A stretch of 64,000 bases of DNA, taken from NCBI GenBank assembly GCA_964405835.1, contig CAYOPN010000004.1, positions 4,082 to 68,081 of the forward strand, written 5' to 3'. Shown here piece after piece: positions 1 through 64,000 of the stretch. The notes under the pieces were generated by a model. The model was not told the DNA's origin. It saw nothing but the letters and a program-made list of their open reading frames with translations, and did no database searches. The stretch's first letter is position 1, and each line of letters begins with the position of its first letter. The DNA comes from an uncultured Elusimicrobia bacterium. GTDB taxonomy: Bacteria > Elusimicrobiota > Elusimicrobia > F11. A program made the translations under genes and the position numbers.

Positions 1-2
1 TA

Positions 3-449
3 TTGACCAATTTCCATGCGATCGATCACAAGCGGACGTCAGAAGTTGTCGGGACCGAAGTTGAATTTAACGAGGAAATCGCGCCGGGCGTCCATTTCCG
101 CGGCACGATTGACCGGTTTGACCGCCATCCGGACGGTTCGCACGAGATTATCGAGTACAAAACCCAGCCGGCGTGGCCGGCCGAACGGATTTCCAATGAC
201 CGGCAGATGACTTTTTACGCGCTGGGCCTTCGAAAAAAAGTGGGAAAGGGACCGCTCAAACTGACCTATTATTTTCTATCGTCCGGCACCTCGGCAGCGA
301 CAACCCGCACCGAAACCCAATTGGAGGAAGCGCACGCCTTGATTCTCAACACCGCTGAAAAAATCCGGAACAAAATTTTTGTGCCCAACCACGCGTCTTG
401 CGCCAAGTGCGAGTTCGCGCGGCGGTGCGTCAATTACAAACCGCAATGA
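3..449 (+). CDS. PD-(D/E)XK nuclease of the RecB/AddB/Cas4 type with a C-terminal Cys cluster (5' end cut by the window edge)
   Basis: The ORF is open to the window start. It has a nuclease motif IDRFD...EIIEYK (D...ExK) and a C-terminal CAKCEFARRC (C-x2-C-x5-C), as in Fe-S RecB-family nucleases. Its stop overlaps the argB start (ATGA). Confidence 0.6.
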   Translation: MTNFHAIDHKRTSEVVGTEVEFNEEIAPGVHFRGTIDRFDRHPDGSHEIIEYKTQPAWPAERISNDRQMTFYALGLRKKVGKGPLKLTYYFLSSGTSAATTRTETQLEEAHALILNTAEKIRNKIFVPNHASCAKCEFARRCVNYKPQ

Positions 450-1195
450 AAAGGCCCTGGGTCATCAAAGCGGGCGGTGAATTGATGGTGGAAGGTCCCG
501 TCCGGAAAAAAGTCCTCGCCCATCTAACACGGCTTCAAAAAAATCATCCGATTGTTTTCGTGCACGGCGGCGGCCCTCAAATCGAGCAGGAGTTGTTGCG
601 GAACAAAATTCCGACGCGGTTTATTAAAGGACGGAGGTTCACGTCGCCGCAAGCGATGGTCCATGTGGAACGGGTGCTCAGCGGTCAAATCAACAAAGGC
701 ATCGCCGCCGAACTCGCCTCCAAAGGAACGGCAGCGGTGGGACTTTCGTGCCGGGACGGAAAAATCGTAACGGCCAAACCGGTTCCAGGCCTCGGCCGGG
801 CGGCGAAGCCGGTCGTCATCAATATCGATTTGCTGAAAACGCTGCTTATGGATGGTTTCTTGCCCGTGGTTTCGTCGGTTGGCTCCGATGCAACAGGACA
901 TGCGGTTAATATCAATGCTGACGACGTGGCCAGCGCGCTGGCAATAAAACTCAAAGCGGAAAATCTGATTTTCTTGACAAATATCTCCGGCGTGCTGGAC
1001 CAACAGAAAAAAAGAATTCCTCTTTTAAAAACGGGGAAAATCGACGCGTTGATCAAAAAGGCCGTTATTACCGGCGGCATGATCCCGAAAGTCCAATCGG
1101 CGCGGGCGGCCATCCGGAAAGGCGTCGGCGAAGTGGACATCGTTAACGGAAAATTCGGCATCGACTTCAAATACGGGACACGCATTTGTGAATAA
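446..1195 (+). CDS. argB: acetylglutamate kinase
   Basis: MKRPWVIKAGGE... and VFVHGGGPQI are amino-acid kinase family motifs. The ATG at 446 overlaps the upstream stop. The longer ORF start at 398 is unlikely. Confidence 0.9.
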   Translation: MKRPWVIKAGGELMVEGPVRKKVLAHLTRLQKNHPIVFVHGGGPQIEQELLRNKIPTRFIKGRRFTSPQAMVHVERVLSGQINKGIAAELASKGTAAVGLSCRDGKIVTAKPVPGLGRAAKPVVINIDLLKTLLMDGFLPVVSSVGSDATGHAVNINADDVASALAIKLKAENLIFLTNISGVLDQQKKRIPLLKTGKIDALIKKAVITGGMIPKVQSARAAIRKGVGEVDIVNGKFGIDFKYGTRICE

Positions 1196-1198
1196 CCC

Positions 1199-1288
1199 CG
1201 TCATCCCGGCGAAAGCCGGGATCCAGGCTTTAAACATGAATTTAAAGACAGGTTTGAAACCTGGGCCCCGGCTTTCGCCGGGGTGACG
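1199..1288. repeat. REP/MITE-like palindromic element, copy A (90-nt form)
   Basis: Sequence runs cgtcatcccggcgaaagccgggatccagg...cctgggccccggctttcgccggggtgacg. The termini are inverted repeats, and each arm is itself a 6-bp hairpin (cccggc-gaaa-gccggg and cccggc-tttc-gccggg). It lies in the argB-argD spacer. Confidence 0.85.
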
Positions 1289-1305
1289 GCGGGGGAACAG
1301 AATTT

Positions 1306-2493
1306 ATGGAAAATCCATTCTTAAAAACTGAACTGAAACATTTTCTGCACACGTTCAAACGGCAACCGCTCTGGCTCGTGAAAGCAAAAGGCAGTTATGT
1401 TTGGGACAAAAACGGCCGGAAATATTTGGATTTCTTCTCTGGGCTCGCGGTTTGCGGCGTTGGGCATAACAACAGCAAAGTCGTAAAAGCCGTCCAGAAA
1501 CAAGCTGCCAACCTGATCCATTCCTCTAATTTCTTCTACACCACTCCTCAAATGGAACTTGCTGAAGCGTTGACGGCGCGTTACGCCGGCTCAAAAGTGT
1601 TCTTTTCCAATTCGGGCGCCGAAGCGAACGAACTGGCCATTAAGTTGGCGCGGCTCTGGGCCACAAGAAACAACAAGGCGGGGCGGGAGATCATTACGTT
1701 TGAAAATGCTTTCCACGGCCGGACATTGGCCACCACCACCGCCAGTTGGGGACGGAGCCGGTCGAACGACGTATTTGAACCACTCCCGGAAGGTTTCGTC
1801 CAAGCGCCTTTCAATAACCTGGGAAAAACCGAATCATTGGTATCCAACAACACCATCGCAATCATGCTCGAACCAATTCAAGGCGAAGGCGGCATCAACA
1901 TTGCGTCACGCGAATTTTTGGCTGGATTGGCAGACCTTTGCAGGAAAAACAATCTCTTGCTTATCATGGACGAAGTGCAATCCGGCATGGGAAGGACCGG
2001 GAAGTTTTTTGCGTTTGAGCATTTTGGACTAAAACCCGACATCGTCACGCTTGCCAAAGGGCTGGCGGGGGGGATGCCGCTCGGCGCCACGCTCGCGCAA
2101 GAACACGTCGCCAAATGGATGGTGCCGGGCCTGCACGGCTCCACTTTCGGCGGAAACCCCGTTGCTTGCGCGGCCGCGATAGAAGTATTAAAACTCCTGC
2201 CGCCTCGGGCGCTTCGATCGATTGAAAAAACCGGCGAAGCCCTCAAGCAGACCCTTTCCCAGTTCTCAAAATTCCCATCCGTTAAGGCCATTCGCTCGTT
2301 TGGTTTGATGGTGGGCATAGAGCTCCAAGAAAACGGCGATGCCTATGTTCAGTTGGCGCGTGAAAAAGGTCTTCTTATTAATTGCACCCAGGGCAACGTG
2401 CTGCGGTTTTTGCCGCCGTATTTCATTTCGCAATCCGAGTTAAAGCAAGGTTTTAAAATTCTGCGTTCCGTTTTCGAAACGCTAAACAAGTAA
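1306..2493 (+). CDS. argD: acetylornithine aminotransferase (class III PLP aminotransferase)
   Basis: Contains SNSGAEANE and LLIMDEVQSGMGRTGKFFAFEH with a TLAKGL lysine region. It sits next to argB. Confidence 0.9.
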   Translation: MENPFLKTELKHFLHTFKRQPLWLVKAKGSYVWDKNGRKYLDFFSGLAVCGVGHNNSKVVKAVQKQAANLIHSSNFFYTTPQMELAEALTARYAGSKVFFSNSGAEANELAIKLARLWATRNNKAGREIITFENAFHGRTLATTTASWGRSRSNDVFEPLPEGFVQAPFNNLGKTESLVSNNTIAIMLEPIQGEGGINIASREFLAGLADLCRKNNLLLIMDEVQSGMGRTGKFFAFEHFGLKPDIVTLAKGLAGGMPLGATLAQEHVAKWMVPGLHGSTFGGNPVACAAAIEVLKLLPPRALRSIEKTGEALKQTLSQFSKFPSVKAIRSFGLMVGIELQENGDAYVQLAREKGLLINCTQGNVLRFLPPYFISQSELKQGFKILRSVFETLNK

Positions 2494-3858
<1,365 letters not shown>

Positions 3859-3867
3859 GGGGAAACG

Positions 3868-4143
3868 TTGGACAAAAAAAAGAAAACCTGGATCATCATC
3901 GGCGGGTGCGTTCTCGTCCTGCTGAGTTTTCTTTTAAGTGACAGCGTCCGCCACACCTTTACCCGCAAGCGCGCCATCCGCGCCGCGGAAGCGGAACTCG
4001 CGCGCCTGACCCAAGAGGCCGAAGAAGCCCGGCAGCAAATCACCAACCTTGAAACCAACCCCAAAGCCACCGAGCGGCTCGTCCGCAAGGAACTCGGCTA
4101 TCTAAAACCCGGCGAAAAAGAAGTGCGTTTCGTCAACAAATGA
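3868..4143 (+). CDS. ftsB: septum formation initiator, FtsB/DivIC family
   Basis: A 91-aa protein with one N-terminal TM helix, then a coiled coil and the RKELGYLKPGE motif. It has the classic position directly downstream of eno. The start codon is TTG. Confidence 0.65.
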   Translation: MDKKKKTWIIIGGCVLVLLSFLLSDSVRHTFTRKRAIRAAEAELARLTQEAEEARQQITNLETNPKATERLVRKELGYLKPGEKEVRFVNK

Positions 4144-4439
4144 CCGTTTACGTCAATTGCCCCTGCTGCAGCGCGATGTTGGAGGTGGACGTTGAAGACG
4201 GACGCGTGGTCAACAAATGGAACGCATCCGAGCGCAGCAAGTCCGGCGAGGACAAAATGAAGGCCGCCTTACTGAAGATGGAAGAAGACAAGAGGAAGCG
4301 GGAAAGTTTGCTCGAAAACACCAAGTCAAACTTGGAAGCAAAGAAGAAGCGGATGGACGAGGTTTTTAAGAAGGAAGTTGAGAAGATTAAAAAAGACGGA
4401 CTGGGAGAGAAACCGCTTACGCCTTTCGACCTGGATTGA
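4140..4439 (+). CDS. small hypothetical protein with an N-terminal CPCC zinc-ribbon-like motif and a K/E-rich tail
   Basis: The start overlaps the ftsB stop. I recognised no family. Confidence 0.4.
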   Translation: MTVYVNCPCCSAMLEVDVEDGRVVNKWNASERSKSGEDKMKAALLKMEEDKRKRESLLENTKSNLEAKKKRMDEVFKKEVEKIKKDGLGEKPLTPFDLD

Positions 4440-5283
4440 CTTTCTTTGAGGTCGAGAGGATGACGATGTTCGGGTTGCGAATGTATTCGCCCGGGAAGCG
4501 GATCGCGTGGTTCTTTCCGTAGCGCGGCTTCAACCGGATCGGTAAATCGACGTGTTTTCCTTTGATCGCCTGCCCAATGTCGGTCGCTTTCACTCGCAAA
4601 ATCCGGTCCTGACCGTTGATCCGGACAAGGATCAAAACTTTCGAATTGGTGGGAATGACCGTCGGATCGGTGGCGATATGCCCGTCAAAAATATCGAATA
4701 CACCCTTGTCTTTCTCAACGACGATCGGCTGCAAAAATTGTCCGTTGCGCGCGTAAGGTTTCAATCCGCGGGACGCGCGCCACAAGTTTTCCGGCGTGGT
4801 CTCAATCAAGGCGAGGTCGACGGCTTCTCTCCAGCGGGCCGGCGCGTCGCGCTGGGCAAGCCATTTGGCCAGCTCGGCGCGGTTTTTAAACGACGTTTTT
4901 GAACGTCGGATGGAGATTTGCAAGTCGATGGGGAGGAGATCAAAAGGATTTGACGCGTACCAGGTGGCCTTGAACGTGTTCGCGGAAAGGCCCAGGCGTT
5001 GCAACCACTTCGGTTCGCGGAGGATCTGGGCAAGGGATTTCCCGGTTTTGGCCTGATAAGAGAGGAGATCTTCCACGGCTTGCTGGGACAAATTCCGCAA
5101 AAGACCCACGCGGGCCAGGTCTTTAACAGTTTGGGTGCCCACGTTATCAACAATCAATTGGCGGGTGGGAACCATCGGAAGCGGGCCCACAATGGTGGCG
5201 CTGCCGAAGCTCACAATAAGAAGCCCCGCCGTAACAAAAACGGCAGAGCTACGAATGAGGTAATGGGACTTTTTCTGTTTCAT
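4417..5283 (-). CDS. membrane-anchored 3D-domain protein (MltA/RlpA-like cell-wall-binding fold)
   Basis: It has an N-terminal TM/signal anchor. The C-terminal IATDPTVIPTNSKVLI...KATDIGQAIKGKHVDLPI matches the 3D (Asp-Asp-Asp) domain pattern. Confidence 0.55.
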   Translation of the reverse strand: MKQKKSHYLIRSSAVFVTAGLLIVSFGSATIVGPLPMVPTRQLIVDNVGTQTVKDLARVGLLRNLSQQAVEDLLSYQAKTGKSLAQILREPKWLQRLGLSANTFKATWYASNPFDLLPIDLQISIRRSKTSFKNRAELAKWLAQRDAPARWREAVDLALIETTPENLWRASRGLKPYARNGQFLQPIVVEKDKGVFDIFDGHIATDPTVIPTNSKVLILVRINGQDRILRVKATDIGQAIKGKHVDLPIRLKPRYGKNHAIRFPGEYIRNPNIVILSTSKKVNPGRKA

Positions 5284-5394
5284 ACGGCACGGATTCTAAC
5301 ACGCTTTCGACGGAAGGGAAGGGGGGTTGGCAAACCTTAACCGTTTCTTAAGGCAATTTTAATGTCGGCCATATAGACTATTATCTATAACGAG

Positions 5395-7122
5395 ATGCCG
5401 ATGATTAAACGCTCGAAATCAATGCGAAAAACACTGGCAATTTTCCTTGGAATTCAGCTTTTCCTGGGCCCCTCCTCAATTTGGGCCGATTGCTTCGTAA
5501 ACTATCCTCCATTAAGCAGCTCCGGATCAGCGCAAGACAATGTCTGTTTTCCTAATCATTCCCCCAATGAATACGATACATATGTAAATCCAACAAGTGG
5601 GATTAGGGCTGGATGGTGCGTGAATCGTGATCGAATCACAATAACTCAAACCCAAACGAGCCCCAGCAGCTGCCGGTACATGGTCAAGGTCAAGATCAAC
5701 ACAAAACTTTGTGACGTTCAAAATTTACGGTTATTGTCTTACAAACACGTTTATCTCAAAGTAGTGAAGAAAGCACCAGCCGGCTCGTCTCCAACGTCTT
5801 CGGATCAATGCACCGCTTGGGCCGACAACTTATCTGACTTCGGAATTTTCAGTCGCAGCGCGAGCTTTCAAGGCATTCGTTCTTATGGTCCCGTCGTAAT
5901 CGGTCCTATACCGCTTTACCGACGGAATCCAAGTAGCCGAACTGACGATTTTGAATTTGAAACAATTTCGGGTGAAGGCGGAAGCAATAGCCCAATCGAT
6001 TTTGGCCCTTTGGACAAAAATATCTCGTATTACTTTGAAGTGCACCTTCGGAAAAGCGACATAGACGGAAGACCGGCAGAATGGACGGGAATGCAGCGAA
6101 AACAATGGATCAACCAATGCCCCCCGCCCACGTCTCCTTCTCCGACGCAAAGCCAAAGCCCCTCGCCGAGCCCGTCGCCCAGCGCTTCCGTAAGTCCATC
6201 GGCCAGTCCCTCTTCCAGTCTTCCATCAAGTCCACCACCCACTCTTCCACCCAGCCCGATAAATAGTCCCTCGGTGATCCCCAGCGCATCGCCCTCGGCG
6301 TCGGAATATCCAACCGAAATACCCACCGATACGCCGACCCCCACCTCGACGGACTTCACCACCCCCTATCCAACGGGGGACCCGACAGCCACGTTGGAGG
6401 AGCCAGTCGATGCTTGCGGGAATGTACTCCAGGCTCTCTCGTTGAACGATCGGACGGCAATCGAATCGGAAAAAAACGCCGCGAAGGAAGGGTTTTTGGC
6501 CATTGGGCCAGTTTTATCCGTTGGAGGTGGAGGGGGAAGTGACAATGTTAGTTCCCAAGACGCACTTCCAATAGAATCCTCGCTCAATTGTGAAACGATT
6601 TTCCTGTTTGATTTTGATGGTGACGGGTTAAGTGCGAAAGCCCCCAACCAACAGATCCTAAAATTGGACCTTCCGGAGGGGGCCAGCAATCCACGTGTGT
6701 TCAAACGGGTGGGCACCAACAATTGGAAACAAGACCCGAGCCAACAGGTCACCCAGGGTGCTATTGTGTTAAGCAACCCAGCGAGTGGTTTGTATCGTGT
6801 TTTCGCTACGATTGTTAATCTGCCGTTTTCCTTCGGGGAAGTGTATGTGTTCCCAAACCCCTTCCGCAGCAATGACAATCCGATACTGCACGTGGAAGTC
6901 GGAATGGCCAACTCGGTTTCGACTCGTATTTACGACCCCGCCGGCGATTTGGTCTATGAAACCCGTGTTGATAGCGCCGTCAAAGTTGTGAATGGAAAAC
7001 CCGCCTACGAAGCGCCGCTGGACATCACCCACCTCAAACCGGGCGCTTATATCGGTATCGTTACCGCCACCAAAAACGGCAGCGAATCCCTGCGTAAACG
7101 CTACCGGTTCATCAAGAAATAA
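5395..7122 (+). CDS. secreted protein with a P/S/T-rich linker and a FlgD-Ig / T9SS-CTD-like C-terminal domain
   Basis: It has a signal peptide (LAIFLGIQLFLGPSSIWA), a PSPTQSQSPSPSPSPSASVSPSASP... linker at 6118-6390, and a C-terminal VYVFPNPFRSN...YIGIVTA beta-sandwich tail at 6841-7119. Confidence 0.6.
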   Translation: MPMIKRSKSMRKTLAIFLGIQLFLGPSSIWADCFVNYPPLSSSGSAQDNVCFPNHSPNEYDTYVNPTSGIRAGWCVNRDRITITQTQTSPSSCRYMVKVKINTKLCDVQNLRLLSYKHVYLKVVKKAPAGSSPTSSDQCTAWADNLSDFGIFSRSASFQGIRSYGPVVIGPIPLYRRNPSSRTDDFEFETISGEGGSNSPIDFGPLDKNISYYFEVHLRKSDIDGRPAEWTGMQRKQWINQCPPPTSPSPTQSQSPSPSPSPSASVSPSASPSSSLPSSPPPTLPPSPINSPSVIPSASPSASEYPTEIPTDTPTPTSTDFTTPYPTGDPTATLEEPVDACGNVLQALSLNDRTAIESEKNAAKEGFLAIGPVLSVGGGGGSDNVSSQDALPIESSLNCETIFLFDFDGDGLSAKAPNQQILKLDLPEGASNPRVFKRVGTNNWKQDPSQQVTQGAIVLSNPASGLYRVFATIVNLPFSFGEVYVFPNPFRSNDNPILHVEVGMANSVSTRIYDPAGDLVYETRVDSAVKVVNGKPAYEAPLDITHLKPGAYIGIVTATKNGSESLRKRYRFIKK

Positions 7123-7188
7123 TCTTCGCTAAAACTTAATCTGAAATTAAAGCCGTCTTAATAAGCGACACGTAACATTGTTGTAACA

Positions 7189-8373
7189 ATGGGACGAGAA
7201 CTGCCGCTATATAATAAGCGCATTCGTCACCCCGGCGAATGCCGGGGGCCAGGCTTTAAACCTGTCTTAAGAAACATGTTTAAAATCTGGATTCCGGCTT
7301 TCGCCGGAATGACGATTTACCTTCTCGTACCAAATCCAATTTTCGCCGGCACCGACACGGGCGCTGATTTTCTCAAGATCCCCATTGGCGCCGAAGCCGC
7401 CGGTCTCGGCCAAGCGTACACGGCCATGGCGAGCGGAATTAACGCGTTGAACTGGAACCCCGCCGGCATTCTCCAGACCCCTTCCAGCATGGGACGCCCG
7501 ACGATGGGATTGTCCCTTTCGCATCAAGACCAACTCGAAGAAAACAAGCTCGACCATCTCGGTGTTATCGTGCCGAGCCGCGCCGGAAAAAATTCCCTGG
7601 GGTTTGATTTGATTCGTCTCTCCTACGCCGACCAGGAAGGCCGCGACGCCGAGCGCCGCCCCACGAATCAGCTTTCGGCGTCCGACATGGCGTTCGGCGC
7701 GGCCATCGCCCGGAATTTCGGAAGCTTTCAGCTTGGCACGCAAGTCAAATTGATCCGCCAGGAATTGGCCGGCAGCAAAGCCCAGGGCCTCGCGATGGAC
7801 CTGGGACTTTTGTCGGCGATGCCGAACCCGCGACTCACGCTCGGCGCATCGGTCCGCAACCTCGGCCCGCGCATGAAGTTTCTCGACGACACATTTGAAC
7901 TGCCACTTACAATGTCCATCGGCAGCGCATTTCGTGTGACGGGCCCCTTAACACTAGCCTTGGACGTTCATTACAAACCTCACCAACGCCAAACGGTCCT
8001 TTCCCTCGGAAGTCAATTCCTCGCCGGCGATAATTTCACCCTCCGCGCCGGGTATCTTTCAAAATTGGCCGAATCGGTCACGAACACGCAGGAGTCCGAA
8101 ACGAACCGCGGCAACTTTGCAAATGTCAGCGGCCTCGCCGGCGGGCTGGGTTTTATGTTTAAACAATTTAGCCTCGATTACTCCATCACGCCGTTCGGTG
8201 AACTCGGCAACACGCAGATGCTCACGCTTTCCAGTTGGTTTGGCGCGGCCGAAGAGAAGAAATCGAATTTCGAGTCCCCTGAAGAAGAAGTCGCCGCCGT
8301 GGCCGCTCAACCCACCCGCGTCATCTTGATCCTTCCCGCCGCCAATGAATCTTGGTGGGGTTCTCTCCGCTAA
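7189..8373 (+). CDS. PorV/PorQ-family-like outer-membrane beta-barrel protein
   Basis: GADFLKIPIGAEAAGLGQAYTAMASGINALNWNPAGI matches the conserved PorV/PorQ N-terminal block. The rest has alternating beta-strand-like composition. The start is ambiguous: ATG at 7189, 7276 (MFKIWIPAFAGMT, inside the REP element) or 7309. Confidence 0.6.
   Translation: MGRELPLYNKRIRHPGECRGPGFKPVLRNMFKIWIPAFAGMTIYLLVPNPIFAGTDTGADFLKIPIGAEAAGLGQAYTAMASGINALNWNPAGILQTPSSMGRPTMGLSLSHQDQLEENKLDHLGVIVPSRAGKNSLGFDLIRLSYADQEGRDAERRPTNQLSASDMAFGAAIARNFGSFQLGTQVKLIRQELAGSKAQGLAMDLGLLSAMPNPRLTLGASVRNLGPRMKFLDDTFELPLTMSIGSAFRVTGPLTLALDVHYKPHQRQTVLSLGSQFLAGDNFTLRAGYLSKLAESVTNTQESETNRGNFANVSGLAGGLGFMFKQFSLDYSITPFGELGNTQMLTLSSWFGAAEEKKSNFESPEEEVAAVAAQPTRVILILPAANESWWGSLR
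7225..7314. repeat. REP/MITE-like palindromic element, copy B (90-nt form, inverted relative to copy A)
   Basis: It is close to the reverse complement of copy A and lies inside the 5' end of the 7189..8373 ORF. Confidence 0.85.
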
Positions 8374-8394
8374 AAATTATATCGTCCCAAACCC

Positions 8395-10104
8395 ATGTTG
8401 GACGACAAGACACAGGTCCTCGAAGTCGCGATGGAGTTGGCGCTTCCCCACGCGTTCCTCGAACAAATTTCAAAACGTTTCGGCCCCGAAAAAGCGCGCG
8501 AATGCGCGATGTCGACGTCCGTCGGCGGCATCGGCCCGTTGTTGCGCGAGCGCGTGTTCGCACAAGGCGACGTCGGAATAAATGTTGTCGGCGTCAGTCT
8601 TCTGTATGACACGGTCTGGGTACAGGCCTGGCACGAATGGGGACAGATAAATCTTCAGAAGCGCAACGTTTCGAACGCGCTCAAAACGGTCCTAAAGAAA
8701 AGAGAAGACCTCGGTTTCAGCCTTACCTTCTTTGACGGAAAAACCACCGCGGTGGAAGTGTGGGAATTGGCCTACGGCAAAGCCGTTGTGTATTTCCTTT
8801 CGGCACCCGGCGTCACCGACATTGTGTATCCGGGACCCAAAGACATGCCGCAGGGCACCGGCATCAATGCGAACCAATGGTCCCACGAAATCCGTCTCAA
8901 ACACAGCTGGCTCGTCGGCCGTGGCGCATTGGCGCTCTCCAAGAGACTAAACCGCAAACCATCCATCGCCATCTTGAGCGAAACCCCGACGTTTTTTACG
9001 CACAACCGTCTCGTCAAAGACGAATTCCAAAACGACCCGTTCTTCTCGGAGACAAAATATATCTTCAACGACCACACGCCGCTCGAATACGCGCACCCGA
9101 TCTGGGACCAGCCCACGCTGGACATGATCAAACTCGACCCGTCTGTTTACCTCAACAAACCCGCTTGGAACGATTCCAAGAAAACCTTGGATGTGACGAG
9201 CCTCTTGGTCGGGGTGTGCGATGCCGTCTTTGGCGTCGCCAGAAAACACGGCGACGTGATGAAAGCCATGCCCTCCTTGCGGGAGTTTGGCCCCAAGATC
9301 CAATACATCACAAACGGCGTGCGGAAAGAAGATTGGCAGGCGCCGGAATTCGCGGACCCCTCGAAGCTTACCGATGAACAATTGTTGGCCGCCAAATTTG
9401 AACGCAAGAAAAAATTGCTCGATTGGGCCTGGCGCCATTGTCATCTGTGGCCGACGTGGGCGAAGGAATCCATCGACAAAAAAATCATTGCCTGGACGCG
9501 CCGGATCACGCCGTACAAACGCCTCGACCTGTTGGTCAAAATGCTGAAGAACCAGGAATGGCGCGCGCGCTTTCTCCAATTAAACGTGGTGATCCTGGTG
9601 GGAGGGCGCATTCATCAACAAGACAATCATGCCCAGGACATCGTGTACGACTTGCTCGATGCGCTCGATAAAGACCCGCAGCTCCAGGCCCGCATCGTCA
9701 CGATCGACAATTTCAATGTATGGGAAGCTCCGCTGCTTTATCAGGGTGTCGACGGCTCCATCATGTTGGCCGATGACACCCGCGAGGCCTCCGCCACCGG
9801 CTTTATGAAAGCCCAGATGAACGGCGGCGCCATCCTGGCCACGGCCGACGGCGCGGTACCGGAATTTGTGTTTTTCCAGGGCATCGAAAAAGACGAAAAG
9901 AAGGTCAACGGATTTCACATTCCTTATATTAAGGGCGAACCGACGGCGTTGGGCCTGCTGGAAGCGCTCGAAGCATTCGACAAGACACTGGCCAACCCGG
10001 CCTCTCAAGCGGCCATTGTGCGGGCCGCAATGGCCGTCACGGCCGATGTCGGCGTCGACCGCACCGTGGCCGACACCAAACGTCTTTATCAATCCCTGCC
10101 ATGA
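8395..10104 (+). CDS. alpha-glucan phosphorylase family protein (GT35-like)
   Basis: Contains FNDHTPLEYAHPIW, ITNGVRKEDW, WTRRITPYKRLDLL, LVGGRIHQQDNHAQ and REASATGFMKAQMNGG (PLP-lysine block). It is shorter than classical GlgP. Confidence 0.65.
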   Translation: MLDDKTQVLEVAMELALPHAFLEQISKRFGPEKARECAMSTSVGGIGPLLRERVFAQGDVGINVVGVSLLYDTVWVQAWHEWGQINLQKRNVSNALKTVLKKREDLGFSLTFFDGKTTAVEVWELAYGKAVVYFLSAPGVTDIVYPGPKDMPQGTGINANQWSHEIRLKHSWLVGRGALALSKRLNRKPSIAILSETPTFFTHNRLVKDEFQNDPFFSETKYIFNDHTPLEYAHPIWDQPTLDMIKLDPSVYLNKPAWNDSKKTLDVTSLLVGVCDAVFGVARKHGDVMKAMPSLREFGPKIQYITNGVRKEDWQAPEFADPSKLTDEQLLAAKFERKKKLLDWAWRHCHLWPTWAKESIDKKIIAWTRRITPYKRLDLLVKMLKNQEWRARFLQLNVVILVGGRIHQQDNHAQDIVYDLLDALDKDPQLQARIVTIDNFNVWEAPLLYQGVDGSIMLADDTREASATGFMKAQMNGGAILATADGAVPEFVFFQGIEKDEKKVNGFHIPYIKGEPTALGLLEALEAFDKTLANPASQAAIVRAAMAVTADVGVDRTVADTKRLYQSLP

Positions 10105-10991
10105 ACCCGCCGCTTAAAAAATACTTCGCCCGCCACGGCGGACGAATTGAAAAAGCGTTGATCCATTATCTGCCGTCCACGCAGGAGCGCCCCCGCATTA
10201 TTCACGAAGCGATGCGCTATTCGGTGCTCGCCGGAGGAAAACGCCTGCGCCCGATCCTCGTCATTGCCGGCGCGGAATTGTGCGGAGGAAAAGCCGCGGA
10301 CGTGATGCCCGCCGCTTGCGCCTTGGAATTCATTCACACGTATTCGCTGATCCACGACGACCTGCCCGCCATGGACGACGATGATCTGCGCCGTGGCAAA
10401 CCAACCAATCACAAAGTGTACGGGGAAGACATTGCGATTTTGGCCGGAGACGCATTGCTCACGCACGCGTTTAGTTTGTTGGCGGACAACGCCGACGTGG
10501 TACGGTTGGTCTCTCATGCCGCCGGCACGTTCGGCATGGTGGGGGGGCAAGTGGCCGACATCCAAGCGGACCAGGGCCGCTGGAAAAAACTTCAGGGAAC
10601 CGAATACCGCTCGCCGAAAGGCCTGCTGCAATTTATCCATCTTCGAAAAACGGCGGCGCTGATCCGCGCCAGTCTTGTGGCCGGCGCCATTTTGGCGGGC
10701 GGAAAAAAGGCCCAAATCGCCGCGCTTGATAATTATGGCGAACACATTGGCCTGCTATTTCAAGTTACCGACGATATTCTGGACCAGATCGGTGACAAGA
10801 AAAAATTGGGCAAACGCGGCAGCGACCGCGCTAACCAAAAACTCACGTTCCCAGCCATTTTTGGACTTGAACGTTCGCAAGCCATCGCGACGGCCCTGAC
10901 CAAACGGGCCCACCAAGCCCTGTCTCCCTTCGGCCAAAAAGCCGATGTCTTGCATCACCTCGCCGACTTCATCCTCTCCCGCGACCACTAG
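10101..10991 (+). CDS. ispA: polyprenyl (farnesyl/geranylgeranyl) diphosphate synthase
   Basis: Both Asp-rich motifs are present: LIHDDLPAMDDDDLRRGKPT and FQVTDDILD. The start overlaps the upstream stop (ATGA). Confidence 0.9.
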   Translation: MNPPLKKYFARHGGRIEKALIHYLPSTQERPRIIHEAMRYSVLAGGKRLRPILVIAGAELCGGKAADVMPAACALEFIHTYSLIHDDLPAMDDDDLRRGKPTNHKVYGEDIAILAGDALLTHAFSLLADNADVVRLVSHAAGTFGMVGGQVADIQADQGRWKKLQGTEYRSPKGLLQFIHLRKTAALIRASLVAGAILAGGKKAQIAALDNYGEHIGLLFQVTDDILDQIGDKKKLGKRGSDRANQKLTFPAIFGLERSQAIATALTKRAHQALSPFGQKADVLHHLADFILSRDH

Positions 10992-11058
10992 CCCCCCTAC
11001 GCCGTAAGACGGCTACGGGGGGCAGGCCCCCTCCAGCGCTGATTTTGCGCGGTTTTTT
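10992..11058 (+). terminator. possible terminator region downstream of ispA
   Basis: An imperfect G/C hairpin cccccc-tac-gccg-taaga-cggc-tac-gggggg lies at 10992-11022. A short stem cagcgc-tgatttt-gcgcgg followed by TTTTTT lies at 11034-11058. Confidence 0.35.
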
Positions 11059-11072
11059 ACCTCTCGACACTG

Positions 11073-11088
11073 TGGCACATCCATTGCA
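11073..11088 (+). promoter_or_regulatory. sigma-54 (-24/-12) promoter
   Basis: TGGCACatccaTTGCA matches TGGCAC-N5-TTGCA with correct GG/GC spacing. It lies ~124 nt upstream of the ATG at 11212. A weaker second copy, TGGCATtgagaTGGCA, is at 11113-11128. Confidence 0.5.
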
Positions 11089-11211
11089 CCCTTTTCGGTA
11101 ACAACATCCCTGTGGCATTGAGATGGCAAACGTGTGACAAAAATTACGTGGAGTAAAAATGAATCCAGGGCTACATCACTCTAAGAGAAGCAGGGAAAAA
11201 GGAGAACCAAA

Positions 11212-11538
11212 ATGAAAATTCGTTACCTCTTAAGCGCCATCCTGTTTCTCGCATTCTCCTCTCAAGTTTTCGCCCTCCAAATTTCAGGCCCTGCCGAAAT
11301 CAGCAAAAAAGAAAAAGCGGTCATCACGATCACGCTTGCCGCCAACGAAAGCAAAGACGGGCTTCACTTTCACGTCACGACGCGCGCCAACGGGACTGTC
11401 GAAGCCCCGATGATCTGGACCGGAAACAGCGGCCAGGTTGAATTGGAAGGACTGCCGACGGGCTCCGTGATTCTTTCGATCACGAGGAACGACGCGCGCA
11501 AACCCTTATGCACGAAGGGCATGAAGGTGTTGCCATGA
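11212..11538 (+). CDS. small secreted hypothetical protein
   Basis: An AAGGAG-type RBS precedes the ATG. It has a signal peptide LLSAILFLAFSSQVFA. Its stop overlaps the next start (ATGA). Confidence 0.5.
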   Translation: MKIRYLLSAILFLAFSSQVFALQISGPAEISKKEKAVITITLAANESKDGLHFHVTTRANGTVEAPMIWTGNSGQVELEGLPTGSVILSITRNDARKPLCTKGMKVLP

Positions 11539-14500
11539 ACTTCTTTAAACGCCTCGCTCTTTTCGGCTTCATTTTCAGCACCGGTTCCGCGGCTTTCGCG
11601 GCCTATACGATCACACGCACCGACGGCGGAAACAACACGTTGCTCGTCCAAGGCCGCGAATACGAATACGTGATCACGAACACCAATACTCCGATCCGCC
11701 TCGAAGACGTATTCATCGATGTCAGCTCTCCGAACCATGACATCATGGTGGCCCCCGGCGTGCAGACCGGCCCCAACAAATTCTCTGTCGACAACAACGG
11801 CCAGTTGGTCATCAGCATCCGTTTCCATAACCAAGGGTCCTATTCGTTAACGGTCCGTAACTCGCAGGACTCGAACAACCGGGGCACACTGAACAGCATT
11901 CAAGTGCAACGTTATCCGGTCACCTTTTCTATTACGCCGAGCAACCCGACCGTTAACGCCGCCCAACCTTTTACAATCAATGTGACGGCCATCGATGTTA
12001 ACGGCATTGTCGTGACCGGCTTTGAAGATTCGGTCCAGATCCGCGACAGCCAGCTATCTTCGTTGGTTGGTTTTGTGGATGGCTCGTCCTTCGTAAACGG
12101 CACCGCCACCAATGTGCCGGTGACGGTCCTGGCCGGCAATCTGGCCAACCAATTCACACTAACGCTTACCGGCGAAATCCAGTATTACAATCCGTCCTTG
12201 CCTGCGCCTCACATGAGCCCGAACCCGACTTTGGTCAGCAACATGCTCAATTTGATTCCCGGGGCGTTCCACAAATTGATCATGCTGTTCCCCGGCGAAA
12301 CGTTGAACCCCGGAAGCGGCAAATCGGGAACCGTGACCGACCAACAGTCCGGCGTTCCTGTTTCCCTGGTGACGGTCCGCCGCGTCGACCAGTGGTTCAA
12401 CCCAATCCTGACGAACCCGAACCCGGCTGTCAGCGTCCAATTCACGTCTTCTCAAGTCGGTCAGGACAACCCACCTTTCCCGTTCACGCTTTCGATGACG
12501 AGCCCTTTGCTTTCAATCACCGCGGCAATGAACCAGATTTATTTCGGCGGCAGCGGCGACCGTATCGTCAAAGCGATCCCCGATGGACAGAGCTCGCAAG
12601 AAGACTCTTCGCTGGTTCCGGCCACGCCGGGCCAAGCCGAGTCCTACACAATCGAAATCGTCGGTGTCGCGCCGAACCAGACCGTCGACACCGAGACCCT
12701 GATGCTGGTCCGCGTTCGCGCGTTTGACCAGAACGGCGACCCGCTCACCACACTTTTCGGACAAATTCCCGGCGCCGAAATGCGCGCGCTGCTTGGCAGC
12801 GGACAAGAAAGCCGCGCCTGGGTCGACACCAACGAACCGACGCTTGTTCCCGACAACGTGGTCAATTTCAGCGCCGGCGTGGCAACGATGAATTTGGTCG
12901 TCACCAAGTTCGGTTCCGATGTCCGTCTCCATTATGTGACGCCGGTCCGCGACGCGTTGTCGATCCCGTTTAACGTGGACGTCGGCGCGCCGAACAAAGT
13001 CCATTTCACGATCCGCGGTAAAGCGCCCACCCCGGCGCAAGGCGAGACCTGGACGCCCGGCACCTATCCCGGCAACGGCGGCACGCCCCCGACAGTGAAA
13101 GTGGGGGAGGAACTGGTGGTCGAAGCGCGCATTACCGATAGACGTTGGAACCTGATTTCCGGCGGCGGCGCCAGCTACACGATGCAAATCACGAACACCG
13201 CTAACCATTTTGTCGAGTCCCGCCACATGACCCTTGGGGGCCCGACATATCAGTTCCCGGCCAACGGCGAATTTGCCTTCAATAATGATCCGGCCTTTGA
13301 CCGTTCGTTCCGTGTGAAGTTCCGCACAGCCGGTCCCTCGGCCTCGCCGATTATTCCCGCGCCGCAATTCGCAGGCACCATTTCTCTCGGCACGTTTTTC
13401 AGTTCATCGAACACCGTTGTTCCCGAGGTGTACAGCAAGCTCGTGATCGCGGCCCCGGGAGAAACGCTCCGTCCCGGCACCGACACCGAACCGGACGGAA
13501 AGACGGGCACTCCGTCTTCCCAAGCCGCCGGCGTGCAGTTCAATACGATCGCCTACGCGACCGACCTCTATTTCAATCCGGTGATCAACAGTCCTTTCCC
13601 GACCGTTAATTTCACATTGACCCCCGCGCTGGCCGCGAGTTTCGTGAGCGGCACGCTGCCGGCGGCGATGCAAAGCGGCCAAAGAAATTTCACGGTCACG
13701 CTCGGCAGCGGCACAAACGTGCGTTTGTTCGACAACGCCACGCCGGCCATTTTCCAACAAGTCTCCGTTCCTATTTCCCATGGACCGTTGGACCATTTCC
13801 GTTTGACGTTGAACGCGGTGGGTGACAAAGAAGCCGGTGTTCCTTTCAATGTGACGATCCGCGCGGAAGACCAGTACAACAATCAGGTCCTTAACTTTAA
13901 CCAGGCCGTCGCCTTGACACCCAACACCGGGGCGGCCACGATGAACCCGACCTCGGTCAATTTGGTCAACGGATCGCTCACGCTTGATATGACGATGTTC
14001 GCTTCCACTCCCGCCGCGCGTATTCAGATGTCGCTCGGCAGCGTGATTTCAAACAGCCCGACGTTTGTGGTCCGCGTGAATTCGCAGGGATATCGCCGCT
14101 TGCTCTTGTTGCTGCCGGGGGAAACCTTGGCCCAAGGCACCTTGGCCGGAAAAACCGGGACACCGACGCCGGTCACGGTCGGCGTGGTCAGCATCGCCCG
14201 CGCGTTGGCTTGCGACCTTTATTTCAACCCACTTGATACGGCCGGCACAGTCAGCTTTGCGAGCAACCACTTGTCTCAATTCGGCTCCGCTCAAGGAAAC
14301 CTCGCCAATGTCGACGGACATGGCGAATATTCGACCACTCTTATTTTGAAAAACGCCACCACGCACACGATTACATTGGTGGATGTGAATAACGGGTCGG
14401 TTTCCGGCTCCACGTCGGCCATCCAAGGATTGGTTGGAACTTACAAGAAGCTTCAAGTGCTCGCGCCCGGTGAAACCGCCGACCCGGACCAAGCGAACGG

Positions 14501-17420
14501 CAAGACCGGGACGCCGCTCACCCAAAAAGTTTCGACGCCTTTCACGCTCACCATGCGCGCCGTGGACGACTTCTGGAACCTGGTCACATTCAACGGTGGC
14601 GATACCAATTTATCGGCGAGCATCGTGGCCGCGATGTTCAACCCGCCGAACAACAACGGCGGCGTAAGCCCGCGTCCTTTTACAAATGGCGTGACGACGC
14701 GTGATGCCATTATCGGTCAACAAGGCCTGGTGACACTGACCGTCCGTGACGATGCGAACCTGACCAAACCCGGTCAAAGCGTCGAAGTGCAAGTGGACCC
14801 GGGCCCAATTTATGTGTTCACAACGGCCCAGACCGCTACCGCCGGCCAAGCTTTCCCGCCGGTGACGATCAGTCTTGAAGAAAACGGCGTCCCCGTGAAC
14901 GGCTACAACCGGTCGATATTTTTGACCGCCGATCTCACTTCGGGCGGCCCGGCGTCGGGCGGATTCAACCCGGACGGCTCGCCCCGCGAATACGTGATGA
15001 CCAACGGCCAAGTTGTGATCAACGATTTGAGCTACGCGTATGTTGAAAACATCAAGATCCGTCTTTCCGATGACTTCAACCGCCTTGCTTTCTCGGACCC
15101 GATTGAAGTTATTCCAAGCGGATTAAAATACCGCGTCACGGTCCCTTCCTCCGATGTTATCGCCGGTCCGCCGTCCAACTTTCCTGTGCGCGTGGAACTG
15201 CTTGAACAGAACACCAACACGCTGGTCAAGAACCACGACCATACCGTGGACGTTGCGGTGCTTTCCGCGATCAACGCAACCACCGATGGCGCTTACAGCG
15301 TCACCACCGCCAACTTGGTCCAAGGCGTCGCCAATTTCGCGCAGTCGTACACCAAAGCGGAATCGATCATCATTACTATTACAGAGTCCGCGACCACCGG
15401 TGACCCCAACTTCGTCATTCCGTCGCAAAACAGCAACAACGTGAACGTGGTGGCCGATGGCTACAAGAAACTTTTGTTGGTGATGCCCGGTGAGACCCAC
15501 GTGCCGGGCGTGACCTCCGCCACCGGTAAGACCGGAACGCCGACGTCACGTCAGAAAGGCGTACCGTTCCTGGCCCAAGTGCGCGGCGTGGACCAATACT
15601 GGAACGTCGCTCAGTCATTCAGTGGCGGCGCCATCCGTTTTGAATCGAACGACTTACCGCCCTCCATCATGTTGACCAATCCCACAAACCAGGACGCGCC
15701 GCTCGTGAACGGTGAAAGCGCTTCCTTTATCCACATGGACAACCCGGGCAGCTGGTCGGTGACGGTAAAAGACTCGAACAATTCCTTGATCAGCGTGCAA
15801 TCGGTGTTGTTGGCCGTTGGTGGCCTCTATTACCAAGTGGACGGCATCCCGGCCCAAGTCCACGCCGGCCCACCCACGCAATTCACGATGAACGTGACGC
15901 TTTACGATTCGATAACAAACCTGCCGGTCACAAGCGCGAACCAGGCTCTCATACTGGAAGCGCGTTATGCGAACGGCACGTTGGCCGCGGGCAACCTCGG
16001 CATCACCAGCGCCCAATTGTCCAACGGCACGGTCGGCATCACAAACCAGAGTTATTCGATCGCAGAAAATATCTTCATCCACGTCCGCGACGCCATCGGC
16101 AACACGGGCTCGAGCGCCATCATTAACTTCATCCCGCGCCAAGTCCGTTATGTGTTTGAGACGCCGGCCGACGCCGACGTGAACACGCCTTTTAATGTGA
16201 CCATCCGCGCCATCGATCAGGACACCGGCAGCGAAGTGCGGAACTTGAACCGCACCAACACGCTGGCGGCGTTCGCTTCACTCACCGGCCTTCCGGTCAC
16301 CGGCAGCTTTGTTCCGGGCACCGTGAACATCGTTAATGGTACCGGCCAAGTATCGGCCACCTACAACATCGCCGAATCGATCTTCCTTCAAATGACGGAC
16401 TCGACGCCGCTTAATGGCCAAAGTCCGCCCACGCAGCCGACCTATTCTTCCAACGGCTCGATCAACATTCACCCTGGCGCGTTGTCGGATTTGACCGGCA
16501 TTGCCGACTTTGCGATGCAATCCAACGAGACCCGCAATTTCACTGTTACCGCGCTCGATGCGTTCGGCAATATCATCCCCGGCCAAAACTTGGTCTTCCG
16601 CGTGAACGCCATTGACCCGCCCGGACAGATGGCGATGAACGGCCAAGCCGACCTCTATTCGGCCGACGTCAACAGCGCCGGTCAACTGAACGTCACTTTC
16701 CGGCCCTCGGTCAACACGAATGGTCTGGTTGAAATCGTGATAGCCGATGGAACACGGCCGAACGGTTACACCAAAACGGTTTTGATCGCCATGAACGGCT
16801 GGACGCTGAACCCGGCGCGCGCGCTCGGTCTTGGCGAAAACCGTATCCCGGTGGGCACGCGTCTGAAACTCGATATCAGCCAACGACCTGGCACCGGCGG
16901 GACCGTCCGTACTTTTTATCGCGTGGACAACGGCCCGTGGCAGCTTTACGACGCGAACAACGGCGTCGCGGGTTTTGATCAAACCCGCAGTTACAACCTC
17001 GAATGGTATTCGGAAGTCTGCTACGACCTGGCTTGTACAAACCCCATCAGCGAACTTTCCATCAGCGGCGCGCCTAACTTTGCCAGCGTGACGACCTATA
17101 TCGTGACGGACAACATCAACGGCTACCCCAGTCCGTTTAACCCGAAAGCGACCGATGGGAACAATTACCTCACGATTCAATACCCGCTTCAAACGGCGAC
17201 AAGCGTGGAAATAGACATCTACGACCTCTTCGGCCAGAAAGTCTGGCACAAGGACATCAACGGAGGGGAGCAAGGCGGGGAAGCGCGGATGGACAACCGG
17301 GTGTTTTGGTTCGGTACCAACGATGAAGGCCACACTGTTGCAAATGGTGGGTATATCGTGACTGTTAAGCCCGGCGGGTCCTCGCAGACAATGAAAACAA
17401 AGGTCCTGGTTGTGAAATAA
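11535..17420 (+). CDS. giant cell-surface protein with Ig-like (Big-type) domains, a 5x repeated PGET/GKTGTP module and a FlgD-Ig/T9SS-CTD-like tail
   Basis: The ATG at 11535 gives a signal peptide MNFFKRLALFGFIFSTGSAAFA. Repeated blocks such as PFNVTIRAEDQYNN and PFNVTIRAIDQDTG resemble invasin/Big-like repeats. The C-terminal YPSPFNPKA...YIVTVKPGG tail is at 17115-17417. Confidence 0.75.
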   Translation: MNFFKRLALFGFIFSTGSAAFAAYTITRTDGGNNTLLVQGREYEYVITNTNTPIRLEDVFIDVSSPNHDIMVAPGVQTGPNKFSVDNNGQLVISIRFHNQGSYSLTVRNSQDSNNRGTLNSIQVQRYPVTFSITPSNPTVNAAQPFTINVTAIDVNGIVVTGFEDSVQIRDSQLSSLVGFVDGSSFVNGTATNVPVTVLAGNLANQFTLTLTGEIQYYNPSLPAPHMSPNPTLVSNMLNLIPGAFHKLIMLFPGETLNPGSGKSGTVTDQQSGVPVSLVTVRRVDQWFNPILTNPNPAVSVQFTSSQVGQDNPPFPFTLSMTSPLLSITAAMNQIYFGGSGDRIVKAIPDGQSSQEDSSLVPATPGQAESYTIEIVGVAPNQTVDTETLMLVRVRAFDQNGDPLTTLFGQIPGAEMRALLGSGQESRAWVDTNEPTLVPDNVVNFSAGVATMNLVVTKFGSDVRLHYVTPVRDALSIPFNVDVGAPNKVHFTIRGKAPTPAQGETWTPGTYPGNGGTPPTVKVGEELVVEARITDRRWNLISGGGASYTMQITNTANHFVESRHMTLGGPTYQFPANGEFAFNNDPAFDRSFRVKFRTAGPSASPIIPAPQFAGTISLGTFFSSSNTVVPEVYSKLVIAAPGETLRPGTDTEPDGKTGTPSSQAAGVQFNTIAYATDLYFNPVINSPFPTVNFTLTPALAASFVSGTLPAAMQSGQRNFTVTLGSGTNVRLFDNATPAIFQQVSVPISHGPLDHFRLTLNAVGDKEAGVPFNVTIRAEDQYNNQVLNFNQAVALTPNTGAATMNPTSVNLVNGSLTLDMTMFASTPAARIQMSLGSVISNSPTFVVRVNSQGYRRLLLLLPGETLAQGTLAGKTGTPTPVTVGVVSIARALACDLYFNPLDTAGTVSFASNHLSQFGSAQGNLANVDGHGEYSTTLILKNATTHTITLVDVNNGSVSGSTSAIQGLVGTYKKLQVLAPGETADPDQANGKTGTPLTQKVSTPFTLTMRAVDDFWNLVTFNGGDTNLSASIVAAMFNPPNNNGGVSPRPFTNGVTTRDAIIGQQGLVTLTVRDDANLTKPGQSVEVQVDPGPIYVFTTAQTATAGQAFPPVTISLEENGVPVNGYNRSIFLTADLTSGGPASGGFNPDGSPREYVMTNGQVVINDLSYAYVENIKIRLSDDFNRLAFSDPIEVIPSGLKYRVTVPSSDVIAGPPSNFPVRVELLEQNTNTLVKNHDHTVDVAVLSAINATTDGAYSVTTANLVQGVANFAQSYTKAESIIITITESATTGDPNFVIPSQNSNNVNVVADGYKKLLLVMPGETHVPGVTSATGKTGTPTSRQKGVPFLAQVRGVDQYWNVAQSFSGGAIRFESNDLPPSIMLTNPTNQDAPLVNGESASFIHMDNPGSWSVTVKDSNNSLISVQSVLLAVGGLYYQVDGIPAQVHAGPPTQFTMNVTLYDSITNLPVTSANQALILEARYANGTLAAGNLGITSAQLSNGTVGITNQSYSIAENIFIHVRDAIGNTGSSAIINFIPRQVRYVFETPADADVNTPFNVTIRAIDQDTGSEVRNLNRTNTLAAFASLTGLPVTGSFVPGTVNIVNGTGQVSATYNIAESIFLQMTDSTPLNGQSPPTQPTYSSNGSINIHPGALSDLTGIADFAMQSNETRNFTVTALDAFGNIIPGQNLVFRVNAIDPPGQMAMNGQADLYSADVNSAGQLNVTFRPSVNTNGLVEIVIADGTRPNGYTKTVLIAMNGWTLNPARALGLGENRIPVGTRLKLDISQRPGTGGTVRTFYRVDNGPWQLYDANNGVAGFDQTRSYNLEWYSEVCYDLACTNPISELSISGAPNFASVTTYIVTDNINGYPSPFNPKATDGNNYLTIQYPLQTATSVEIDIYDLFGQKVWHKDINGGEQGGEARMDNRVFWFGTNDEGHTVANGGYIVTVKPGGSSQTMKTKVLVVK

Positions 17421-17433
17421 AAAGGCGATCCCA

Positions 17434-18792
17434 ATGTCAAACTTAACCCTCAAATCGAATCTCAAAATCGCACTGGTTTTAACACTGGTTGCGGGCACTT
17501 TTGAGAACCAGGCCTGGGCGGCTTCCTCTTACGGCCAAGCCTCGGACCTGTTTAATGTGGGGGCGGGCGCGCGTTCCATGGCGATGGGCGGCGCTTTCAC
17601 AGGTTTAGCTGACGATGCTTCCGCTCCGTATTTCAATCCCGCCGGTTTGGCGTTCCTGGACGAACATCAGTTGATGGTGATGCACGCGCCGCTCTTTATT
17701 GATACCAGCTACAACTACATCGCTTCCGCCAACCCGCTCGGAGACCGTTTGGGTGCGCTGGCCTTGTCCGATGCCATGTTGTTGTCCGACGGCTTTCAGC
17801 TTCGCGATACCAACAACCAGTTGCTCGACGAAAATGGCTCGCTTAACAACAACGCCATCCTCGGTTCTTACGCCCGCAAGATCACACAAAAACTTGCCGT
17901 CGGTGGAAACGCCAAATTTATCCAACAGAAAGTGGCCGGTTTTTCGGACAGCACGCTCGGCATGGATGCGGGCGTCCTTTATAAACCGGCGCCGGTGATC
18001 AGCATGGGGCTCTTTTTGGGAAACTTCAATTCGCCCAGCATCAAACTTCAGACGTCCGAAGATATTTATCGCCCGATCACGCGTTTTGGCTTGGCTTCAG
18101 AGATTTTTAAAGGCCGTTTGGTCCTCACCGCGGACATGACCAAGGTCAGCCAGCAGGACAACCTGTTCGCCGCCGGCGCCGAGTTGGCCGCCAACCGCTT
18201 TTTCTCGATCCGGACTGGTTTTAACGCGAACCGGAGTTACACTCTCGGCATGGGCCTCAATATGAAAAAACTGCGCGTGGACTATGCGTTCAGCAACACG
18301 GACATCGGCCAGTTCAACAAAGTTTCTCTCACCTACGCGTGGGCGAACATTTACAAGACAGACATCGAACCTCCGATGAAAGAAGGCCGCGCGATTTACC
18401 CTCTCAGCGGGTTTGAAAACCAAGTTGTGTTCAAGACCTCGGTCCCGTCACACTCGGTCGCCAAATGGACCTTGGACATCACCGATGCGGAAGGAAAACA
18501 AGTTCGCCGCTTGGAAGGCGACCTCCACCCGCCGGCCGAAATCAACTGGGACGCCAAGAACAACATCGGCGCTCCGACGGTTGACGGCACCTACAACTAC
18601 CACTTTACGGTCAACTACAAGAACGGCAAGAGATGGGAGAACGAAGGCAACCTGAAACTCGCTCTCCCCGATCACGAACGCAAAGAAGTGATCGACATGA
18701 GCCTGGAGCTGAACGGCGCAAAAGAAGGCGAGATGACCGCCGAAACCAATTCAGAAGCCGAAGTGATGCCGCAACCGGAGGCGGCGCAGTAA
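17434..18792 (+). CDS. PorV/PorQ-family-like outer-membrane barrel with a C-terminal FlgD-Ig-like domain
   Basis: It has a signal peptide, and NVGAGARSMAMGGAFTGLADDASAPYFNPAGLAFL matches the PorV/PorQ block. A FlgD_ig-like segment (KWTLDITDAEGKQVRRLEGDL...INWDAKNNIGAPTVDGTYNYHFTV) follows the barrel. Confidence 0.65.
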   Translation: MSNLTLKSNLKIALVLTLVAGTFENQAWAASSYGQASDLFNVGAGARSMAMGGAFTGLADDASAPYFNPAGLAFLDEHQLMVMHAPLFIDTSYNYIASANPLGDRLGALALSDAMLLSDGFQLRDTNNQLLDENGSLNNNAILGSYARKITQKLAVGGNAKFIQQKVAGFSDSTLGMDAGVLYKPAPVISMGLFLGNFNSPSIKLQTSEDIYRPITRFGLASEIFKGRLVLTADMTKVSQQDNLFAAGAELAANRFFSIRTGFNANRSYTLGMGLNMKKLRVDYAFSNTDIGQFNKVSLTYAWANIYKTDIEPPMKEGRAIYPLSGFENQVVFKTSVPSHSVAKWTLDITDAEGKQVRRLEGDLHPPAEINWDAKNNIGAPTVDGTYNYHFTVNYKNGKRWENEGNLKLALPDHERKEVIDMSLELNGAKEGEMTAETNSEAEVMPQPEAAQ

Positions 18793-18835
18793 TCACGCAG
18801 TAAGAGCACGTCACACAGAAGAGGGGAACAGACAC

Positions 18836-21817
18836 ATGAATTCAATTGCTCGGAGCCTTATCTCCATGAGCTTGGTGGGACATCTCGTCGCGCCGGCGTT
18901 CGCCGTTTCCCAGGATCCCCTTCAACAATTCAAACTCGCCTCCCTCGCCTACGAAAACAAACGCCTCGACAGCGCCTCCCAGGAATACGAGGGGTTCATC
19001 AAACACTTCCCAAACCACCGCCTCGCCGCCCAGGCCCGTCTTGCGCTTGGGGAAATCAAATTTGAACTAAAGAAATATCCCGACGCCGCCGATGAATATA
19101 CGGCGGTGATCAAAAAACATCCCGGAAGTTACGAGGCGATGAACGCGGAGCTGCGCCTTGGACAGTGCGAATACAACATGAAGAAGTACCTGAACGCGAT
19201 CGACCACTTTACGGTCGTAAAAAACAAAGCGCCGAAGGTGCTGCGTTCCGAAGCGCTTTTGGGATGGGCGCTTTCGCTGGTGGCGCTGAACAGCCACGAG
19301 AAAGCGGAGAACATGCTTGTTGAGCTTTTGCAGTCCTATCCGAAATACAAAACCAACGCGGCCGCCGTTGTTCCGCTGGGGCTTCTTTATATGGAGCGCA
19401 ACCGCCTGCAAGATGCGCTGGAAACACTTTCCATGATCAAAGACGACCTGGGAGCCCGTTACTACCACGGCGTGGTGTTGCGCATGATGGACCAGACCAT
19501 CGCGGCATCACAAATGTTCAAAGATGTTTTTCAGGAAGACCCGACCGGCCCCTGGGCAGACAAAGCCCAGCTCCAAATGGCCGAGGCCTATTACAAGGTC
19601 AACGAACTCAATCTCGCCTACGACAGCTTTCGCAAAGTCTATGACAAGTTCCAACTGAGCCCATTGCGCCCGTACGCGCTTCACCGCATGGCCTGCATCC
19701 AATTCCATCTCGGCCGTTACCAGGAAGCCGGCCTCAAATGGGAACAGCTTGTCCGAACCTTTGAAGACGACGTGAACCTGCCTTACGCGATTTACATGAT
19801 GGGAGAGATGGCGCTCCGCCAAGGCGAATACGGCAAGGCCATTTCGTTCTTCAGTCAGATCACGGATGCGCACGAGCTGCGCATGGACGCGCAGTACAAA
19901 ATCACCTGGTGCCTCGCGCAACAGAAACAAGACGACACCGCGGTGGCCCGCGCCGAGAAATTCCTGAAGGAATATCCGTGGGGCGAATTGGCCGCCAAGA
20001 CACACCTGCTCAAAGGCATTTGCTTGCAGCGAATGAAGAAGTACATCGAAGCGAACGCGGAATATCAGATCGTTCTCGACCAATTTGGAAAATCAATCCA
20101 TGCGGAGAAGGCCCTCTATTTGATGGGAACGTCCTATTTCCAAAACAAACAATTGGCGGAAATCGTGACGTCGTTGAACTCCCAGCTGAAATTGGCGCCG
20201 GTGAGCCCGACGCGTTGGCAAGCGGAAAGCTATCTGTGGGTGGCCGAAGCCTATTACGCGCTGGACCAATATGACGCCGCGCAACGGACGTATCAATTGA
20301 TTGTCGACAATTACAAAGACACACCGAAACTGGCGCATGCCATGTTGGGTGTGGCGGCAGCCTTGGCCAAACAGGGCGACTATGACAACGCGGCCGTCGC
20401 GCACGAACGCGCGCTGGGAATGGCGGAAACGCTCAAGAGCAAAGAAGTCAAACGTTCGGTGCTCATGGACACGGCCCAGGTGCTTTTCACGCAGAAGAAA
20501 TACGACAAGGCCATGGGCTACTTCGACGAATTTGTGAACCGCTATCCGGATGATTCGCTGGTCCCCGAAGCGCTCTTTCAGGCCGGTGTTTGTTTCTACC
20601 GTCTTGAGTACTACACCGAAGCGATCACCCGCTGGAACAAAGTGGTCTCCGGTTATCCGACAAACGGTCTGGCTCCAAAGGCCCTGTTCGAAATGGCCAA
20701 GACCCAGTTTGGTCTCGGCAAATACGACGAAGCCGGGAAACAATTTCAATTGCTCATCGACAAATACCCGCAGGCCGACAACGTGAAAGACGCGCGCATC
20801 CAGATTGCGCAGTGTTATTACAACCAGGGCCAATTTGAACTGGCCACCAAACGCTTGCAGGAATTCCTGAACAACTATCCGAAAGACCCGAAGGCCAAAG
20901 ACGTTCTGGAACTGTTGCAGATGGCGCACTATCGCGATGCCAAGGGGAAAGGCGATATGGCGCTTCTGACCGACAAATTCCCGAAGAGCAAACTGACGGC
21001 CGACATTTACTGGCAGTCCGGCGCCGACGCGTTCAACGCCAAGCAATACAAACAGGCGTTGGAATTCTTCCGCAAACTGGTCGGAGATTTCCCTGACGCG
21101 CAGCAGGTGGGACAGGCCTATTACTATATGGCCGAATCGCACTTTGCGCTGGAGGAATACGCGAACGCCGTGACCGCGTACAAAAATTTCGTCCTGAACT
21201 TTCCAGAACACCCGAGCCGCATTCAAGCGCTGTTCCGCCTGGGCGTAAGCCACTTCCAGACGCAGAATTACCGCGAAGCCGTGATCGCGTTTAACGACAC
21301 GCTGGAAGCCGACCCGAACGGCGGCCTGGCGCGCGACGCGCTGGTCAATATTCCGCTCTGCTACAAAAAGATGGGACAGCCGGCGCAGGCCATCTCGGCC
21401 CACGAACGTTTCTTGCAGCGCTACGGCAACGACCCGCAACGCAACAAAGTTTTGTTGGAGATGGGCGCGCTCTACGAAGAAATGAAGAACTACGAAGCGG
21501 CCGTGAAGAGCTTCGAAGCCATTCCAGAGAATTCGGACGAGTCGTTTGACGCGCTGGTCGGCCTCGGCCGCCTCTACCGCCTGATGAAATTGCCCAACCA
21601 GGAACTGCTTGTGTACGAAAAACTTCGCGGTAAGGGGCCGAAATCAAACGAAGTCCGTTTGACCGGCATGGTCACTCTGGCCGAGATGTACCAGGAAATG
21701 GGCAAAGTGGACGATTCCATTTCGGTCTACGAAGACATCGCCGCCAACAGCGCCAATCCGGATTGGAAACAAGCGGCGTTGGACCGCGCAAAAACGCTTC
21801 GATCAGAAGTCAAATAG
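18836..21817 (+). CDS. large tetratricopeptide-repeat protein (YbgF/CpoB-like repeats)
   Basis: It has a signal peptide followed by many A..Y..G.Y..A...F-type TPR units over 993 aa. Confidence 0.85.
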   Translation: MNSIARSLISMSLVGHLVAPAFAVSQDPLQQFKLASLAYENKRLDSASQEYEGFIKHFPNHRLAAQARLALGEIKFELKKYPDAADEYTAVIKKHPGSYEAMNAELRLGQCEYNMKKYLNAIDHFTVVKNKAPKVLRSEALLGWALSLVALNSHEKAENMLVELLQSYPKYKTNAAAVVPLGLLYMERNRLQDALETLSMIKDDLGARYYHGVVLRMMDQTIAASQMFKDVFQEDPTGPWADKAQLQMAEAYYKVNELNLAYDSFRKVYDKFQLSPLRPYALHRMACIQFHLGRYQEAGLKWEQLVRTFEDDVNLPYAIYMMGEMALRQGEYGKAISFFSQITDAHELRMDAQYKITWCLAQQKQDDTAVARAEKFLKEYPWGELAAKTHLLKGICLQRMKKYIEANAEYQIVLDQFGKSIHAEKALYLMGTSYFQNKQLAEIVTSLNSQLKLAPVSPTRWQAESYLWVAEAYYALDQYDAAQRTYQLIVDNYKDTPKLAHAMLGVAAALAKQGDYDNAAVAHERALGMAETLKSKEVKRSVLMDTAQVLFTQKKYDKAMGYFDEFVNRYPDDSLVPEALFQAGVCFYRLEYYTEAITRWNKVVSGYPTNGLAPKALFEMAKTQFGLGKYDEAGKQFQLLIDKYPQADNVKDARIQIAQCYYNQGQFELATKRLQEFLNNYPKDPKAKDVLELLQMAHYRDAKGKGDMALLTDKFPKSKLTADIYWQSGADAFNAKQYKQALEFFRKLVGDFPDAQQVGQAYYYMAESHFALEEYANAVTAYKNFVLNFPEHPSRIQALFRLGVSHFQTQNYREAVIAFNDTLEADPNGGLARDALVNIPLCYKKMGQPAQAISAHERFLQRYGNDPQRNKVLLEMGALYEEMKNYEAAVKSFEAIPENSDESFDALVGLGRLYRLMKLPNQELLVYEKLRGKGPKSNEVRLTGMVTLAEMYQEMGKVDDSISVYEDIAANSANPDWKQAALDRAKTLRSEVK

Positions 21818-21829
21818 GAGGGAAAGATC

Positions 21830-22510
21830 ATGCTAAAGGAACTCGGATTCATAGGAATTTTTAAAGTAAACCCGGCAATCATCAGCACACTGCTGTTTTT
21901 CTCGATACTGCTGATGACGTTCTTGCTTGAACGGTTCTGGTTTTACATGAGCCGCGCGAACTGGTCTGATGAGTTCTGGCAACGGCTCAAAAGCAACGTG
22001 TCCTCGGGCCGCTTGCACGATGCGCGCTCCATATGCGCCGCGAGCCAAAACGTTTACGCCCAGACCTTCTTGACCGCGATCAGCTCGACCCATCTCTCGC
22101 GCGCCGACAACGAAGACATGGTCCAGATAGCAAAAGAAGGCCAGCTTGAACTGTTGAGAAAACGCCTCGGGCTCTTCTCGACACTTTCCTTTATATCTCC
22201 GTTGGTGGGACTCCTCGGGACCGTAACGGGCATTATGCAGGCGTTCAGCGATCTGGGCCGTTCGGGATCGGGCGGCGCCAACATCGTTGCGGCCGGTATT
22301 TCCGAGGCCCTGGTTTCGACCGCGGCGGGCATCGTGGTGGCCGTTCCGGCCGCTATGTTCTTCAACTATTTCACCATCAAGATGCGCGGCATCGGCGTCC
22401 GCATGAACAACACGGCGCACGAACTGATCATCCTAATCTACGGCGGCGAGGAAGTCGGCGACAAACCCGCGCAGCTGAAAGCGAGCGAAATGCGTGCAAA
22501 GCTCCGCTAA
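21830..22510 (+). CDS. exbB: MotA/TolQ/ExbB proton-channel protein
   Basis: Three TM segments and the SPLVGLLGTVTGIMQAF signature. Confidence 0.9.
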   Translation: MLKELGFIGIFKVNPAIISTLLFFSILLMTFLLERFWFYMSRANWSDEFWQRLKSNVSSGRLHDARSICAASQNVYAQTFLTAISSTHLSRADNEDMVQIAKEGQLELLRKRLGLFSTLSFISPLVGLLGTVTGIMQAFSDLGRSGSGGANIVAAGISEALVSTAAGIVVAVPAAMFFNYFTIKMRGIGVRMNNTAHELIILIYGGEEVGDKPAQLKASEMRAKLR

Positions 22511-22922
22511 CCAAGACAGCGAAGCCGAGATCACAGAAGTCAACGTCGTCCCGCTTGCGGACGTTACGTTGGTGCTTCTGATTATGCTCATGTTGCTCTC
22601 GCCGATGGCGATGCAGTCCATGATCCAGGTCCAGGCGGCGCAGGCGGTGGCAACACGCTCCAAGCCGACCATCTCCGAGAAACCAATCTTCGTGGACATT
22701 ACTTCGAAAGGATTTACGGTGAACAGCCAGGTGGTTGGCACCGAATACGAACTCTACCGCGTCATCCAACGCAACGTCGCCGGCAAACGCGACAAGACGG
22801 TACTGATCTCATCTCAACCTGATGTGAAGTACCAGAACGTGGTCCGCGTGTTGGATCTGGTCCGCCAAAGCGGAGCGGTGAGTCTCTCGCTTGTCCCGCG
22901 CAATGACGGGGGGAACCCATGA
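22494..22922 (+). CDS. exbD: ExbD/TolR biopolymer transport protein
   Basis: ITEVNVVPLADVTLVLLIMLMLL is the N-terminal TM signature. The GTG start overlaps the exbB end. Confidence 0.85.
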   Translation: MQSSANQDSEAEITEVNVVPLADVTLVLLIMLMLLSPMAMQSMIQVQAAQAVATRSKPTISEKPIFVDITSKGFTVNSQVVGTEYELYRVIQRNVAGKRDKTVLISSQPDVKYQNVVRVLDLVRQSGAVSLSLVPRNDGGNP

Positions 22923-23353
22923 AAAGGGCCGAAGTGACCGAAGAAGCCATTTCCGGCGTTAACATTGTGCCCGTCATCGACGTGACGCTGGTGCTGCTGG
23001 TGATCCTGCTCTTGATGAGCCCGATTTTGAACTTGCCGAGCATTCCGGTGGAACTACCGGAAGCTATGACCAAAGAAACCAAAGATCAGAACATCTCCGT
23101 AAGTCTCGGCGCCGATGGCGCCATCTCCATCGACACGGACATTGTTGAATGGAAAGACCTGCCGCGCGCGCTGAACGCAAAGCTCCGTGAACGCAAAAAC
23201 GACGTGGTTGTCATCGTCCGCGCCGATAAAAACCTGCCCTATGGAAATGTGGAAAACTTTTTGCGCACCGTTAACAAATTTGTCGGCAACCGCGCGGTCG
23301 CCATCGCAACGATGCAGCGTTCTGCAACATTAACTCCCGGAGACAAAAAATGA
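22919..23353 (+). CDS. exbD: ExbD/TolR biopolymer transport protein (second paralog)
   Basis: ISGVNIVPVIDVTLVLLVILLLM signature and an ATGA overlap. Confidence 0.85.
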   Translation: MKRAEVTEEAISGVNIVPVIDVTLVLLVILLLMSPILNLPSIPVELPEAMTKETKDQNISVSLGADGAISIDTDIVEWKDLPRALNAKLRERKNDVVVIVRADKNLPYGNVENFLRTVNKFVGNRAVAIATMQRSATLTPGDKK

Positions 23354-24666
23354 TCCGTCCAATACCGGCCGGGCCAAGCATTAAACTCGATTTCTCCAGC
23401 CGCGACGTCGCGTGTTTCTTGTTTGCTTTGAGCGTCCATTCGTTGCTCCTATTATGGAAAGGGGGCCTTCTGGTGTTGCCCGACCAAGCGGGCGGCGGAC
23501 TTGGGGACATGCTGGTGAGCGTTGATTTTCGTTCCGATGTGCCGAGCTACGAACCGGCGGGCGGTGGCTCCTCTCCGAAAGCCGAAGGTTTGTTCGCGCG
23601 CATGAAGTCCATCATCAAAGGCCCGGGTGCGGTCGGTAAAAAATCCGAGGATATTGCGATGGGCGCCCAAACCGCTCCGATTGCGCAAACACCTGACAAA
23701 CCGGCCTGGACAAAAACGGACGTGCTCACCAACAAAACATTTGCGGACAAAAAAGGATTTGAGGGAATGGTTAAAAAAGACGCGTTGGACGTGGCCACTG
23801 GCCAGACCCAGAACGTGGTGGTCAAACCCTCTGCCGGAAATTTTGAAGAGGCCCAGCCGAACCTCAAGGAAAACAAATTTAAGATCGCGCGCAAGGACGT
23901 TCCGTTCAAAATTGTCTCGCCCAAATCCGATCAACTCGCGAACGCGAATGCCATTGCCGTAAATGTCGACCAGAAAACCAGCGCCAACGTGCGTTCGTTG
24001 GATGGCGGCCCAGGCGCGGGTCCAGCCCTCCAATCAAAATCTTTTGCATCCAAAGGCGCCTCCACCAGCGGTGGTTTCGGCGGCACACCTTCCGGATTAA
24101 AAAGCGGCTCGGGTGGCGGCCTTGCAATGGGAAGCGCGTCGGTGGGTGCAGCTTCCATGGGAGGTGGTTCGACCGGTGGAACAGGGGGGGGCGGTGGTTC
24201 GGGATATGGATCGGGCGCCGGCACCGGCAGTGGTTCCGGAAGCGGCAACGGTTTTGGCTCAGGGACCGGCGGCGGCCGTTTGTACGGCGGCGGCAGCGGA
24301 TTTGGAAGCGGCGGTGGATCGGGCGGAATGGCGACACTGGCGCGCAATACCGTGTCCGACGTTTCGACTGGCGGAAAATCTGCCTACAATTCGGGATTTA
24401 ACATCACAGGCGCGTTGGCGAACCGTCCCATCATTTCAAAAGTATTGGCGCGTTATGAAATGGACTGCCGCGTGGGACTGCGTTTCCGCGTGGACTGGGC
24501 CGGCCGCGTGATCGACGGCATCATTGTGGAAATTTCATCGGGAAGCCCGACATTCGACCAGAAAGTGGTTGCGGCGCTGCAGCAATGGGTGTTCAGCAAG
24601 CTGCCGGCCGACAAGACGAACGTGATCCAGGAAGGCATGATCACGTTTGTGTTCAAAGGAGTATAG
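23350..24666 (+). CDS. TonB/TolA-like energy transducer with a Gly/Ser-rich linker
   Basis: It has an N-terminal TM helix, a long G/S tract at 24055-24330, and a C-terminal TonB-like fold block LRFRVDWAGRVIDGIIVEISSGSPTFDQKVVAALQQW. It directly follows ExbB and the two ExbD genes. Confidence 0.6.
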   Translation: MIRPIPAGPSIKLDFSSRDVACFLFALSVHSLLLLWKGGLLVLPDQAGGGLGDMLVSVDFRSDVPSYEPAGGGSSPKAEGLFARMKSIIKGPGAVGKKSEDIAMGAQTAPIAQTPDKPAWTKTDVLTNKTFADKKGFEGMVKKDALDVATGQTQNVVVKPSAGNFEEAQPNLKENKFKIARKDVPFKIVSPKSDQLANANAIAVNVDQKTSANVRSLDGGPGAGPALQSKSFASKGASTSGGFGGTPSGLKSGSGGGLAMGSASVGAASMGGGSTGGTGGGGGSGYGSGAGTGSGSGSGNGFGSGTGGGRLYGGGSGFGSGGGSGGMATLARNTVSDVSTGGKSAYNSGFNITGALANRPIISKVLARYEMDCRVGLRFRVDWAGRVIDGIIVEISSGSPTFDQKVVAALQQWVFSKLPADKTNVIQEGMITFVFKGV

Positions 24667-24668
24667 CC

Positions 24669-25562
24669 ATGAAACGCTCAATCATTTTTGCTTGCTGCCT
24701 GGCGCTCGGCCATTCCGGCTGGGTGGGACACTCCGCCGAACAGGAAATGGGCCAACAACCGCTTTCCGAAACGGTCAAAGGCACGGTCAAAGAAACGCTC
24801 GATATCCAAAAACCGGCGCCGTCAATTGAATTGGACGTGAAGGAGATCGTCGAAAGCGGCACCGCGCAGACCGACCGCGTTCTCCAGGAAGCCAAACCGA
24901 TCCCAAGCAAAGAAGATTTTGAGAATTACGGTGTGTTGAATTCCAAACAAGTTATGCGCCCGGCGTTGCCGTTGATTCCCGAGCCGCCATTGGTGACGTT
25001 CTACCCGGGTCTCTCGAAGGTCGTTTCAAAACGGTGGGAGTTTCGCGTGTCGGATGAAAACGGCGAAATGATCAAGCTGATCAAAGGCAAAGGCGTGCCG
25101 CCGCGCAACATCGAATGGAACGGGATCAATGAGCGCGGCCAATACATCACGGTCGGGACGCTTTATTCGTATCAATTTGTGACGTTCGACGAACACGAGA
25201 ACGCTTCCACGTTTCCCGGCGAACCGTTCCAACTCGACGCGCTCATGTACAGACAGAAGGGAAAACTCGTGATCGAATTCGCCAACAAAAAACTTTTCCA
25301 AGACGAACAATCCGCGTTCAAACCCGTCATGAAATCGATGTGGGAACGCGCCATCGATGTGGTGCGGGAGAATTCGAACTCGCCCATCACGATTGAAATG
25401 TACGCGGCCAGCGCCCGCTCGCCGCTTGCCGAGGACCGCCGTTCGGCCGCCGTCAACTCGATTTCCGACGCCACCAACCTGCCTGCCGTGGACATCCGCC
25501 ACAAAGTGGACAAGATCGCCGACCGCGGCGACGTGCTCCGCGTCGTAATGAACACGAAGTAA
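24669..25562 (+). CDS. secreted protein with a FlgD-Ig-like domain and a possibly degenerate OmpA-like C-terminus
   Basis: The ATG at 24669 gives a signal peptide MKRSIIFACCLALGHS. RWEFRVSDENGEMIKLIKGKG...NIEWNGINERGQYITVGTLYSYQF is FlgD_ig-like. ITIEMYAAS...LAEDRRSAAVNSI weakly resembles the OmpA_C pattern. Confidence 0.45.
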   Translation: MKRSIIFACCLALGHSGWVGHSAEQEMGQQPLSETVKGTVKETLDIQKPAPSIELDVKEIVESGTAQTDRVLQEAKPIPSKEDFENYGVLNSKQVMRPALPLIPEPPLVTFYPGLSKVVSKRWEFRVSDENGEMIKLIKGKGVPPRNIEWNGINERGQYITVGTLYSYQFVTFDEHENASTFPGEPFQLDALMYRQKGKLVIEFANKKLFQDEQSAFKPVMKSMWERAIDVVRENSNSPITIEMYAASARSPLAEDRRSAAVNSISDATNLPAVDIRHKVDKIADRGDVLRVVMNTK

Positions 25563-25613
25563 TAACCCTCGCCATCTTTGATTTCCCAATTTGTTCATGC
25601 TATCCTCTTTTAT

Positions 25614-25630
25614 ATGGCATGAATTGCCAT
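25614..25630 (+). promoter_or_regulatory. perfect inverted repeat ATGGCA-N5-TGCCAT, candidate VapB operator overlapping a TATAT -10-like box
   Basis: Read directly from the sequence, 20 nt upstream of the vapB start. TA antitoxins commonly autoregulate through such palindromes. Confidence 0.4.
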
Positions 25631-25649
25631 ACAAGAAGAAGGAGTGAAC

Positions 25650-25847
25650 ATGAAAATCACAACATACATCGATGAAAAGCTGCTAAAAAAAGCCCTGCGC
25701 GCAACGGGGGCCCATTCGCAAAGAGAAGTTATTGAGGATGCCTTGCGCAATCTTCTCTCGGATATTCAGCGGAAACGATTCGTAAAAGAGTTTGATTCAT
25801 TCCGGCTGGATCTCTCCCTAAAAACCTTGCAGCGACAACGAGCGTGA
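25650..25847 (+). CDS. vapB: type II antitoxin, VapB-like
   Basis: MKITTYIDEKLLKKALRATGAHSQREVIEDALRNLL matches the small antitoxin pattern. A GAAGGAG RBS lies 5 nt upstream of the ATG at 25650 (the ORF track starts at the GTG at 25644). The stop overlaps the vapC start (GTGA). Confidence 0.7.
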   Translation: MKITTYIDEKLLKKALRATGAHSQREVIEDALRNLLSDIQRKRFVKEFDSFRLDLSLKTLQRQRA

Positions 25848-26281
25848 GTTTTCTCACGCTCATCGATACGTCCGCCTGGATATTTGCCCTGGGCGATCGC
25901 TCAAACCGCCGCATAAAAGAACGGATTGCTTTTCTTGTCGAGCAAAATCTCGCTTGCATCACCTCCCCTATTGCTTTTGAACTTCTATCGGGTGTCAAAT
26001 CGGACTCTGAAAACCAACGTCTCAAAAGCTACCTTTCAACAATCCATCCATTTCCTTTTATGGTTGAGGAGTGGAGCGATGCTGCCGAATGGGTAACTAC
26101 CATCCGAAAAAAGGGGGTAAAAGTAAAAACCATCGACGCTCTCATTGCGTACAAAGCCGTCAAACATAAACTCACACTGCTGCACGCCGATACCGACTTG
26201 GATCGTCTCGCGAAAAAAACCAATCTGCATGTCGAAAGCTTTGTCGATGCCGCTCGGGAAGGAAGTCGCTCCTCATCATGA
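25844..26281 (+). CDS. vapC: PIN-domain ribonuclease toxin VapC
   Basis: LIDTSAWI gives the N-terminal acidic residue, ELLSG the second, and a third lies in the C-terminal half. The size (145 aa) and pairing with vapB fit. Confidence 0.8.
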   Translation: MSFLTLIDTSAWIFALGDRSNRRIKERIAFLVEQNLACITSPIAFELLSGVKSDSENQRLKSYLSTIHPFPFMVEEWSDAAEWVTTIRKKGVKVKTIDALIAYKAVKHKLTLLHADTDLDRLAKKTNLHVESFVDAAREGSRSSS

Positions 26282-27474
26282 AAAACACTTATCCCTTTGC
26301 CCGTCGGACGCAGCGCATGCGCGCGTCCATCATACGCGAAATTCTGAAAGTCTCGTCGAAACCCGGCATCATTTCGTTCGCAGGAGGATTGCCGGCACCC
26401 GAAACGTTCCCGCTGGATAAATTCGAACAGGCCATGAGCACAGCGTTGCGTCAGGACGGCGCACGGGCGCTCCAATACATGGTCACCGAAGGACTTCGCC
26501 CCTTAAAGGAATATCTCTGCGGCTGGCTCGAAAAACAGGGCATCCACGCCACGCCGGACGCCATGCTCATGACGCACGGCTCTCAACAGGCGCTCGAACT
26601 GCTCGGAAAGATCTACATCAACCCCGGCGATTCCATCCTGGTCGAAGACCCGACCTATCTCGGCGCCATCCAGTCGTTCAACACGTTCGAAACCAAATAC
26701 GTGACCGTGCCCATGGATGAATCCGGAATGCAACCGGAGGCGCTTGAGAAAGCGCTGAAAAAGCATCCGCATGTCCGTTTTATTTACGTGGTGCCCACGT
26801 TCCATAATCCGGCCGGGTCCACCATGTCGCTGGAACGTCGCCAAGCGCTTGTACGCATCGCCCACAAACATGGCGTGCCCATCCTGGAAGATGATCCCTA
26901 TGGTCTCTTGCGTTTCAAAGGAAAGGCGCTGCCGTCGCTCTACGCGCTCGCAAAAGGAAAAGGCGTCATCTACATGTCGACGTTTTCAAAGCTGCTTTCG
27001 CCGGGCATCCGGCTCGGTTTTGTCATCGGGGACAAAGACGTGATCAACCAATTGGTCCTTGCCAAGCAACCCACGGACCTTCAAACCAACTCGCTGATCC
27101 AATACGCGGTGTACCACTATTGCAAAGCGGGGCACCTGGAAACGCATTTACCGGTCATCATCAAAGACTACACGCATCGCGCTCAGGTGATGCTCGATGC
27201 CATCCGTCGTTATTTCCCGCCGGAGGTAAAGTTCATCGAACCCGAAGGCGGGATGTTCGTGTGGTGCACGCTTCCGAAAGGCATCAAATCAGCGGACGTA
27301 TTTAAAAAAGCGCTCAAGAACGGCGTGGCGTTCGTGGACGGAAGCGTTTTCTTCGCGAACGGCGGAGGGGAGAACACGTTGCGGCTTAATTTCACAAACT
27401 CGACCGATGAAATGATCCGCACCGGCATCCAAAAGCTGGGCCAAGTGATCGGGAGTTTTCTAGGTAAGAAGTAA
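26278..27474 (+). CDS. PLP-dependent aminotransferase, class I/II (2-aminoadipate/aromatic aminotransferase-like)
   Basis: Contains IISFAGGLPAPETFP, YVVPTFHNPAG and STFSKLLSPGIRLGF (PLP lysine). Confidence 0.85.
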   Translation: MKNTYPFARRTQRMRASIIREILKVSSKPGIISFAGGLPAPETFPLDKFEQAMSTALRQDGARALQYMVTEGLRPLKEYLCGWLEKQGIHATPDAMLMTHGSQQALELLGKIYINPGDSILVEDPTYLGAIQSFNTFETKYVTVPMDESGMQPEALEKALKKHPHVRFIYVVPTFHNPAGSTMSLERRQALVRIAHKHGVPILEDDPYGLLRFKGKALPSLYALAKGKGVIYMSTFSKLLSPGIRLGFVIGDKDVINQLVLAKQPTDLQTNSLIQYAVYHYCKAGHLETHLPVIIKDYTHRAQVMLDAIRRYFPPEVKFIEPEGGMFVWCTLPKGIKSADVFKKALKNGVAFVDGSVFFANGGGENTLRLNFTNSTDEMIRTGIQKLGQVIGSFLGKK

Positions 27475-27672
27475 GCGGAACTCGCCGGCCGGCGTTTTTT
27501 GGAGCCGGATGCGCGGAACGTCCTCGCCCTGCCGTTTCAAATATTCCAACCGCGGCAACACCACCTGGTCGATAAAATATTCCGGGTCTCGCATGTGCGA
27601 ATCAATTTCGCCTTTCGTCCAATGGTCAAGCAAAAACCGGCGGATGTCTTTCGGACAATCGTTTAATTCCAT
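27460..27672 (-). CDS. small hypothetical protein (70 aa)
   Basis: Internal ATG (MELNDCPKD...) of the 27460..27786 ORF. It is convergent with the aminotransferase. I recognised no family. Confidence 0.25.
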   Translation of the reverse strand: MELNDCPKDIRRFLLDHWTKGEIDSHMRDPEYFIDQVVLPRLEYLKRQGEDVPRIRLQKTPAGEFRLLLT

Positions 27673-28181
27673 TTGATGCCCGTAAACGGAATACCGATGT
27701 CTTTTTTCTGGGACTCCGACCGGAAAGAATGCCGCGCGGACAGCGCCGTCGCCAGCAACAACAGGAAGTCGCGCCCGAATGTCCACCAGGTGGCCGCCTC
27801 GCCGCCCGTCTTAAAACAACCGCAAGCGATATTGAGACCCCTTAGCAACGCCGACGCCAGCGCCGTTTGAAAGACAAGCAGCATTGCCAAAATGAGGACG
27901 TGCGCTCCCAACACAATGCGATTGGTGACGAGCGCGATCCCGCAGAACAATTGCACCCACGGAAGCACGATGGCGAGCGGATTGATCGCCCACGTCGGAA
28001 GTACTTTGTAGTTGTAAATCTGCTGCGCGAACGCGCCCGGGGAAACGATCTTGTAATAACTGGCCGCGATGAACAGGATCCCGATACCGATGCGGAGCAC
28101 GTCGTAAAGCGAGAAGGGGAGGTTCAGGTATTTAGTTTTCAATTGGAAGCCCCGCCTGCTGCCATTCCGGATAACCGCCAT
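27663..28181 (-). CDS. MauE/DoxX-family membrane protein
   Basis: It has four predicted TM helices and the LNIACGCF motif typical of MauE-like proteins. The start is uncertain (ATG at 28181 or TTG at 28142). Confidence 0.6.
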   Translation of the reverse strand: MAVIRNGSRRGFQLKTKYLNLPFSLYDVLRIGIGILFIAASYYKIVSPGAFAQQIYNYKVLPTWAINPLAIVLPWVQLFCGIALVTNRIVLGAHVLILAMLLVFQTALASALLRGLNIACGCFKTGGEAATWWTFGRDFLLLLATALSARHSFRSESQKKDIGIPFTGIKWN

Positions 28182-28722
28182 AAAAAATCCGGATGTTCGT
28201 GTAGCCGGACGTCTGCAACTCGCGTCCCAAAAAGAAACTGAGTTCACAACCGATGCCCTCGCAGTAAATAACAATGGGACTTTCGGCCGTCAGGCCTTCC
28301 AGCGCCGCTTGTTGATGGGCGTCCATTTCATAATAAGGAAGGTTGCGGCTGCCGGGAATGCGGCCCGCCTTGAATTCGTCGACGGACCGAGCGTCGAGGA
28401 TCAGCGCCGTTTTTTTCTGCTGGATCTCGATGACCTCGGCGAGCGGAACAAACCCCGGATCATCGGGTCGGGCCATCATTTTGTAGGCGTCTTCAGCGGA
28501 CGTGGAAGAGGTCGGCCAGCGGCCGTTCCATGATATGCCATGGGGCGCCAGCTGACGTAAAAACGCCGCCGGCAATGCCAGCCCGATGAGAAAGACGGAT
28601 TGGAGCGCAGCGACGCGGATGTTACTTCTCCGGCTTTTTTTCCGGGTTAGGGACCGGAGCGGGAGCCGGCGCCATGGTAGCGCGCTTGATGGGTGGCGGC
28701 GGGTTTCCCGTGCGGATGGCAA
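28132..28722 (-). CDS. membrane-anchored rhodanese-domain sulfurtransferase
   Basis: LILDARSVDEFKAGRIPGSRNLP ... VIYCEGIGCELS contains the active-site Cys loop. The only start upstream of the TM helix is the TTG at 28722, which overlaps the DUF1573 gene by 101 nt. Confidence 0.8.
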   Translation of the reverse strand: MPSARETRRHPSSALPWRRLPLRSLTRKKSRRSNIRVAALQSVFLIGLALPAAFLRQLAPHGISWNGRWPTSSTSAEDAYKMMARPDDPGFVPLAEVIEIQQKKTALILDARSVDEFKAGRIPGSRNLPYYEMDAHQQAALEGLTAESPIVIYCEGIGCELSFFLGRELQTSGYTNIRIFYGGYPEWQQAGLPIEN

Positions 28723-29389
28723 GCGTCACACGCGATGTTTCGGTTTCGCTGCGCGCTTCGAGCGTGACGGACGTGTCCTTGGTTTCGCTAAACGGCGAGT
28801 TCACGCTGATCTCCACCGGCAAGGACGCGCCCGCTTTCAAAACACCCGCGGAAAATTTAACGGAGGCCCATGCGGCCGGCGCTTGGACGATGGCCAACGT
28901 GACGTCTTTATCGCTCTTGTTCTGAATAGTGATGGTTTTCTTTTTTCCCTTTGTGTCGGGCTCAAAGCTCGCGATGCCGTCGCCATCCGGAATTATTTTT
29001 GCCGCGGGATCCAGAACATAGCCTTTCAATATCACGTCGTATTCCGCGCCGCCGGCTTCGGTCTTCACCTTCGTGGCTTTGGAAAAACCGGTCCTGGCGT
29101 ATCCACGGGTATTAAATGTGAGACCAACCTTTGTTTCTTGGTTGGAGGTCAAATTGCCCGGAGTGAATTGGGAGGCGGTGCACCCGCATGTCGGCTGGAC
29201 GCTGGTTATGGGGATCAGCTCTGTGCCGGTGTTGCGGATCGTGAATTCGGCGGTGATTTTGGAATTATCGGGGCACCAGCCGAAATCAAATTCGGTGGGC
29301 GTGATAACCAGAGACTGGGGGGAGAACGCGAAAGCGGGTACGGATAACAGCGCGACGGTCAAAATCAACATGCGACGGACAAGGGACAT
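28622..29389 (-). CDS. DUF1573-domain secreted protein
   Basis: It has a signal peptide, and FDFGWCPDNSKITAEFTIRNTGTELIPITSVQPTCGCTAS is the DUF1573 signature. Confidence 0.7.
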   Translation of the reverse strand: MSLVRRMLILTVALLSVPAFAFSPQSLVITPTEFDFGWCPDNSKITAEFTIRNTGTELIPITSVQPTCGCTASQFTPGNLTSNQETKVGLTFNTRGYARTGFSKATKVKTEAGGAEYDVILKGYVLDPAAKIIPDGDGIASFEPDTKGKKKTITIQNKSDKDVTLAIVQAPAAWASVKFSAGVLKAGASLPVEISVNSPFSETKDTSVTLEARSETETSRVTLAIRTGNPPPPIKRATMAPAPAPVPNPEKKPEK

Positions 29390-29417
29390 GTGTTTCCTCC
29401 TGAAAATAACGGCAATC

Positions 29418-30707
29418 TTAGTAAAGAATGAACGGGATAATTTGTTCCCGGAACGCGGCCAACCCCGATTCGTAATACGCGAACAGCTCTTCGGCGCTTA
29501 TTTTTCCTTCGGACGCTTCACGCAGTTTGTTGGAACCGCTCACAACGCGCACCTCGTCCCATTCGGGTTTGAAATCTTTGGGGTTCGACTTGTGAAGAAA
29601 CAAAAACGCGCGCGCAAATATCTGGAACGGGCGGATGGTCTCGCGGTCGGTGACGATCAATCGCACGCCGTGGCAAACCTCCCCCGCGTAGACGTCCTTC
29701 TCCGGCGTGAACTCGACAATTTCAAAAAGAACGCCGGGAAAATTCTGTTCGCGCAGATACGCGCACAGCGCCTTGGCGTTGATCCATGGCGCGCCGAACA
29801 GCTCAAACGGCGTCTCCGTGCCGCGGCCGACGGCCACGTTGGTGGCCTCAAACGCGCCGATGCCGGGGTATAACAACGCCGCCGTCAACGACCGGATGTT
29901 GGGAGACGGGTTGATGAAAGCGAGGCCGGTTTGGTCGTACCAGTCGGTCCGCTTCCAGCCTTTCATCCGCACCACATGCAAGTCGGCCTTCACGCCGCGG
30001 ACCTTGTTGAACCAAAGCGCCAATTCTCCGACGGTAAAACCATGGCGGACCGGGACCTCAAAATATCCGGTCATGCGCCGAATTTCCGGATCCAGGATGC
30101 CTCCTTCAATAATATCGCCCCGCACCGGATTCGGCCGGTCCAGCACAACAAACCGCAGTTTTTTCTCGGCCGCCGCTTCCATCGCCATGCCCATCGTGGT
30201 GATGTACGTGTAAAAACGCGTGCCGATGTCTTGAATATCGAAAACGATGGTGTTCACATTTTTCAGCATCTTCGCGGTGGGACGCGTCGTCGGGCCATAG
30301 AGGCTGTATATCGGCAGCTTGGTCTTCGGGTCAATCCAATCGATGACGGTCTGGCCGTGGTCCGCCTTGCCGCGAAATCCATGTTCCGGTGTGAGCACGC
30401 AGACCAGTTTCACGTTGGGCGCCGCGCGCAGAATGTCGATGGTGGAATCGCCGTCGCGATCAACGCCGGTATGGTTGGTAATCAGCGCCACGCTCCGCCC
30501 TTTTAACGGCTCAAAGTCGAGCCGCTCCAACTCGTCGATGCCCAATGAAACTTGAGCAAAAACCGGTCCAGCTAACACCATCATTCCGAAAAATATCGTC
30601 GTTCCGAAGAACATCGTCATCCCGGCGAAAGCCGGGATCCAGGTCTTAAACATCAGGCAAAGGACTGGGCCCCGGCTTTCGCCGGGGTGACGGGTGTGTT
30701 GTTTCAT
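29418..30707 (-). CDS. namZ: exo-beta-N-acetylmuramidase NamZ family (DUF1343)
   Basis: Contains LKGRSVALITNHTGVDRDG...LTPEHGFRG and IVFDIQDIGTRFYTYITTM. The start is ambiguous: ATG at 30707 (ATGA-coupled to the symporter stop), 30653 (MFKTWIPAFAGMT inside REP copy C), 30620 or 30614 (MFFGTTIFFGMMVLAGPVFA signal peptide). Confidence 0.8.
   Translation of the reverse strand: MKQHTRHPGESRGPVLCLMFKTWIPAFAGMTMFFGTTIFFGMMVLAGPVFAQVSLGIDELERLDFEPLKGRSVALITNHTGVDRDGDSTIDILRAAPNVKLVCVLTPEHGFRGKADHGQTVIDWIDPKTKLPIYSLYGPTTRPTAKMLKNVNTIVFDIQDIGTRFYTYITTMGMAMEAAAEKKLRFVVLDRPNPVRGDIIEGGILDPEIRRMTGYFEVPVRHGFTVGELALWFNKVRGVKADLHVVRMKGWKRTDWYDQTGLAFINPSPNIRSLTAALLYPGIGAFEATNVAVGRGTETPFELFGAPWINAKALCAYLREQNFPGVLFEIVEFTPEKDVYAGEVCHGVRLIVTDRETIRPFQIFARAFLFLHKSNPKDFKPEWDEVRVVSGSNKLREASEGKISAEELFAYYESGLAAFREQIIPFILY
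30615..30692. repeat. REP/MITE-like palindromic element, copy C (78-nt form)
   Basis: It differs from copy D at one position and lies within the 5' end of the longest namZ ORF. Confidence 0.9.
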
Positions 30708-32128
30708 ATTTTTTCCTTATCCATGACCGGCGCCAATAACCGCGCGAGCGCCATGGTTCCAAACGTCCCGATGAGAACGAGCCACGTCCATCCGACGTTC
30801 ACGACTTTTTTCTCGGTCAATATCAACAGCGTGAAGTTGAGGACGGCCATGAACACCATCGCCACGATGTTCGCGCGGTTGCTTTTCACTTTTGTCAAAA
30901 GCCCCAGCAGGAAAACTCCGAGCAATGAACCAAACGTAACGCCGCCGATTTTAAATGCGAGCCACAAAAAGCCGCTCAAGAAACTGAACGAATAGGCGAG
31001 GACCGCCAAAATCACGCCGAACACGAACACCATCACGCGCGCAACCTTCAAATAATGTTGGTCTGTTTCGTCTTTACGTATGAGCGGCCGGTAGAAATCG
31101 GTGACAAAGGAGGCCGTAAGGGAACCCAGCGGTGAATCGATGCTCGCCATGACAACCGCGGCAAGCACGAGCCCGCGCAACAATTCCGGCATTTGCGTGC
31201 TCGCGAAGAAGGGGAAAATATCGTCGGGTTTGGCCGGCAGCGCCGCGCCCGCGTGCTGTTGATAGAACACGAACAACCCCGCCCCGATAATTAGATGAAG
31301 CGACATCACAAATAGCCCGACGATCGGCGTGGCCAGCGTGGCCTTCTGCGATTGTTTGCGCGTTTCCAGCGTCAGCAAACGCTGCATGAGTTCATGGTCC
31401 GTTCCATAAGCGGCCATCGAACCGAAGAACCCGTTGAGGATGGCGAGCCACCAGATGTTCGCGGAGCCGGGCGTGGTGTTGATGATGTCGAGCTTGCCGG
31501 CCGCGTTCGCCGCCGAAAAAATGCCCATGAAGCCACCGTCAATCGCGCCACTCAAAAACCACAACGTGCCAAGGGCCGCTATAACGAAGGACGCGGTCTG
31601 CCAGACGCCGGTCCAGATGACGGCCTTCACACCGCCCCAACTAATGTAGAGCATCGAAGCAATCGAGAAAATAATGATGGTCGCGACGAGATTCCAGCCC
31701 ATGAGCACCGACACCGCGGTCGCGGCCACGGTGAGCCGCACGCCCGAACCCAAGAGCCGCGTCACAAAAAAGAACGCGGTGCCCGCGTATTGCGTTTCGG
31801 AGCCGAAGCGGTGCTTCAGAAATTCGTAAATGGTCGTGCAGTTGAACTTGTAGAAGGCCGGTATAAAAAAGAACGCGAGTGCGATGCGCGATGCGAACGA
31901 ACCGATGAAAAACTGCAGATACTCCCAGTTCTCTTTGTAAGCGGTGGCCGGCACCGAGATGATGGTGACCGCCGAAATTTCGGTGGCGACGAAGGACAAA
32001 CAGGCCGCCCACATGGGGATTTTTCTGTTTCCAAGAAAGAAGGACTGCGTGGAATTTTCGTCGCGACCCATCCAGAAACCGATCCCAAACAAAATTGCGA
32101 CCGAAATGCCGACCACCAAATAATTCAT
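30704..32128 (-). CDS. sodium:solute symporter (SSS) family transporter
   Basis: About 13 TM segments and the SWGGVKAVIWTGVWQT block typical of the SSF family. Confidence 0.85.
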   Translation of the reverse strand: MNYLVVGISVAILFGIGFWMGRDENSTQSFFLGNRKIPMWAACLSFVATEISAVTIISVPATAYKENWEYLQFFIGSFASRIALAFFFIPAFYKFNCTTIYEFLKHRFGSETQYAGTAFFFVTRLLGSGVRLTVAATAVSVLMGWNLVATIIIFSIASMLYISWGGVKAVIWTGVWQTASFVIAALGTLWFLSGAIDGGFMGIFSAANAAGKLDIINTTPGSANIWWLAILNGFFGSMAAYGTDHELMQRLLTLETRKQSQKATLATPIVGLFVMSLHLIIGAGLFVFYQQHAGAALPAKPDDIFPFFASTQMPELLRGLVLAAVVMASIDSPLGSLTASFVTDFYRPLIRKDETDQHYLKVARVMVFVFGVILAVLAYSFSFLSGFLWLAFKIGGVTFGSLLGVFLLGLLTKVKSNRANIVAMVFMAVLNFTLLILTEKKVVNVGWTWLVLIGTFGTMALARLLAPVMDKEKI

Positions 32129-33273
32129 GGGCGCGTGATGGACCCAAGCACGCGCGCGTGTTTGGCGCCGGTGCCGGAGGGGAGATGGTTGACTTGATGA
32201 TGCAGACAGCGCAACCCGAAGAACGCGAACGCCAGCGGCTCTTTCGCCTGGGCGGGAAGTCCGGCCTGTCCGCCGAGCAGGCGGGTTGACTCAATTGATT
32301 TGACCGGGATCGGCGCGAACAAACATTCCAATTTCTTCATGAGCGTCTTGTTGTGCACGCCGCCCCCCGACACCACGAGTTCTTCAATCGGATAATTATT
32401 GAAGATGTGGTCGCGAAAACTTTCCTGGATCGTGATGCAGGTAAAATAATTCAGTGTGGCCAACGCGTCGGCCGGGTGCGACGTGATCATCGCGCCCAGA
32501 TGTTCCCTGAGAAATTGTTCGTTGAAGATTTCGGGGCCGGTCGATTTCGGCGGCAGCTTCTTAAAAAATGGATGCGCGATCATTTTCTGAATGGCCGGCA
32601 TGTTGATCGCGCCCTGTTTCGCGAAATGGCCGTTCTTGTCGAACGATTCTTTTCCATGCGTGATCTGCCGCACCGCCATGTCCATCAAACAATTGGCGGG
32701 GCCTGTATCGAACGCAAGAGGTGACGCGATACCCTTGCCGACCACGGTCACGTTCGCGATTCCGCCCAAGTTGAGCAGCGCGCGCACCGGTCCATTTCCA
32801 TAGAAGAATTGGTCAAAAAACGGAATAAGCGGCGCGCCCTGGCCGCCGGCCGCGATGTCCCGCTGGCGGAAATGCGAAACCACGGGAATGCCCGTTCGTT
32901 CGGCAATGACGGCCGGATCGGCGAGCTGAAAAGTATTTTTCAACTCGTCATCGGGCCCGTGATAAATGGTTTGGCCGTGCGAGCCGATGCAAGCGACATT
33001 CTCCGGCTTCGTGTGCGTTTTTTTTAAAAGTTTCAGCGCGGCCGTCGCAAAAATTTCGCCGAGCTCGCGGTTCAGCAGCGACGCGTCCGCGGCTGAGAGA
33101 TCACCGCGCTGACGGATTTTTTTAAGAATGCTGTCAGGGTAATCGACGGTCACGTCGGCGATGAATTCAAACGAGTGGTTTTTAAAGGAACCGAGCGCGG
33201 CGGACACGCCGTCGGCGGAAGTGCCGGACATGAGGCCCAGCGCGAGGGTCGAGGTCATCCGACCTGATGTCAT
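32125..33273 (-). CDS. anmK: anhydro-N-acetylmuramic acid kinase
   Basis: GLMSGTSADGVSAAL at the N-terminus and the IANVT and GGGVHN blocks. Confidence 0.9.
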   Translation of the reverse strand: MTSGRMTSTLALGLMSGTSADGVSAALGSFKNHSFEFIADVTVDYPDSILKKIRQRGDLSAADASLLNRELGEIFATAALKLLKKTHTKPENVACIGSHGQTIYHGPDDELKNTFQLADPAVIAERTGIPVVSHFRQRDIAAGGQGAPLIPFFDQFFYGNGPVRALLNLGGIANVTVVGKGIASPLAFDTGPANCLMDMAVRQITHGKESFDKNGHFAKQGAINMPAIQKMIAHPFFKKLPPKSTGPEIFNEQFLREHLGAMITSHPADALATLNYFTCITIQESFRDHIFNNYPIEELVVSGGGVHNKTLMKKLECLFAPIPVKSIESTRLLGGQAGLPAQAKEPLAFAFFGLRCLHHQVNHLPSGTGAKHARVLGSITRP

Positions 33274-34181
33274 TCGGTCAAGGCCGCGTGCAAATGCCCG
33301 TTCACATCGGCCAATTGCTGGACGGCTTCAGCACGGCCAATTTTTTTCTTGGCCATCAGCACAGCGACTTTCGCGTTGCCACCGGACGCCCGCAACAGTT
33401 TCGCAGCTTTTGAAGAGGGTACGCCGGCCAATTCGGATATAAGACGCGTTGCGCGCGCGGTGAGCTTGGCCGAACGCGGCTGCAAATCCACCATGCGGTT
33501 GCCATAGACTTTACCGAGCTGGATCATCGTGCCGACCGTGAGCATGTTCAAAACGAGTTTCGTGGCGGTGCCGGCCTTAAGCCGCGTGGAACCGGAGATG
33601 ACTTCGGGCCCGGTTTTCACGGCAATGGTCACGTGCGCGGGGCTCATCAATTGCCCAGAGTGGCACGTCACCAAAACAGTTTTTGCGCCGCGCTTCCGGG
33701 CGGCCGCGAGCCCCGCTTGCACAAACGGCGTGATGCCGCTCGCCGCCACGCCAATGACAACATCTTTATCGCGGACTTTACCGCGCACAAACCGTTCAGC
33801 GTCCGCGCCGCGGTCCTCCGCGCCTTCCTTCGATCGAAACACCGAGGACTTGCCGCCGGCCATCACGGCCTGGATCAGTGAGGGCGGGGTATTAAAAGTG
33901 GGGGGGCACTCCGCCGCTTCCAACACGGCCAGGCGCCCGCTCGTGCCGGCGCCCAAAATAAAAATACGGCCTCCGGACTTGACCGCGAACAACAGAACGT
34001 GGACGGCCTTTTCAATTTGGGGGATTTGCGCGCGGACCGCGCGGGCCACGGTGGCGTCTTCGTTGTTGATGGTGCGGAGGGCTTTTCCGACGGAAAAACG
34101 GTCAATCTGGCGGGAACGGGGGTTGTTTTGCTCGGTGGGGAGCCGCGCGTAAATTGAGTGCGATTTCACGCCGGGAAACAT
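33270..34181 (-). CDS. murQ: N-acetylmuramic acid 6-phosphate etherase
   Basis: Contains LPTEQNNPRSRQIDRFS, the SIS domain block GAGTSGRLAVLEAAECPPTF, and GSTRLKAGTATKLVLN. The ATG at 34181 gives a typical ~303-aa MurQ. The ORF extends to 34307. Confidence 0.9.
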   Translation of the reverse strand: MFPGVKSHSIYARLPTEQNNPRSRQIDRFSVGKALRTINNEDATVARAVRAQIPQIEKAVHVLLFAVKSGGRIFILGAGTSGRLAVLEAAECPPTFNTPPSLIQAVMAGGKSSVFRSKEGAEDRGADAERFVRGKVRDKDVVIGVAASGITPFVQAGLAAARKRGAKTVLVTCHSGQLMSPAHVTIAVKTGPEVISGSTRLKAGTATKLVLNMLTVGTMIQLGKVYGNRMVDLQPRSAKLTARATRLISELAGVPSSKAAKLLRASGGNAKVAVLMAKKKIGRAEAVQQLADVNGHLHAALTE

Positions 34182-34247
34182 ATCAAAGTTTTTTACCGCC
34201 GCGTAAAAATCTCGAAACCTCCGCTGGACTTTGGTAGATTGTTGGTC

Positions 34248-34466
34248 ATGAAAAAAATTTGGGTCCATAAAGCCCGTTCGCTTCGTGAAGCGAATGATTT
34301 TGATCAAAAATACTATCGCAATATGTCGCCCACCGAACGATTGGATACCGTAGAGTTTCTAAGAAAAGAAGCCGATCGATTCCTACCCAACAATAATGGA
34401 AAGCACTCAAAAAGACTACGAAGAGTTATTACGATTATTAAACTGAAAAAGAAAACTTCAGAATAA
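34248..34466 (+). CDS. small basic hypothetical protein (72 aa)
   Basis: Internal ATG of ORF 34158..34466. It sits in the divergent spacer between murQ and nagZ. I recognised no family. Confidence 0.3.
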   Translation: MKKIWVHKARSLREANDFDQKYYRNMSPTERLDTVEFLRKEADRFLPNNNGKHSKRLRRVITIIKLKKKTSE

Positions 34467-34472
34467 ATTGAT

Positions 34473-35996
34473 ATGTCCCAGACACTTGAAGGTCTCGTCG
34501 GTTCCAAACTTGTCATTGGGTTTCCCGGGACCAAAATCACTCCTGAGATTGTCCAGCAATTCCGGACCACGCACGCCGGTGGCGTTATTTTTTACCGCAT
34601 CAACTTTGAATCCCCGCAGCAACTCCGCAAACTGATCTCCGATTTGGAAAACGCGCTCGGCCGCAAACTGCTTGTTACCGTCGACCAGGAAGGGGGGCGC
34701 GTTACCATGTACCGCGACGGCGTGACCATTTTCCCGGACAATTTGGCTTTCGTCCGGACCGGCAATGTCGATTACGCGAAGAAGGCCGGTGAAATTGTGG
34801 CCAAGGAACTGCGCGCGCTTGGCACCGATGTAAACTTCGCGCCGGTCGTGGACGTGCTCGAGACACCCTATTCGCCGAACATCGGCATCCGCTCGTTCGG
34901 CACCGACCCGAAATTGGTCTCGGACATGGGCGTGGCCTATATCAAAGCGCTGCAAGCGGGCGGCGTGTCGGCGACAGCAAAACATTTTCCAGGCAGCGGC
35001 CCCGCCACCATCGACGGCCACCTGAAATTGCCCACCATCCAATTCACGTGGGACGAGATGAAACCCCATCTGCAGCCGTTTATCCGCTCCATTGAGGCCG
35101 GCGTGGACGTGATCATGTCCTCGCACCCCAAATATCCGCGTCTCGACCCCAATCCCGGCAACATTGCCACCTTCTCGCGCCGCATCATGACGGACTGTCT
35201 GCGCGACGAACTGGGGTTTAAAGGTGTGATATCCAGCGACGACTTGGAAATGGGGGCCATTAAAGAGATGTGTCCGATCGATGTGGCCGCCGTGAAGACC
35301 GTCGCGGCCGGACATGATCTGGTCCTGAGCTGCCATGATTTCGAAAGCCAACTCAAATGTTATCGAGGATTGGTAGAAGCTTATAAAGGAAAGCTTTTGC
35401 CAATCAATGAGTTAGAAGAAAGCAATGACCGTATCGAAAAGTTGAAATCCAAACGTAAAAATCGGTTTGAAGGAACGCCGGCGGCGCATCCGGAAGGGGA
35501 AAAACTGGCGCTAAAGATCGCATCCGAAGGCGTAGAGGTCATTCAAGACCCGGACAAGGTCCTTCCGCTTCCCAATTCGCTTCGGCAAGACATAGGAATC
35601 ATCTTCCCGCAGCTCTCCAGTTTCGCTCCAAAGATAATGATTGAGAAAGCATTTGAAGATGAAATTGGATTTTTTCACGAAATCTTGGGCCACCTTCCAG
35701 AGAAGCATGTCACCGAGGTTTATGGCATCAATCCCAGCGATGACGACATTGAGAATTGCGCTAACTTGGCCCGCCGGTCCACCGTCACACTGTTCTTTTG
35801 TTTCGACGCCCATCTCTACCCCAAAGAGCAAGAACTCTTCGCGATGCTTCAACGCTCGTCCCGGAAGCTGGTGGTGGTCCTGCTCCGCAATCCGTACGAC
35901 AAGACCTTCGTGCGACCCAAAGACGCCTGTTTGACGGCCTTCGGCTTCCGCCGTTCTCAAATCCAAGCTGTTATCGACAAGATCTACGGAGAATAA
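34473..35996 (+). CDS. nagZ: beta-N-acetylhexosaminidase, glycoside hydrolase family 3 (NagZ-like, with an extra C-terminal domain)
   Basis: Contains VDQEGGRV, KHFPGSG and ISSDDLEMGAI. Confidence 0.85.
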   Translation: MSQTLEGLVGSKLVIGFPGTKITPEIVQQFRTTHAGGVIFYRINFESPQQLRKLISDLENALGRKLLVTVDQEGGRVTMYRDGVTIFPDNLAFVRTGNVDYAKKAGEIVAKELRALGTDVNFAPVVDVLETPYSPNIGIRSFGTDPKLVSDMGVAYIKALQAGGVSATAKHFPGSGPATIDGHLKLPTIQFTWDEMKPHLQPFIRSIEAGVDVIMSSHPKYPRLDPNPGNIATFSRRIMTDCLRDELGFKGVISSDDLEMGAIKEMCPIDVAAVKTVAAGHDLVLSCHDFESQLKCYRGLVEAYKGKLLPINELEESNDRIEKLKSKRKNRFEGTPAAHPEGEKLALKIASEGVEVIQDPDKVLPLPNSLRQDIGIIFPQLSSFAPKIMIEKAFEDEIGFFHEILGHLPEKHVTEVYGINPSDDDIENCANLARRSTVTLFFCFDAHLYPKEQELFAMLQRSSRKLVVVLLRNPYDKTFVRPKDACLTAFGFRRSQIQAVIDKIYGE

Positions 35997-35997
35997 A

Positions 35998-36657
35998 ATG
36001 GATATCTACGCCGACGTTGGAGGGACCCACGTGCGCGCTTGGGCAGAGGGAGAAGGCAAGCGCATCGAGAACCTTATTATTGGGCTCCGCGGCGTGTGGA
36101 CCAGCGCCGAAAAAACCGCCTGGAAGAAGAAATTCCGCGGCATCGCGCCCAAGATTACGGTGCTCTCCGATGTGGAACTGGCCCACCGCATCAAATTTGG
36201 CAAGGGCCCCGGTATTGTGATCAACGCCGGCACCGGCGCCATCGCTTATGGCCGCAACATCGACGGAAAAACCGCGCGCGCGGGAGGATTGGGACCGCTG
36301 GTGGGCGACGAGGGCTCGGCTTTTTGGATTGGAAAAGAATATTTACGGATGCAATACCAGATCGAACCCGATCACCGTGTCATCCGGCCCTATGTGGTGG
36401 GAGCGAACCCGGTGGCCAAAATCGCCGCGCTCGCCAAAAAAGTCGTTCAGATTGCCGAAGAAAAACCCAATTCGTTTGAGCGGCGGATTGTCAACGAGGC
36501 GTTCGTGCATCTGCGGGAGCTGCTAAAGGAAGTGCGGATGAAACTGCGGATGCCGCACCGCAGTCCGATCGGACTGACGGGCGGGTTGTTCGAAAACAAA
36601 TTCTTTAAGATGTCGTTCGCAAAGTTTTTAACGGGGAACGGCGGTTCCGGGTTTTGA
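35998..36657 (+). CDS. BadF/BadG/BcrA/BcrD-type ATPase (GlcNAc/MurNAc kinase-like), unusually short
   Basis: Contains IYADVGGTHVRAW, INAGTGAIAYG and GPLVGDEGSAFWIG. At 219 aa it is well below the ~300 aa I recall for this family. Its 3' end overlaps the convergent hpf by 53 nt. Confidence 0.55.
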   Translation: MDIYADVGGTHVRAWAEGEGKRIENLIIGLRGVWTSAEKTAWKKKFRGIAPKITVLSDVELAHRIKFGKGPGIVINAGTGAIAYGRNIDGKTARAGGLGPLVGDEGSAFWIGKEYLRMQYQIEPDHRVIRPYVVGANPVAKIAALAKKVVQIAEEKPNSFERRIVNEAFVHLRELLKEVRMKLRMPHRSPIGLTGGLFENKFFKMSFAKFLTGNGGSGF

Positions 36658-36943
36658 TGTCCTTGTAGAGTTTGTGGATCTGGGACTCGAGGACTTTGGA
36701 CGCGGCGTCGATGGCTTCCATCATGGTTTCGGCGGTTTTTTTCACGTCGATGGTCTTGCGGGGGACTTTGGCGATCACGTGACAGACTTCGGACCCTTTG
36801 CGGTGGTGATGGCTGGTTGTTAGAAAGTATTCGATGCGAATGATCCGGTCCTCAAAGCGGTCAAGCTTCGCGAGCCGGTCGTAGATATGGTCCTTCCAAC
36901 GCGCCTGCACCGTTGTCTCATGCCCTCGAATGAAAACCTGCAT
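36605..36943 (-). CDS. hpf: ribosome hibernation promoting factor / RaiA family
   Basis: MQVFIRGHETTVQARWKDHIYDRLAKLDRF...CHVIAKVPRKTIDVKKTAETMMEAIDAASKVLESQIHK matches the S30AE/HPF pattern. Confidence 0.8.
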   Translation of the reverse strand: MQVFIRGHETTVQARWKDHIYDRLAKLDRFEDRIIRIEYFLTTSHHHRKGSEVCHVIAKVPRKTIDVKKTAETMMEAIDAASKVLESQIHKLYKDIKTRNRRSPLKTLRTTS

Positions 36944-36983
36944 CGCATCCTCCTTGGAATTTTTCTAATGTCCGCGGACGATT

Positions 36984-37976
36984 ATGCAAAAAAAACGCGT
37001 CTTTTCCGGCATACAACCTTCCGGCATTGTTCATATCGGCAACTACATCGGCGCTTTGAAGAACTGGGCGCTTATGCAACAGGACCACGATTGCATCTAC
37101 TGTATCGTCGATCTGCACGCGATTACGGTGCCGCAGGATCCGAAAGACCTGCGCGAACGCATTTTGTTGACGACCGCCATCACGCTGGCCTCAGGCATCG
37201 ACCCGGAACAATCCATCCTCTTTGTTCAATCCGACGTTCCCGAACATGCCGAGCTTGCCTGGCTGCTTAATTGCATCGTCTACTACGGCGAGCTCAAACA
37301 AATGACGCAATTTAAAGACAAGTCGACCGTTCGCGGCGAAGGCACGTCGGCCGGCCTGTTCACGTATCCGGTTTTGATGGCGGCGGACATATTGCTTTAT
37401 GGAACACACGCGGTGCCCGTCGGAGACGATCAACGTCAGCATCTCGAGCTCGCGCGCCTTATCGCGCGACGACTCGAAAAAGACGTCGACAAATGGGTCG
37501 TGGTGCCGACCGCGTTCATCGGCAAAGCGGGCGCGCGCGTGATGGGGCTCGACGATCCGGCCGCGAAGATGAGCAAGTCCGCTTCCAGCGAATTCAATTA
37601 CATTTCGCTCGCCGATTCGGCCGACACGATCCGGAAAAAAATCAAGAAAGCCGTCACCGATTCCGGAACGACCATTGAATTTGACGAGGAGAAACGCCCT
37701 GCGATCGCGAACCTGCTCACAATTTACAGTTCGCTGTCGGACCGGCCGATTCCCGACATTGTGCAGCAGTACGTGGGCAAAGGGTACGGCGATTTCAAAA
37801 AAGACCTGGCCGAAGTGGTGGTGGAAGGGTTGGCGCCGATGCAAAAACGCATCCAAGATTTTTCGTCGGACCCAGCACAACTTCAGAAAATTCTCACCGA
37901 AGGGGCGGAAAAGGCATCCGCCATTGCACGTCCCCGAATGGCTGAACTCAAAAAGCTACTTGGGCTTGGGAAATGA
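36984..37976 (+). CDS. trpS: tryptophan--tRNA ligase
   Basis: FSGIQPSGIVHIGNYIGA is the HIGH region, and KMSKS is present. Confidence 0.95.
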   Translation: MQKKRVFSGIQPSGIVHIGNYIGALKNWALMQQDHDCIYCIVDLHAITVPQDPKDLRERILLTTAITLASGIDPEQSILFVQSDVPEHAELAWLLNCIVYYGELKQMTQFKDKSTVRGEGTSAGLFTYPVLMAADILLYGTHAVPVGDDQRQHLELARLIARRLEKDVDKWVVVPTAFIGKAGARVMGLDDPAAKMSKSASSEFNYISLADSADTIRKKIKKAVTDSGTTIEFDEEKRPAIANLLTIYSSLSDRPIPDIVQQYVGKGYGDFKKDLAEVVVEGLAPMQKRIQDFSSDPAQLQKILTEGAEKASAIARPRMAELKKLLGLGK

Positions 37977-37981
37977 TCAAT

Positions 37982-38059
37982 CGTCATCCCGGCGAAAGCC
38001 GGGATCCAGGTCTTAAACATCAGGTAAAGGACTGGGCCCCGGCTTTCGCCGGGGTGACG
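37982..38059. repeat. REP/MITE-like palindromic element, copy D (78-nt form)
   Basis: It fills almost the entire trpS-tldD spacer and has one mismatch to copy C. Confidence 0.9.
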
Positions 38060-38064
38060 AATTA

Positions 38065-39441
38065 ATGAAAGATCAGCTTTCCGATTTGGTCTCTCATCTT
38101 GAGAAGATCGTTCCCTACGCGGCGGCGCTTTATAAGAAGAAATCCGGTACGCGCGTTAACGTCAACCGCGTTCAGGAGAGCGTGGACCCGGAAGATCCGT
38201 CGGAAGGCCTGGTCGTTACTCTATCGAACGGACAAAACTTTTTTGAATACGCCACCAACCGTTGGACTTGGCCCGAACTTAAATCCACGCTGACTGATCT
38301 TGCCAAGGCCTCCCTCAAAGAACTCGATAAGAAATTACCCATCAAACCCGTAGATCCCGGCCAAGCCATCGACCGAGATTTCCAGACCGCATGCAAAGTG
38401 GACCCTTCCACGCGTTCCGCCAAAGAAAAACTCGACCTGGCCCGCGAGCGCATGAAAACCGCGCTCGGCGCAGGACCCAACGTCGCGAACGCGGTGTCCG
38501 TTCTTGGCGACACGACCAGCGAAGACATATTTGTGAACCGGACCAAACGCATGTCGCAGCGCATCACGCGTGTCGACGCCATCCTGGTTGTGTTCGTGGC
38601 CGACGGCGACCGGATGGGGGAAGTGCACAGCGGCGTTTCCAAAAATGGCGGGCTAGAAAAAGCGGTGATTTCCGAGGAGGAAATCAAACGCATGGTGGCC
38701 GATGCCGGTGTGCTGGCAAAAACCGAACGGTTGCAGCCGGGTCTCTACGACGTGGTGACCGATCCAGAATGGTCCGGCATTATCGCGCACGAATGTTTTG
38801 GACATGGCATGGAGACCGATCTGTACGTGCGACAACGCGCGCTCAGCCAAAGCTACATCGGCAAACCGGTAGCGTCACCGGTTGTGAACATGTTCGATGA
38901 TCCGTCATTGATTGATGAGGCCGGCGGCTTTTTCTTTGACGATGAAGGCCAGCCGAGTTCGAGCACGCACATAATCAAAGACGGAATTCTGCAGCGCGGA
39001 CTCACCGACATGGCCTCCGCCGGCGCATTGAAACTGGTCCGCTCCGCCAACGGACGCCGCGAAAGTTTCGCGCGCAAAGCCTACGCGCGCATGACCAATA
39101 CTTTTTTCGAGAATGGGCGGCATTCGCCGCAAGAGATCATTGCCTCCGTTGATAACGGGCTCTATCTGCGTCATGCCACCAATGGGATGGAAGACCCGCA
39201 AGCGTGGGGGATTCAAGTCGAAGGACTTTGGGCGGAGGAAATCAAACAGGGGAAACTGACCGGAAAAGTGTATTCGCCGGTCATCATGACCGGTTTTGTG
39301 CCGGACCTGCTCAAATCAATATCGATGGTAGGCAACGACCGCTGGATTTCTGGGCTCGGCATGTGCGGCAAGGGTCACAAAGAGTGGGTTAAAAACACCA
39401 CGGGTGGCCCGCACCTCAAGATGCGGGCACGGCTGGCATAA
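38065..39441 (+). CDS. tldD: TldD-family metalloprotease
   Basis: It has the HECFGHGME (HExxxH) motif, a conserved C-terminal GxC region (GMCGKG), and a PmbA partner downstream. Confidence 0.85.
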   Translation: MKDQLSDLVSHLEKIVPYAAALYKKKSGTRVNVNRVQESVDPEDPSEGLVVTLSNGQNFFEYATNRWTWPELKSTLTDLAKASLKELDKKLPIKPVDPGQAIDRDFQTACKVDPSTRSAKEKLDLARERMKTALGAGPNVANAVSVLGDTTSEDIFVNRTKRMSQRITRVDAILVVFVADGDRMGEVHSGVSKNGGLEKAVISEEEIKRMVADAGVLAKTERLQPGLYDVVTDPEWSGIIAHECFGHGMETDLYVRQRALSQSYIGKPVASPVVNMFDDPSLIDEAGGFFFDDEGQPSSSTHIIKDGILQRGLTDMASAGALKLVRSANGRRESFARKAYARMTNTFFENGRHSPQEIIASVDNGLYLRHATNGMEDPQAWGIQVEGLWAEEIKQGKLTGKVYSPVIMTGFVPDLLKSISMVGNDRWISGLGMCGKGHKEWVKNTTGGPHLKMRARLA

Positions 39442-39450
39442 GTACCAATC

Positions 39451-39518
39451 CTCAATCATCAAGCATCAAACTCTCAATTAATTTATTGGAATTTGATGCT
39501 TGAGAATTGATGATTGAG
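39451..39518. repeat. AT-rich long imperfect hairpin in the tldD-pmbA spacer
   Basis: ctcaatcatc+aagcatcaaa (39451-39470) pairs with tttgatgctt (39492-39501) and gatgattgag (39509-39518). That gives two 10-bp stems separated by a 7-nt bulge. Confidence 0.5.
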
Positions 39519-39535
39519 AATTAACAAGGACAAGA

Positions 39536-40837
39536 ATGCTAAAGGAAATATCAGAGAAATTAAACTCTGCTCCGCTAAGCGGATGGCAGGTGCGTTGGAC
39601 GCACAAACAATCCCACCAGTCGTTCATCGCGCTCTCGGAATTGGAATGCCGCAGGCTCGTCGACACCGAATCCTGCATCGTTTCGATTTATAAGAAGAAA
39701 CCCTCCGGCGCGCTCGGCATGGCCAGTTTCAAAATTACTCCGGCCAACCTTGATCATTGGGACAAGGAGTTTCAGCAAGCATTGTTTGCGGCCGATCTCG
39801 TAAACAACCAGGCATTCGAATTGGCCGAGCAGCCGAAGTCACTTTCCAACGTTGAAATCAAAGAAAAGGGACTTGGATCCCAAACACTGGCCTCCTGCGA
39901 GGACCGTCTGCGCGACGCCGTTGCGAAAGAAAATGGAATCCGGCTTTCCGCGGCCGAATTTTTCGTCGATCAAATCGAGACCCGGCTTCTAAATCACAAA
40001 GGCCTCGACGTGTCGCAGGAAGAAACATTTTTGCAGACCGAATTCATCTTGCTCGCGCGCGACGGCGACCGCGAAAACGAATACATCAACCGCACCACGC
40101 GCCGCTTCTCACAAGATTTTGACCTGGAGGGAGAGACCTCCCAAAGCGCCCGGTTCGCCCGCGACGCCACGCACGCCGCGCTGCCGAAGACCGGAACATT
40201 CCCAGTCCTCTTATCAGAGGAGCCGCTTGATCAGCTTTTTAACCCGCTCATCGCCCGCTCGAGCGCGCGTCTAAAATACAACAAGATGATGAACGCCGAA
40301 CTCGGCCGCAGCGTGGTCAATGAAGGCGCTGTCAAAGGGGACAAGATCACCATCTGGTCGAACGGCACCGTCGATCGCGCGGTCGGCTCCAACCGCTTCG
40401 ATTCTTATGGGACACCAATGGGTCGCGTAAATCTCATAGAGAAAAACGTGCTCAAAACGTACTTGGCCGATAAACGTTACGCCGATTATCTTTCGGTGCC
40501 CGTCACGGGGGAACTTGGAAATATTGAAGTGGAGGCCGGAAGTGTTCCTTTTAAAACGTTGAGTGACGCGGCCAGCGGGAACGGAAAACCGATTTATCAC
40601 CTGCAGGCCTTCTCCGCGTTTGAACCCAACGCGATCACCGGCGCGTTCAGCGCCGAGATTCGGGCCGGTTATGAAATCAGCAAAGACGGCGTTCGCGCCA
40701 TCAAAGGCGGCTCGGTCTCGGGCGTGCTCCAACGCGACATCCTCAATTCTTGGCTCTCCAAAGAACGAGTCCAACGCGAACGCGCGTTGGTGCCGCAGGG
40801 AATATTATTTTCCAACCTTACCATCGCCGGCGCGTAA
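39536..40837 (+). CDS. pmbA: PmbA/TldE-family protein (TldD partner)
   Basis: TldD/PmbA-fold C-terminal blocks are present (AITGAFSAEIRAGYEI...IKGGSVSG). It lacks the HExxxH, as expected for PmbA. Confidence 0.8.
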   Translation: MLKEISEKLNSAPLSGWQVRWTHKQSHQSFIALSELECRRLVDTESCIVSIYKKKPSGALGMASFKITPANLDHWDKEFQQALFAADLVNNQAFELAEQPKSLSNVEIKEKGLGSQTLASCEDRLRDAVAKENGIRLSAAEFFVDQIETRLLNHKGLDVSQEETFLQTEFILLARDGDRENEYINRTTRRFSQDFDLEGETSQSARFARDATHAALPKTGTFPVLLSEEPLDQLFNPLIARSSARLKYNKMMNAELGRSVVNEGAVKGDKITIWSNGTVDRAVGSNRFDSYGTPMGRVNLIEKNVLKTYLADKRYADYLSVPVTGELGNIEVEAGSVPFKTLSDAASGNGKPIYHLQAFSAFEPNAITGAFSAEIRAGYEISKDGVRAIKGGSVSGVLQRDILNSWLSKERVQRERALVPQGILFSNLTIAGA

Positions 40838-40840
40838 GCC

Positions 40841-42289
40841 ATGCTGTTTAACTCTTACCACTTCCTGATTTTCTTTCCGGTCGTGACCATAGGGTTTTTC
40901 CTGCTCGGTCACCGGTTCCGTTGGGCATGGCTTCTGGCGGCAAGCTGTTATTTCTACGCGGCGTTCATTCCGGTCTATATCCTTATTCTTTTCTTCACGA
41001 TCCTGGTCGATTACGCGGCAGGGATCTTGATAGAAAACAGCCAGGGAAAACGCCGCAAGATGATGCTCGTGTTAAGCCTCATCGCCAACATCGGCGTGCT
41101 GGCGTTTTTCAAGTACTACAACTTCGCGGCCGCCAACATCGACGCGCTGGCCGCCGCCATTGGTTGGAATTATTCCGTGCCACTCCTGGGAATCATCCTG
41201 CCGATCGGACTCTCGTTCCACACGTTCCAATCTATGAGCTACACCATCGAGGTCTACCGCGGAAACCAAAAAGCGGAGCGGCACCTGGGCATCTTCGCGC
41301 TTTACGTGATGTTCTATCCGCAATTGGTGGCCGGGCCCATCGAGCGCCCGCAAAACTTGTTGCATCAATTCCACGAGCCGAAATATTTCGATTACACCCA
41401 GGCCGTTTCCGGATTGCGGCTGATGGCGTGGGGCTTCTTCAAAAAAATCGTGATTGCCGATTCGTTGGCGTATTTTGTGAACATTTTTTACGGCGCGCCG
41501 CGCGACCACGCGGGCCTGCCGCTTTTGGTCGGCACCGTCTTTTTCGCCTATCAAATCTATTGTGACTTCTCGGGATATTCCGACATTGCGCGCGGTTCGG
41601 CGCGCGTAATGGGTTTTCATCTCATGAAAAATTTCGACAGCCCGTACCTCGCGCGCTCGGTGGCGGAATTCTGGTCGCGCTGGCACATCTCACTTTCCAC
41701 CTGGTTCAAAGACTACGTCTATATCCCGCTCGGCGGAAACCGCGTGGCGACGCCGCGTTTGTGTTTCAATTTGATGGTCACGTTTTTGCTGAGCGGCCTC
41801 TGGCATGGCGCTAACTGGACCTACGTGGTGTGGGGGGGATTGAACGGACTCTATCTGCTCAGCGCCGTGCTCACGACCAACTTCCGTCCGCTTGAAAAAT
41901 TTCCGCGCTTCGGCGCCGCGCTCTCCACGCTTTCGGTTTTCTGCCTTATCTCGTTCTCTTGGATTTTCTTCCGCGCAGCGTCTTTGTCCGATGCGCTGTA
42001 TATCATCAACCATCTCTTTAGCGATGCCGGGCAGTGGATCTCACAACTTTCGGACTCATCCTATCTCAAGTCCCACCTCTACATGGGCGAAGGCCGGAAA
42101 TTCCGCGTGGCGCTGATTTCCATTTTTGTGCTTCAACTCATTGAGTACATCAACCGTCGCCGCCCGCTCGCCGTGGAGTTCGCGGCGCGGCCCTTGGTGC
42201 TCCGTTGGGTCGTGTACGTGGTATTGGCGATTGTGGTCCTAAATTCGGGCGCGGTGAGCGAGCTGCCTTTCATTTATTTCCAGTTCTAA
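40841..42289 (+). CDS. MBOAT-family membrane O-acyltransferase (AlgI/DltB-like)
   Basis: Contains WHISLSTWFKDYVYIPLGGNR and the catalytic His block LLSGLWHGANW. Confidence 0.9.
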   Translation: MLFNSYHFLIFFPVVTIGFFLLGHRFRWAWLLAASCYFYAAFIPVYILILFFTILVDYAAGILIENSQGKRRKMMLVLSLIANIGVLAFFKYYNFAAANIDALAAAIGWNYSVPLLGIILPIGLSFHTFQSMSYTIEVYRGNQKAERHLGIFALYVMFYPQLVAGPIERPQNLLHQFHEPKYFDYTQAVSGLRLMAWGFFKKIVIADSLAYFVNIFYGAPRDHAGLPLLVGTVFFAYQIYCDFSGYSDIARGSARVMGFHLMKNFDSPYLARSVAEFWSRWHISLSTWFKDYVYIPLGGNRVATPRLCFNLMVTFLLSGLWHGANWTYVVWGGLNGLYLLSAVLTTNFRPLEKFPRFGAALSTLSVFCLISFSWIFFRAASLSDALYIINHLFSDAGQWISQLSDSSYLKSHLYMGEGRKFRVALISIFVLQLIEYINRRRPLAVEFAARPLVLRWVVYVVLAIVVLNSGAVSELPFIYFQF

Positions 42290-43272
42290 TGAATCCGACG
42301 AAACGCTTTCTCATCAAACTCGCCGTGCTGGCTGCGTTGATTGTGGCAATCCAGGTCTCCATGTACATGTCGAAGGGCGGGGACCGTAAGTTCTTCATGA
42401 TTGAAATCAAGGACTACCATGCGGTCATTGCGAAAAACCCCTCCGTCATTTATTTCATCGACAGCGTGAACACGGCCGTTTCACCGACGGATAAAGACAA
42501 GCGTTCCATTTCCCAGATGCTTGGGGACCTCGTCCCGGCGATCACGGTAGCGCCGCTGGACCACTCGGCCTACAACATGTTCGTGTACCGGAGCTTCCTA
42601 GAAAATATGCCGAAGCGAGGGTTTCACCCGCAAACCGTGATTGTGCATATCAACCTGCGCTCGTTCTCGACCGGTTGGTACAAAAACGCGGGCTGGCAAT
42701 TCTCCAAGTTGCGATTGACCTTGGACCACGATTTCCTTCTGTTCCGCGCGTTTTTTAAGCCGCTCGCAATATTTAAGGCCATCAACCTAAATCCTATTTC
42801 TGAGGAAGAATTCCAAAGCATGCCGGTCATGGACGGCGACCACGCGATCGGGACCATCCGGGACCTCAACGCTCTGTGGAACAACGGTTACCCGGAATCG
42901 ATGTACGCCAAAAAATTCATTCAGCATTACATGTACAGGCTGACGCCCGAGCACGAATACGTGCAATCGATGGCGGCAATGGCGCGTTTCATGAAAAGCC
43001 ACGGGATCCGCGGCATTTTTTATGTATCGCCGGTGGACGTTGAAACCGGAACCGGTTACCTAGGACCGCGCTTTCAGGAAAGAATCCGCGAAAATACGGC
43101 TGTTTTGAAAACGGCGCTGGAACAAGAAGGGACGGAACTGCTCGATTTGTCGGCCGCGGTGCCGAGCAATGGATTTAATTGGCTTTTGGACCGGGACCCG
43201 TGCGAACACGTGAACGAGCGCGGCCGAAAAATCATCGCCGGGGAGCTGGCGAAAACGCTTAATTCCCATTGA
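42289..43272 (+). CDS. membrane-anchored SGNH/DltD/AlgJ-like partner of the MBOAT (putative)
   Basis: A TAATG overlap joins it to the MBOAT gene. It has an N-terminal TM helix, a candidate block I (YFIDSV) and a block V-like DPCEHVNERGRKIIAGEL. Confidence 0.45.
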   Translation: MNPTKRFLIKLAVLAALIVAIQVSMYMSKGGDRKFFMIEIKDYHAVIAKNPSVIYFIDSVNTAVSPTDKDKRSISQMLGDLVPAITVAPLDHSAYNMFVYRSFLENMPKRGFHPQTVIVHINLRSFSTGWYKNAGWQFSKLRLTLDHDFLLFRAFFKPLAIFKAINLNPISEEEFQSMPVMDGDHAIGTIRDLNALWNNGYPESMYAKKFIQHYMYRLTPEHEYVQSMAAMARFMKSHGIRGIFYVSPVDVETGTGYLGPRFQERIRENTAVLKTALEQEGTELLDLSAAVPSNGFNWLLDRDPCEHVNERGRKIIAGELAKTLNSH

Positions 43273-43302
43273 AAACGGGGTAAAAATGGCTAACCTTAGG
43301 CC

Positions 43303-43635
43303 ATGAATTTTTTAAGAGACCTTGTCCGGTGGTTCATCAAAGGCGAGCGCCGCAAAAACACCCCGTCTTCTCAGCACGAAAATAAGGTGCCTGTCCAAAA
43401 GGTGTCCATTGAGCCTGCCGCCATCCCCGAAGTGACCGCTCCCGAAACCAATTACCAATCCCCAACTTTCGATTTTTTAAAAGAAAATTCTTCCGCCGAA
43501 TTCATGGTTGATCTGCAGTCGATCCGCCCATTGGCCGAGCAATTTGACCGGGCGCGTGAAGAACTCCTCAGAGAACTACAGCGTTTGGCCCCTCCGAAAA
43601 AGCGCATAACCGAAATCTTCCGAAAAGCCGCATGA
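43303..43635 (+). CDS. hypothetical protein
   Basis: A 110-aa ORF whose stop overlaps the PilZ gene start. I recognised no family. Confidence 0.35.
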   Translation: MNFLRDLVRWFIKGERRKNTPSSQHENKVPVQKVSIEPAAIPEVTAPETNYQSPTFDFLKENSSAEFMVDLQSIRPLAEQFDRAREELLRELQRLAPPKKRITEIFRKAA

Positions 43636-43994
43636 CCTCCAAAGACCGCCGTAAAGCGGCCCGCTACGAATCCACCCTCGACATACAGATCCGTTTTCTT
43701 CCCGATGGGACACCCATTCAAGGTCAGGGCGTCGAAATAGGGCCCAACGGCATGCGCGTGTTCACCACCATCCCTCTGGTTGAAGCGTCCTATATTCACA
43801 TCTCGTTTCAGGAAGCCTCCAACAACACCCACTGCGAAGGCCGCGTGGTCTGGACCCAGCGCAGCGCCTCTTCCGGGCGTTATGAAAGCGGCATCGATAT
43901 CCAACGCTGGGGGGGAGACGTTCCGGAAACGACCATCATGCAGATATCGCCCACCACCACCGCCAAGAAAGACCGCCGTTCCAAACCCCGCTAA
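43632..43994 (+). CDS. PilZ-domain protein (candidate c-di-GMP receptor)
   Basis: It has an N-terminal RRKAAR (RxxxR) and then a GVEIGPNGMRVFT block in the position of the D/NxSxxG motif. The size (120 aa) fits a stand-alone PilZ. Confidence 0.5.
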   Translation: MTSKDRRKAARYESTLDIQIRFLPDGTPIQGQGVEIGPNGMRVFTTIPLVEASYIHISFQEASNNTHCEGRVVWTQRSASSGRYESGIDIQRWGGDVPETTIMQISPTTTAKKDRRSKPR

Positions 43995-44068
43995 ACCCAC
44001 CATTTGTTACACAATATTTACAAGTAATTAAGACTGACTTAATCCTCCTTCCTTAGAATACCCGGCTT

Positions 44069-47000
44069 ATGAGAATGTCCTTCTCACGTCCGGTTTTTTC
44101 CCACGATACATTCACACTCCGCCGTTCTCTCGCGTTGTGGTTGTCGGTCATTTACTTTATGACCAACGTACTTTATGCGGGGGGGCCTGCCGGCCGCCCG
44201 GCCGCAGCGCCGCTGCTTCCTCCGGTAACGCGCGCGCTACCATCTTCGGGCACGAAAGATCTGTTCCGAAAAAATCCGGTCCAAACTTACGCCAATGTGA
44301 AAATGGCTGCCGCACCCGCGGGGCCGTCCCGAAAATCGGTCACGATCATTCAAGATGTTCACGCCAACGCCGACGCACAAAAGAACATCGCCAACATCAT
44401 CGGTGTCCTCGAAACGCAGACACCGCGAGTGATCGGCATCGAAGGCGCTTCCGGGTTCCTGAATTTCGGGCCCTATCGCCAATTGCCGCGCCAAGAAATC
44501 GTCCACAAAACCGGCGCAAAATATCTCGAGACAGGGAAACTTCTCGGTTCCTCCTACGCCGCATTGACCCACAGCGGCGCTCCTTCGCTGTTGTTTGGAA
44601 TTGAGAATCCCAATTTGTACCGGCGGAACGTGGAGGCGACACTGGAAGCCGATAAGGACCGCCCGGCCACGCTGCAATGGCTGGAACAAATGGGAAAGCG
44701 GAACGCGGCGGACAAGCTCACATCCTACGGTCCCGCGCTGAAAAAAATCGATCACCACATGCGCGCTTTCGCGCGCGGCGAATTGTCGCTCGGTGATTAT
44801 GTCGGACGCTTGATGGAATTCCACGATTTGCCGTCGTCGATGCCGCTATTGACGTTTCACGAGGCGGTCAAAATGGAGAAGCGACTCGACTTCGCCCTCG
44901 TGGAACGGGAACGCGCCGAAGCGCTGGAAATATTGACCCGGAAAATGCGGCCCGAAGAACTCAAAGAATTGGTCGATGCTTCGATGGCCTTTCAAAAAGG
45001 GGAGATTAGTTCCGGCGAATTTTACCGGCATTTGAAAATGCTGCTGACCAAGCATGACGTGATCAATGACAACCGGCGGACCCTTGGAGATTACTTGCAA
45101 TACGTGGCGCTGGCCGAGTCGATCAAAGCCGATGAGCTTCTGAAAGACCTGAACGCTTATGAATCCCAAATCGTAAAGGACCTTGCGACCACGTCCGAAC
45201 AGTCCCGGATCGCAGCGGAATCAAAATGGCTGTCGCTCGCGCGCAAACTCGTGAATTTCGAGCTGACGCAGGATGAGTGGATGGAATACAACGCCCTCAC
45301 CCCAGCCCTCTCCCTGAAGGGAGAGGGAGAACTTGCCTCTTTTGAGGATTTCTATCGGATCGCTGATGCTCGCAACGGCGCCATGGTTGAAAATCTACTT
45401 CGCGCGATGGGCCGGAAGAATTGCGCCGACGGCATTCTCATTGCCGGCGGGTTTCACGCCGATGGCCTTGTAGATCTATTAAATAAGCGTGGCGTGGCTG
45501 TGACAGTGTTGACGCCCAAAATTTCCAAATTGACCCAAGGATCGAAGCCGCTCGAGTATCTCACGATTTTCCAACGCGAAAAAACCCCGTTGAGCCGCCT
45601 GTTCCACGGCCAAAAACTTTTCTTGGGCGCTATCGATGGTCTGGCGCCGGGCGCGATGCTCGTCCCCGCCAAAAATATCGGCGATCAATTCCGTGACGAT
45701 TTAAAAGACGCCCTTCAAGATGCTGGCGTAGACGAGGCCCTGGTTGACCCGGTACTGGACTTTCAAAAAATAAAAGAACGCATTCGGCAGAAGTTTGGGC
45801 CGGAACCGATGGTCACTTCCCGCATCGGTCATCGAGGAAAACAAAAGGACCCGGTTGAACTGGTCGATTCCATCTACAACACGCCGCTTGAACACCCACT
45901 GACTAAAGCGCTTTCCCGGCTCCAGCAATCGAACCCCAAAAATTACGCGACACTTGTCGAAAAAATATCCATCAATGGCACATTGCAAATCTATTGGGCC
46001 AAAAACCTGCCGTCCGCGGCCGGGCTGTTTTCAATGCAAGAAGAGATTGAAGGGAAAATAATCACTCTGACAGGGCTGTTGTTGGACAACGACGCGCGCC
46101 CGGTGCTCGAAGCGGCAGCCAAAGGAAAATCCGCACTTCAAAAAAAGGCGGTGGAGGACCTTCTCTATTTGCTGTTGGTCCATGAAGCCGCCGAACTTGC
46201 CACGCGCGGCGGTGATGAAACCTTGACTCCCAATTTGGTCAACGAATGGAAAGCTACACTTGAAGAAATCCAGCACTACTATATTCCGCCGCTCAAATTC
46301 ATCAAAACAACCATTCAAACCATTCATAGAGGGCCTTTTGAAGCGCTCTTGCGAAAACTGGATCGCGTCGACCGAAAATCAAAACGCTACAGCCGAACGT
46401 TGACGCTTTACAATTTGCTTCGGGAAAGCACTATCGAGGAAATGCCAAAGGTAGTTTGGGATTACCTTATCAAAGAACCGGAATTCGCCGGACTGAAAAG
46501 GTCCGAAAAAATCTTTCCCGAAGCCCCTGCAAAAACCAAAGCGTTACCGAAAACAAAAAAACGGGTCAATCGGAAAAGGAAATTCGAGATCTCGTTTCCG
46601 CTGAAATCAAAAAAACGGACCAATCCGAAAATTCTAACCAGGATCATTTCCTCGCGCCTCGGATACAAGAGTGTGGCGCCGGAAGGCCCAGTGACACCGG
46701 TGGATATGCTGGAGATCGAGGATATTGGAGCGCATATCAAAGTTTCTCTCACACGGCTGAACCGATTCGACCCGGAATTGTACCGCGTTTTTCTTGAGCG
46801 AATCACGTTCAACGGCCATCCGCAAATGTATTGGGCCGACAACCTCCCGTCCGCGGCGGGCGTGTTCTCAATGGAGGATCCGGATAATCCCGAAGGCGCC
46901 CCAATCACTGGTTTCCTGATCGATTCGGCATTGCGGCCTTTCGTTGAGCCAATCGAAGCAGGCAATCGAGATCGCAATTTCGCGCGGATCAACCTCATGT

Positions 47001-50000
47001 TTTTGTTGCTGGTCCATGAAGCTACCGAATTATCAGTGCGCAAAGACGGCGAAACCATCACGCCGAACCTCGTCGCCGAGGTGAAAGCCATACTGAAAGA
47101 AGCGGACGCGTACCGCTACATCCTCGGCGAGGTTGAAAAAAACGATTTAAAAAAATTGCTTCGGGAAATTGCGGACACCGAAATCGGCATGCCCGACCGG
47201 TTCACGCAGGTATTGCAATTGTGGGACCGCCTCGCCGATCCCGAGCTCGCCAAAGAAATCATTTTGGGAGAGCTGGTCGAATTGATTCTCAACGCCGGCG
47301 ACGTGACGTTGAAAGGGTGGAAATCAGTCAAAGAATTTGTCGATGATTTCATGGGCCGGCCGGATCCGCTCGAACTTGGTGACGTGATCGGATTGAGTCG
47401 CGAAGGAACGTTTTCTTTTAAGAAACACCACAACCACATGAAGATTTCTCCGGATGGAAAGAATTTGTTGATTGCTGACAGGGATGGATGGACGCTATTG
47501 GTTCCGAGCGATTTCGAACCCGGCACCAGCTATGAAACCCCTTCCATTCGCGTTGGAATAAAAGTGGACGACATTGCATTCTCAGCCAACGGACGCATGG
47601 TCGCCTTTGCGCATGAAAACGGATATGTGACGTTGGGAAAAATCGGCGTTCAGACCAACCGCAGCTCCCCAATTCCAATCGAAGAGGTCACGTCATCAAA
47701 AATAAATGAAGATGGCGTTCGAAAAATACTTTTCACGCACGACGATCATTATCTGATCGTGTTTTCCAATTCCGGCTGGGTCAGCTTCCATGCGGTGATA
47801 TGGGACCAGGAAAAAACATCCATAACCGAGTTGAAAGCCCCCTCTATCTCCTATCAATTGGGTCAAAACTTCAGATGGTGGGACATGGCCGCTTCTCTGG
47901 ATGGAGAAACTCTGGTGTTCGGCGGAGAATCTCTTGTGCACGACGGCCCTCTGAACAAGGGAAAGGTTGTGGCCCTAACGCTTTTACGAGAACCCATGAA
48001 TGGAAAGATCCGATCATTTCAAGTCAAATGGTCTACCCCCATAAATGTGGCCATCCATAAAATCGCCATCTCTCCCGACAACCGGCTTTTGGCACTGAGA
48101 GGAGGCGATGAAATTTGGATCGCCGACGCCCCGCATGCCAAGAATATGCGCAAGGCCCCATTGCAAGGACAAAGAAGCCCCACGCCGATGTTCCTTTCCG
48201 ACAACCAGACACTCGTTGTGGAGAGTGATTTTGGGCATGTGGAAATTTTCCACCTTTCCCGGACTGGCCAAGATTTGAAAGAAGTAAAAAAAGTCGCCGG
48301 CCGCACCATCGGAATGCGCATTGGAGACATCGCGGTCTCACCAGATCAGTCTCATTTGTTTGTGCTCGATTACAACGATGAGGTCATCAAATTTGACTTG
48401 AAACGCGCCCACGAGCGCACCACCTCAGGGCCGGCAGGCCGGTCCAACGACGATCTTCAGGAAGAGATCCGAGACCTGCTCTTGATGCTGGAAGATTGGG
48501 AAACGCAGTTAACGCCTTACTATTTCACTGAGGATCATGGTAAAAAACCACTCTTGTCATCCATTATCGATTCCCACATCGCGACTCTGCTTGATTTGTT
48601 GGCGGTCTTTCCAAAACCCGATGCGCCAACGGACGAAGAGAAAATTCAAAAATTTCCAGAAATTTTAACGGGACTTCTCATGCCATTCGAGACCCCAACA
48701 AGGGACGCGAACGTGCAGCCCCGTCAGCGGCTTAAAGTAAAAGTTATTTTAAAAGTGATGGCCGACCTTTTATTAGAACAGGAAGAACCATGGGAAGCTG
48801 ATTTGAGCCGTATGGATGTCACTTTCATCGAGAAGGTCATGCAAATTTTTCTTCTCGAAGTCATTCGAATCATGACGGAAGAAATGAAAAATACGGACGC
48901 AAAGACATTCGAAACCCACCTCGACGAATTCATTGACCCGCTTTATCCCTATAGCATGCGAGGACCTTTGAAAAAGAAGGTCCTCAATCAATTCAATAAA
49001 CAATTTGCATCGCCCTCTCACACCCATTTGCTGACCGAGCTCCCGCCGGCTTACGGGCGCGGGCGGGCGCCGCACAGAGAAAAAGGTGGCATCAACGAGA
49101 AAATCGCGGCCGCGTTTGATCGCGGGGACGCGATCGTGATTGATAACAGTGAGCATCGACGATTGGGGCAAGCGCTGAAGGCGGCCGCGGCGCAGCAGAA
49201 AGACGCAACGCTCAAGCTTCCGGAGCTGATTGCGTTTTTCAATAAAACCCAGGTGGTGTTGGTCCAATCCCCAACCGCGATCCCCGGTCTTTATATTCGC
49301 GGCCCCGACGATTACGCGGTGGCCCATTTCGGCCACTACAAAGGCCGCAACAGCATCTTCATCGATACCGACGTCTTTAACTTCCTCAAAGAAAATCCCG
49401 CCCAACTCCCCGCGCTGCTCTTCTACGAATTGGCCAAAGTGGCCGGCCATGATCAGGGCCTGGCCGAAAAAATTGAGGCCGCCATCGCCGGCAAGGAACT
49501 GTCGGCCGCCGTCCAAGGGTTCATCGAGGAAAAAATCGAAGCGCATCCGACCCGCTCCAACGTAATTGCCTACTACGTGGCCCGCGAAATCATGATGACA
49601 GCTCTGATATCCGGCAACGCCCACGCCTACCGCCGCGCGCTCGAAGAATGCGCGGCGCAAGCGAAATTGGCGGAAGAAAAATTGGATGGGCCGGCCGAGG
49701 ATGTTTTGTCGCCCATTGTGCGGTTGCTGCGCTGGACCGACAAGTTGCTGTTCAATAATAAAGGAATCGGCGACGACCTTGAGCTGGTCCGCGTGCAAGA
49801 AGAACAACTCACAAAAGCCGAGAAAAAAATCATCGCAGAAGAAACGGACATGTTCCTCGAAGCGCTAGGGTTCGATGAAGAACTCCAAAAGGACCTGGCC
49901 CGAAAAATTAAGTTGATCACCTATCCGCTCACGATGCTCAACATGATGCCGCATTCGATCGAAGGGATCCGGTTCACTCCGGCAGCGCTTAAATCAGTGG

Positions 50001-53000
50001 CGGAGTTGTTCAATATGTTTGCGCTGTGCCAAACGAACGGCATGGGCGGCATGGTCATGTTCAGTGGCATTTTGGAAAAAGATCTCACCATTCAGCTTCT
50101 CCAAACCGGCAACCTGTCGTTTTTCAAAGCGGCATTTCTGCATGAAGTGACCCATTATTTGGCATTTCAAAACGCGCTTCCATTTGACGGCGGCCATGAA
50201 ACCATCACGCAAGCGATCTCAACCGCTGTGTTATTGGTCGACGGCGGCGTGCCAGGACTAATGGAACCGCTCGGCGATCATGCGGAATCTAAAAAAATTC
50301 AAGGTGATTTGGTCGCGTTGGCTGAGAAGAGGGCCGGAAGCGATGCCGTACCACCCAATCAGGCGGGAATCACCAACATTGTGCAGGCTTATTTGCGCAA
50401 ACATGCCCCCGACGTTCTAAAAGGAACTCCCGCGCAGGTTCAAGACCAGATACAGCGAATGAGCGGCGTTTATCTGGGCGCTTTTGCCTGGGCGCATTGG
50501 AAAAAAGACAAAGAAATCAATGTCTACAAATTGATTATTGATTATGGAAAACGCCACTTGCCGCGCGTCCGCAATGCCGATTACCGGCGGAATTTGACCT
50601 ATCGCGATAGGCTCCTTATCGATGAATTGATCCGTGAAAAACTCGCGCCCGTCGCGCAAGTGACGCTGCCCGACGCGCAAGTCCGGTTCGTTCCGCGCTC
50701 GCGCCGTGACCTTGAAAAACCCGGCAAAGGAACGTGGAATTACGAGCGATTGCCCGATCACAAGCTCCATTACATCCCCTGGGACCTGATTGAATACGGA
50801 GAAGACGCCTCGGTCGGCCTAACACTTCAGGAAATCTTCCGTTCGAAGTTTTCCAGCGAAGACGTGATCGAAGAAGATTTCAATAACCTCTATTTCCGGC
50901 TGCTTTTCGGCATTGCCGAAACCAACCGGTTTGTGGCCCACGGGCTTTCTGAAAACCCGGGCCGCGTCGAGGAAATAGAAGCGTTCTATCGCAAGAAATT
51001 GCGAATCATGGATTTGGAGATTGAGAAAGAACGCATGGCCGAGAAATCCCAGTTCGTCCAATTCCTCGACGGCCTCTTGTACGCGTTGATGATGACCAAG
51101 GACGAAAAGGAAATCGTCCACGACCCGCGCGTCACCGATACGGAAGTGAAAGCCGCGCTTGATAACGCGATCCCGATCCTTTTCGGCGCGGTGGCGATGG
51201 ATAAACAAGGTTTCTATGAGGTTGTGCGCGATGAGGTTTGGCCGGCCGTCCAGAAATTATTGGAGCAGGACCTCGAGAAACTTAAACGGTCTGAAGAGGA
51301 AAAGCAGGCCATTAACGACATGCTCGAAAAAGGCGAAATCGAAATCGCCGATCCCGATGAAGAGATGATGAAGGGGAAATCAAAACCAAAACCCGGCGAC
51401 AAAATAAAGATCTCGTTATCGTCGGACGGCGAAGGTGATTTCGACATGGACGATCTGTCCGAAAAAGCCCGGGAGAACCTGCAAAAGGCCATCGACGAAC
51501 ATTTGAAGAAAATGAGCGCAAAGGAACGCGAGGAACTTGCCAAGAAAGCCGGCGCGAAAGCCAAGCAGGAGATGGGCAAGCAAGCGCGCGAAGCGGCCGG
51601 CGGAATGTCGGACGTGACCGGCGAAAGACGCGGCAAACCATCCGGCAAAGGCAAACCGCAAGGAAGCGGAAAACCCGGAGGAAATCTCGAGCAAGACGTT
51701 AAAGACCTCCATGATCTCGCCGATCAAATTGAAAAAGAAGCCGGCGCCGTGGAGCGTGCGGCCGAAGACGCCCAAAAGAACGCGGGCAAAGCAGGAACGA
51801 AAGCCGGCGCGATTGACCGCCAAGGCGGCGGCAACAGCGCGCAAGGACAAGGCATTAACGATTCGGTCGAGGAATTGATTGAGAAATTAAAAGAATTGCG
51901 GGAAAAAGCGCGCCGTTTCCAAGACAAGGCGGAGGAAATCGGCGGCCATTCCGATGATTTGAACGATGGACTGGAAGGGGAGAAATTGTCGGACAAAGCG
52001 CAGGACTTGCGGGACAAGATGCGCGACAAATCCGACGCAATCGAACGACTTGGCCAGGAATTGAACGACAAGGCCGCCGAAGCCGACGAAATCGCGCACG
52101 AGAGCGCGGCCCAGGGCGAAAAGCTTAAAGAAATGCTCGACATGGACCCCAAGCGCGTCGACAGCATCAAGGGTCATGCGCAAGATATTCAAAAGAAAAT
52201 CAATGAAGTCCGCGAGAAGCTTAATCAAGTCCGCAAAGACGCCGAAGAGGCCGTGACGGCCTCCGAGCAGCTCAGCAGCGAGTCCGGCGAACTGCAAGAA
52301 CAAATTAAGCGCGACACACCAATCGTCAGCGAGGGAGAGGAAGACGAAAACAATCCAAACGTGGGCGACCCGGGGGGCCACATTTCAGCGCGTAAAAAGG
52401 AGCCGCGCGACAACAATGAACGCAAGCGGGTCATGGCCAAAGACAAAAAAGGAACGAGCGGCCCGAAACACTCCATGGACCCGAAAATAAACGAATTAAT
52501 TAAGGAGTATTTGGAAGACAACGAGGACATTGATTTCACATCGGCCGCAGAGCGCGACCTCGAACAAAAGCAGGCGCTCGATCAATACACCGGCCTCACA
52601 GAAGGACAGCGGGTCGCCTACAACAAGATCCGCGACATTTCCGCGGAATATGAGTCCACGCTCAGAGAAGAAATTTTAAACGCGTTGGACGCCACCGAAC
52701 GCTCCGACATGATGCGCCGTCAGCGCAAAGGCCGCATCGATCCGCGCCGCCTGTCCATCGTCGAAACCGGCATCACCGACCCGTTCCAGATCAAACGCGA
52801 AGCCAATAAAAAGAAGCTGCGGATTTCAATTTTGATCGACGTAAGCGGCAGCATGTATCATGACCCGAACAACTTGGACCTGCAAAATCCCACCAGCGCC
52901 ATGCTCGCTTCCTCGAACCGGATAAACAATGCCATTAAGGTCGTCATTCTGTTCCTCGAAGCGTTCCGCGAAGACCCGCGCGTGGAGATCGAAGTCGGGG

Positions 53001-56000
53001 CCTTCGCCTCAACGCAAAAGATATTCAAAAAGTATGAAGACCCCATCACCGATGAATTAATCTACAAACTCATTGATCAATTGCTAAATCACAATCTGGG
53101 TCAGGATAACTCCGACTTGGCGGGCCTTTCCATGATTGTTATTTCCATGCGTGAGCGCGAAGCCAAAGAAGGCCCCGCCGCCAAATTGGTCACTGTCGTT
53201 GCCGACGGCGGCATCCATCCTTCCGACCGGCCGGGAATTGAGCAAATCCTTACGGAAAATACCGACATCGCGTTCATGGCGTTCGGGATCGGGTCCCAAG
53301 CGGCCGATGTGAAAAACGCTTACGCGCCGTTTGGCAGGAGTGTTAACGCTCTCTCAAAGCTGGTGGAAGAAACGGGCGAATGGCTGAAAGAGCAAGCCGA
53401 CCGCCTGATGAGCTTCGAATTTCTTTTGCTCATCGGGACCGTCGCGCTCTTCTTCAACAGTGGGCCCTTCAAACTGGGGATGCCTCTTTTGATGATGATG
53501 TTGTTGTTCGGATCCGTATTGGGCGTTGTCGTGCCGTCGATCTCCATTACCAAGAATCTGGACACAGAAAATTTTGAAGTGGTTCCCAGTAACGGCGACC
53601 GTTATTTGCAGGTCAAAAACGGCAAATACCCGACCTTCAAAGCGAAAATCAACGGCGAGGGCATCAACATTCCCAACGAAGAAATGCTCGAGACCGAAAC
53701 CAACGTGAAAGACGTGGTCAAAATCATCAAACGCGTCCAGCGGCAATATCTGGACCGCAGCCCGCTCTACATCGAAGGAGAGGCCGGCACCGGAAAAAAC
53801 AAAAAAATCTATTACTCGGCCAAGTTGATGCGCAAATCCGTGCGGTTCATGGCGCTGCACGAAGACGTGCACGAGGATGACCTGGTGGAACGTCGCGGCG
53901 TTGGCGAAAAAGAGCATGGAAAAACCGATTGGATCTTACAGCCGCTGGTAGAAGCCATGCGAAACGGTGATTGGATTATCTTTGACGAAGTGAACAAAGC
54001 CAAACCGGAAGTGATGGCACGACTGAACCAAATCGTGCAATCGCGCCGCGTCATGTTGCACGACGGAACAGAAGTCACCGCGAAAGAAGGTTTCGCGATC
54101 ATCATGACCGGAAACCCGCCGCCCAGCGCCAACGACGCCGAGGTCTACCACGTCAACAAACAGTCCGCCGAAATGCTGGACCGCCTTCGTGGCATGCGCA
54201 TCGGATATCTGCCGGACAAAGAAGAGTTGCAGCTGTTGCTTTCCATATTGATGAAGAGACGGGGTTATACCGACGTAAAACAAATTCCCGCTGCGGACCA
54301 AAAATTCCTCAAGGAATTGATCGATGCCGCCAATTTGATCCGCGACAACTACGAGGGGCTGGACAAGGCCACCGGCCGCAGCCGCCGCGGCAAGATGATC
54401 GCGCGCCCGCTTTCAACACGCTCTCTGGTCAACATCACCAAGCGGCTGGCTGATTTTCCAGATGATCGAAAACGGCCGCGGTCGTTGGTGCGGCGGTTTT
54501 ATTCCTACGAATGGAGCAAACCGGCCCAAATCAAAGCAGTGGAAGCGGCGCTCGACAACAAACTGACCGAAAAAGATGAAGACCTGATATTCAACGACAA
54601 AGATTTGAAGGGGCCTGAATACACCGAAGAAAAAGGCGTCCGTTACCTGAAATTTAAAGGAATCAAAGTGAAAGCCGGCCCCGGAGCGCCGGCGAAATTG
54701 GCCGACATTCCGCTCGACATGCGGGTGACATGGACCGAGACCAACCTTCGGTATCTCTATGAACTAATGATGGACTTCGGGCAAGAGAACCACATGCTGC
54801 TGATCGGTGAGGCCGGCACCGGCAAGGACCTACTGGCGGAATATCTCTGTTACGCACTGCACGGACCAAAATTTGACACCTTCGGTGTAACGCGCAACGC
54901 GATGGCGGAAGATTTGGTGGCGTATCTGGGCCTTGGTGAAGGAACGAAAATGGACGAGAAAGGAATGCTGGTCGCCGCGGGGAAACACGAAACCGGGATT
55001 GTTCCGGCGTATGTGGTACGCGCCATGGAAGCCGGACGACCCATCATTCTGGACGAAATCAACAAAGGCAAACCGGAAGTGTTTGCCGTGTTGAATAACA
55101 TCCTCGAATACAAATGGATCGATCTGGCCAATGGGAGGCGCGTCCATGCCCAACCCGGATTCATGATTATCGCCACCATGAACCCTTCCAATAAAAAGGC
55201 CTATCTCGGAAACTTTGACCTCTCCGGCGAATTTTTGGACCGGTTCTCGGTCCACAAATTCGATTACTTGAAACCCGGAGAAGAAGCCACCATCCTGTCG
55301 CAATTTAACGATGACCTTATCGCTGAGGATGGGCTCCGCTTCGGAAAAATCAGAAAAGAAGTCATCAACCGGCTGGTGGCAACGACGAACGTTCTCAGAG
55401 AAAAATACCGGAACAACCGGCTTCCGCACCCGGTGTCGATGCGCGCCGAAAAGCGCATGATCGTGACGCTGGCCGAATATCCGGAAGAATACAAGGACTT
55501 AAACGAATTGCTGGAAGAGTGCTTTGTGTTCAGCGATCCGGTCCATCGCCAAGCGGTCTTGGAAGCGGCCAAAGCGGAGAAGCTCGGCGAACTCAAAGAC
55601 ATCATTGAGGTCCGGATTGGCGTGGGCGATGCCGAAATCGACGCCGTGTTGGAAAAAATAAAATCGGAAAGCGAGAAAGGACATGCACCCGATGAATGGA
55701 CACAGCAATGGATCCAGCTGTTGCGACGGTTGGATGGACTGCTGGGGAAAAAATCGGCTGCCAAAAAACTGACTCCGGAATTGCGCTCCAAGACCAAGGC
55801 CATTTTGGAACGAATGGTGGCGACACTGCTCCCGCCCCCGCTTGCAGGACGCGCGCTCTTGGGAGCGTTAATCAATCATGTCCGCTCCCGGCTGGATGGA
55901 GTGGAAGTACCGGAGCTTCCGGAAATAACGTCGGAAATGAGCCATGCCGAATGGGGGAATGTACTCCAAAATCTAACCGTGATAATCGACTTTACGCTCC

Positions 56001-59000
56001 TGCCCGAAGATTTTGAGAAAAAAACTCTCATAGAAAAATCGGCTGGTGTGATTGTGGTGCCAGACCGGAAGCCAACGGCGCGCATGGAAACGATCGGCGG
56101 CGCCACCTTCCTTGTCGTCAATGGCGTGGCCAACGCCGCATCGTTTAACGAAGCCGCCTCCTTGGCGCTTCAAGTTTACGCCAAGGCAAAAATGGGGGAG
56201 GGGAAGGGCGTTGAAAAATTCCCGTTTTATTACCGGGTTCTTAAAGCCGCTCACCGCCAAAAGCCGTCCGATGCGCGAATGCTCGGCAAAGGATTCACGG
56301 AGTCCGGCCTTCCCAAGGAATTCATCGACAACTTTATTGAACTCAATGATTCGTCATGGCGTCAGAAAAACGCGATGCTCGTGAACCGAAAACGCAACGC
56401 GTTGATGGTCCAACTGGATTCCCTGAAAATTTCCGATCAGGAGAAAAAAGCCTTGTTGATAGCCTTGAAAATCTTTTCCGCCTCTTACGATCCACTTACC
56501 AAGGACGTCGACGCGCGTTTATCTAAATTAACCGTTGTTTCCTCTCGATTAGGGTTCAAGAAAGAAAAACCGGCGGGGGCGGTCGACCCAATCGGACGCG
56601 TTGATGAAAGTTCGCTTGCCGCGGCGTTCGAGAAGGCGCTTGAACGGTTTAAGGCCCAACATGCCGATTTATACGAGGAGTTATTGCTCCGCATCACACC
56701 GCCCGGGGAAAACACCGTCCCCCAAATCTATTGGGCCAACAATCTCCCATCGGCCGCCGGCATTGTCGAAATCGAAGGCATCACGGGGTTGATGTTCGAC
56801 CCGGGAATGAAGAGCATTCTTAAAGCGGAACTGCTCTCGAAAGACAAGCTCCGCGTTATGGCGGTCGTGAATCTCTTTTATCTGCTGTTGGTGCATGAAG
56901 CGATGGAGGTGTCGGACCGCAAAGAAAACGACACGCTGCGGCCGAATTTTCTCAGCGAAATAAAAGCGGTGATCGCCGAAGCGTACGCTTTTTCCAGGTT
57001 GAGCCTTGATGAAAACCAAGCGCTCGGGCGCCTTTACGAGAAACTGGATGCCGGGAAGGGCCACCGCGGATTTGGGCTGTTATGGGATTTATTGAACAAG
57101 TTCAAAGGGGCCGCCATCGAATGCAAAGCCGGGCTGATGGCCCTAATGGACCTGCTGATGATCGACCCCGATTACGCCGGTGCCGAAAAATCCCCGGACA
57201 AGATACGGGCCGAATTAAAAGCGTCGCACGACGTAGACGAGCCCCGGAAAGTTTCGACGGGAACAGAACCTGATTTCGAAAAAATATTTCAAGACACACT
57301 CCCGGGCGGGGTGGCCGCTTTTTCATTGTCGGAGGAAACCGACGAATACGTGGTGGCCGGCCCCGATTATTTCCGGCTTTACTCAAACCACAGGAGCATC
57401 ATCGATCAAAACTTGAGGGACTCCCAATTGATGCACGAGGTCAAAGTGGGGAAAAACATCGCGGCCATTAAGCTCCAACGCGATAAGAACCAAATTCTCG
57501 TCGCTTGCAGCGATGGAACATTGTTGGGTTATCAACTCCTGGCAAACGAAGAAGGGGCCATAACCGGCATCAAAAAAATATTTAAACAGAACCAGAACCC
57601 TGGGATTTTATTCCTATTGCCTTTCTTTTCTCCGCGGCTTATCGCTACTTTCTCCCCGAACGGCGGAAGCGTGGTGTTTGCCAATCCGCGGACCGGCAAG
57701 TTCTTTATAGTGGGCATCCCGTACCCCATAAGTGGTTACCACCATACGAACATCATTTACAAGGGCCGGGCAGGGGAGGGGATCATCAAAATCGCCATTG
57801 CCCAAGATGGGCGCACCGTTGTGTTTCACAGCGCCGCCAAAAACCAGCTGGACATCCTGAGTATCAATCTAAGCCAAGAGCTACGTTTCCACAACGTGAT
57901 GGAAATGGCGACTGATGAGCTAATTTACGAACCGGTATTTTTATCTGGAAACTCCCTCGCCATACGTTTACAAACATCCTATGGAGAGTTCCTTCGAGTT
58001 TACGCGCCACTGTTTATTTTCAATAACGCATGGCATGCCAACTTCAAGGAGCACAAATTCCATGAAGATCCCACGAAGCTAAAGTTCTCTCCCGAAAACC
58101 CGAAAATCCTTCACATCACCGCGGGTGATGTTCAGTTATTTCAACTCTCACATGGAGCATACCCGCTCATGCGTCTGAGCGAAGCCCATACAACAGCGGC
58201 AGCACTCTTTCCAACCGAAGAAGCCATCTTTGTCGGCAACGACAACTCCTTCTCAATATGGCGGATCGGAAAAAAGGGGAACATCAGTGGCAAGGTGGTT
58301 TCCTCCCGCCTCGGGTTCAAGAAAGAGAAACCGGCGGGCGCGGTTGAACCGGTCGGGCGCGTTGCTGAAAGCGCGCTTGCCGCGGTGTTCGCGAAAGCGC
58401 TCGAACGGTTGAAGTCGCAGCATCCCGATTTGCACGGAGCCATGATCAAACGCATCACGCCATCAGGTGAAAATGCGGTCCCGCAAATCTACTGGGCCGA
58501 GAATCTGCCATCGGCCGCCGGTGTGATTGAAATCGACGGCCTGACCGGCGTGATGTTCGACAGTGAAATGAAACCGGTGTTGGAAGCGTTCCAGGGCAAT
58601 GCTCAAGAAGAACGTGCGATTGAAAATCTTTTCTATCTGCTGTTGGTCCACGAAGCCAAAGAAACCGCATCCCGCAAACCCAATGAAGCGATTACGCCGC
58701 ACATTCACCATGAAATGTCCGCGGTGTTGGAAGAGGTGCGAAGCTACTTGAAACTGACGATGGGTGAAGTAAAAACGCTCGACCGGTTGTTCATAAAGCT
58801 CGATGAGGGAAAACTGCACGAACCGTTCCGATCGGTTATCAGGATTTATGACCTATTCACCGCGACGACCGATCTCCTCAAAGAGGGATGGGCGAAGCTT
58901 TTGGCCCTCATCAAGCAGGACGATGAATACTCAGGACAAGAACTGTTGAAAGCCAAACCGTCGTGGTCGGCCACGGTTGCAAGCGCCATTGCCACCAACC

Positions 59001-59638
59001 TTGGACCGGCCAATTTGGATGTAAGCCGTCTCATGTGCGAGGGGAGCTTGGACAAAGCGGTATCTGTCGATGAGTACCGTGATGAAATCCAAATTTTGAC
59101 GGTCCATGATGAGAACGATCTAAAGTGGATTGGTCCGTTACTGCAACTGGTGCAGAAACACCGCTATGCCACTGGTTTTTCTTCCCGACTGCTTATTCTT
59201 AACACGTCCGGTCTGCAGCAATACGGAAGCTCCGAACATTACAACGCGTTAATTGGCCAGGCAATCGAGTTGGAATTGGCCGAATATCCGTATTGGAAAG
59301 ATTTTGCCATGGTTCTCAATAACAAGACGGATTTCACCGAGCTTCGCTATATCGCGGGCCTTCGTAATGACGTGGTGGTTCCATCTCTTGTACGGGAGAC
59401 TCTGAGAAATCGACACGGATCGAACCCTAACTCGTTCTGGGCGGGGTGGGTGAGGGGGAATAGGCCAGCGGAACGTTATTTCGTAACGGGAACTGATGTC
59501 GAATTTGAACATGACGATCTGGGTAGGGTGGGCGTGGTTTGGCTGCAGTCGGCAATGGATCAGGCCACGCCGCTCAGTCTTTCCGGCTACATGGACATGT
59601 TCCAAAAAGCGTTCTTGGCTGCCTCCAAAGCGGCGTAA
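44069..59638 (+). CDS. giant multidomain protein (5,189 aa): ChaN/Tiki-like domain, repeated novel modules, two beta-propellers, HExxH region, charged tract, vWA, TM hairpin, two AAA_5 ATPase domains
   Basis: A single uninterrupted ORF of 15,570 nt. Recognisable motifs are listed in the sub-features below. Confidence 0.9.
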   Translation: MRMSFSRPVFSHDTFTLRRSLALWLSVIYFMTNVLYAGGPAGRPAAAPLLPPVTRALPSSGTKDLFRKNPVQTYANVKMAAAPAGPSRKSVTIIQDVHANADAQKNIANIIGVLETQTPRVIGIEGASGFLNFGPYRQLPRQEIVHKTGAKYLETGKLLGSSYAALTHSGAPSLLFGIENPNLYRRNVEATLEADKDRPATLQWLEQMGKRNAADKLTSYGPALKKIDHHMRAFARGELSLGDYVGRLMEFHDLPSSMPLLTFHEAVKMEKRLDFALVERERAEALEILTRKMRPEELKELVDASMAFQKGEISSGEFYRHLKMLLTKHDVINDNRRTLGDYLQYVALAESIKADELLKDLNAYESQIVKDLATTSEQSRIAAESKWLSLARKLVNFELTQDEWMEYNALTPALSLKGEGELASFEDFYRIADARNGAMVENLLRAMGRKNCADGILIAGGFHADGLVDLLNKRGVAVTVLTPKISKLTQGSKPLEYLTIFQREKTPLSRLFHGQKLFLGAIDGLAPGAMLVPAKNIGDQFRDDLKDALQDAGVDEALVDPVLDFQKIKERIRQKFGPEPMVTSRIGHRGKQKDPVELVDSIYNTPLEHPLTKALSRLQQSNPKNYATLVEKISINGTLQIYWAKNLPSAAGLFSMQEEIEGKIITLTGLLLDNDARPVLEAAAKGKSALQKKAVEDLLYLLLVHEAAELATRGGDETLTPNLVNEWKATLEEIQHYYIPPLKFIKTTIQTIHRGPFEALLRKLDRVDRKSKRYSRTLTLYNLLRESTIEEMPKVVWDYLIKEPEFAGLKRSEKIFPEAPAKTKALPKTKKRVNRKRKFEISFPLKSKKRTNPKILTRIISSRLGYKSVAPEGPVTPVDMLEIEDIGAHIKVSLTRLNRFDPELYRVFLERITFNGHPQMYWADNLPSAAGVFSMEDPDNPEGAPITGFLIDSALRPFVEPIEAGNRDRNFARINLMFLLLVHEATELSVRKDGETITPNLVAEVKAILKEADAYRYILGEVEKNDLKKLLREIADTEIGMPDRFTQVLQLWDRLADPELAKEIILGELVELILNAGDVTLKGWKSVKEFVDDFMGRPDPLELGDVIGLSREGTFSFKKHHNHMKISPDGKNLLIADRDGWTLLVPSDFEPGTSYETPSIRVGIKVDDIAFSANGRMVAFAHENGYVTLGKIGVQTNRSSPIPIEEVTSSKINEDGVRKILFTHDDHYLIVFSNSGWVSFHAVIWDQEKTSITELKAPSISYQLGQNFRWWDMAASLDGETLVFGGESLVHDGPLNKGKVVALTLLREPMNGKIRSFQVKWSTPINVAIHKIAISPDNRLLALRGGDEIWIADAPHAKNMRKAPLQGQRSPTPMFLSDNQTLVVESDFGHVEIFHLSRTGQDLKEVKKVAGRTIGMRIGDIAVSPDQSHLFVLDYNDEVIKFDLKRAHERTTSGPAGRSNDDLQEEIRDLLLMLEDWETQLTPYYFTEDHGKKPLLSSIIDSHIATLLDLLAVFPKPDAPTDEEKIQKFPEILTGLLMPFETPTRDANVQPRQRLKVKVILKVMADLLLEQEEPWEADLSRMDVTFIEKVMQIFLLEVIRIMTEEMKNTDAKTFETHLDEFIDPLYPYSMRGPLKKKVLNQFNKQFASPSHTHLLTELPPAYGRGRAPHREKGGINEKIAAAFDRGDAIVIDNSEHRRLGQALKAAAAQQKDATLKLPELIAFFNKTQVVLVQSPTAIPGLYIRGPDDYAVAHFGHYKGRNSIFIDTDVFNFLKENPAQLPALLFYELAKVAGHDQGLAEKIEAAIAGKELSAAVQGFIEEKIEAHPTRSNVIAYYVAREIMMTALISGNAHAYRRALEECAAQAKLAEEKLDGPAEDVLSPIVRLLRWTDKLLFNNKGIGDDLELVRVQEEQLTKAEKKIIAEETDMFLEALGFDEELQKDLARKIKLITYPLTMLNMMPHSIEGIRFTPAALKSVAELFNMFALCQTNGMGGMVMFSGILEKDLTIQLLQTGNLSFFKAAFLHEVTHYLAFQNALPFDGGHETITQAISTAVLLVDGGVPGLMEPLGDHAESKKIQGDLVALAEKRAGSDAVPPNQAGITNIVQAYLRKHAPDVLKGTPAQVQDQIQRMSGVYLGAFAWAHWKKDKEINVYKLIIDYGKRHLPRVRNADYRRNLTYRDRLLIDELIREKLAPVAQVTLPDAQVRFVPRSRRDLEKPGKGTWNYERLPDHKLHYIPWDLIEYGEDASVGLTLQEIFRSKFSSEDVIEEDFNNLYFRLLFGIAETNRFVAHGLSENPGRVEEIEAFYRKKLRIMDLEIEKERMAEKSQFVQFLDGLLYALMMTKDEKEIVHDPRVTDTEVKAALDNAIPILFGAVAMDKQGFYEVVRDEVWPAVQKLLEQDLEKLKRSEEEKQAINDMLEKGEIEIADPDEEMMKGKSKPKPGDKIKISLSSDGEGDFDMDDLSEKARENLQKAIDEHLKKMSAKEREELAKKAGAKAKQEMGKQAREAAGGMSDVTGERRGKPSGKGKPQGSGKPGGNLEQDVKDLHDLADQIEKEAGAVERAAEDAQKNAGKAGTKAGAIDRQGGGNSAQGQGINDSVEELIEKLKELREKARRFQDKAEEIGGHSDDLNDGLEGEKLSDKAQDLRDKMRDKSDAIERLGQELNDKAAEADEIAHESAAQGEKLKEMLDMDPKRVDSIKGHAQDIQKKINEVREKLNQVRKDAEEAVTASEQLSSESGELQEQIKRDTPIVSEGEEDENNPNVGDPGGHISARKKEPRDNNERKRVMAKDKKGTSGPKHSMDPKINELIKEYLEDNEDIDFTSAAERDLEQKQALDQYTGLTEGQRVAYNKIRDISAEYESTLREEILNALDATERSDMMRRQRKGRIDPRRLSIVETGITDPFQIKREANKKKLRISILIDVSGSMYHDPNNLDLQNPTSAMLASSNRINNAIKVVILFLEAFREDPRVEIEVGAFASTQKIFKKYEDPITDELIYKLIDQLLNHNLGQDNSDLAGLSMIVISMREREAKEGPAAKLVTVVADGGIHPSDRPGIEQILTENTDIAFMAFGIGSQAADVKNAYAPFGRSVNALSKLVEETGEWLKEQADRLMSFEFLLLIGTVALFFNSGPFKLGMPLLMMMLLFGSVLGVVVPSISITKNLDTENFEVVPSNGDRYLQVKNGKYPTFKAKINGEGINIPNEEMLETETNVKDVVKIIKRVQRQYLDRSPLYIEGEAGTGKNKKIYYSAKLMRKSVRFMALHEDVHEDDLVERRGVGEKEHGKTDWILQPLVEAMRNGDWIIFDEVNKAKPEVMARLNQIVQSRRVMLHDGTEVTAKEGFAIIMTGNPPPSANDAEVYHVNKQSAEMLDRLRGMRIGYLPDKEELQLLLSILMKRRGYTDVKQIPAADQKFLKELIDAANLIRDNYEGLDKATGRSRRGKMIARPLSTRSLVNITKRLADFPDDRKRPRSLVRRFYSYEWSKPAQIKAVEAALDNKLTEKDEDLIFNDKDLKGPEYTEEKGVRYLKFKGIKVKAGPGAPAKLADIPLDMRVTWTETNLRYLYELMMDFGQENHMLLIGEAGTGKDLLAEYLCYALHGPKFDTFGVTRNAMAEDLVAYLGLGEGTKMDEKGMLVAAGKHETGIVPAYVVRAMEAGRPIILDEINKGKPEVFAVLNNILEYKWIDLANGRRVHAQPGFMIIATMNPSNKKAYLGNFDLSGEFLDRFSVHKFDYLKPGEEATILSQFNDDLIAEDGLRFGKIRKEVINRLVATTNVLREKYRNNRLPHPVSMRAEKRMIVTLAEYPEEYKDLNELLEECFVFSDPVHRQAVLEAAKAEKLGELKDIIEVRIGVGDAEIDAVLEKIKSESEKGHAPDEWTQQWIQLLRRLDGLLGKKSAAKKLTPELRSKTKAILERMVATLLPPPLAGRALLGALINHVRSRLDGVEVPELPEITSEMSHAEWGNVLQNLTVIIDFTLLPEDFEKKTLIEKSAGVIVVPDRKPTARMETIGGATFLVVNGVANAASFNEAASLALQVYAKAKMGEGKGVEKFPFYYRVLKAAHRQKPSDARMLGKGFTESGLPKEFIDNFIELNDSSWRQKNAMLVNRKRNALMVQLDSLKISDQEKKALLIALKIFSASYDPLTKDVDARLSKLTVVSSRLGFKKEKPAGAVDPIGRVDESSLAAAFEKALERFKAQHADLYEELLLRITPPGENTVPQIYWANNLPSAAGIVEIEGITGLMFDPGMKSILKAELLSKDKLRVMAVVNLFYLLLVHEAMEVSDRKENDTLRPNFLSEIKAVIAEAYAFSRLSLDENQALGRLYEKLDAGKGHRGFGLLWDLLNKFKGAAIECKAGLMALMDLLMIDPDYAGAEKSPDKIRAELKASHDVDEPRKVSTGTEPDFEKIFQDTLPGGVAAFSLSEETDEYVVAGPDYFRLYSNHRSIIDQNLRDSQLMHEVKVGKNIAAIKLQRDKNQILVACSDGTLLGYQLLANEEGAITGIKKIFKQNQNPGILFLLPFFSPRLIATFSPNGGSVVFANPRTGKFFIVGIPYPISGYHHTNIIYKGRAGEGIIKIAIAQDGRTVVFHSAAKNQLDILSINLSQELRFHNVMEMATDELIYEPVFLSGNSLAIRLQTSYGEFLRVYAPLFIFNNAWHANFKEHKFHEDPTKLKFSPENPKILHITAGDVQLFQLSHGAYPLMRLSEAHTTAAALFPTEEAIFVGNDNSFSIWRIGKKGNISGKVVSSRLGFKKEKPAGAVEPVGRVAESALAAVFAKALERLKSQHPDLHGAMIKRITPSGENAVPQIYWAENLPSAAGVIEIDGLTGVMFDSEMKPVLEAFQGNAQEERAIENLFYLLLVHEAKETASRKPNEAITPHIHHEMSAVLEEVRSYLKLTMGEVKTLDRLFIKLDEGKLHEPFRSVIRIYDLFTATTDLLKEGWAKLLALIKQDDEYSGQELLKAKPSWSATVASAIATNLGPANLDVSRLMCEGSLDKAVSVDEYRDEIQILTVHDENDLKWIGPLLQLVQKHRYATGFSSRLLILNTSGLQQYGSSEHYNALIGQAIELELAEYPYWKDFAMVLNNKTDFTELRYIAGLRNDVVVPSLVRETLRNRHGSNPNSFWAGWVRGNRPAERYFVTGTDVEFEHDDLGRVGVVWLQSAMDQATPLSLSGYMDMFQKAFLAASKAA
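44330..45520 (+). other. ChaN/Tiki/TraB-superfamily-like domain of the giant ORF
   Basis: The N-terminal block VTIIQDVHANADAQKNIANII and the C-terminal block ARNGAMVENLL...GILIAGGFHADGLVDLLNKRGVAV resemble the GE-H...RD/N-MA...GxxH pattern of ChaN/TraB/GumN proteins. This is from memory and has not been searched. Confidence 0.4.
45878..46300 (+). repeat. 'YWA-NLPSAAG / LLLVHEAxE' module, copy 1
   Basis: LQIYWAKNLPSAAGLFSM...LTGLLLDNDARPVLE...LLYLLLVHEAAELATRGGDETLTPNLVNEWKATLEE. Confidence 0.7.
46640..47130 (+). repeat. 'YWA-NLPSAAG / LLLVHEAxE' module, copy 2
   Basis: SSRLGYKSVAPEGPV...PQMYWADNLPSAAGVFSM...ITGFLIDSALRPFVE...LMFLLLVHEATELSVRKDGETITPNLVAEVKAILKE. Confidence 0.7.
47438..48410 (+). 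other. beta-propeller 1 (WD40/PD40-like blades)
   Basis: Recurrent blade-like units: ISPDGKNLLIADRDG, IAFSANGRMVAFAHENG, ILFTHDDHYLIVFSNSG, ASLDGETLVFGG, IAISPDNRLLALRGGD, IAVSPDQSHLFVLDYND. Confidence 0.55.
50141..50155 (+). other. HExxH motif (HEVTH) in the central helical region
   Basis: FFKAAFLHEVTHYLAF was read in frame (codon 2025). It sits at a position comparable to the HEAxE of the repeated modules. Confidence 0.4.
51262..52545 (+). other. ~430-aa D/E/K-rich, coiled-coil-like low-complexity tract
   Basis: EEEKQAINDMLEKGEIEIADPDEEMMKGK...KAQDLRDKMRDKSDAIERLGQELNDKAAEADE... It lies directly N-terminal to the vWA domain, as in CobT/NorD/midasin-type proteins. Confidence 0.7.
52808..53340 (+). 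other. von Willebrand factor A (vWA) domain with a MIDAS motif
   Basis: KKLRISILIDVSGSMYHD; the DxSGS motif is at 52838-52855. Downstream blocks VTVVADGG and IAFMAFGIG follow. Confidence 0.7.
53414..53545 (+). other. internal hydrophobic hairpin (one long or two short TM helices)
   Basis: FEFLLLIGTVALFFNSGPFKLGMPLLMMMLLFGSVLGVVVPSI. Confidence 0.6.
53705..54225 (+). other. AAA_5 (MoxR/CobS/NorQ/dynein-related) ATPase domain 1
   Basis: Walker A GEAGTGKN at 53777-53800, Walker B WIIFDEVNKAKPEVMARLNQIVQ, and FAIIMTGNP. Confidence 0.75.
54745..55285 (+). other. AAA_5 ATPase domain 2
   Basis: Walker A GEAGTGKD at 54806-54829, Walker B PIILDEINKGKPEVFAVLNNILE, and FMIIATMNP. Confidence 0.75.
56534..57010 (+). 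repeat. 'YWA-NLPSAAG / LLLVHEAxE' module, copy 3
   Basis: VVSSRLGFKKEKPAGAVDPIGRV...PQIYWANNLPSAAGIVEIEGITGLMFDPGMKSILK...LFYLLLVHEAMEVSDRKENDTLRPNFLSEIKAVIAE. Confidence 0.8.
57265..58285 (+). other. beta-propeller 2 (putative)
   Basis: Blade-like units include AAFSLSEETDEYVVAGPD, IKLQRDKNQILVACSDGTLLGY, TFSPNGGSVVFANPRTG, IAIAQDGRTVVFHS and FSPENPKILHITAGD. Confidence 0.45.
58295..58770 (+). repeat. 'YWA-NLPSAAG / LLLVHEAxE' module, copy 4
   Basis: VVSSRLGFKKEKPAGAVEPVGRV...PQIYWAENLPSAAGVIEIDGLTGVMFDSEMKPVLE...LFYLLLVHEAKETASRKPNEAITPHIHHEMSAVLEE. Its first ~130 nt are visibly similar to copy 3 at the nucleotide level. Confidence 0.8.
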
Positions 59639-59772
59639 CGCGTTACCCTCCGTCCTTTCTTTACGATTTTTTTACACTCGCCTTACATTAAGCTGACACA
59701 TCTCGATTAGAATTCCGCTCCCTTCACAATCAACCGTATCCCTTCCTTCCGGTTCACTTAAGGAGCTTCACA

Positions 59773-60111
59773 ATGAAAAACGCAGTCCTCGCATTCCTCG
59801 GTCTCGCCTGCCTCGCCATCACGCCGCTCTGCGCCGTTGAAAAAACGGCCGCCGTCAACGATCGGTTCTATGGGAAAATCACCGCTGTCGACCACAGCCA
59901 GAAAAGCGTCACGGTGCACAACAAGAAACAAGACCAAGACGCCCGTTTCCAATGGGACGATAAAACCACGGTCATCTCGGAAAAAAAATCCATCCAGCCG
60001 GCCGAATTGAAAGTCGGACAATCGTTGATGGTTTCCTACATCACCGAAAACAACCTGAACAAAGCGCAACGCATCAGCGTCCGCCGCCCGTTCAAAAAGA
60101 CCCTGCAATAA
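59773..60111 (+). CDS. small secreted hypothetical protein
   Basis: A TAAGGAG RBS precedes the start, and it has a signal peptide LAFLGLACLAITPLCA. The rest is beta-rich. I recognised no family. Confidence 0.5.
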   Translation: MKNAVLAFLGLACLAITPLCAVEKTAAVNDRFYGKITAVDHSQKSVTVHNKKQDQDARFQWDDKTTVISEKKSIQPAELKVGQSLMVSYITENNLNKAQRISVRRPFKKTLQ

Positions 60112-60138
60112 AGGAACCCACACCCCGCGCTTCGCGCT

Positions 60139-60162
60139 CCCCTCTCCCTTAAGGGAGAGGGG
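60139..60162. repeat. perfect 24-nt palindrome cccctctccctt/aagggagagggg (hairpin element, possible terminator)
   Basis: Read directly. With its flank it resembles a ~34-nt segment inside the giant ORF (45294-45327). Confidence 0.6.
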
Positions 60163-60197
60163 CAGGGGGTGAGGGTTATAGTAGGATCCCGCCCCTC

Positions 60198-61145
60198 ATG
60201 AACTCCTCCATTCCCGTCATTCTTGGGCAGACCGCCTCGGGCAAAACGTCCGTCGGCATCGCGCTCGCCAAATTATTGGACGGCGAAATCATTTCGGTCG
60301 ATTCGCGCAAAGTCTACGAGGGACTTCCTGTCGGCACCGCCACGCCGGAGGGCAAACGCGACAACAACTCGTACCTCGTCAAAGGCGTGCCGCACCATTT
60401 GATGTCGTTTCTTCCGCCCGACCAACCTTACAACGCTGGCGATTTTTCCGCGGACGCGGAACGCTTGATCGCGGAAATTATCGCGCGCGGAAAAACGCCG
60501 ATCCTGGTTGGCGGCACCGGCTTTTATTTCAAAGCGCTGGAACAAGGATTACCGCCGCTTCCGAAAGCCGACGAAACGTTTCGTCGTAAATTGGAACAGC
60601 GAATGGAAAAGGACGGCGTGGCCTCCGTTCGCGCCGAGTTGGAACGGACCGACCCCACGGCCGCGCGCGCCATCACCGACAAAGACCGGCATAAAATTAT
60701 CCGCGCGCTGGAAGTTCAACATCTCACCGGCGTTCCGTTTTCAAAATGGAAGGACCAGAAGAAACCCGGCGCGCGCCGTTACACGGTGATGGGGCTTCAA
60801 TACGCCAAACAGCTTTTGGAAGAACGCATCGAGGACCGTTCGGAGTACATGTTTCAGCATGGGATGATCGAAGAGACCGAAGCGGTCTTAAAAAAAGGCT
60901 ACGCGCCCGATTGCCACGCGCTGGCAAGTTTCGGTTACCGCGAGGCGGTCCAAGTGGTCAAAGGAACATTGCCGCGCGCCGCTTTCTTGGAACACCTGAT
61001 CAAAGGCACCAAAGCCTACGCAAAACGCCAGCAAACCTGGTTCCGCACACAGGTCAAACCCGCCTGGTTCGCGTGCGATGCCACCTCAAAGAGCGATGAA
61101 ATAGCCTTGAGGATGAAGGCCTTTTGTTATACTCGCGCGACATGA
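60198..61145 (+). CDS. miaA: tRNA dimethylallyltransferase
   Basis: P-loop ILGQTASGKTS and the IPP-transferase blocks LVGGTGFYFKAL and DRHKIIRALEV. Confidence 0.9.
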   Translation: MNSSIPVILGQTASGKTSVGIALAKLLDGEIISVDSRKVYEGLPVGTATPEGKRDNNSYLVKGVPHHLMSFLPPDQPYNAGDFSADAERLIAEIIARGKTPILVGGTGFYFKALEQGLPPLPKADETFRRKLEQRMEKDGVASVRAELERTDPTAARAITDKDRHKIIRALEVQHLTGVPFSKWKDQKKPGARRYTVMGLQYAKQLLEERIEDRSEYMFQHGMIEETEAVLKKGYAPDCHALASFGYREAVQVVKGTLPRAAFLEHLIKGTKAYAKRQQTWFRTQVKPAWFACDATSKSDEIALRMKAFCYTRAT

Positions 61146-62386
61146 TCGAGCCCGTCGCCACCGTCGGTATCCGCCAACCCAAAGACTCCACATCCCGCTT
61201 CAATTCTCTAATGGAAGAACTTCGCCGTTTGATTGAAACGGCGGGGGGAACGGTAGTCAAAGAATTCAGCCAAACACGTCCGCGCATGGACCCCGCCACA
61301 CTGATCGGCAAAGGCAAACTGGAAGAAATCCAAGCCGAAATCACCGGTACCACCATCAAGACCGTGGTTTTTGACGACGACCTTTCTCCGGCCCAACAAA
61401 AAAATATTGAGAAATTGCTCAAAGCCAAAGTCGTGGACCGTACCCGTCTCATCCTGGACATCTTTGCGATGCGCGCGCGCACGCGCGAAGGGCAATTGCA
61501 GATTGAACTTGCCCAACTCAATTATCTCGTGCCGCGCCTGACCGGCGCCTGGCGCGGTTATTCGCAACAGGCCGGCGGTATCGGAACGCGCGGTCCCGGC
61601 GAACGAAAAATCGAAGTCGAGCGCCGCTACGTGCGCGAACGGATCAAGCGCCTGAAAAAAGACATCGAAGACGTCAAACAGCACCGCGATCGCGCGCGCT
61701 TGGGCCGTCAAAGCGTACCCATCCCGCAATTGGCCTTGGTCGGTTACACGAACGTGGGGAAATCCACGCTACTGAATTCCCTCATCGGAAAAACGGGGGA
61801 GGTCTACGCGGACGACAAACTTTTCGCGACCTTGGACCCGACCACGCGCCGCGTAAAACTGCCGGCCGGCCGCACCGTGCTTTTTACCGATACCGTCGGA
61901 TTCATTCAAAAACTTCCCACCGAACTCGTCGCGGCGTTCCGCGCCACGCTGGAAGAAGTCAAAGAGGCGTCCTTGCTGATCCATGTGGTGGACGCCGCGG
62001 CGCCCGATTGGCCCGAACAACAGAAGACCGTGCTCGACATCATCAAAAGCCTCGGCGCCGAACAAATTCCCATGGTCACCGTATTCAACAAAGTGGATTT
62101 GCTTCCCGAAAAAATACGGCGCGGATTGGAACGGAAAGACAACTACGCGATCTCAGGGAAGACCGGGTTGGGCCTCACCGAGCTCTTAAAAGGAATTGAA
62201 AAGAAACTGGACGCGGGCCTTATTGAAGTCGCGTTCGACCTGCCGCACAGCAAACAGCGCTTGCTGTCCGACATTTATCGCACCGCCCACATCCTCGACC
62301 AAAAATCCACGGCCAAAGGCACGCATTTTCGCTTGCGGATCGACCCGGCGAATTGGCAAAAGATATCCCATGACGTTACCGAATAA
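61142..62386 (+). CDS. hflX: GTPase HflX
   Basis: The HflX N-domain (DRTRLILDIFAMRARTREGQLQIELAQL), G1 GYTNVGKSTL, DTVGF and NKVD. The ATG at 61142 overlaps the miaA stop. Confidence 0.9.
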   Translation: MIEPVATVGIRQPKDSTSRFNSLMEELRRLIETAGGTVVKEFSQTRPRMDPATLIGKGKLEEIQAEITGTTIKTVVFDDDLSPAQQKNIEKLLKAKVVDRTRLILDIFAMRARTREGQLQIELAQLNYLVPRLTGAWRGYSQQAGGIGTRGPGERKIEVERRYVRERIKRLKKDIEDVKQHRDRARLGRQSVPIPQLALVGYTNVGKSTLLNSLIGKTGEVYADDKLFATLDPTTRRVKLPAGRTVLFTDTVGFIQKLPTELVAAFRATLEEVKEASLLIHVVDAAAPDWPEQQKTVLDIIKSLGAEQIPMVTVFNKVDLLPEKIRRGLERKDNYAISGKTGLGLTELLKGIEKKLDAGLIEVAFDLPHSKQRLLSDIYRTAHILDQKSTAKGTHFRLRIDPANWQKISHDVTE

Positions 62387-62894
62387 GATCACCGTCGCCC
62401 GGATCATCATGGTGCCCATGATCGTGATCGGCCTTTTGGAAGGCGCGACCACGTGGGTGTACACGCTATTGGGACTGTGCATAATCTCCGATTTCCTGGA
62501 TGGGCTTTTGGCGCGCCGCCGCGGCGAGCGCACCAAGCTCGGCGCGTTCCTGGACCCGATGGCGGACAAACTTTTGCTCATTTCCGTTTTTATGACGCTG
62601 GCGTTTCTGCGGCACGTTCCGATGTGGATCTTCGTGGTGATCCTCTCGCGCGACGTGTTTATTGTTATCGGATGGTCGGTCATTTATATCCTGACCGGCT
62701 CTAATGCGGTCGAGCCGCGGCCGCTTGGAAAATTTACGACCGCGCTGCAAATGATCACGGCCCTGGCCTGCATCCTGCCGCTTTCTTTCTACACCATCAC
62801 GCGCCCCATGCTTTTTGCGTGCGTCGTCTTCACGGTGGCCTCCACCATCGACTACATCATCACCGGCGAGAAAAAATTGGGAGCGTGGATTTAA
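62370..62894 (+). CDS. pgsA: CDP-alcohol phosphatidyltransferase (PgsA-like)
   Basis: DFLDGLLARRRGERTKLGAFLDPMADK matches the D-G-x2-A-R-x8-G-x3-D-x3-D motif. The ATG at 62370 gives MTLPNKITVARI. Confidence 0.8.
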   Translation: MTLPNKITVARIIMVPMIVIGLLEGATTWVYTLLGLCIISDFLDGLLARRRGERTKLGAFLDPMADKLLLISVFMTLAFLRHVPMWIFVVILSRDVFIVIGWSVIYILTGSNAVEPRPLGKFTTALQMITALACILPLSFYTITRPMLFACVVFTVASTIDYIITGEKKLGAWI

Positions 62895-63484
62895 TGCTGG
62901 CCAAGGGACTGGTCCTGACCGGCGGGTATCTTTTGGGGGCGGTGCCCTTCGGTGTGATCATTGCCCGGGTTTTCTACAAGACCGATATCCGCCAGCACGG
63001 CTCGCGCAACACGGGCGCAACCAATGTATGGCGCGTGCTCGGAAAAAAACCCGGCATCACCACGCTGGCGCTCGATGCGGTGAAAGGCGTGGTCCCGGTC
63101 GTCGTCGCCCGCCACTGTTTCCCAAATGATGCGCTGTTGATCATGGGAGCGGGGCTCGCGGCCATCATTGGTCACAACTGGAGCATTTTCCTGATGGGCT
63201 CGGGAGGAAAAGGGGTGGCCACCTCGGCCGGCGTTTTTCTAGCCCTTATACCGGTGCAGGGGCTGATTGCGGTAGGGACATTCTTGGTGTTCTTCCTGAT
63301 TTCGCGGCGCGTGTCGGTGGGTTCCATCGCTGCCGCGATAGCGTTATTGGTCGCTACTTTTTTGGTGCATACACCGATGCCGTTCCGGATCCTGGTTTTT
63401 TTGGCGTCCACCATGGTGCTTTTTAAGCACGTGCCCAACATGAAACGTCTGGTCAAAGGGGAAGAGCCGAAGGTGAACCTATGA
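62894..63484 (+). CDS. plsY: glycerol-3-phosphate acyltransferase PlsY
   Basis: Contains GYLLGAVPFGVIIA and GSRNTGATNVWRVLG. A TAATG overlap joins it to pgsA. Confidence 0.9.
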   Translation: MLAKGLVLTGGYLLGAVPFGVIIARVFYKTDIRQHGSRNTGATNVWRVLGKKPGITTLALDAVKGVVPVVVARHCFPNDALLIMGAGLAAIIGHNWSIFLMGSGGKGVATSAGVFLALIPVQGLIAVGTFLVFFLISRRVSVGSIAAAIALLVATFLVHTPMPFRILVFLASTMVLFKHVPNMKRLVKGEEPKVNL

Positions 63485-64000
63485 TGAAAAAAGAACGCAT
63501 TGCGGTTTTGGGGGGCGGAACCTGGGGCGCGACGCTGGCCGCGCATCTGGCAAAAATGGGACATGATGTCGCGGTGTGGGAATTCGTAAAAGACGTGGCG
63601 GAATACTTGAAAATGAACCGTTCGCTGAAAACCCTTCCCGAACTAAAACTCCCGCCGGCCGTGAATATAACGAACGATCTTTCCGAAGCGCTGAAAAACC
63701 GCGATGTGATCTTGTCGGTGACGCCGTCGCACGCAGTCCGCTCAACGTTCAAAGCGGCGGTGGCCACCGGAAATTTGAGCACAGGGCCCCTGGTTATCAG
63801 CGCCAGCAAAGGAATTGAAAATGGAACGTTTTCAACCATGAGCCAGATAATTTCTGAAGTATTCCCAGGCGTGGGTGAACTTGTTATTCTCACCGGGCCC
63901 AGTCACGCCGAGGAAGTGGCGTTGGGGCAACCGGTGGCGTTGGTCTCGGCATCGAAATCGAAAGAAGCCTCAGAGCGCGTCAAGAACATGTTTTCATCGG
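63481..64000 (+). CDS. gpsA: NAD(P)H-dependent glycerol-3-phosphate dehydrogenase (3' end cut by the window edge)
   Basis: My own translation from the ATG at 63481 gives MMKKERIAVLGGGTWGATLAAHLAKMGHDVAVWEF..., a Rossmann GxGxxG. It is open to the window end, so it is absent from the ORF track. It has the classic plsY-gpsA adjacency. Confidence 0.85.
   Translation, partial: MMKKERIAVLGGGTWGATLAAHLAKMGHDVAVWEFVKDVAEYLKMNRSLKTLPELKLPPAVNITNDLSEALKNRDVILSVTPSHAVRSTFKAAVATGNLSTGPLVISASKGIENGTFSTMSQIISEVFPGVGELVILTGPSHAEEVALGQPVALVSASKSKEASERVKNMFSS

Follow-up and report, generated by a model that had tools for sequence, protein, structure and literature searches.

We identified a cluster of nine successive genes (g1-g9) on the + strand at positions 11212-25562 of a 64,000-nt stretch of DNA, referred to below as the window, from an uncultured Elusimicrobia bacterium (GTDB lineage Bacteria; Elusimicrobiota; Elusimicrobia; F11; assembly GCA_964405835.1, contig CAYOPN010000004.1, positions 4,082-68,081 of the forward strand). 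Rereading of the open reading frames agreed with the first-pass annotation that the junctions overlap or nearly abut: g5/g6, g6/g7 and g7/g8 overlap, and g1 and g2 have an ATGA in common when g2 starts at M10 (11535), from which its 1,961 aa are counted (the longest reading frame begins at 11508). The stop of g8 lies at 24666, and the most likely start of g9 is 24669, giving 297 aa with a signal peptide; an identical 297-aa entry exists in the sequence collection, and a start at 24585 is less likely. A terminator-like hairpin and a gap of 220 nt are found upstream of g1. The features are:

g1: 11212-11538, + strand; small secreted protein of 108 aa with a signal-peptide-like N-terminus
g2: 11535-17420, + strand; 1,961 aa, signal peptide, about 14 modules and a C-terminal T9SS type-A-like CTD (~17136-17417)
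g3: 17434-18792, + strand; 14-strand outer-membrane barrel of the PorV/PorQ family with a C-terminal Ig domain (~18424-18660) and an acidic disordered tail
g4: 18836-21817, + strand; 993 aa, signal peptide, TPR along the whole length, no lipobox
g5: 21830-22510, + strand; TolQ-like subunit of a proton channel, three membrane helices
g6: 22494-22922, + strand; TolR/ExbD-like subunit 1 (ExbD 65.9 bits), transmembrane Asp present
g7: 22919-23353, + strand; TolR/ExbD-like subunit 2 (ExbD 76.1 bits), transmembrane Asp present
g8: 23350-24666, + strand; TonB/TolA-type transducer with an N-terminal membrane helix (~23404-23484), a linker and a TonB_C domain (24448-24657)
g9: 24669-25562 (most likely start), + strand; secreted protein of 297 aa whose extended N-region is conserved, with a FlgD/CTD-like Ig domain (~24993-25283) and an OmpA/MotB fold (~25284-25559)

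The CTD protein, the barrel and their putative periplasmic partners

No Pfam or NCBIfam match was obtained for g1, which is probably a single Ig-like module. A small reading frame occupies the equivalent position in L001, L002, L003 and L007 with weak pairwise similarity; the position of g1 is kept across loci and its sequence poorly kept. The g2 protein had been annotated as a giant, cargo-like Ig-repeat protein with a T9SS-CTD/FlgD-Ig-like tail. The repeats were recovered by an iterated profile as 14 copies of a ~100-aa module, but the similarity of these Ig-like modules to Big_1 is weak. Type-A CTD motifs (YPxPF...GGYI...K-x-V-x-K) close the protein at its very C-terminus and are kept in all orthologues. 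The CTDs of the orthologues exceed the NCBI TIGR04183 cutoff and match best those of PorZ and PorU, which are uncleaved; the g2 tail itself, however, scores slightly under the cutoff of 27 (FlgD_ig 25, CHU_C 21-24 and Por_Secre_tail 19.5 bits). Giant size as a hallmark did not hold, since the g2 equivalents range from ~210 aa (one module and the CTD, in WOR-3-like loci) to ~2,000 aa. For the ~210-aa proteins, an adhesin is no better a fit than a structural subunit.

The assignment of g3 to the PorV/PorQ-type outer-membrane barrels stands. It matches NCBIfam PorV_fam at 118 bits (cutoff 90), and the top Foldseek matches of its AlphaFold model (pLDDT 78.7) are PorV of the T9SS translocon (8gl6_F and 6h3i_F, E ~1e-10). 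The C-terminal FlgD/CTD-like Ig domain (FlgD_ig 31 bits, cutoff 27) would face the periplasm. PorV/FadL-like barrels are present in T9SS-less spirochaetes too.

The next-best structural matches of g3 are the substrate channels FadL, TodX and CymD, which favours a reading that we regard as improbable, namely TonB-dependent uptake through a FadL/PorV-type channel. In such a system g2 would be a surface capture protein on g3, and g8 would open an N-terminal hatch of the barrel through which a hydrophobic or polymeric substrate is taken up, resembling SusC/SusD logic with a 14-strand channel replacing the 22-strand receptor. The TonB_C domain of g8 is genuine, and no TonB-dependent receptor lies nearby, so that the barrel would be the obvious outer-membrane partner. 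However, we know of no FadL-family channel that requires TonB, no conserved substrate-processing or inner-membrane uptake genes were present in the clusters scanned, and the dominant conserved feature over the loci is the link between the barrel and the upstream CTD protein.

The g4 protein, taken to be a periplasmic scaffold, contains CpoB/YbgF-type repeats in 10 stretches as well as BamD-like repeats (Pfam, NCBIfam). Orthologues of 943-1109 aa are present in every cluster. In locus L019 the counterpart is fused to the barrel in a protein of 1,254 aa; L094, P0045 and P0048 have barrel::TPR fusions of shorter length.

For g9, which had been called OmpA-like, the fold was confirmed but a domain match was not: neither Pfam nor NCBIfam matched the window protein, while residues 206-297 of its AlphaFold model (pLDDT 75) adopt the OmpA/MotB fold. 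Foldseek retrieved PA0833, FopA, PomB, MotB and wall anchors of T6SS/T4SS (E 5e-6 to 1e-3), and also FlgD; the orthologues give sub-threshold Pfam OmpA and FlgD_ig matches. The canonical GHTD motif is without the peptidoglycan-binding Asp, the Arg is retained in most cases, and there is no clear lipobox. Some g9 homologues have been named 'MotB' by JGI. By hhalign the Ig domains of g3 and g9 are homologous to each other and to the g2 CTD (99.2% for g9 against g3, and 94.9% and 83.6% for the other comparisons; control 0.1%).

Conservation of the gene order

The order CTD protein, barrel-Ig, TPR, TolQ, TolR, TolR, TonB, g9 recurs in ~15 loci (the window, L001-L003, L007, L009, L012-L018, L087/88 and L090/91) from Elusimicrobiota, WOR-3, Stahlbacteria and Calditrichaceae, that is, at least four phyla, with identities of 23-79%. 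The gene-order check suggested in the first-pass annotation is therefore positive over several phyla. These low identities argue against recent transfer of a single island. We conclude that g1-g9 are real genes and form one conserved functional unit. A literature search found no published account of the nine-gene operon, which is apparently undescribed.

All long, Ig-bearing barrels with readable flanks adjoin a TPR protein and the motor, whereas ~65 short PorV-like barrels gave no TolQ or TolR match in their flanks (10 kb at most). An Ig domain on the barrel was found in motor-linked barrels only. Together with the barrel::TPR fusions, this restriction argues for physical coupling.

The association is not strict. 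Loci L089 and L092 contain the TPR-TolQ-TolR-TolR-TonB-g9 core without g2 and g3, and L093 has its CTD gene on the opposite strand, which indicates that the motor is not strictly tied to the barrel/CTD pair; given such cores, the motor may be a more general Tol-like system. Conversely, L019 encodes a giant CTD protein, its barrel::TPR fusion and a g9-like gene without a motor, and shares a MAG with the full cluster L009. A CTD-ending protein directly upstream of a PorV-like barrel was found in at least 18 further loci, and a second such pair lies within the window itself (5395-8373). Cores that lack g2 and g3, and CTD/barrel pairs without a motor, are what a chance adjacency of a general Ton/Tol motor operon and an unrelated adhesin/barrel pair would predict. 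We strongly disfavour this explanation: it is opposed by the repetition of the order, with overlapping junctions, over loci this divergent, by the Ig domain found on motor-linked barrels only, by the gene fusions and by the homology between the Ig domains of g3 and g9.

The long barrel was present in at least ~12 of the best 80 loci from GTDB species-representative genomes, at least ~5 of them Elusimicrobiota, a distribution that points to an accessory system and not to a universal one.

The motor and its closest known counterparts

The complete ExbB/ExbD2/TonB-like set reported earlier corresponds to g5-g8, which match MotA_ExbB (g5, 93.5 bits), ExbD (g6 and g7) and TonB_C (g8, 31.5 bits with a cutoff of 24.6; tonB_Cterm 31.9 bits). 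Within this set g5 is closer to TolQ: it scores 104 bits against the TolQ model versus 65 bits against ExbB, both under the equivalog cutoffs, and aligns over its full length with solved TolQ (E 3e-16), with ExbB over the C-terminal half only and with MotA at E 0.9. The transmembrane Asp of g6 (in PLADVTL) is kept in most loci; the WOR-3-like clade has Asn instead, and its g7 retains Asp; the Asp of g7 is absent in L009, L013 and L015, where g6 retains it. The losses are complementary, and every aligned locus in which both paralogues are readable has the Asp in at least one of them. The His of the g8 membrane helix is present in 11 of the 12 aligned orthologues, the exception (L002) being a doubtful reading-frame call. 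The g8 linker is ~250 aa of low complexity, including a Gly/Ser-rich stretch; no FHA domain was seen in g8, and its match to the AgmX/PglI tail model is weak (17 bits, cutoff 40). Judged by the kept Asp and His residues, g5-g8 looks like a functional motor.

Analogies to Tol-Pal and to the Myxococcus Agl/Glt machinery had been drawn, and comparison of the parts lists found both apt at the level of architecture. With Tol-Pal the cluster shares a TolQ/TolR-like motor, a transducer whose membrane helix bears a His and whose head is of TonB_C/TolA type, CpoB/YbgF-type TPR repeats and an OmpA-fold periplasmic partner, all in one operon. It differs in having two TolR paralogues and no TolB, a TPR protein of ~1,000 aa that is not a lipoprotein (~260 aa in Tol-Pal), an OmpA-fold protein that has an extra Ig domain but no clear lipobox and no peptidoglycan-binding Asp, and a PorV-type barrel and CTD protein as outer-membrane partner.

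The main alternative, which we consider possible but doubtful, is a TolB-less Tol-Pal-like housekeeping system of a CpoB-like g4, TolQRR (g5-g7), a TolA-like g8 and a Pal-like g9. Its role would be outer-membrane-to-wall tethering and constriction, with the barrel as the outer-membrane anchor of the tether and g2 as a surface-layer protein incidentally docked on it. The full-length TolQ match of g5, which is also its best score, the 10 CpoB/YbgF stretches of g4, the fold of g9 and the existence in some Elusimicrobia of a g4-g9 core that lacks g2 and g3 all agree with this, and TolA and TonB are hard to separate outside Proteobacteria (PMC12204202). On the other hand, the TolB beta-propeller was not found in any cluster scanned, all scores are under equivalog cutoffs, g9 is without the Pal-type features just named, and the occurrence of the long barrel suggests an accessory system. 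Canonical Tol-Pal with TolB has been reported in Elusimicrobia (PMC12204202), and the system is bound to the CTD module by the motor-specific Ig domain of the barrel and by barrel::TPR fusions that lie beside giant CTD proteins.

The Agl-Glt 'core complex' (aglRQS, gltD/E/C and gltG) is widespread and is a single operon of unassigned function in non-gliders (PMC3169522). Like the present cluster it combines one TolQ with two TolR and a TonB-like transducer (PMC3169522), and both contain a large secreted TPR protein (GltD 1,191 aa, g4 993 aa); in Myxococcus the core is coupled to outer-membrane barrels and an adhesin. The likeness is architectural. Cytoplasmic Glt components and the FHA domain are missing here, the barrel has the 14-strand PorV fold rather than the OmpA-like fold of GltA/B/H, and the adhesin is an Ig-repeat/CTD protein rather than the vWA protein CglB. 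A surface-motility or adhesion machine, in which the motor would move or tension the barrel-anchored g2 adhesin as in Agl-Glt or as for SprB in Flavobacterium, is an unlikely reading. It draws on the shared parts (PMC3169522), the long repetitive fibre that g2 would form in Elusimicrobia and the weak AgmX/PglI match of g8. Set against it are the ~210-aa single-module g2 of WOR-3-like loci, the unlike barrel and adhesin folds, a cluster without conserved cytoplasmic track or polarity genes, the missing FHA domain and the argument of Luciano et al. that the core by itself does not confer gliding (PMC3169522).

T9SS offers a third comparison. Here too a PorV/PorQ-family barrel gene adjoins a gene for a type-A-like CTD protein whose CTD comes closest to those that PorZ and PorU retain uncleaved, the TPR and OmpA-fold partners are reminiscent of PorW and PorE, and a PMF motor is involved. 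The motor is of TolQR/TonB type, in contrast to PorLM/GldLM, and the barrel bears its own CTD-like Ig domain. As stated in the first-pass annotation, the scanned ORFs of the window include no recognisable PorK/L/M/N, SprA/Sov or PorU and no TonB-dependent receptor. The host belongs to Elusimicrobiota, outside Bacteroidota, to which CTD proteins have been said to be restricted (PMC10202324). TonB-ExbB-ExbD systems, including the Bacteroidota ExbB-ExbD-ExbD-TonB type, share the row of a MotA_ExbB, two ExbD-family and a TonB_C protein with conserved Asp and His, but differ in the 22-strand receptor, a recognisable TonB box and the full-length ExbB alignment, all missing here. PVC bacteria offer an architectural precedent in their 'new force transducer' clusters of the order TPR-tolQ-tolR-tolR-vWA (PMC12204202). 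The transducer head there is vWA instead of TonB_C, and no barrel, CTD protein or OmpA-fold protein is described for them.

A proposed trans-envelope complex

The reading that we prefer, and to which we give an even chance, is a trans-envelope complex, driven by PMF, in which a surface fibre docked through its CTD is held or handled. At the inner membrane, a TolQ-like pentamer (g5) and a heteromeric TolR-like pair (g6, g7) would turn proton flow into force. This force would be received by g8, docked via its His-bearing membrane helix and extending on its long flexible linker to the TonB_C domain, whose partner would be the 14-strand barrel g3 rather than a TonB-dependent receptor or TolB-Pal. 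The putatively periplasmic Ig domain of g3, the g4 scaffold and g9 would connect the barrel both with g8 and with the wall; these contacts are proposed from adjacency, fusion or homology.

Docking pairs known from T9SS are PorQ-PorZ, PorV-PorU and PorP/SprF with type-B CTD proteins, and PorE is a TPR/OmpA wall anchor (PMC10202324). Modelled on such pairs, including PorP/SprF with type-B CTD adhesins, g3 would grip the uncleaved type-A-like CTD of g2. The g2 protein would then extend from the cell surface as a fibre, and the number of modules (1 in WOR-3-like bacteria, 14 here) would determine how long it is. No translocon for passage of g2 over the outer membrane was identified, which counts against this complex, and to our knowledge folded Ig domains cannot pass through a 14-strand barrel. 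The cores that lack g2 and g3, the ~210-aa CTD proteins of WOR-3-like loci, the PorV/FadL-like barrels of T9SS-less spirochaetes and the missing peptidoglycan-binding Asp of g9 weigh against it as well.

The force of the motor may put the CTD protein under tension, or serve to assemble it at the barrel, insert it there or release it, and the export, anchoring or movement of g2 suggested earlier may be its outcome. Judged from its sequence, the operon appears to join a proton-driven motor of Tol/Ton type to an outer-membrane barrel and a surface protein of the T9SS kind.

Layout and neighbourhood of the cluster

Positions 11212-25562 are filled by nine plus-strand open reading frames (ORFs), g1 to g9, whose junctions overlap or nearly abut. 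ORF calling upheld the nine consecutive genes of the first-pass annotation, with revised starts for g2 (M10, position 11535, giving 1,961 aa and an ATGA overlap with g1) and g9. The latter most likely starts at 24669 and encodes 297 aa with a signal peptide; a 297-aa entry identical to g9 is present in the protein collection. An exact look-up of g3 of the window returned no identical entry on record. Upstream, a polyprenyl synthase gene is followed by a hairpin with a T-run (seen by eye), and a 220-nt gap precedes g1. A promoter/terminator scan of the window did not exceed the shuffled expectation and is uninformative on the limits of the operon.

11212-25562 (+): the cluster, consisting of g1 (small secreted protein), g2 (protein with a C-terminal sorting domain of T9SS type, CTD), g3 (PorV-fold barrel), g4 (TPR protein), g5 (TolQ-like), g6 and g7 (TolR/ExbD-like), g8 (TonB/TolA-type transducer) and g9 (Ig and OmpA-fold protein)
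5395-8373 (+): a secreted protein followed by a second PorV/PorQ-family barrel
25644-26281 (+): a 67-aa antitoxin-like ORF overlapping a PIN-domain (VapC-like) gene, between g9 and an aminotransferase gene
29418-36657 (both strands): a peptidoglycan/MurNAc recycling gene set (NamZ, sodium:solute symporter, AnmK, SIS-domain (MurQ-like), GH3 (NagZ-like) and BadF-type ATPase)
44069-59638 (+): a single 5,189-aa ORF with two AAA_5 (dynein-related) stretches, AAA_3 matches and weak vWA and beta-propeller matches, resembling a giant MoxR/midasin-like ATPase

On the 3' side, g9 is followed by the small VapBC-like toxin-antitoxin pair and then by the aminotransferase gene. The pair is missing at the same position in the syntenic loci L003 and L007 (L numbers denote loci from other genomes), and synteny of L003 with the window extends past the cluster. 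The best homologues carry labels of Elusimicrobia or Elusimicrobiota MAGs, which places the window in an uncultured Elusimicrobiota bacterium. The 5,189-aa ORF was considered as a second CTD cargo and rejected, being of the AAA_5/vWA ATPase type and without a CTD.

Component proteins and their relatives

In g2 a signal peptide is followed by 14 copies of a module of ~100 aa and by a C-terminal beta-sandwich. Self-BLAST of g2 detected no repeats and a sequence search against PDB chains gave no match; the 14 modules, which are weakly Big_1-like, came from an iterated profile after the null self-BLAST. The C-terminal domain bears T9SS type-A CTD motifs that are conserved among orthologues. In the window it scores just under the Pfam cutoffs and below all cutoffs for type A (TIGR04183/PF18962) and type B (PF13585). 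The TIGR04183 cutoff of 23 bits is exceeded by the L012 and L014 orthologues (27.0 and 23.8 bits), and the closest matches of their CTDs are those of PorZ and PorU. Of the Ig-repeat protein with a T9SS-CTD tail proposed in the first-pass annotation, the modules, the motifs and the passing orthologues stand, with g2 of the window itself remaining below the cutoffs. The number of modules ranges from 1 (~210 aa, WOR-3-like) and 3 (Stahlbacteria) to 9 (Calditrichaceae) and 12-14 (Elusimicrobia), leaving the CTD as the sole constant part among g2 equivalents. The giant of the first-pass annotation is lineage-specific in its size, which was rejected as essential because 210-aa orthologues exist.

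The barrel protein g3 passes the NCBI PorV/PorQ subfamily model PorV_fam (118 bits, cutoff 90) and stays below the equivalog cutoffs for PorV (37/250 bits), PorQ (56/220 bits) and PorV2 (89/325 bits). In its AlphaFold model (pLDDT 78.7; like all models used here, predicted for a single chain and of moderate confidence), 14 long strands form the barrel, residues 331-409 fold as an Ig sandwich, and a disordered acidic tail comes last. The fold comes closest to PorV in structures of the T9SS translocon (chains of 8gl6 and 6h3i; E ~1e-10, TM 0.63-0.66), then to FadL and TodX; model score and structure thus both uphold the PorV/PorQ-type barrel recognized at first reading. Because both termini of a 14-strand beta-barrel are expected to be periplasmic, the Ig domain of g3 would lie in the periplasm. 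Homology between the Ig domains of g3 and g9 and the CTD of g2 is shown by profile-profile probabilities of 99.2%, 94.9% and 83.6%, versus 0.1% for a control.

For g5, TolQ is the top-scoring family (104 bits versus 65 bits for the ExbB model), but the score lies below the TolQ cutoff of 221 bits; MotA_ExbB is matched with 93.5 bits. Its alignment with solved TolQ spans the whole protein (E 3e-16), that with ExbB the C-terminal half only, and MotA essentially does not align. A search against solved structures gave no match of g5 to GldL/PorL, and the motor is of the TolQ/ExbB type. Both g6 and g7 belong to the ExbD/TolR family (67 and 72 bits with the TolR model, cutoff 127). In aligned orthologous loci the transmembrane proton-binding Asp is present in both TolR paralogues or missing from one only: the position is Asn in g6 of the WOR-3-like clade and Asn or Gly in g7 of L009, L013 and L015. 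Such a pattern of loss is what would be expected of a heteromeric stator stalk that needs a single Asp, and leads us to predict a heteromeric TolR pair in which one proton-binding Asp suffices.

The transducer g8 starts with a membrane helix, followed by a low-complexity linker of ~250 aa with a Gly/Ser-rich stretch and a TonB_C domain (31.5 bits, cutoff 24.6; tonB_Cterm 31.9 bits, cutoff 27.1). A His in the N-terminal membrane helix is found in 11 of the 12 aligned orthologues, the exception, L002, being a doubtful ORF call. A sequence search of g8 against PDB chains returned low-complexity noise only. In this lineage of Elusimicrobia, residues ~240-340 of g8 (23350-24666, +) are of low complexity and rich in Gly/Ser; the linker is neither Pro-rich as in TonB nor helical as in TolA, and is far shorter in orthologues of other phyla. 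The family matches, the TonB_C score above cutoff and the conserved Asp and His bear out the earlier description of a set of ExbB/ExbD/ExbD/TonB-like proteins of the proton-motive force (PMF) type. A TonB_C protein with a His-bearing helix next to ExbB/ExbD-family genes is also what TonB-dependent transport uses, and g3 could then serve as a FadL-type channel for TonB-dependent import. The 22-strand receptor with plug and TonB box of Ton systems is absent from the cluster, the barrel here having 14 strands, and TonB_dep_Rec and Plug had no match in the cluster or the window ORFs scanned, in agreement with the first-pass annotation. We consider such an import function improbable.

The periplasmic part of the cluster recalls the Tol-Pal system. 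The 993-aa g4 protein is secreted, is not a lipoprotein and consists of TPRs throughout, with CpoB/YbgF- and BamD-like repeats; TIGR02795 gives 330 bits, spread over 10 repeated stretches, and the BamD, PrsT and PorW models match as well. For g9 there was no Pfam or NCBIfam match, and its profile had no match among PDB chains. In the AlphaFold model (pLDDT 75) an Ig domain resembling FlgD precedes a C-terminal domain of the OmpA/MotB fold, with structural matches to PA0833, FopA, PomB, MotB and T6SS/T4SS wall anchors; a WOR-3-like orthologue has a sub-threshold Pfam OmpA match (20 bits, cutoff 27). The Asp of GHTD, the canonical peptidoglycan-binding residue, is missing, the Arg is mostly retained and a clear lipobox was not seen. 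Of the 'OmpA-like anchor' described earlier, the modelled fold holds, whereas g9 as a classical Pal was rejected on account of the missing lipobox and Asp. Its N-terminal 100 residues are predicted to be disordered yet contain many invariant positions, which suggests a binding peptide. TolB/PD40 had no match in the nine proteins or in the orthologous clusters; unlike Tol-Pal, the cluster has no TolB and seems to lack a true Pal.

When the g9 profile (A2) was searched against 1.84 billion protein representatives, 460 matched at E <= 1e-10, ~60 of the top 150 being g9-like over their full length (290-390 aa). Many other matches are proteins of 1,000-4,000 aa with 8-12 FlgD-like Ig repeats, some with an OmpA-like domain at the end. 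Weak matches to the model of the Leptospira OmpA-like adhesin Lsa66 point to the same Ig-repeat/OmpA-like architecture.

Conservation of the gene order and modules without a motor

Genomic contexts of g3 homologues revealed the full gene order in further Elusimicrobia, whose g3 proteins share 43-61% identity with that of the window. A scan with a g3 alignment (one genome per GTDB species) yielded at least 80 loci, which were analyzed by tblastn with the nine window proteins and by ORF calling; TolQ-homologue look-ups added clusters L087/88 and L090/91. The conserved order is CTD protein, barrel with Ig domain (416-471 aa), TPR protein (943-1109 aa), TolQ, TolR, TolR, TonB-like protein (316-450 aa) and g9-like protein (284-319 aa). 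Assemblies with the cluster include GCA_016709555.1, GCA_016722575.1, JBJXGI01, JBDROU01 and the WOR-3 MAG JAFGHJ01.

Loci grouped by gene content (taxa are the labels of the sequence records)
Full gene order, Elusimicrobiota: L001, L002, L003, L007, L009
Full gene order, other phyla: L013 (Calditrichaceae), L014 (Stahlbacteria), L017 (WOR-3)
Full gene order, unclassified MAGs: L012, L015, L016, L018
CTD protein with short PorV-like barrel: L004-L006, L025, L043, L058, L059, L066, L071-L074, L077, L079, L082, L084-L086

Conservation of the gene order in relatives, a check proposed in the first-pass annotation, was therefore observed in Elusimicrobiota, Calditrichaceae, Stahlbacteria and WOR-3, with identities between cluster orthologues down to 23-30%. 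Among the matches listed, all long barrels (g3-type, with C-terminal Ig domain) with readable flanks adjoin a TPR protein and the motor, and ~65 short PorV-like barrels (~300 aa) have no TolQ/TolR match within flanks of up to 10 kb. That a motor operon and an adhesin/barrel pair are neighbours by chance is effectively excluded.

In L089 and L092 the core of TPR, TolQ, TolR, TolR, TonB-like and g9-like genes has neither g2 nor g3 beside it; L093 encodes a CTD protein nearby, on the strand opposite to the core. This occurrence, together with the TolQ-leaning scores of g5, the CpoB-like repeats of g4 and the OmpA fold of g9, would fit a housekeeping Tol-Pal-like system that lacks TolB. The missing TolB itself, the apparently patchy distribution of the cluster (counts being lower bounds), the barrel-specific adaptations and the canonical Tol-Pal reported for Elusimicrobia in PMC12204202 argue against it, and we regard a housekeeping role as possible but doubtful. 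Upstream of the cores without g2 and g3 (L089:5571-15468 and L092:5501-15383) lie genes for a membrane protein rich in Pro and for a protein with a CBM48 domain; downstream, two proteins of ~270-290 aa are encoded, the second of which in L089 looks beta-barrel-like by eye.

Independent gene fusions have produced proteins in which a PorV-like barrel continues into a TPR region at the C-terminus, found in L019 (1,254 aa), L094 (648 aa) and the further entries P0045 and P0048. In L019:30-14569 and L094:3099-11947 the fusion directly follows a giant protein (3,283 and 2,301 aa), which in L019 ends in a type-A-like CTD. A g9-like gene, but no motor, comes after the L019 fusion, and the same MAG has the full cluster L009, which suggests that one motor may serve more than one outer-membrane module.

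A widespread two-gene module, in which the gene just upstream of a PorV-like barrel encodes a protein ending in a CTD, was found at no fewer than 18 further loci, many of them in Elusimicrobia, where several modules combine a CTD protein of ~3,200 aa with a barrel of ~538 aa. The window itself has a second pair at 5395-8373 (+), without an adjoining motor: a 575-aa secreted protein with a type-A-CTD-like tail (VYVFPNPF...KRYRFIKK) is followed by a 394-aa PorV/PorQ-family barrel (132 bits, cutoff 90). Matches to PorP_SprF are faint (L019, 20.5 versus 22.3 bits; L012, 25.9 versus 90.6 bits); a barrel gene adjoining a CTD-protein gene is a feature that the cluster shares with the pairs of PorP/SprF and type-B CTD proteins. 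The pair of CTD protein and barrel may serve more generally for surface display in bacteria other than Bacteroidota.

Possible function of the cluster

CTD sorting domains, like PorV-like barrels, count as hallmarks of the T9SS of Bacteroidota, and CTD proteins have been called Bacteroidota-restricted (PMC10202324). The outer-membrane half of the cluster resembles the barrel-CTD docking pairs of the T9SS and recalls PorE and PorW (PMC10202324). It differs in having no PorLM-type motor, and PorL/PorM (GldL/GldM), PorK/PorN, SprA/Sov and PorU were not seen in the window ORFs scanned or the cluster flanks, as the first-pass annotation had stated for T9SS core genes. The cluster could be a minimal, SprA-less type-IX-like system of Elusimicrobiota and several candidate phyla, in which a TolQR/TonB motor instead of PorLM would power export of type-A CTD proteins and their docking on cognate PorV-like barrels. 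The TPR and OmpA-fold partners would take the roles of PorW and PorE, and the many stand-alone CTD/barrel pairs of these genomes, such as window 5395-8373 and L019, would be served in trans. We think this rather unlikely; if true, the cluster would be a sister or precursor of the Bacteroidota T9SS.

At the level of architecture, the cluster shares with the Agl-Glt core an operon encoding a TolQ and two TolR proteins, a TonB-like transducer and large secreted TPR protein(s) (PMC3169522). Luciano et al. described a core of this kind as widespread and of unknown function (PMC3169522), and the gene grammar TPR-tolQ-tolR-tolR-transducer is also common to the PVC clusters of PMC12204202. Against the AgmX/PglI tail model g8 scores 17 bits (cutoff 40), and an Agl-Glt-like adhesion or motility device seems a remote explanation. 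The cluster is rated as belonging, as a variant, among the PMF-driven envelope machines of the Tol/Ton/Agl type.

TolQR/ExbBD-TonB/TolA systems use a PMF-driven 5:2 motor that pulls on a partner through a transducer. In the reading that we favour, with moderate confidence and by analogy, the motor and a barrel-held g2 CTD would form one trans-envelope machine. Here g5-g7 would be the PMF-driven 5:2 motor, to which g8 would couple by its His-bearing helix, pulling a periplasmic partner via the TonB_C domain. Genetic evidence points to the assembly of g3, g4 and g9 as this partner; the g3 Ig domain, the g4 TPR scaffold and g9 with its Ig and OmpA-fold domains would connect outer membrane, wall and transducer. 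Uncleaved CTDs are retained by cognate PorV-like barrels in PorQ-PorZ, PorV-PorU and PorP/SprF with type-B CTD proteins (PMC10202324), and by analogy with these pairs g3 would hold the CTD of g2, which would be a surface fibre of variable length. The force may serve to assemble, export or release g2, to move it or to put it under tension. The length of the surface fibre is predicted to follow the module count of g2.

Searchable literature on Elusimicrobia, PorV-type barrels and candidate phyla gave no description of the cluster, and CTD proteins with cognate barrels wired to a Tol/Ton-type motor in Elusimicrobiota appear to be undescribed. Known tasks of Tol/Ton-type 5:2 motors are the import of nutrients (Ton), tethering of the envelope (Tol-Pal) and gliding (Agl-Glt). 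For these motors, a PorV-type barrel that holds a CTD protein would be a fourth kind of outer-membrane client. The CTD protein and PorV-like barrel as conserved two-gene modules in Elusimicrobiota bear on the origin of the T9SS, and their association with a different motor bears on how cell surfaces are built in poorly known phyla.

What the first reader, a model, noticed from the sequence alone, without database searches (positions are those of the whole stretch)
44069..59638. 5,189-aa single ORF with a domain combination I cannot match to any described protein family
One uninterrupted 15,570-nt reading frame holds recognisable motifs along its whole length.

Its parts, in order:
- a hydrophobic N-terminal segment
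- a ChaN/Tiki-like domain
- two copies of an unknown module
- a beta-propeller
- a ~950-aa helical region with an HExxH motif
- a ~430-aa charged tract
- a vWA domain
- a TM hairpin
- two AAA_5 domains
- a helical region
- module 3, propeller 2 and module 4
- an unassigned ~240-aa C-terminus

ATP-driven MoxR/vWA machinery fused in cis to propellers and putative zincin-like modules suggests a self-contained mechano-enzymatic or sensing machine rather than a passive adhesin. It loosely recalls two things. One is the vWA-MoxR-associated (VMAP) conflict systems described by Aravind and colleagues, where these parts are separate genes. The other is eukaryotic midasin.
Basis: partly seen in the sequence, partly recalled or inferred. 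Interest (0 to 1): 0.88.

Follow-up and report, generated by a model that had tools for sequence, protein, structure and literature searches.

The report
Giant Omnitrophota MoxR–vWA fusion protein
This is a real 5,189-residue gene, almost certainly from an Omnitrophota bacterium, that fuses an ATP-driven MoxR-type motor pair, its vWA adaptor and a conserved HExxH (metalloprotease-like) domain into one chain, flanked by four copies of an undescribed ~215-residue module; the kind of machine is known, but this single-chain form and two of its domains are not.

Summary
It is not an assembly artefact. Independently assembled proteins are collinear with it: P0005 (5,634 aa), P0008 (5,493 aa, named only 'AAA family ATPase', Candidatus Omnitrophota) and an Omnitrophota MAG contig, at 36-40% identity over 2,500-2,900 residues.

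Domain calls:
- Two AAA_5 domains are solid.
- vWA is sub-threshold by profile but has an invariant DxSGS MIDAS motif.
- The four modules, propeller 1 and the TM hairpin are confirmed.
- ChaN/Tiki-like is supported only through homologues.
- Propeller 2 is unconfirmed.
- The HExxH motif plus a Glu 15 residues later is invariant in seven proteins, but no zincin fold was recovered.

A core of HExxH domain, charged tract, vWA, (TM) and two AAA_5 domains, flanked by modules, recurs in seven proteins of two clades. The module occurs in only 38 of 1.84 billion representative proteins and matches no Pfam family or PDB fold.

Best reading: a cis-fused, membrane-associated MoxR–vWA remodelling or processing machine, with no link to VMAP defence systems. 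The most novel open reading is that the modules are zincin-like autoprocessing domains, making this a polyprotein. Function and topology remain inferred.

The parts
44069..59638 (+). Whole ORF, 5189 codons plus stop
   Evidence: Collinear with the independent proteins P0005 and P0008 and with the L002 contig.
44120..44182 (+). N-terminal hydrophobic, signal-peptide-like segment (aa ~18-38), preceded by Arg residues
   Evidence: Homologues P0001, P0002, P0005, P0008, P0011 and P0031 have signal-peptide-like N-termini by inspection; no signal-peptide predictor was run.
44330..45658 (+). N-terminal domain (aa ~88-530), a divergent Tiki/ChaN-superfamily-like domain with a helical, EF-hand-like insert. 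Motifs: IQDVHAN at aa 94-100 and GGFHADG at aa 460-466.
   Evidence: Invariant D/H, AQ, EG, R and GGxH (A2). PF04187 hits 3 of 9 family members at E down to 3e-6, below the cut-off. Weak calmodulin hits to the insert, E ~1e-3.
45809..46498 (+). Module copy 1 (aa 581-810): SRIGH, QIYWA..NLPSAAG, LLLVHEAAE
46631..47293 (+). Module copy 2 (aa 855-1075): SSRLG, QMYWA, LLLVHEATE
47366..48448 (+). Beta-propeller 1 (aa ~1100-1460), WD40-like
   Evidence: Pfam propeller families at E 4e-8 and 2e-7, below their gathering scores
48449..49765 (+). Region aa ~1461-1899 of unknown function (no structure prediction was run on it). It is conserved in P0005 and partly in P0008.
   Evidence: helA segment. No Pfam hit.
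49766..51283 (+). Conserved all-alpha HExxH domain (aa 1900-2405). HEVTH at aa 2025-2029 (nt 50141-50155) plus E2044.
   Evidence: H, E, H and the downstream E are invariant in 7 proteins of 2 clades (A3). AF2 model pLDDT 72, pTM 0.52, all helices. No PDB fold match, no PDB sequence match, no Pfam match.
51284..52615 (+). Charged K/E/D-rich tract (aa ~2406-2849), coiled-coil or disordered linker
   Evidence: Composition. Only coiled-coil-type weak hits: SMC/Rad50, laminin. Present but poorly conserved in orthologues.
52616..53398 (+). vWA domain (aa 2850-3110) with MIDAS DVSGS at aa 2924-2928 (nt 52838-52852) and VVADGG at aa 3043-3048
   Evidence: Pfam VWA E 1.2e-3, VWA_2 and VWA_CoxE at ~1e-2, all below cut-off. 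DxSGS invariant (A5). Profile against PDB: PilB vWA E 0.014, CobT E 0.048.
53405..53554 (+). Hydrophobic hairpin (aa 3113-3162) between the vWA and the first AAA domain
   Evidence: Kyte-Doolittle peaks 1.73 and 2.36. It is a 36-aa insertion relative to L002. Absent in P0008, present in P0005.
53636..54568 (+). AAA_5 domain 1 with lid (aa 3190-3500). Walker A GEAGTGKN at 3237-3244, Walker B IIFDEVN at 3303-3309, sensor-1 IIMTGNP at 3344-3350.
   Evidence: Pfam AAA_5 E 1.7e-38. Aligned to midasin, NorQ, CbbQ and CobS. Motif positions.
54656..55618 (+). AAA_5 domain 2 with lid (aa 3530-3850). Walker A GEAGTGKD at 3580-3587, Walker B IILDEIN at 3659-3665, sensor-1 IIATMNP at 3700-3706.
   Evidence: Pfam AAA_5 E 2.9e-20. 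Internal duplicate of AAA1, 30% identity..
55619..56518 (+). Post-AAA region (aa 3851-4150) of unknown function, conserved in clade-1 orthologues
   Evidence: postAAA segment found in P0005, P0008 and L002
56525..57193 (+). Module copy 3 (aa 4153-4375)
57251..58285 (+). Candidate beta-propeller 2 (aa ~4395-4739), unconfirmed
   Evidence: No Pfam hit. Seven blade-like repeats by eye. Single-sequence hhalign to WD40 regions P 0.007-0.04.
58286..58942 (+). Module copy 4 (aa 4740-4958). Closest to copy 3: 58% aa identity, and 78% DNA identity over 281 nt.
58943..59635 (+). C-terminal ~230 aa, unassigned. Ends ...SKAA.
   Evidence: Shared only with P0005 in a local jackhmmer search. No Pfam hit.

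Best explanation
The gene encodes a membrane-associated, single-chain version of a MoxR–vWA chaperone or processing system, specific to Omnitrophota.

Shown:
- Two MoxR-class AAA_5 domains lie directly after a MIDAS-bearing vWA domain, which itself follows a long charged linker and a ~500-aa domain with an invariant HExxH...E motif.
- This block is conserved as a unit in seven proteins of two clades.
- The block is flanked by copies of an undescribed ~215-aa module.

Inferred by analogy with NorQ–NorD, CbbQ–CbbO, CobS–CobT, RavA–ViaA and midasin:
- Three protomers (2 AAA domains each) would build a six-domain ring.
- The vWA MIDAS site captures an acidic residue or extended peptide of a target.
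- ATP hydrolysis is transmitted through the charged or helical linker to pull on or twist the bound target.

Inferred from the motif alone: the adjacent HExxH domain then cleaves or otherwise processes the target. That would make this the cis equivalent of the membrane-proximal MoxR–vWA–peptidase system proposed for MoxR–vWA–YebA operons.

Speculative: the propellers and the four modules act as target-recognition, scaffolding or processing elements. The signal-peptide-led Tiki/ChaN-like N-terminal domain, if the signal peptide is functional, lies outside the cytoplasmic membrane.
For: - AAA_5 twice, above the gathering score.
- The nearest solved relatives are midasin, NorQ, CbbQ and CobS, and the nearest NCBIfam models are GvpN and CobS. 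All belong to the MoxR/chelatase clade, whose sub-clades (apart from dynein) work with vWA partners (PMC7159879; PMC13036017).
- Walker B DE and the sensor-1 Asn align with those of midasin.
- The vWA has an invariant DxSGS motif, and the profile weakly hits CobT just at the pre-vWA/MIDAS region.
- A charged tract immediately before the vWA also occurs in midasin (own knowledge).
- The core order HExxH, charged tract, vWA, (TM), AAA, AAA is conserved in the giant, P0005, P0008, L002, P0024, P0037 and P0042.
- HExxH plus E is invariant across both clades.
- A hydrophobic region sits between the vWA and AAA domains in 5 of 7 members.
- No conserved partner genes lie around the giant or two relatives, which fits a self-contained unit.
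- A MoxR–vWA–peptidase degradation model already exists for operon-encoded systems (PMC3495828).
Against: - Both Walker A motifs are non-canonical (GKN and GKD instead of GK[ST]). GKN is conserved in both clades and GKD in the four clade-1 members read (window, L002, P0005, P0008). Three clade-1 orthologues replace the Walker B Asp of AAA2 (SE/TE). ATPase activity is therefore not assured.
- The vWA is below Pfam gathering scores.
- The HExxH domain model is all-alpha with a low-confidence stretch where a zincin sheet would be, and it has no fold or profile match. Peptidase activity is motif-level inference only.
- Topology is unresolved. The N-terminus looks like an export signal, and P0008 has no other hydrophobic segment. 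Taken at face value that places the ATPases outside the cytoplasm.
- No target is known.
- Oligomeric state is untested.
Confidence: 0.5

Rival explanations
1. Polyprotein. The four modules are minimal zincin-like (HExxE/HExxH) autoprocessing domains. Each cuts at or near its own N-terminal S-S-R-L-G motif. The 5,189-aa precursor would then be released as about five pieces:
- the exported Tiki/ChaN-like enzyme;
- module 1;
- module 2, propeller 1 and the HExxH–vWA–AAA core;
- module 3 and propeller 2;
- module 4 and the C-terminal domain.
For: - Every module starts with a short, strongly conserved linear motif (phi-S-S-R-L-G). About 20 variable residues follow before the folded part begins. 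That stretch has the lowest confidence in the AF2 model.
- The third motif is HExxE in most copies and HExxH in some (P0018 HEARH; P0036 and P0041 HETTH/HETIH; the gene downstream of P0024 HEAMH). This is the exchange expected of a metal ligand.
- 34 of 56 copies have both motifs in canonical form (odds ratio 4.4, Fisher p 0.035, not corrected for phylogeny).
- Where His is lost (P0008, L002, P0031), SRLG is replaced by RSE[LVA]R.
- Modules sit at the boundaries between unrelated domains (WD40, HEAT-like, ClpB-like AAA, CPBP) in 38 proteins.
- Three SprT-like zincins are among the top 25 BFVD fold matches.
Against: - The fold matches are not significant (E 0.18-1), and the PDB gives none.
- HExxE is not a known zincin signature (own knowledge).
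- Stand-alone module proteins also carry the motif 10-25 residues from their own start, so it may simply be part of the domain.
- Copies with a degenerate HE motif persist, which suggests a non-catalytic role at least for those.
- There are no cleavage data of any kind.
Confidence: 0.18
2. Exported or surface-displayed predation or episymbiosis factor, like the larger Omnitrophota giant proteins. The signal peptide exports the chain. The propellers, modules and vWA bind prey-surface molecules. The ATPase and peptidase parts would act only after delivery into an ATP-containing prey cell.
For: - The N-termini of the giant and of P0005, P0008, P0011, P0031, P0001 and P0002 look like Sec signals.
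- P0008 has no other hydrophobic segment.
- Omnitrophota giant proteins have been linked to attachment and cell-wall attack (10.1101/2023.11.21.568195, abstract and title; AAA_5 is among their 20 most frequent domains).
- The window carries a MurNAc/anhydro-MurNAc salvage cluster.
Against: - AAA+ ATPases need ATP.
- The same N-terminal domain is fused to typically cytoplasmic enzymes: NAD-glutamate dehydrogenase in P0003 and a B12-radical SAM enzyme in P0004.
- No adhesin-type repeats, secretion-system signals or toxin domains were detected.
- The 2026 catalogue reads nearly half (46%, the largest class) of the long Omnitrophota proteins as inner-membrane-anchored with cytoplasmic content (10.64898/2026.06.07.730766).
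Confidence: 0.15
3. Anti-phage or conflict system of the MoxR–vWA ternary type (VMAP, iSTAND, FtsH or beta-propeller classes), collapsed into one gene.
For: - It has a MoxR-like AAA, a vWA and beta-propellers, and one class of these systems has a propeller fused to the vWA (PMC7159879).
- There are faint bpMoxR matches at E 0.07-0.09.
Against: - No PADLOC model matches beyond generic AAA noise.
- There is no VMAP, iSTAND or FtsH component and no effector domain.
- The gene sits between PilZ and miaA-hflX-plsY in a housekeeping context.
- The loci of two relatives show no defence neighbours.
- The bpMoxR score is far below its cut-off.
Confidence: 0.05
4. Artefact: a chimeric assembly, or a run of fused or decaying genes read as one ORF.
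For: The source genome could not be found, so reads could not be inspected.
Against: - 15,570 nt without a stop.
- The same domain order occurs in the independently assembled P0005 (Logan), P0008 (NCBI MAG, 80-kb contig) and L002 (GTDB genome), with 36-40% identity along 2,500-2,900 residues.
- Functional motifs are conserved throughout.
Confidence: 0.02

Closest known systems
Bacterial MoxR-class AAA+ / vWA pairs (NorQ–NorD, CbbQ–CbbO, CobS–CobT, RavA–ViaA)
   Same: - AAA_5/MoxR-clade ATPase domain. PDB sequence hits: NorQ E 1e-10, CbbQ E 2e-8, CobS E 3e-5.
- A MIDAS-type vWA partner reached through a linker.
- The vWA profile weakly hits CobT.
- The mechanism proposed here is borrowed from these systems (PMC13036017).
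   Different: - There, the ATPase and the vWA protein are separate, small proteins, and the ATPase has one AAA domain that forms homohexamers.
- Here, the vWA and a tandem AAA pair are on one 5,189-aa chain, with a hydrophobic hairpin between them.
- The Walker A motifs are GKN and GKD.
- There are large extra domains.
- No metal-cofactor client is evident.
Midasin / Rea1 (eukaryotic)
   Same: - It is the best PDB sequence match (E 5e-43, summed over several AAA domains).
- Tandem AAA_5 domains and a vWA/MIDAS domain are on one giant chain.
- A charged tract lies immediately before the vWA.
   Different: - Midasin has six AAA domains forming the ring within one chain, and its acidic tract and MIDAS domain lie at the C-terminus, after the AAA ring. 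Here there are two AAA domains, and the charged tract and vWA precede them.
- The best single-domain scores against midasin (37 bits) are no better than against NorQ (43 bits).
- Midasin has no HExxH domain, no propellers, no modules and no membrane segments.
MoxR–vWA–YebA (transglutaminase-like peptidase) operons, proposed as a membrane-proximal degradation system (Zhang and Aravind 2012, PMC3495828)
   Same: The logic is the same: the vWA recruits, the MoxR ATPase unwinds or remodels, an associated peptidase cuts, and the system is membrane-associated.
   Different: - The peptidase-like part here is an HExxH domain unrelated to transglutaminase-like peptidases.
- All parts are fused.
- Activity is unproven in both cases.
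MoxR–vWA ternary conflict systems (VMAP, iSTAND, FtsH and beta-propeller classes; Kaur et al. 2020, PMC7159879)
   Same: They share the MoxR–vWA couple. One class has a propeller fused to the vWA.
   Different: - There is no third component and no effector domain.
- There is no PADLOC match.
- The bpMoxR profile scores only E 0.07-0.09.
- The neighbourhood is housekeeping.
Long multidomain ('giant') proteins of Omnitrophota (West-Roberts et al. 2023 preprint; Nielsen and Lui 2026 preprint)
   Same: - The taxon is the same: the named relatives are nearly all Candidatus Omnitrophota.
- The chain is long, carries a signal peptide or TM segments, and fuses unrelated domains.
- AAA_5 and radical SAM are among the frequent domains of those giants. 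Radical SAM occurs here only in the relative P0004, not in this protein.
   Different: - Those studies catalogue proteins of at least 10,000 aa (Nielsen and Lui) or far larger ones (West-Roberts). This one is 5,189 aa.
- Neither text mentions vWA, MoxR or midasin.
- The module, the HExxH domain and this architecture are not described there.
Tiki / ChaN / TraB-PrgY / erythromycin-esterase superfamily (for the N-terminal domain only)
   Same: - The pattern of conserved His, Glu, Arg and GxxH is similar (that this pattern typifies the superfamily is from my own knowledge).
- PF04187 hits 3 of 9 family members.
- The domain follows a signal peptide.
   Different: - The giant's own copy has no Pfam hit.
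- All hits are below the gathering score.
- The domain carries a ~200-aa helical insert with weak EF-hand-like similarity.
- There is no fold-level test.

Membership tests
MoxR-class AAA+ (Pfam AAA_5) | Profile match above the curated cut-off | tested here: met
   PF07728 scores 132 bits (two stretches) and 73 bits against a cut-off of 22.
MoxR-class AAA+ (Pfam AAA_5) | Canonical Walker A GxxxxGK[ST] | tested here: not met
   GEAGTGKN (aa 3237-3244) and GEAGTGKD (aa 3580-3587) align to the GKT of midasin. GKN is conserved in both clades and GKD in the four clade-1 members read.
MoxR-class AAA+ (Pfam AAA_5) | Walker B hhhhDE and sensor-1 Asn | tested here: met
   IIFDEVN and IILDEIN, and IIMTGNP and IIATMNP, align to the midasin motifs. 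In P0005, P0008 and L002 the Asp of AAA2 is T or S.
MoxR-class AAA+ (Pfam AAA_5) | Ring-forming oligomer with ATPase activity | not testable with these tools
   Needs biochemistry or a multimer model.
vWA / MIDAS domain | Profile match above the curated cut-off | tested here: not met
   VWA 19.6 bits against 23.8; VWA_2 17 against 27; VWA_CoxE 15.5 against 26.4. Profile against PDB: PilB vWA E 0.014, CobT E 0.048.
vWA / MIDAS domain | MIDAS DxSxS motif plus a later Asp | tested here: met
   D2924, S2926 and S2928 are invariant in 6 of 6 aligned sequences. VVADGG at aa 3043-3048 is conserved in clade 1.
Midasin | Six tandem AAA domains in one chain | tested here: not met
   There are only two AAA_5 domains.
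Midasin | Order: AAA ring, linker, D/E-rich tract, C-terminal MIDAS | tested here: not met
   The charged tract and vWA come before the AAA pair.
VMAP / MoxR–vWA ternary conflict systems | A third conserved component (VMAP, iSTAND, FtsH, or a propeller fused to the vWA) plus effector domains, and models in the defence library | tested here: not met
   No PADLOC family matches beyond generic AAA noise. bpMoxR scores E 0.07-0.09 against a cut-off of 27 bits. The neighbours are housekeeping genes.
Tiki/ChaN superfamily (N-terminal domain) | Match to PF04187 or a related profile | tested here: inconclusive
   The giant's copy has no hit at E up to 10. 3 of 9 homologues hit, best E 3e-6. P0001 scores 24.4 bits against a cut-off of 27.7.
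Tiki/ChaN superfamily (N-terminal domain) | Conserved His / Glu / Arg / GxxH constellation | tested here: met
   D37, H39, E66, R376 and G401-G402-x-H404 are invariant in 9 sequences. That this equals the superfamily's catalytic set is from my own knowledge, not a structural test.
Zincin (gluzincin-like) metallopeptidase (HExxH domain, aa 1900-2405) | HExxH plus a third ligand | tested here: met
   H2025, E2026, H2029 and E2044 are invariant in 7 proteins of two clades.
Zincin (gluzincin-like) metallopeptidase (HExxH domain, aa 1900-2405) | Zincin fold (sheet plus active-site helix), or homology to a peptidase family | tested here: inconclusive
   The AF2 model is all-alpha, with pLDDT below 50 in the 30 residues before the motif helix. 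No Foldseek hit at E below 0.5. The best Pfam hit is DUF4344 at E 0.22.
Zincin-like fold (the repeated module) | Metal-binding HExxH-type helix after a beta-sheet, and fold similarity to zincins | tested here: inconclusive
   The motif is HExxE, or HExxH in a few copies. The AF2 element order is strand, helices, 3-strand meander, helices. The PDB gives no match. BFVD gives three SprT-like hits at E 0.18-1, probability 0.23-0.60.
Beta-propeller (WD40-like) | Profile match | tested here: inconclusive
   Propeller 1 hits propeller families at E 4e-8 and 2e-7, below their very high cut-offs. Propeller 2 has no hit and weak hhalign P 0.007-0.04.
Omnitrophota giant proteins as catalogued in the literature | Length of at least 10 kAA (2026 catalogue) or far larger (2023 study), and an Omnitrophota host | tested here: not met
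   5,189 aa. The host is inferred only from relatives. The source genome was not found.

The most novel reading that the evidence does not exclude
The ~215-aa module (S-S-R-L-G ... YWA..PSAAG ... LLLVHExxE) is a new family of minimal metallopeptidase-like autoprocessing domains. It would punctuate long Omnitrophota proteins, so that this 5,189-aa chain, and by extension many 'giant' Omnitrophota ORFs, are bacterial polyproteins cut into working pieces after synthesis or export. The HExxH–vWA–AAA core would be one of the released machines.
Probability: 0.15. Interest if true: 0.85.

Novelty: new variant of a known kind. Interest (0 to 1): 0.62.

Why it matters
MoxR–vWA couples are widespread, but their clients and mechanics are known for only a handful. 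A natural single-chain fusion fixes stoichiometry and partner identity. It also brings a candidate peptidase and candidate substrate-binding propellers into the same molecule, which makes the 'recruit, pull, cut' model directly testable.

The work also defines two domains with no Pfam or PDB counterpart:
- the repeated module, found in 38 of 1.84 billion representative proteins;
- the invariant HExxH...E domain.

It further shows that the Tiki/ChaN-like N-terminal domain is a recurrent export-side cap on long Omnitrophota proteins that carry cytoplasmic-type enzymes.

If the modules prove to be self-cleaving, the current picture of Omnitrophota giant proteins as single huge polypeptides would need revision.

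Tried and rejected
Searches that failed or found nothing:
- Whole-protein homologue searches failed: too long, then timed out.
- The word-indexed search found only N-terminal-domain relatives with aa 1-1100, nothing with the HExxH region, and five weak or fragmentary hits with the AAA pair. No split-gene version of the system was found.
- The exact-match look-up of the neighbouring MiaA found nothing. The source genome is not in the GTDB representatives either, so the organism is inferred only from relatives.
- Both metagenome scans found nothing.
- The promoter and terminator scan was at chance level.
- There are no tRNA genes or Rfam families in the window.

Ideas tested and dropped:
- A shared C-terminal 'bookend' domain, suggested because several relatives end in ..AA. 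A local jackhmmer search links the giant's C-terminus only to P0005.
- A fifth, degenerate module in aa 1700-1800, suspected by eye. It is not supported by the broad module HMM.
- Homology between the module and the HExxH domain. hhalign gives probability 0.1.
- PDB sequence searches of the N-terminal half gave nothing. The profile of the HExxH domain gave nothing.
- Foldseek on both models gave no significant match.
It was rerun without that row.
- A defence-system reading was rejected on the PADLOC result and the genomic context.

Full report
**1. The observation**

The ORF listing returns one ORF at 44069..59638 on the + strand, 5189 aa, with an ATG start. Translation shows no internal stop. 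An in-frame stop lies four codons upstream, so the start cannot be further 5'. GC content (0.50-0.54) is slightly below the rest of the window. The A-rich skew at 50-56 kb coincides with the K/E-rich tract.

The flanks are ordinary chromosomal genes. Upstream are TrpRS, two TldD/PmbA paralogues, an MBOAT protein and a small PilZ protein. Downstream are MiaA, HflX and PlsY. There are no tRNA genes or Rfam elements.

**2. The ORF is a real gene, not a mis-join**

A genome scan with the module alignment found two loci:
- L002 is a 10.6-kb contig of an Omnitrophota MAG that is a single open frame from end to end.
- L001 is a 2,226-aa ORF in Candidatus Omnitrophus magneticus.

L002 aligns collinearly with aa 1822-4255 of the giant at 36.5% identity.

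The exhaustive profile search returned two full-length counterparts, P0005 (5,634 aa) and P0008 (5,493 aa).
- P0005 matches aa 17-734, 862-1103, 1634-4369, 4739-4955 and 5006-5189, in the same order.
- P0008 matches aa 1824-4308 at 40% identity.

These come from different sources: Logan, an NCBI MAG on an 80-kb contig, and a GTDB genome. Three independent assemblies with the same order, and with conserved catalytic motifs, exclude a chimera or a decaying gene run.

**3. Anatomy, part by part**

*Strong calls*
- There are two AAA_5 domains (E 1.7e-38 and 2.9e-20). They are internal duplicates at ~30% identity.
- Against solved structures the pair hits midasin (E 5e-43, summed over several of its six AAA domains), NorQ (1e-10), CbbQ and CobS.
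- NCBIfam puts the pair nearest GvpN and CobS.
- The printed alignments place GEAGTGKN and GEAGTGKD on the GKT of midasin, IIFDEVN and IILDEIN on Walker B, and IIMTGNP and IIATMNP on sensor 1.
- The Asn after the Walker A lysine of AAA1 is conserved in both clades of the family. The Asp in AAA2 is conserved in the four clade-1 members read. Three clade-1 orthologues replace the Walker B Asp of AAA2 by Ser or Thr. The nucleotide sites are therefore intact in outline but atypical.

*The vWA domain*
- The vWA call is weaker by profile: VWA E 1.2e-3 with 19.6 bits against a cut-off of 23.8, plus VWA_2 and VWA_CoxE near 1e-2.
- The MIDAS DxSGS motif is invariant in six aligned sequences.
- The profile weakly hits the vWA of PilB and the pre-vWA/MIDAS stretch of CobT.

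*The charged tract*
- Before the vWA lies a ~450-aa tract with 43-51 acidic and 37-39 basic residues per 200 aa.
- It gives only coiled-coil-type weak hits.

*The HExxH domain*
- Before the charged tract lies a ~500-aa domain with HEVTH at aa 2025-2029.
- In an alignment of seven proteins from two clades, H2025, E2026, H2029 and E2044 are invariant, together with about 30 other positions.
- The AF2 model (pLDDT 72, pTM 0.52) is all-helical, with a low-confidence stretch just before the motif helix.
- Foldseek, PDB sequence profiles and Pfam (best hit DUF4344 'putative metallopeptidase', E 0.22) give nothing significant.
- The metal-site signature is therefore strongly conserved, but the fold assignment is open.

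*The hydrophobic hairpin*
- The hairpin (aa 3113-3162) is real.
- It is a 36-residue insertion relative to L002. It is absent from P0008 and present, in a different form, in P0005 and in clade 2.

*The module*
- The four modules are 33-58% identical to each other.
- They share three motifs: S-S-R-L-G, Q-I-Y-W-A-x-N-L-P-S-A-A-G and L-L-L-V-H-E-A-x-E.
- The module profile finds only 38 representative proteins among 1.84 billion.
- An alignment of 62 near-complete copies shows the same three motifs throughout. The third is HExxE in most copies, HExxH in a few, and degenerate in others.
- The AF2 model (pLDDT 72, pTM 0.74) has this order: a strand, two helices, a three-strand meander, then helices carrying HExxE.
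- The PDB gives no match.
- Among viral models, three SprT-like zincins appear in the top 25, but at E 0.18-1.

*The propellers*
- Propeller 1 has propeller-family hits at E 4e-8 and 2e-7.
- Propeller 2 has none. It remains a pattern-level call.

*The N-terminal domain*
- It recurs in eight other proteins. The residues D..H, AQ, EG, R and GGxH are invariant.
- The Tiki/ChaN profile PF04187 hits three of the nine, with best E 3e-6, all below the cut-off.
- Its central insert gives weak calmodulin hits (E ~1e-3).
- In every member with an intact start it follows a signal-peptide-like segment.

*The C-terminus*
- The last ~230 residues are shared only with P0005.

**4. What is conserved as a unit**

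Local iterative searches with each segment show the block HExxH domain, (charged tract), vWA, AAA, AAA in seven proteins: the giant, P0005, P0008, L002, P0024, P0037 and P0042. Modules lie on one or both sides of the block. Five of the seven have a hydrophobic region between the vWA and the AAA domains.

The relatives that carry a source name are nearly all Candidatus Omnitrophota. The only annotations are 'AAA family ATPase' or 'hypothetical protein'.

The loci of P0024 and P0042 show no conserved partner genes. The gene overlapping the end of P0024 encodes another signal-peptide-plus-module protein, with HEAMH.

No split-gene version of the system turned up, and none was found in metagenome contigs.

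**5. How it most likely works**

The AAA domains belong to the MoxR/chelatase/midasin clade. Apart from dynein, its sub-clades work with a vWA partner. The vWA partner binds a client peptide through its MIDAS site, and force is transmitted through helical and charged linkers (PMC7159879). In NorQ–NorD a finger of the vWA enters the ring pore, and ATPase activity twists and stretches a linker (PMC13036017).

Here the couple is fused. Two AAA domains per chain imply three chains per six-domain ring (inference). The invariant HExxH...E domain lies on the other side of the charged tract. This suggests that the captured client is processed. That reading parallels the membrane-proximal MoxR–vWA–peptidase degradation system proposed for MoxR–vWA–YebA operons (PMC3495828).

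I put this reading at about 0.5. The fusion, the conservation and the motif integrity are shown. Ring formation, ATPase activity, peptidase activity and the client are all inferred.

Weak points:
- the atypical Walker A motifs;
- the sub-threshold vWA;
- the unassigned fold of the HExxH domain;
- topology.

On topology, the N-terminus looks exported, yet ATPases need a cytoplasm. P0008 has no other hydrophobic segment.

**6. Rivals**

(a) *Polyprotein.* The SSRLG motif is a short linear element. It sits about 20 variable residues ahead of the folded module and lies at the junctions between unrelated domains in many proteins. The HExx[EH] exchange is what a metal ligand would show. Canonical forms of the two motifs co-occur (34 of 56 copies; odds ratio 4.4, p 0.035, uncorrected for phylogeny). 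Where His is lost, SRLG becomes RSE[LVA]R. Against this, there is no significant fold match, HExxE is not an established zincin signature, stand-alone module proteins keep the motif, and there are no cleavage data. I put it at about 0.18. It is compatible with the core mechanism above.

(b) *Exported predation or episymbiosis factor acting in prey* (about 0.15). In favour are the signal peptides, the biology proposed for Omnitrophota giants, and the MurNAc salvage genes in the window. Against are the need for ATP and the fusion of the same N-terminal domain to cytoplasmic-type enzymes.

(c) *VMAP-type defence system* (about 0.05). It is rejected on the PADLOC result, the genomic context and the absence of a third component.

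(d) *Artefact* (about 0.02).

**7. Comparison with what is known, and novelty**

The kind of system, a MoxR–vWA couple, is well known. So is the habit of Omnitrophota of encoding very long multidomain, membrane-associated proteins (10.1101/2023.11.21.568195; 10.64898/2026.06.07.730766). Those studies treat proteins of at least 10 kAA, and neither mentions vWA, MoxR or midasin.

What is new:
- the single-chain architecture;
- the tandem AAA pair with GKN and GKD Walker A motifs;
- the conserved HExxH...E domain;
- the repeated module.

None of these has a Pfam, NCBIfam, PADLOC or PDB counterpart in the libraries searched.

I file it as a new variant of a known kind. It is not a member of midasin, of the VMAP systems or of any named peptidase family (see the membership table).

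I score interest at 0.62. A specialist would find the fusion and the two orphan domains noteworthy, and the polyprotein possibility exciting. The taxonomic setting makes a long odd protein less surprising, and no function is demonstrated.

Noticed in passing
window 29418-35996 (both strands): A cluster for peptidoglycan-sugar salvage: NamZ exo-N-acetylmuramidase, a sodium:solute symporter, the anhydro-MurNAc kinase AnmK, a SIS-domain (MurQ-like) protein and a GH3 (NagZ-like) hydrolase. This fits an organism that consumes cell-wall material.
   Followed up: partly
window 11508-17420 (+), with 17434-24666: A second large ORF of 1,970 aa. It has a signal-peptide-like start, is rich in T/V/G/N/S, has no Pfam hit, and is unrelated to the giant's family. 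It is followed by a FlgD-Ig-domain protein, a 993-aa TPR protein, ExbB/MotA and a TonB-C protein.
   Followed up: partly
window 43303-43994 (+): Two small ORFs lie directly upstream of the giant on the same strand. The second (120 aa) is a PilZ-domain protein, a possible c-di-GMP receptor. The first (110 aa) has no Pfam hit. Whether they are co-transcribed with the giant is unknown.
   Followed up: no
giant aa ~190-330 (window ~44636-45058); alignment A2 profile positions 132-241: The helical insert inside the Tiki/ChaN-like domain gives many weak calmodulin (EF-hand pair) hits at E ~1e-3 to 2e-2. The loops lack the usual acidic ligands.
   Followed up: partly
P0003, P0004, P0001, P0002, P0011, P0031: The same signal-peptide plus Tiki/ChaN-like N-terminal domain caps otherwise unrelated long proteins. 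Examples are an NAD-glutamate dehydrogenase (P0003) and a B12-binding radical SAM enzyme (P0004). A hydrophobic segment usually lies between the cap and the enzyme.
   Followed up: partly
L002 (whole contig) and P0008: In these two orthologues the module's SSRLG motif is replaced by a recurring R-S-E-[LV]-R 'punctuation'. It occurs about four times in L002 and about six times in P0008, including at the site where the window protein has its TM hairpin. Their modules have lost the His of HExxE.
   Followed up: partly
window 56525-57193 and 58286-58942: Modules 3 and 4 are much closer to each other (58% aa identity; 78% DNA identity over 281 nt) than to modules 1 and 2. This points to a more recent internal duplication of the module(-propeller) unit.
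   Followed up: yes
L003 22709-25003: The gene overlapping the stop of the clade-2 relative P0024 encodes another signal-peptide plus module protein. Its motif reads HEAMH, a true HExxH.
   Followed up: partly
C-termini of the giant (window 59624-59635), P0005, P0008, P0010 and P0004: Several family members end in ...AA (SKAA, EQAA, AIAA, AIAA, RIAA). No shared C-terminal domain could be shown. The meaning is unknown.
   Followed up: partly
P0024, P0037, P0042 (alignment A5): In clade 2 the vWA lacks the ADGG strand at the usual place. A 'LIVLTDGNP'-type strand appears after the GIG motif instead, as if the domain were rearranged or interrupted.
   Followed up: no
P0013 (3,829 aa, Deltaproteobacteria MAG): This is the only named module-bearing protein outside Omnitrophota. 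It has several CPBP/Rce1-like intramembrane protease repeats at the N-terminus, five modules (some degenerate) and WD40 regions. Its junctions often read ...D-G-G....
   Followed up: no
window 38065-40837 (+): Two adjacent TldD/PmbA-family metallopeptidase genes and an MBOAT acyltransferase lie a few kilobases upstream of the giant. No link to the giant was tested.
   Followed up: no

Follow-up and report, generated by a model that had tools for sequence, protein, structure and literature searches.

A rare domain of about 230 amino acids with a putative gluzincin-like HExxE site, repeated four times in a giant AAA+ protein

The window, a stretch of 64,000 nucleotides of DNA from an uncultured Elusimicrobia bacterium, contains an uninterrupted open reading frame for a giant protein, and all other features considered here are located within it (Table 1). 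Pfam searches of its translation product revealed two stretches matching AAA_5 (E 1.4e-44) and a VWA match with a DVSGS sequence at aa 2924 that resembles a MIDAS motif; the score of the latter (20.4 bits; E 6.7e-4) is just below the curated cutoff of 23.8 bits. Judged by these matches, the core of the giant protein can be described as a MoxR-type AAA+/VWA module, with the membership of the VWA domain being marginal by score.

Table 1. Features of the giant open reading frame (positions refer to the window)
Feature	Position	Strand	Remarks
Giant ORF	44069..59638	+	5,189 aa, uninterrupted; contains all other features
N-terminal domain	44321..45628	+	aa about 85-520; common to the module-bearing proteins P0001, P0004, P0006 and P0026
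Module copy 1	45803..46513	+	aa 579-815; leader TSRIG, YWAKNLPSAAG, HEAAE; putative site intact
Module copy 2	46637..47350	+	aa 857-1094; leader SSRLG, YWADNLPSAAG, HEATE; putative site intact
Probable beta-propeller region after copy 2	47366..48568	+	aa 1100-1500; weak profile support
Proposed degenerate copy 1	49016..49588	+	aa 1650-1840; hhalign places it in the suggested register, but only at P=0.027
Proposed degenerate copy 2	49751..50473	+	aa 1895-2135; separate conserved HExxH..LP..E domain
VWA domain	52826..53299	+	aa 2920-3077; Pfam, marginal score
Putative transmembrane hairpin	53405..53542	+	aa 3113-3158; two adjacent hydrophobic segments
Two AAA_5 ATPase domains, MoxR/CobS/GvpN-like	53768..55249	+	aa 3234-3360 and 3575-3727
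Module copy 3	56528..57232	+	aa 4154-4388; leader SSRLG, YWANNLPSAAG, HEAME; putative site intact
Region between copies 3 and 4, claimed propeller	57251..58273	+	aa 4395-4735; no sequence-level detection
Module copy 4	58289..58957	+	aa 4741-4963; leader SSRLG, YWAENLPSAAG, HEAKE; putative site intact; modelled copy
Proposed site residues of copy 4			H4861, E4862 (adjacent Glu), E4865, E4882; predicted

An inspection of the sequence had pointed to four copies of an unrecognised module with YWA motifs at aa 642, 921, 4221 and 4808. The motifs are located at exactly these positions, and the copies are real: tiled BLAST with self-masking (an untiled self-BLAST returned the self-match alone) matched the copies to one another at E-values between 1e-8 and 6e-57. 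Amino acid identity amounts to 62% over 145 aa for copies 3 and 4 and to 30-41% for the remaining pairs. At the DNA level, identity among the copies is 58-69%, with many differences affecting the third codon position only; hence, the repeat reflects old duplications and no assembly artefact. Since homologues are also present in independent assemblies, we regard chance, low complexity or misassembly as a practically negligible explanation for the repeat.

The unit that emerges from tiled BLAST and from the HMM boundaries comprises about 225-250 aa, and is thus longer than the 140-160 aa initially assumed. It consists of an S-R-L-G leader, a (Y/F)W(A)xx(M/L)PSAAG strand-loop, an hhhD strand, an LYLLLVHExxE helix and a TP(D/N)xxxE helix start. 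All of these blocks are found in the four copies of the window, which score 152-195 bits against an HMM built from 74 instances of the family. Each of the four carries HEAxE (at aa 705, 983, 4276 and 4861) and none of them HExxH. The leader had been noticed ahead of copies 2-4 and had been viewed as a linker; it does precede these three copies but is likewise present in front of copy 1 as TSRIG, and it is an integral part of the domain, as it is modelled at a pLDDT of about 96 and its glycine is found in 58 of 60 instances.

The description of the module as unrecognised has held up. The four copies have no match in Pfam and NCBIfam, no consistent Pfam family was found across the 43 members of alignment A2, PHROGs and PADLOC searches returned nothing, and sequence and profile searches of the PDB produced noise matches only. 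Among the latter, a profile match to I-CreI (E 5e-5) was discarded, as it concerns a tandem single-chain construct with a per-stretch E of about 1; a defence-system or phage origin was likewise rejected on the basis of the PADLOC and PHROGs results. A word-indexed search of 5.8 billion proteins with alignments A1, A2 and A3 recovered essentially nothing. The family came to light only when 1.84 billion protein representatives were scanned exhaustively with HMMER: it comprises just 38 cluster representatives with 74 module instances. Scans of genome and metagenome contigs contributed no more than three further loci, and two of these correspond to proteins already collected.

The family appears almost confined to giant multidomain proteins of Candidatus Omnitrophota, from which most of the named relatives stem; many of the relatives are giant proteins with multiple copies. 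Profiles of well-known non-catalytic repeat families (WD40, HEAT, TPR, Sel1 and similar) do not match the module itself; the WD40 and HEAT matches in relatives fall in the regions adjoining it, among them canonical WD40 propellers. Modules always adjoin protein-interaction scaffolds, and they co-occur with two unrelated classes of AAA+ proteins, AAA_5 and Clp-type AAA_2. In the relative P0008, a signal peptide is positioned directly ahead of a module.

Propellers had also been proposed to follow copies 2 and 3 in the window. For the region after copy 2 there is sub-threshold support from Pfam Beta-prop families (E 1e-3 to 0.07, below cutoffs) and from a match to PDB entry 3fgb (E 0.023), whereas searches with the region after copy 3 gave no sequence-level support for a propeller. 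The two suspected degenerate copies, at 49160-49460 and 49955-50170, were not borne out: HMMs built from either the four copies or the 74 instances had no match there at E<=10 even with filters off, and in profile-profile alignment with hhalign, aa 1650-1840 reached only P=0.027 (probability 1.8%) and the HEVTH region P=0.4. The latter had been taken for a module copy with the canonical motif. It is instead a separate domain, itself unclassified, which is conserved in six related giants with its own invariant H-E-x-x-H..L-P..E pattern and lacks significant similarity to the module. True HExxH variants of the module are present in the relatives P0030, P0037 and P0010, and these would serve an argument for descent from zincins better than the HEVTH region.

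An AlphaFold model of copy 4, computed from a 43-sequence alignment, reached a pLDDT of 94.4 and a pTM of 0.92; it replaced an earlier model from four sequences (pLDDT 72.9) for which no structural matches had been found. Its elements are arranged in the order strand, two helices, three strands, helix, a long helix with the HEAKE sequence (local residues 127-131) and a further helix (residues 145-160) with Glu148 in its first turn. This modelled order is consistent with that of zincins, which have been described with a sheet, a backing helix, an active-site helix and a third helix (bioRxiv 10.1101/2025.10.18.683246). Foldseek found no significant neighbour of the model in the PDB (best E 0.36, TM <=0.26). 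Against BFVD, the top match was a SprT-like zincin at a non-significant E of 0.077 (prob 0.89, TM 0.32/0.40), and a second SprT-like protein appeared at rank 9 with weak scores. A statistically significant link to any zincin was therefore found neither by sequence (Pfam, NCBIfam, PDB profiles) nor by structure (PDB, BFVD). The original prediction of a possibly zincin-derived fold consequently retains weak support, from the element order and from the conserved His/Glu residues, but not from any significant match.

The family consensus of the motif region reads HEAtELxxRxxxxTITPDIxxE. The histidine of HExxE is present in 56 of 70 instances, and no other residue of the core is as well conserved as the adjacent glutamate (62/69). 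At position +4 from the histidine, 53 of 70 instances carry Glu and five carry His; an alternation between these two metal-ligand residues speaks in favour of +4 being a ligand. A candidate third ligand on the helix following the putative active-site helix exists at the level of sequence and secondary structure: a glutamate at +21 (59/69), placed in the first turn of that helix in the model. The full set of residues (H, E, E/H at +4, E at +21) is intact in 51 of the 74 instances, including all four copies of the window, a conservation pattern that would fit a gluzincin-like site. We found no literature precedent for a glutamate replacing the second zincin histidine. Published mentions of 'HEXXE' were dismissed as a precedent; they look like typos and refer to M35 and CLCA1, which we take to be HExxH families.

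The remaining 23 instances lack the full set, and the putative site is degenerate in every copy of P0019 (5/5) and P0004 (4/4), so that the domain can persist without it. The glycine of the leader is better conserved than the histidine, which suggests a structural role. In P0004 and P0026, a replacement of the histidine by Arg/Lys occurs together with a change of the leader from SRLG to RSE[LA]R; RSELR is present six times in P0004, three of these at junctions between non-module domains. Readings of the leader as a tail of the ubiquitin-like RLRGG kind, as a signal for sortase or exosortase or as a double-glycine leader were discarded, as the motif is internal with a single glycine and the neighbouring domain does not resemble JAMM, C39 or sortase.

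The repeat, its rare family, its conservation pattern, the fold modelled with confidence and the associated domains are established, and the repeat is a previously unclassified domain of about 230 aa. We tentatively read it, at a likelihood somewhat short of even, as a metallohydrolase of a divergent, gluzincin-like type that would most likely be a peptidase. In this putative site, a metal ion would be held by a His and a Glu separated by one turn of the helix (H-E-x-x-E, in a few cases H-E-x-x-H) and by the Glu at H+21, with the Glu next to the His acting as the presumed general base. The S-R-L-G leader may pack onto the domain, in or beside the putative substrate cleft, where it could be either a site of cis-cleavage or a latch. 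Given that the modules appear to bracket propeller-like regions and to flank the VWA/2xAAA_5 core, the whole polypeptide might be an ATP-driven machine for protein remodelling or processing, whose modules would cleave either client proteins brought in by the propellers or, where its domains adjoin, the polypeptide itself. A bolder version, to which we attach a low probability, regards the modules as proteases that process their own chain at its junctions and form a new clan of zincin-like enzymes, with Glu in place of the second His ligand (HExxE). The giant Omnitrophota proteins would then be bacterial polyproteins cut at S-R-L-G-type junctions into propeller, AAA+/VWA and other pieces; cleavage could be regulated by ATP or set off once the protein reaches a host or prey cell, and lineages of the P0004 type would have switched to RSELR recognised in trans.

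The frequency of degenerate sites, the strength of leader-glycine relative to histidine conservation, the constant proximity to protein-interaction scaffolds and the lack of a significant match to an enzyme fold could also be accounted for by a non-catalytic junction or adaptor domain. Such a domain, a pseudo-zincin or an unrelated alpha/beta fold, would clamp its own leader and organise the neighbouring propeller, HEAT and AAA+ domains, with the His/Glu residues binding a structural ion or the leader arginine; the exchange of His for Arg/Lys along with the gain of a leader Glu indeed looks like a salt bridge taking the place of a metal contact. We consider this rather unlikely on the whole, because a majority of instances, the window copies included, keep four polar residues at a zincin-like spacing, because the Glu at the position of the general base is the best-conserved core residue, and because E/H toggling at +4 is typical of metal ligands.

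A confident model without a PDB neighbour and a motif that is not documented for zincins would likewise suit a metal-dependent enzyme that is not descended from zincins and is not a peptidase, for instance a hydrolase whose substrates are cell-envelope components or small molecules, in which HExxE...E would have arisen by convergence. The signal peptide of P0008 would agree with such a role, as would the link of giant Omnitrophota proteins to cell-wall degradation and predation (10.1101/2023.11.21.568195). However, minimal zincins are indicated by the order of the elements and by the sole structural matches that come near significance, and the partners of the module are protein-handling domains (AAA+, WD40, HEAT) rather than carbohydrate- or lipid-active ones, so that we judge this explanation improbable.

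Much of the sequence encoded by the very long genes of the Omnitrophota, which are uncultured, ultra-small and probably host-dependent bacteria, is unannotated. The module is a well-delimited and confidently foldable piece of such giant-protein sequence that recurs beside AAA+ motors and protein-binding scaffolds. As an active HExxE metallopeptidase it would widen the zincin-like ligand repertoire and offer a handle on whether giant proteins are processed into parts; as a pseudo-enzyme it would be a new junction or scaffold domain. It deserves a family entry under either reading, for which the 74-instance alignment and the model are a sufficient seed.

Gluzincins of the thermolysin/M1 type possess the motif HExxH-x18-20-E, which the spacing HExx[E/H]-x16-E of the module resembles: a His-Glu pair is followed four residues on by a second ligand and about 20 residues downstream by a Glu at the start of the next helix. 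In the module, however, the second ligand would be Glu, homology is undetectable and catalysis is putative. With the SprT/Wss1-like minimal zincins and the minigluzincins it would have in common, as modelled, a small alpha/beta domain in which a sheet precedes the H-E-x-x-(ligand) helix and a downstream candidate ligand. In SprT/Wss1-like proteins, HExxH is followed by a third His within about 6-10 residues. The family consensus of the module contains no such conserved His after its motif, which is mostly HExxE; a Glu at +21 is found instead, and the module additionally has an extra helix ahead of the active-site helix, a C-terminal helical bundle of roughly 70 aa and an obligatory N-terminal S-R-L-G leader.

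Large toxins of the MARTX and clostridial types process themselves via embedded cysteine protease domains. These domains, like CLCA1, which combines a self-cleaving zincin with a VWA domain (10.1101/2025.10.18.683246), resemble the module as protease-like domains in large proteins beside junctions that they could cut, but folds and catalytic types differ, and self-cleavage is here suggested only by where the leader motif lies and how well it is conserved. The FtsH-type AAA+ metalloproteases provide a functional analogy only, in that an AAA+ and a putative zincin-like domain would reside on one chain; the AAA domains found here are of the MoxR/CobS-like AAA_5 or Clp-type AAA_2 kind, the module is not M41 (Foldseek match to FtsH at E 4.5), and copy number and domain order differ. 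Finally, the VWA domain and the two AAA_5 domains recall the MoxR-VWA pairs (CobS/T, NorQ/D, CbbQ/O, GvpN), with the best scores, far below the equivalog cutoffs, obtained against the GvpN and CobS models; in contrast to these pairs, the components are fused here in a single chain, with a putative transmembrane hairpin between them and the modules around them.

The giant protein, the 5,189-aa product of a single unbroken ORF, carries four copies of the module, as the original prediction had held, with the YWA motif at aa 642, 921, 4221 and 4808 and the HEAxE motif at aa 705, 983, 4276 and 4861. When the protein was compared with itself in tiles under self-masking, the copies matched each other by BLAST with E-values from 1e-8 to 6e-57; identity amounts to 62% between copies 3 and 4, over 145 aa, and to 30-41% in the remaining pairs. 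The repeating unit is larger than the 140-160 aa first assigned to it: it comprises about 225-250 aa, and similarity runs well past the three sequence blocks by which it had been noticed. An SSRLG linker had been described in front of copies 2-4. Such a leader is indeed found there, but it precedes all four copies and reads TSRIG in copy 1. The copies are 58-69% identical at the DNA level, and 14 of the 45 codons in the leader of copies 3 and 4 differ at the third position only; hence, the duplications are old and under purifying selection.

Features of the giant protein and of its surroundings in the window
Feature	Window position	Strand	Residues (aa)	Remark
1,970-aa ORF	11508-17420	+		no Pfam match at E<=1e-5
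TldD/PmbA-like metallopeptidase pair	38065-40837	+		about 3 kb upstream of giant gene
Giant gene	44069..59638	+		
N-terminal domain	44321-45628		~85-520	common to P0001, P0004, P0006, P0026
Module copy 1		+	579-815	
Module copy 2		+	857-1094	
Module copy 3		+	4154-4388	
Module copy 4		+	4741-4963	
HEVTH region, a separate domain	49751-50473		1895-2135	conserved in six related giant proteins
E/K/D-rich coiled-coil-like stretch, VWA (DVSGS), two-segment hydrophobic hairpin, two AAA_5	51506-55249		~2480-3727	on one chain
C-terminal domain	58961-59635		4965-5189	25% identity, E 9e-11 to C-terminus of P0001

None of the libraries searched (Pfam, NCBIfam, PHROGs, PADLOC, PDB) knows the module, which had rightly been called unrecognised. 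Pfam and NCBIfam gave no match on it within the giant protein, PHROGs and PADLOC gave none either, sequence and profile searches of the PDB returned noise only, and a Pfam scan of the 43 members of the family alignment (A2) found no family matched by more than one of them. A word-indexed search of 5.8 billion proteins recovered essentially no relatives. When 1.84 billion cluster representatives were scanned exhaustively with HMMER, 38 proteins (designated P0001 and so on) matched at E<=1e-3, 22 of them at E<=1e-10 and seven at E<=1e-30. The module family is real and very rare. Local iteration in these 38 relatives and the window defined 74 module instances. Relatives with a source name stem mostly from Candidatus Omnitrophota MAGs and are annotated as hypothetical protein, AAA family ATPase or repeat-containing protein; one, labelled Deltaproteobacteria, is annotated as a CAAX prenyl endopeptidase family protein. 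Two loci, in Ca. Omnitrophus magneticus and in an Omnitrophota MAG, were present among the GTDB species genomes. In two publications on giant genes of Omnitrophota the module is not described; it represents an undescribed domain family.

Conservation within the family was tallied for the leader and for a putative metal site. The Gly of S-R-L-G is present in 58 of 60 instances, the His in 56 of 70, the Glu adjacent to it in 62 of 69, and a further Glu at +21 from the His in 59 of 69; position +4 is Glu in 53 and His in five of 70 instances. HExxH proper occurs in P0030, in P0037 and in one of the P0010 copies. Glu and His are both metal ligands. This Glu/His toggling at +4, together with the HExx[E/H]-x16-E spacing, is the strongest argument that the sequences offer for a metal site. 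The full residue set is found in 51 of the 74 instances, including all four copies in the window. Degenerate instances are concentrated in a few proteins (P0019, 5/5; P0004, 4/4; P0011, 3/5; and P0026), and the fold can therefore persist without the putative site.

An AlphaFold model built from four sequences reached a pLDDT of 72.9, and that of copy 4 built from alignment A2 a pLDDT of 94.4 and a pTM of 0.92. The latter model starts its element order with a short strand (26-30), two helices (37-50 and 52-62), three strands (73-77, 83-88 and 91-97) and a helix (98-107). A long helix (111-133) comes next, in which HEAKE occupies 127-131; it is followed by a helix (145-160) that has the conserved Glu at 148, and by three further helices. 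The leader is modelled at a pLDDT of about 96, with a short beta-bridge just ahead of S-R-L-G, and belongs to the domain. Foldseek found no significant neighbour of the copy 4 model in the PDB (best E 0.36, TM <=0.26), and zincins such as FtsH, MATCAP and lethal factor matched only at E 3-5. Among predicted viral structures, the top match was SprT-like (E 0.077, probability 0.89, TM 0.32/0.40, 136 columns); a second SprT-like protein followed at rank 9 and, at rank 40, a 'VWA-like domain' protein that may have an N-terminal metallopeptidase domain. The SprT-like matches of the model are a lead towards zincin descent, not proof of it.

Two further stretches of the giant protein had been proposed as degenerate copies; neither HMMs nor profile-profile comparison sustained this. 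Beyond the four copies, the 4-copy HMM and the 74-instance family HMM found no match in the giant protein with filters off at E<=10. Comparison of aa 1650-1840 and its one orthologue with the family alignment recovered the proposed register, but at P=0.027 and a probability of 1.8%, and the HEVTH region gave P=0.4. The latter region has H-E-x-x-H, L-P and E as invariant residues, and searches of Pfam, of the PDB and of the indexed protein database brought up no match to it. Its motif grammar parallels that of the module, homology to which is not demonstrable; it is a second unclassified, putatively metallopeptidase-like domain.

In two relatives, the leader varies together with the site. In those modules of P0004 and P0026 in which Arg/Lys replaces the His, R-S-E-[LA]-R replaces S-R-L-G, a hint that the leader may contact the site. 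P0004 carries six exact RSELR 5-mers (aa 582, 1150, 2487, 3492, 4240 and 5221), by estimate far beyond chance; three stand directly before modules and three at other domain boundaries, one ahead of the HExxH region, one between VWA and AAA and one ahead of the C-terminal domain. In P0011, a DGG motif is found at junctions 12 times, and in P0019 it stands ahead of all four clear leaders. RSELR and DGG have the look of junction or processing motifs that recur along the chain; such patterns would be expected of polyprotein processing sites and fit a purely structural junction as well.

The overall layout of the giant protein recurs in P0001 (5,634 aa): the N-terminal domain is followed by modules and the HExxH domain, then by a charged, coiled-coil-like stretch, the VWA domain and a pair of AAA domains, and finally by further modules and a related C-terminal domain. 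The N-terminal domain, HExxH domain and modules of the giant protein also occur in its orthologue P0004 (5,493 aa), which lacks the hydrophobic hairpin. Pfam and NCBIfam matches in the giant protein are limited to two AAA_5 domains, which score strongly, a VWA domain of marginal score, and propeller-like segments with weak scores. The N-terminal domain has no Pfam match; its D-x-H, G-[IV]-E-G and G-G-[FY]-H motifs are reminiscent of TraB/Tiki/ChaN-type proteins. The C-terminal domain is without family assignment. Elsewhere, the module adjoins canonical WD40 propellers (P0002, P0017, P0016), HEAT repeats (P0003, P0020), Clp-type AAA_2 ATPases (P0028, P0016) and, as in the giant protein, AAA_5 ATPases (P0022). 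The propellers predicted after copies 2 and 3 fit this pattern of the family; within the giant protein itself, the one after copy 2 has weak direct evidence and the one after copy 3 has none. P0001, P0004, P0006 and P0026, all of which contain the module, start with a signal-peptide-like hydrophobic segment. A 145-aa fragment (P0008) has a classic signal peptide, and within about 30 residues of it come an SSRLG leader and the first part of a module; export of at least some modules is therefore probable. The signal-like N-terminus and the ATPases on one polypeptide pose a topological puzzle in the giant protein.

Ordinary bacterial housekeeping genes flank the giant gene (TrpRS, the TldD/PmbA pair and MBOAT upstream; MiaA, HflX, CDP-alcohol phosphatidyltransferase and PlsY downstream), and no tRNA genes were found within the window. 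The MBOAT acyltransferase gene lies between the TldD/PmbA-like pair and the giant gene, and there is no evidence for a functional link of either to the latter. Further upstream, the 1,970-aa ORF is followed by a gene for a FlgD-Ig-like protein and another for a TPR protein of 993 aa.

On the best-supported reading, which we adopt tentatively, the module would be a gluzincin-like metallohydrolase of divergent type and probably act as a peptidase; its own leader would occupy or guard the cleft, and the module would work inside an AAA+-driven protein-handling machine. That the module also processes itself at the leader is rather improbable. The main rival, a non-catalytic junction or pseudo-zincin domain, is favoured by the degenerate copies and by a leader Gly that is better conserved than the His; we regard it as somewhat unlikely. 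A metal enzyme outside the zincins we consider improbable.

The order of elements that defines zincins is a sheet, a backing helix, an active-site helix and a downstream helix (bioRxiv 10.1101/2025.10.18.683246), and the module model shows the same order. The proposed zincin derivation is plausible and unproven. New, on this reading, is a zincin-like module that combines an HExxE site with an obligatory leader, which makes it relevant to work on protein families, metalloproteases and the giant proteins of Omnitrophota. Among known systems, the spacing of its putative ligands comes close to that established for the gluzincins.
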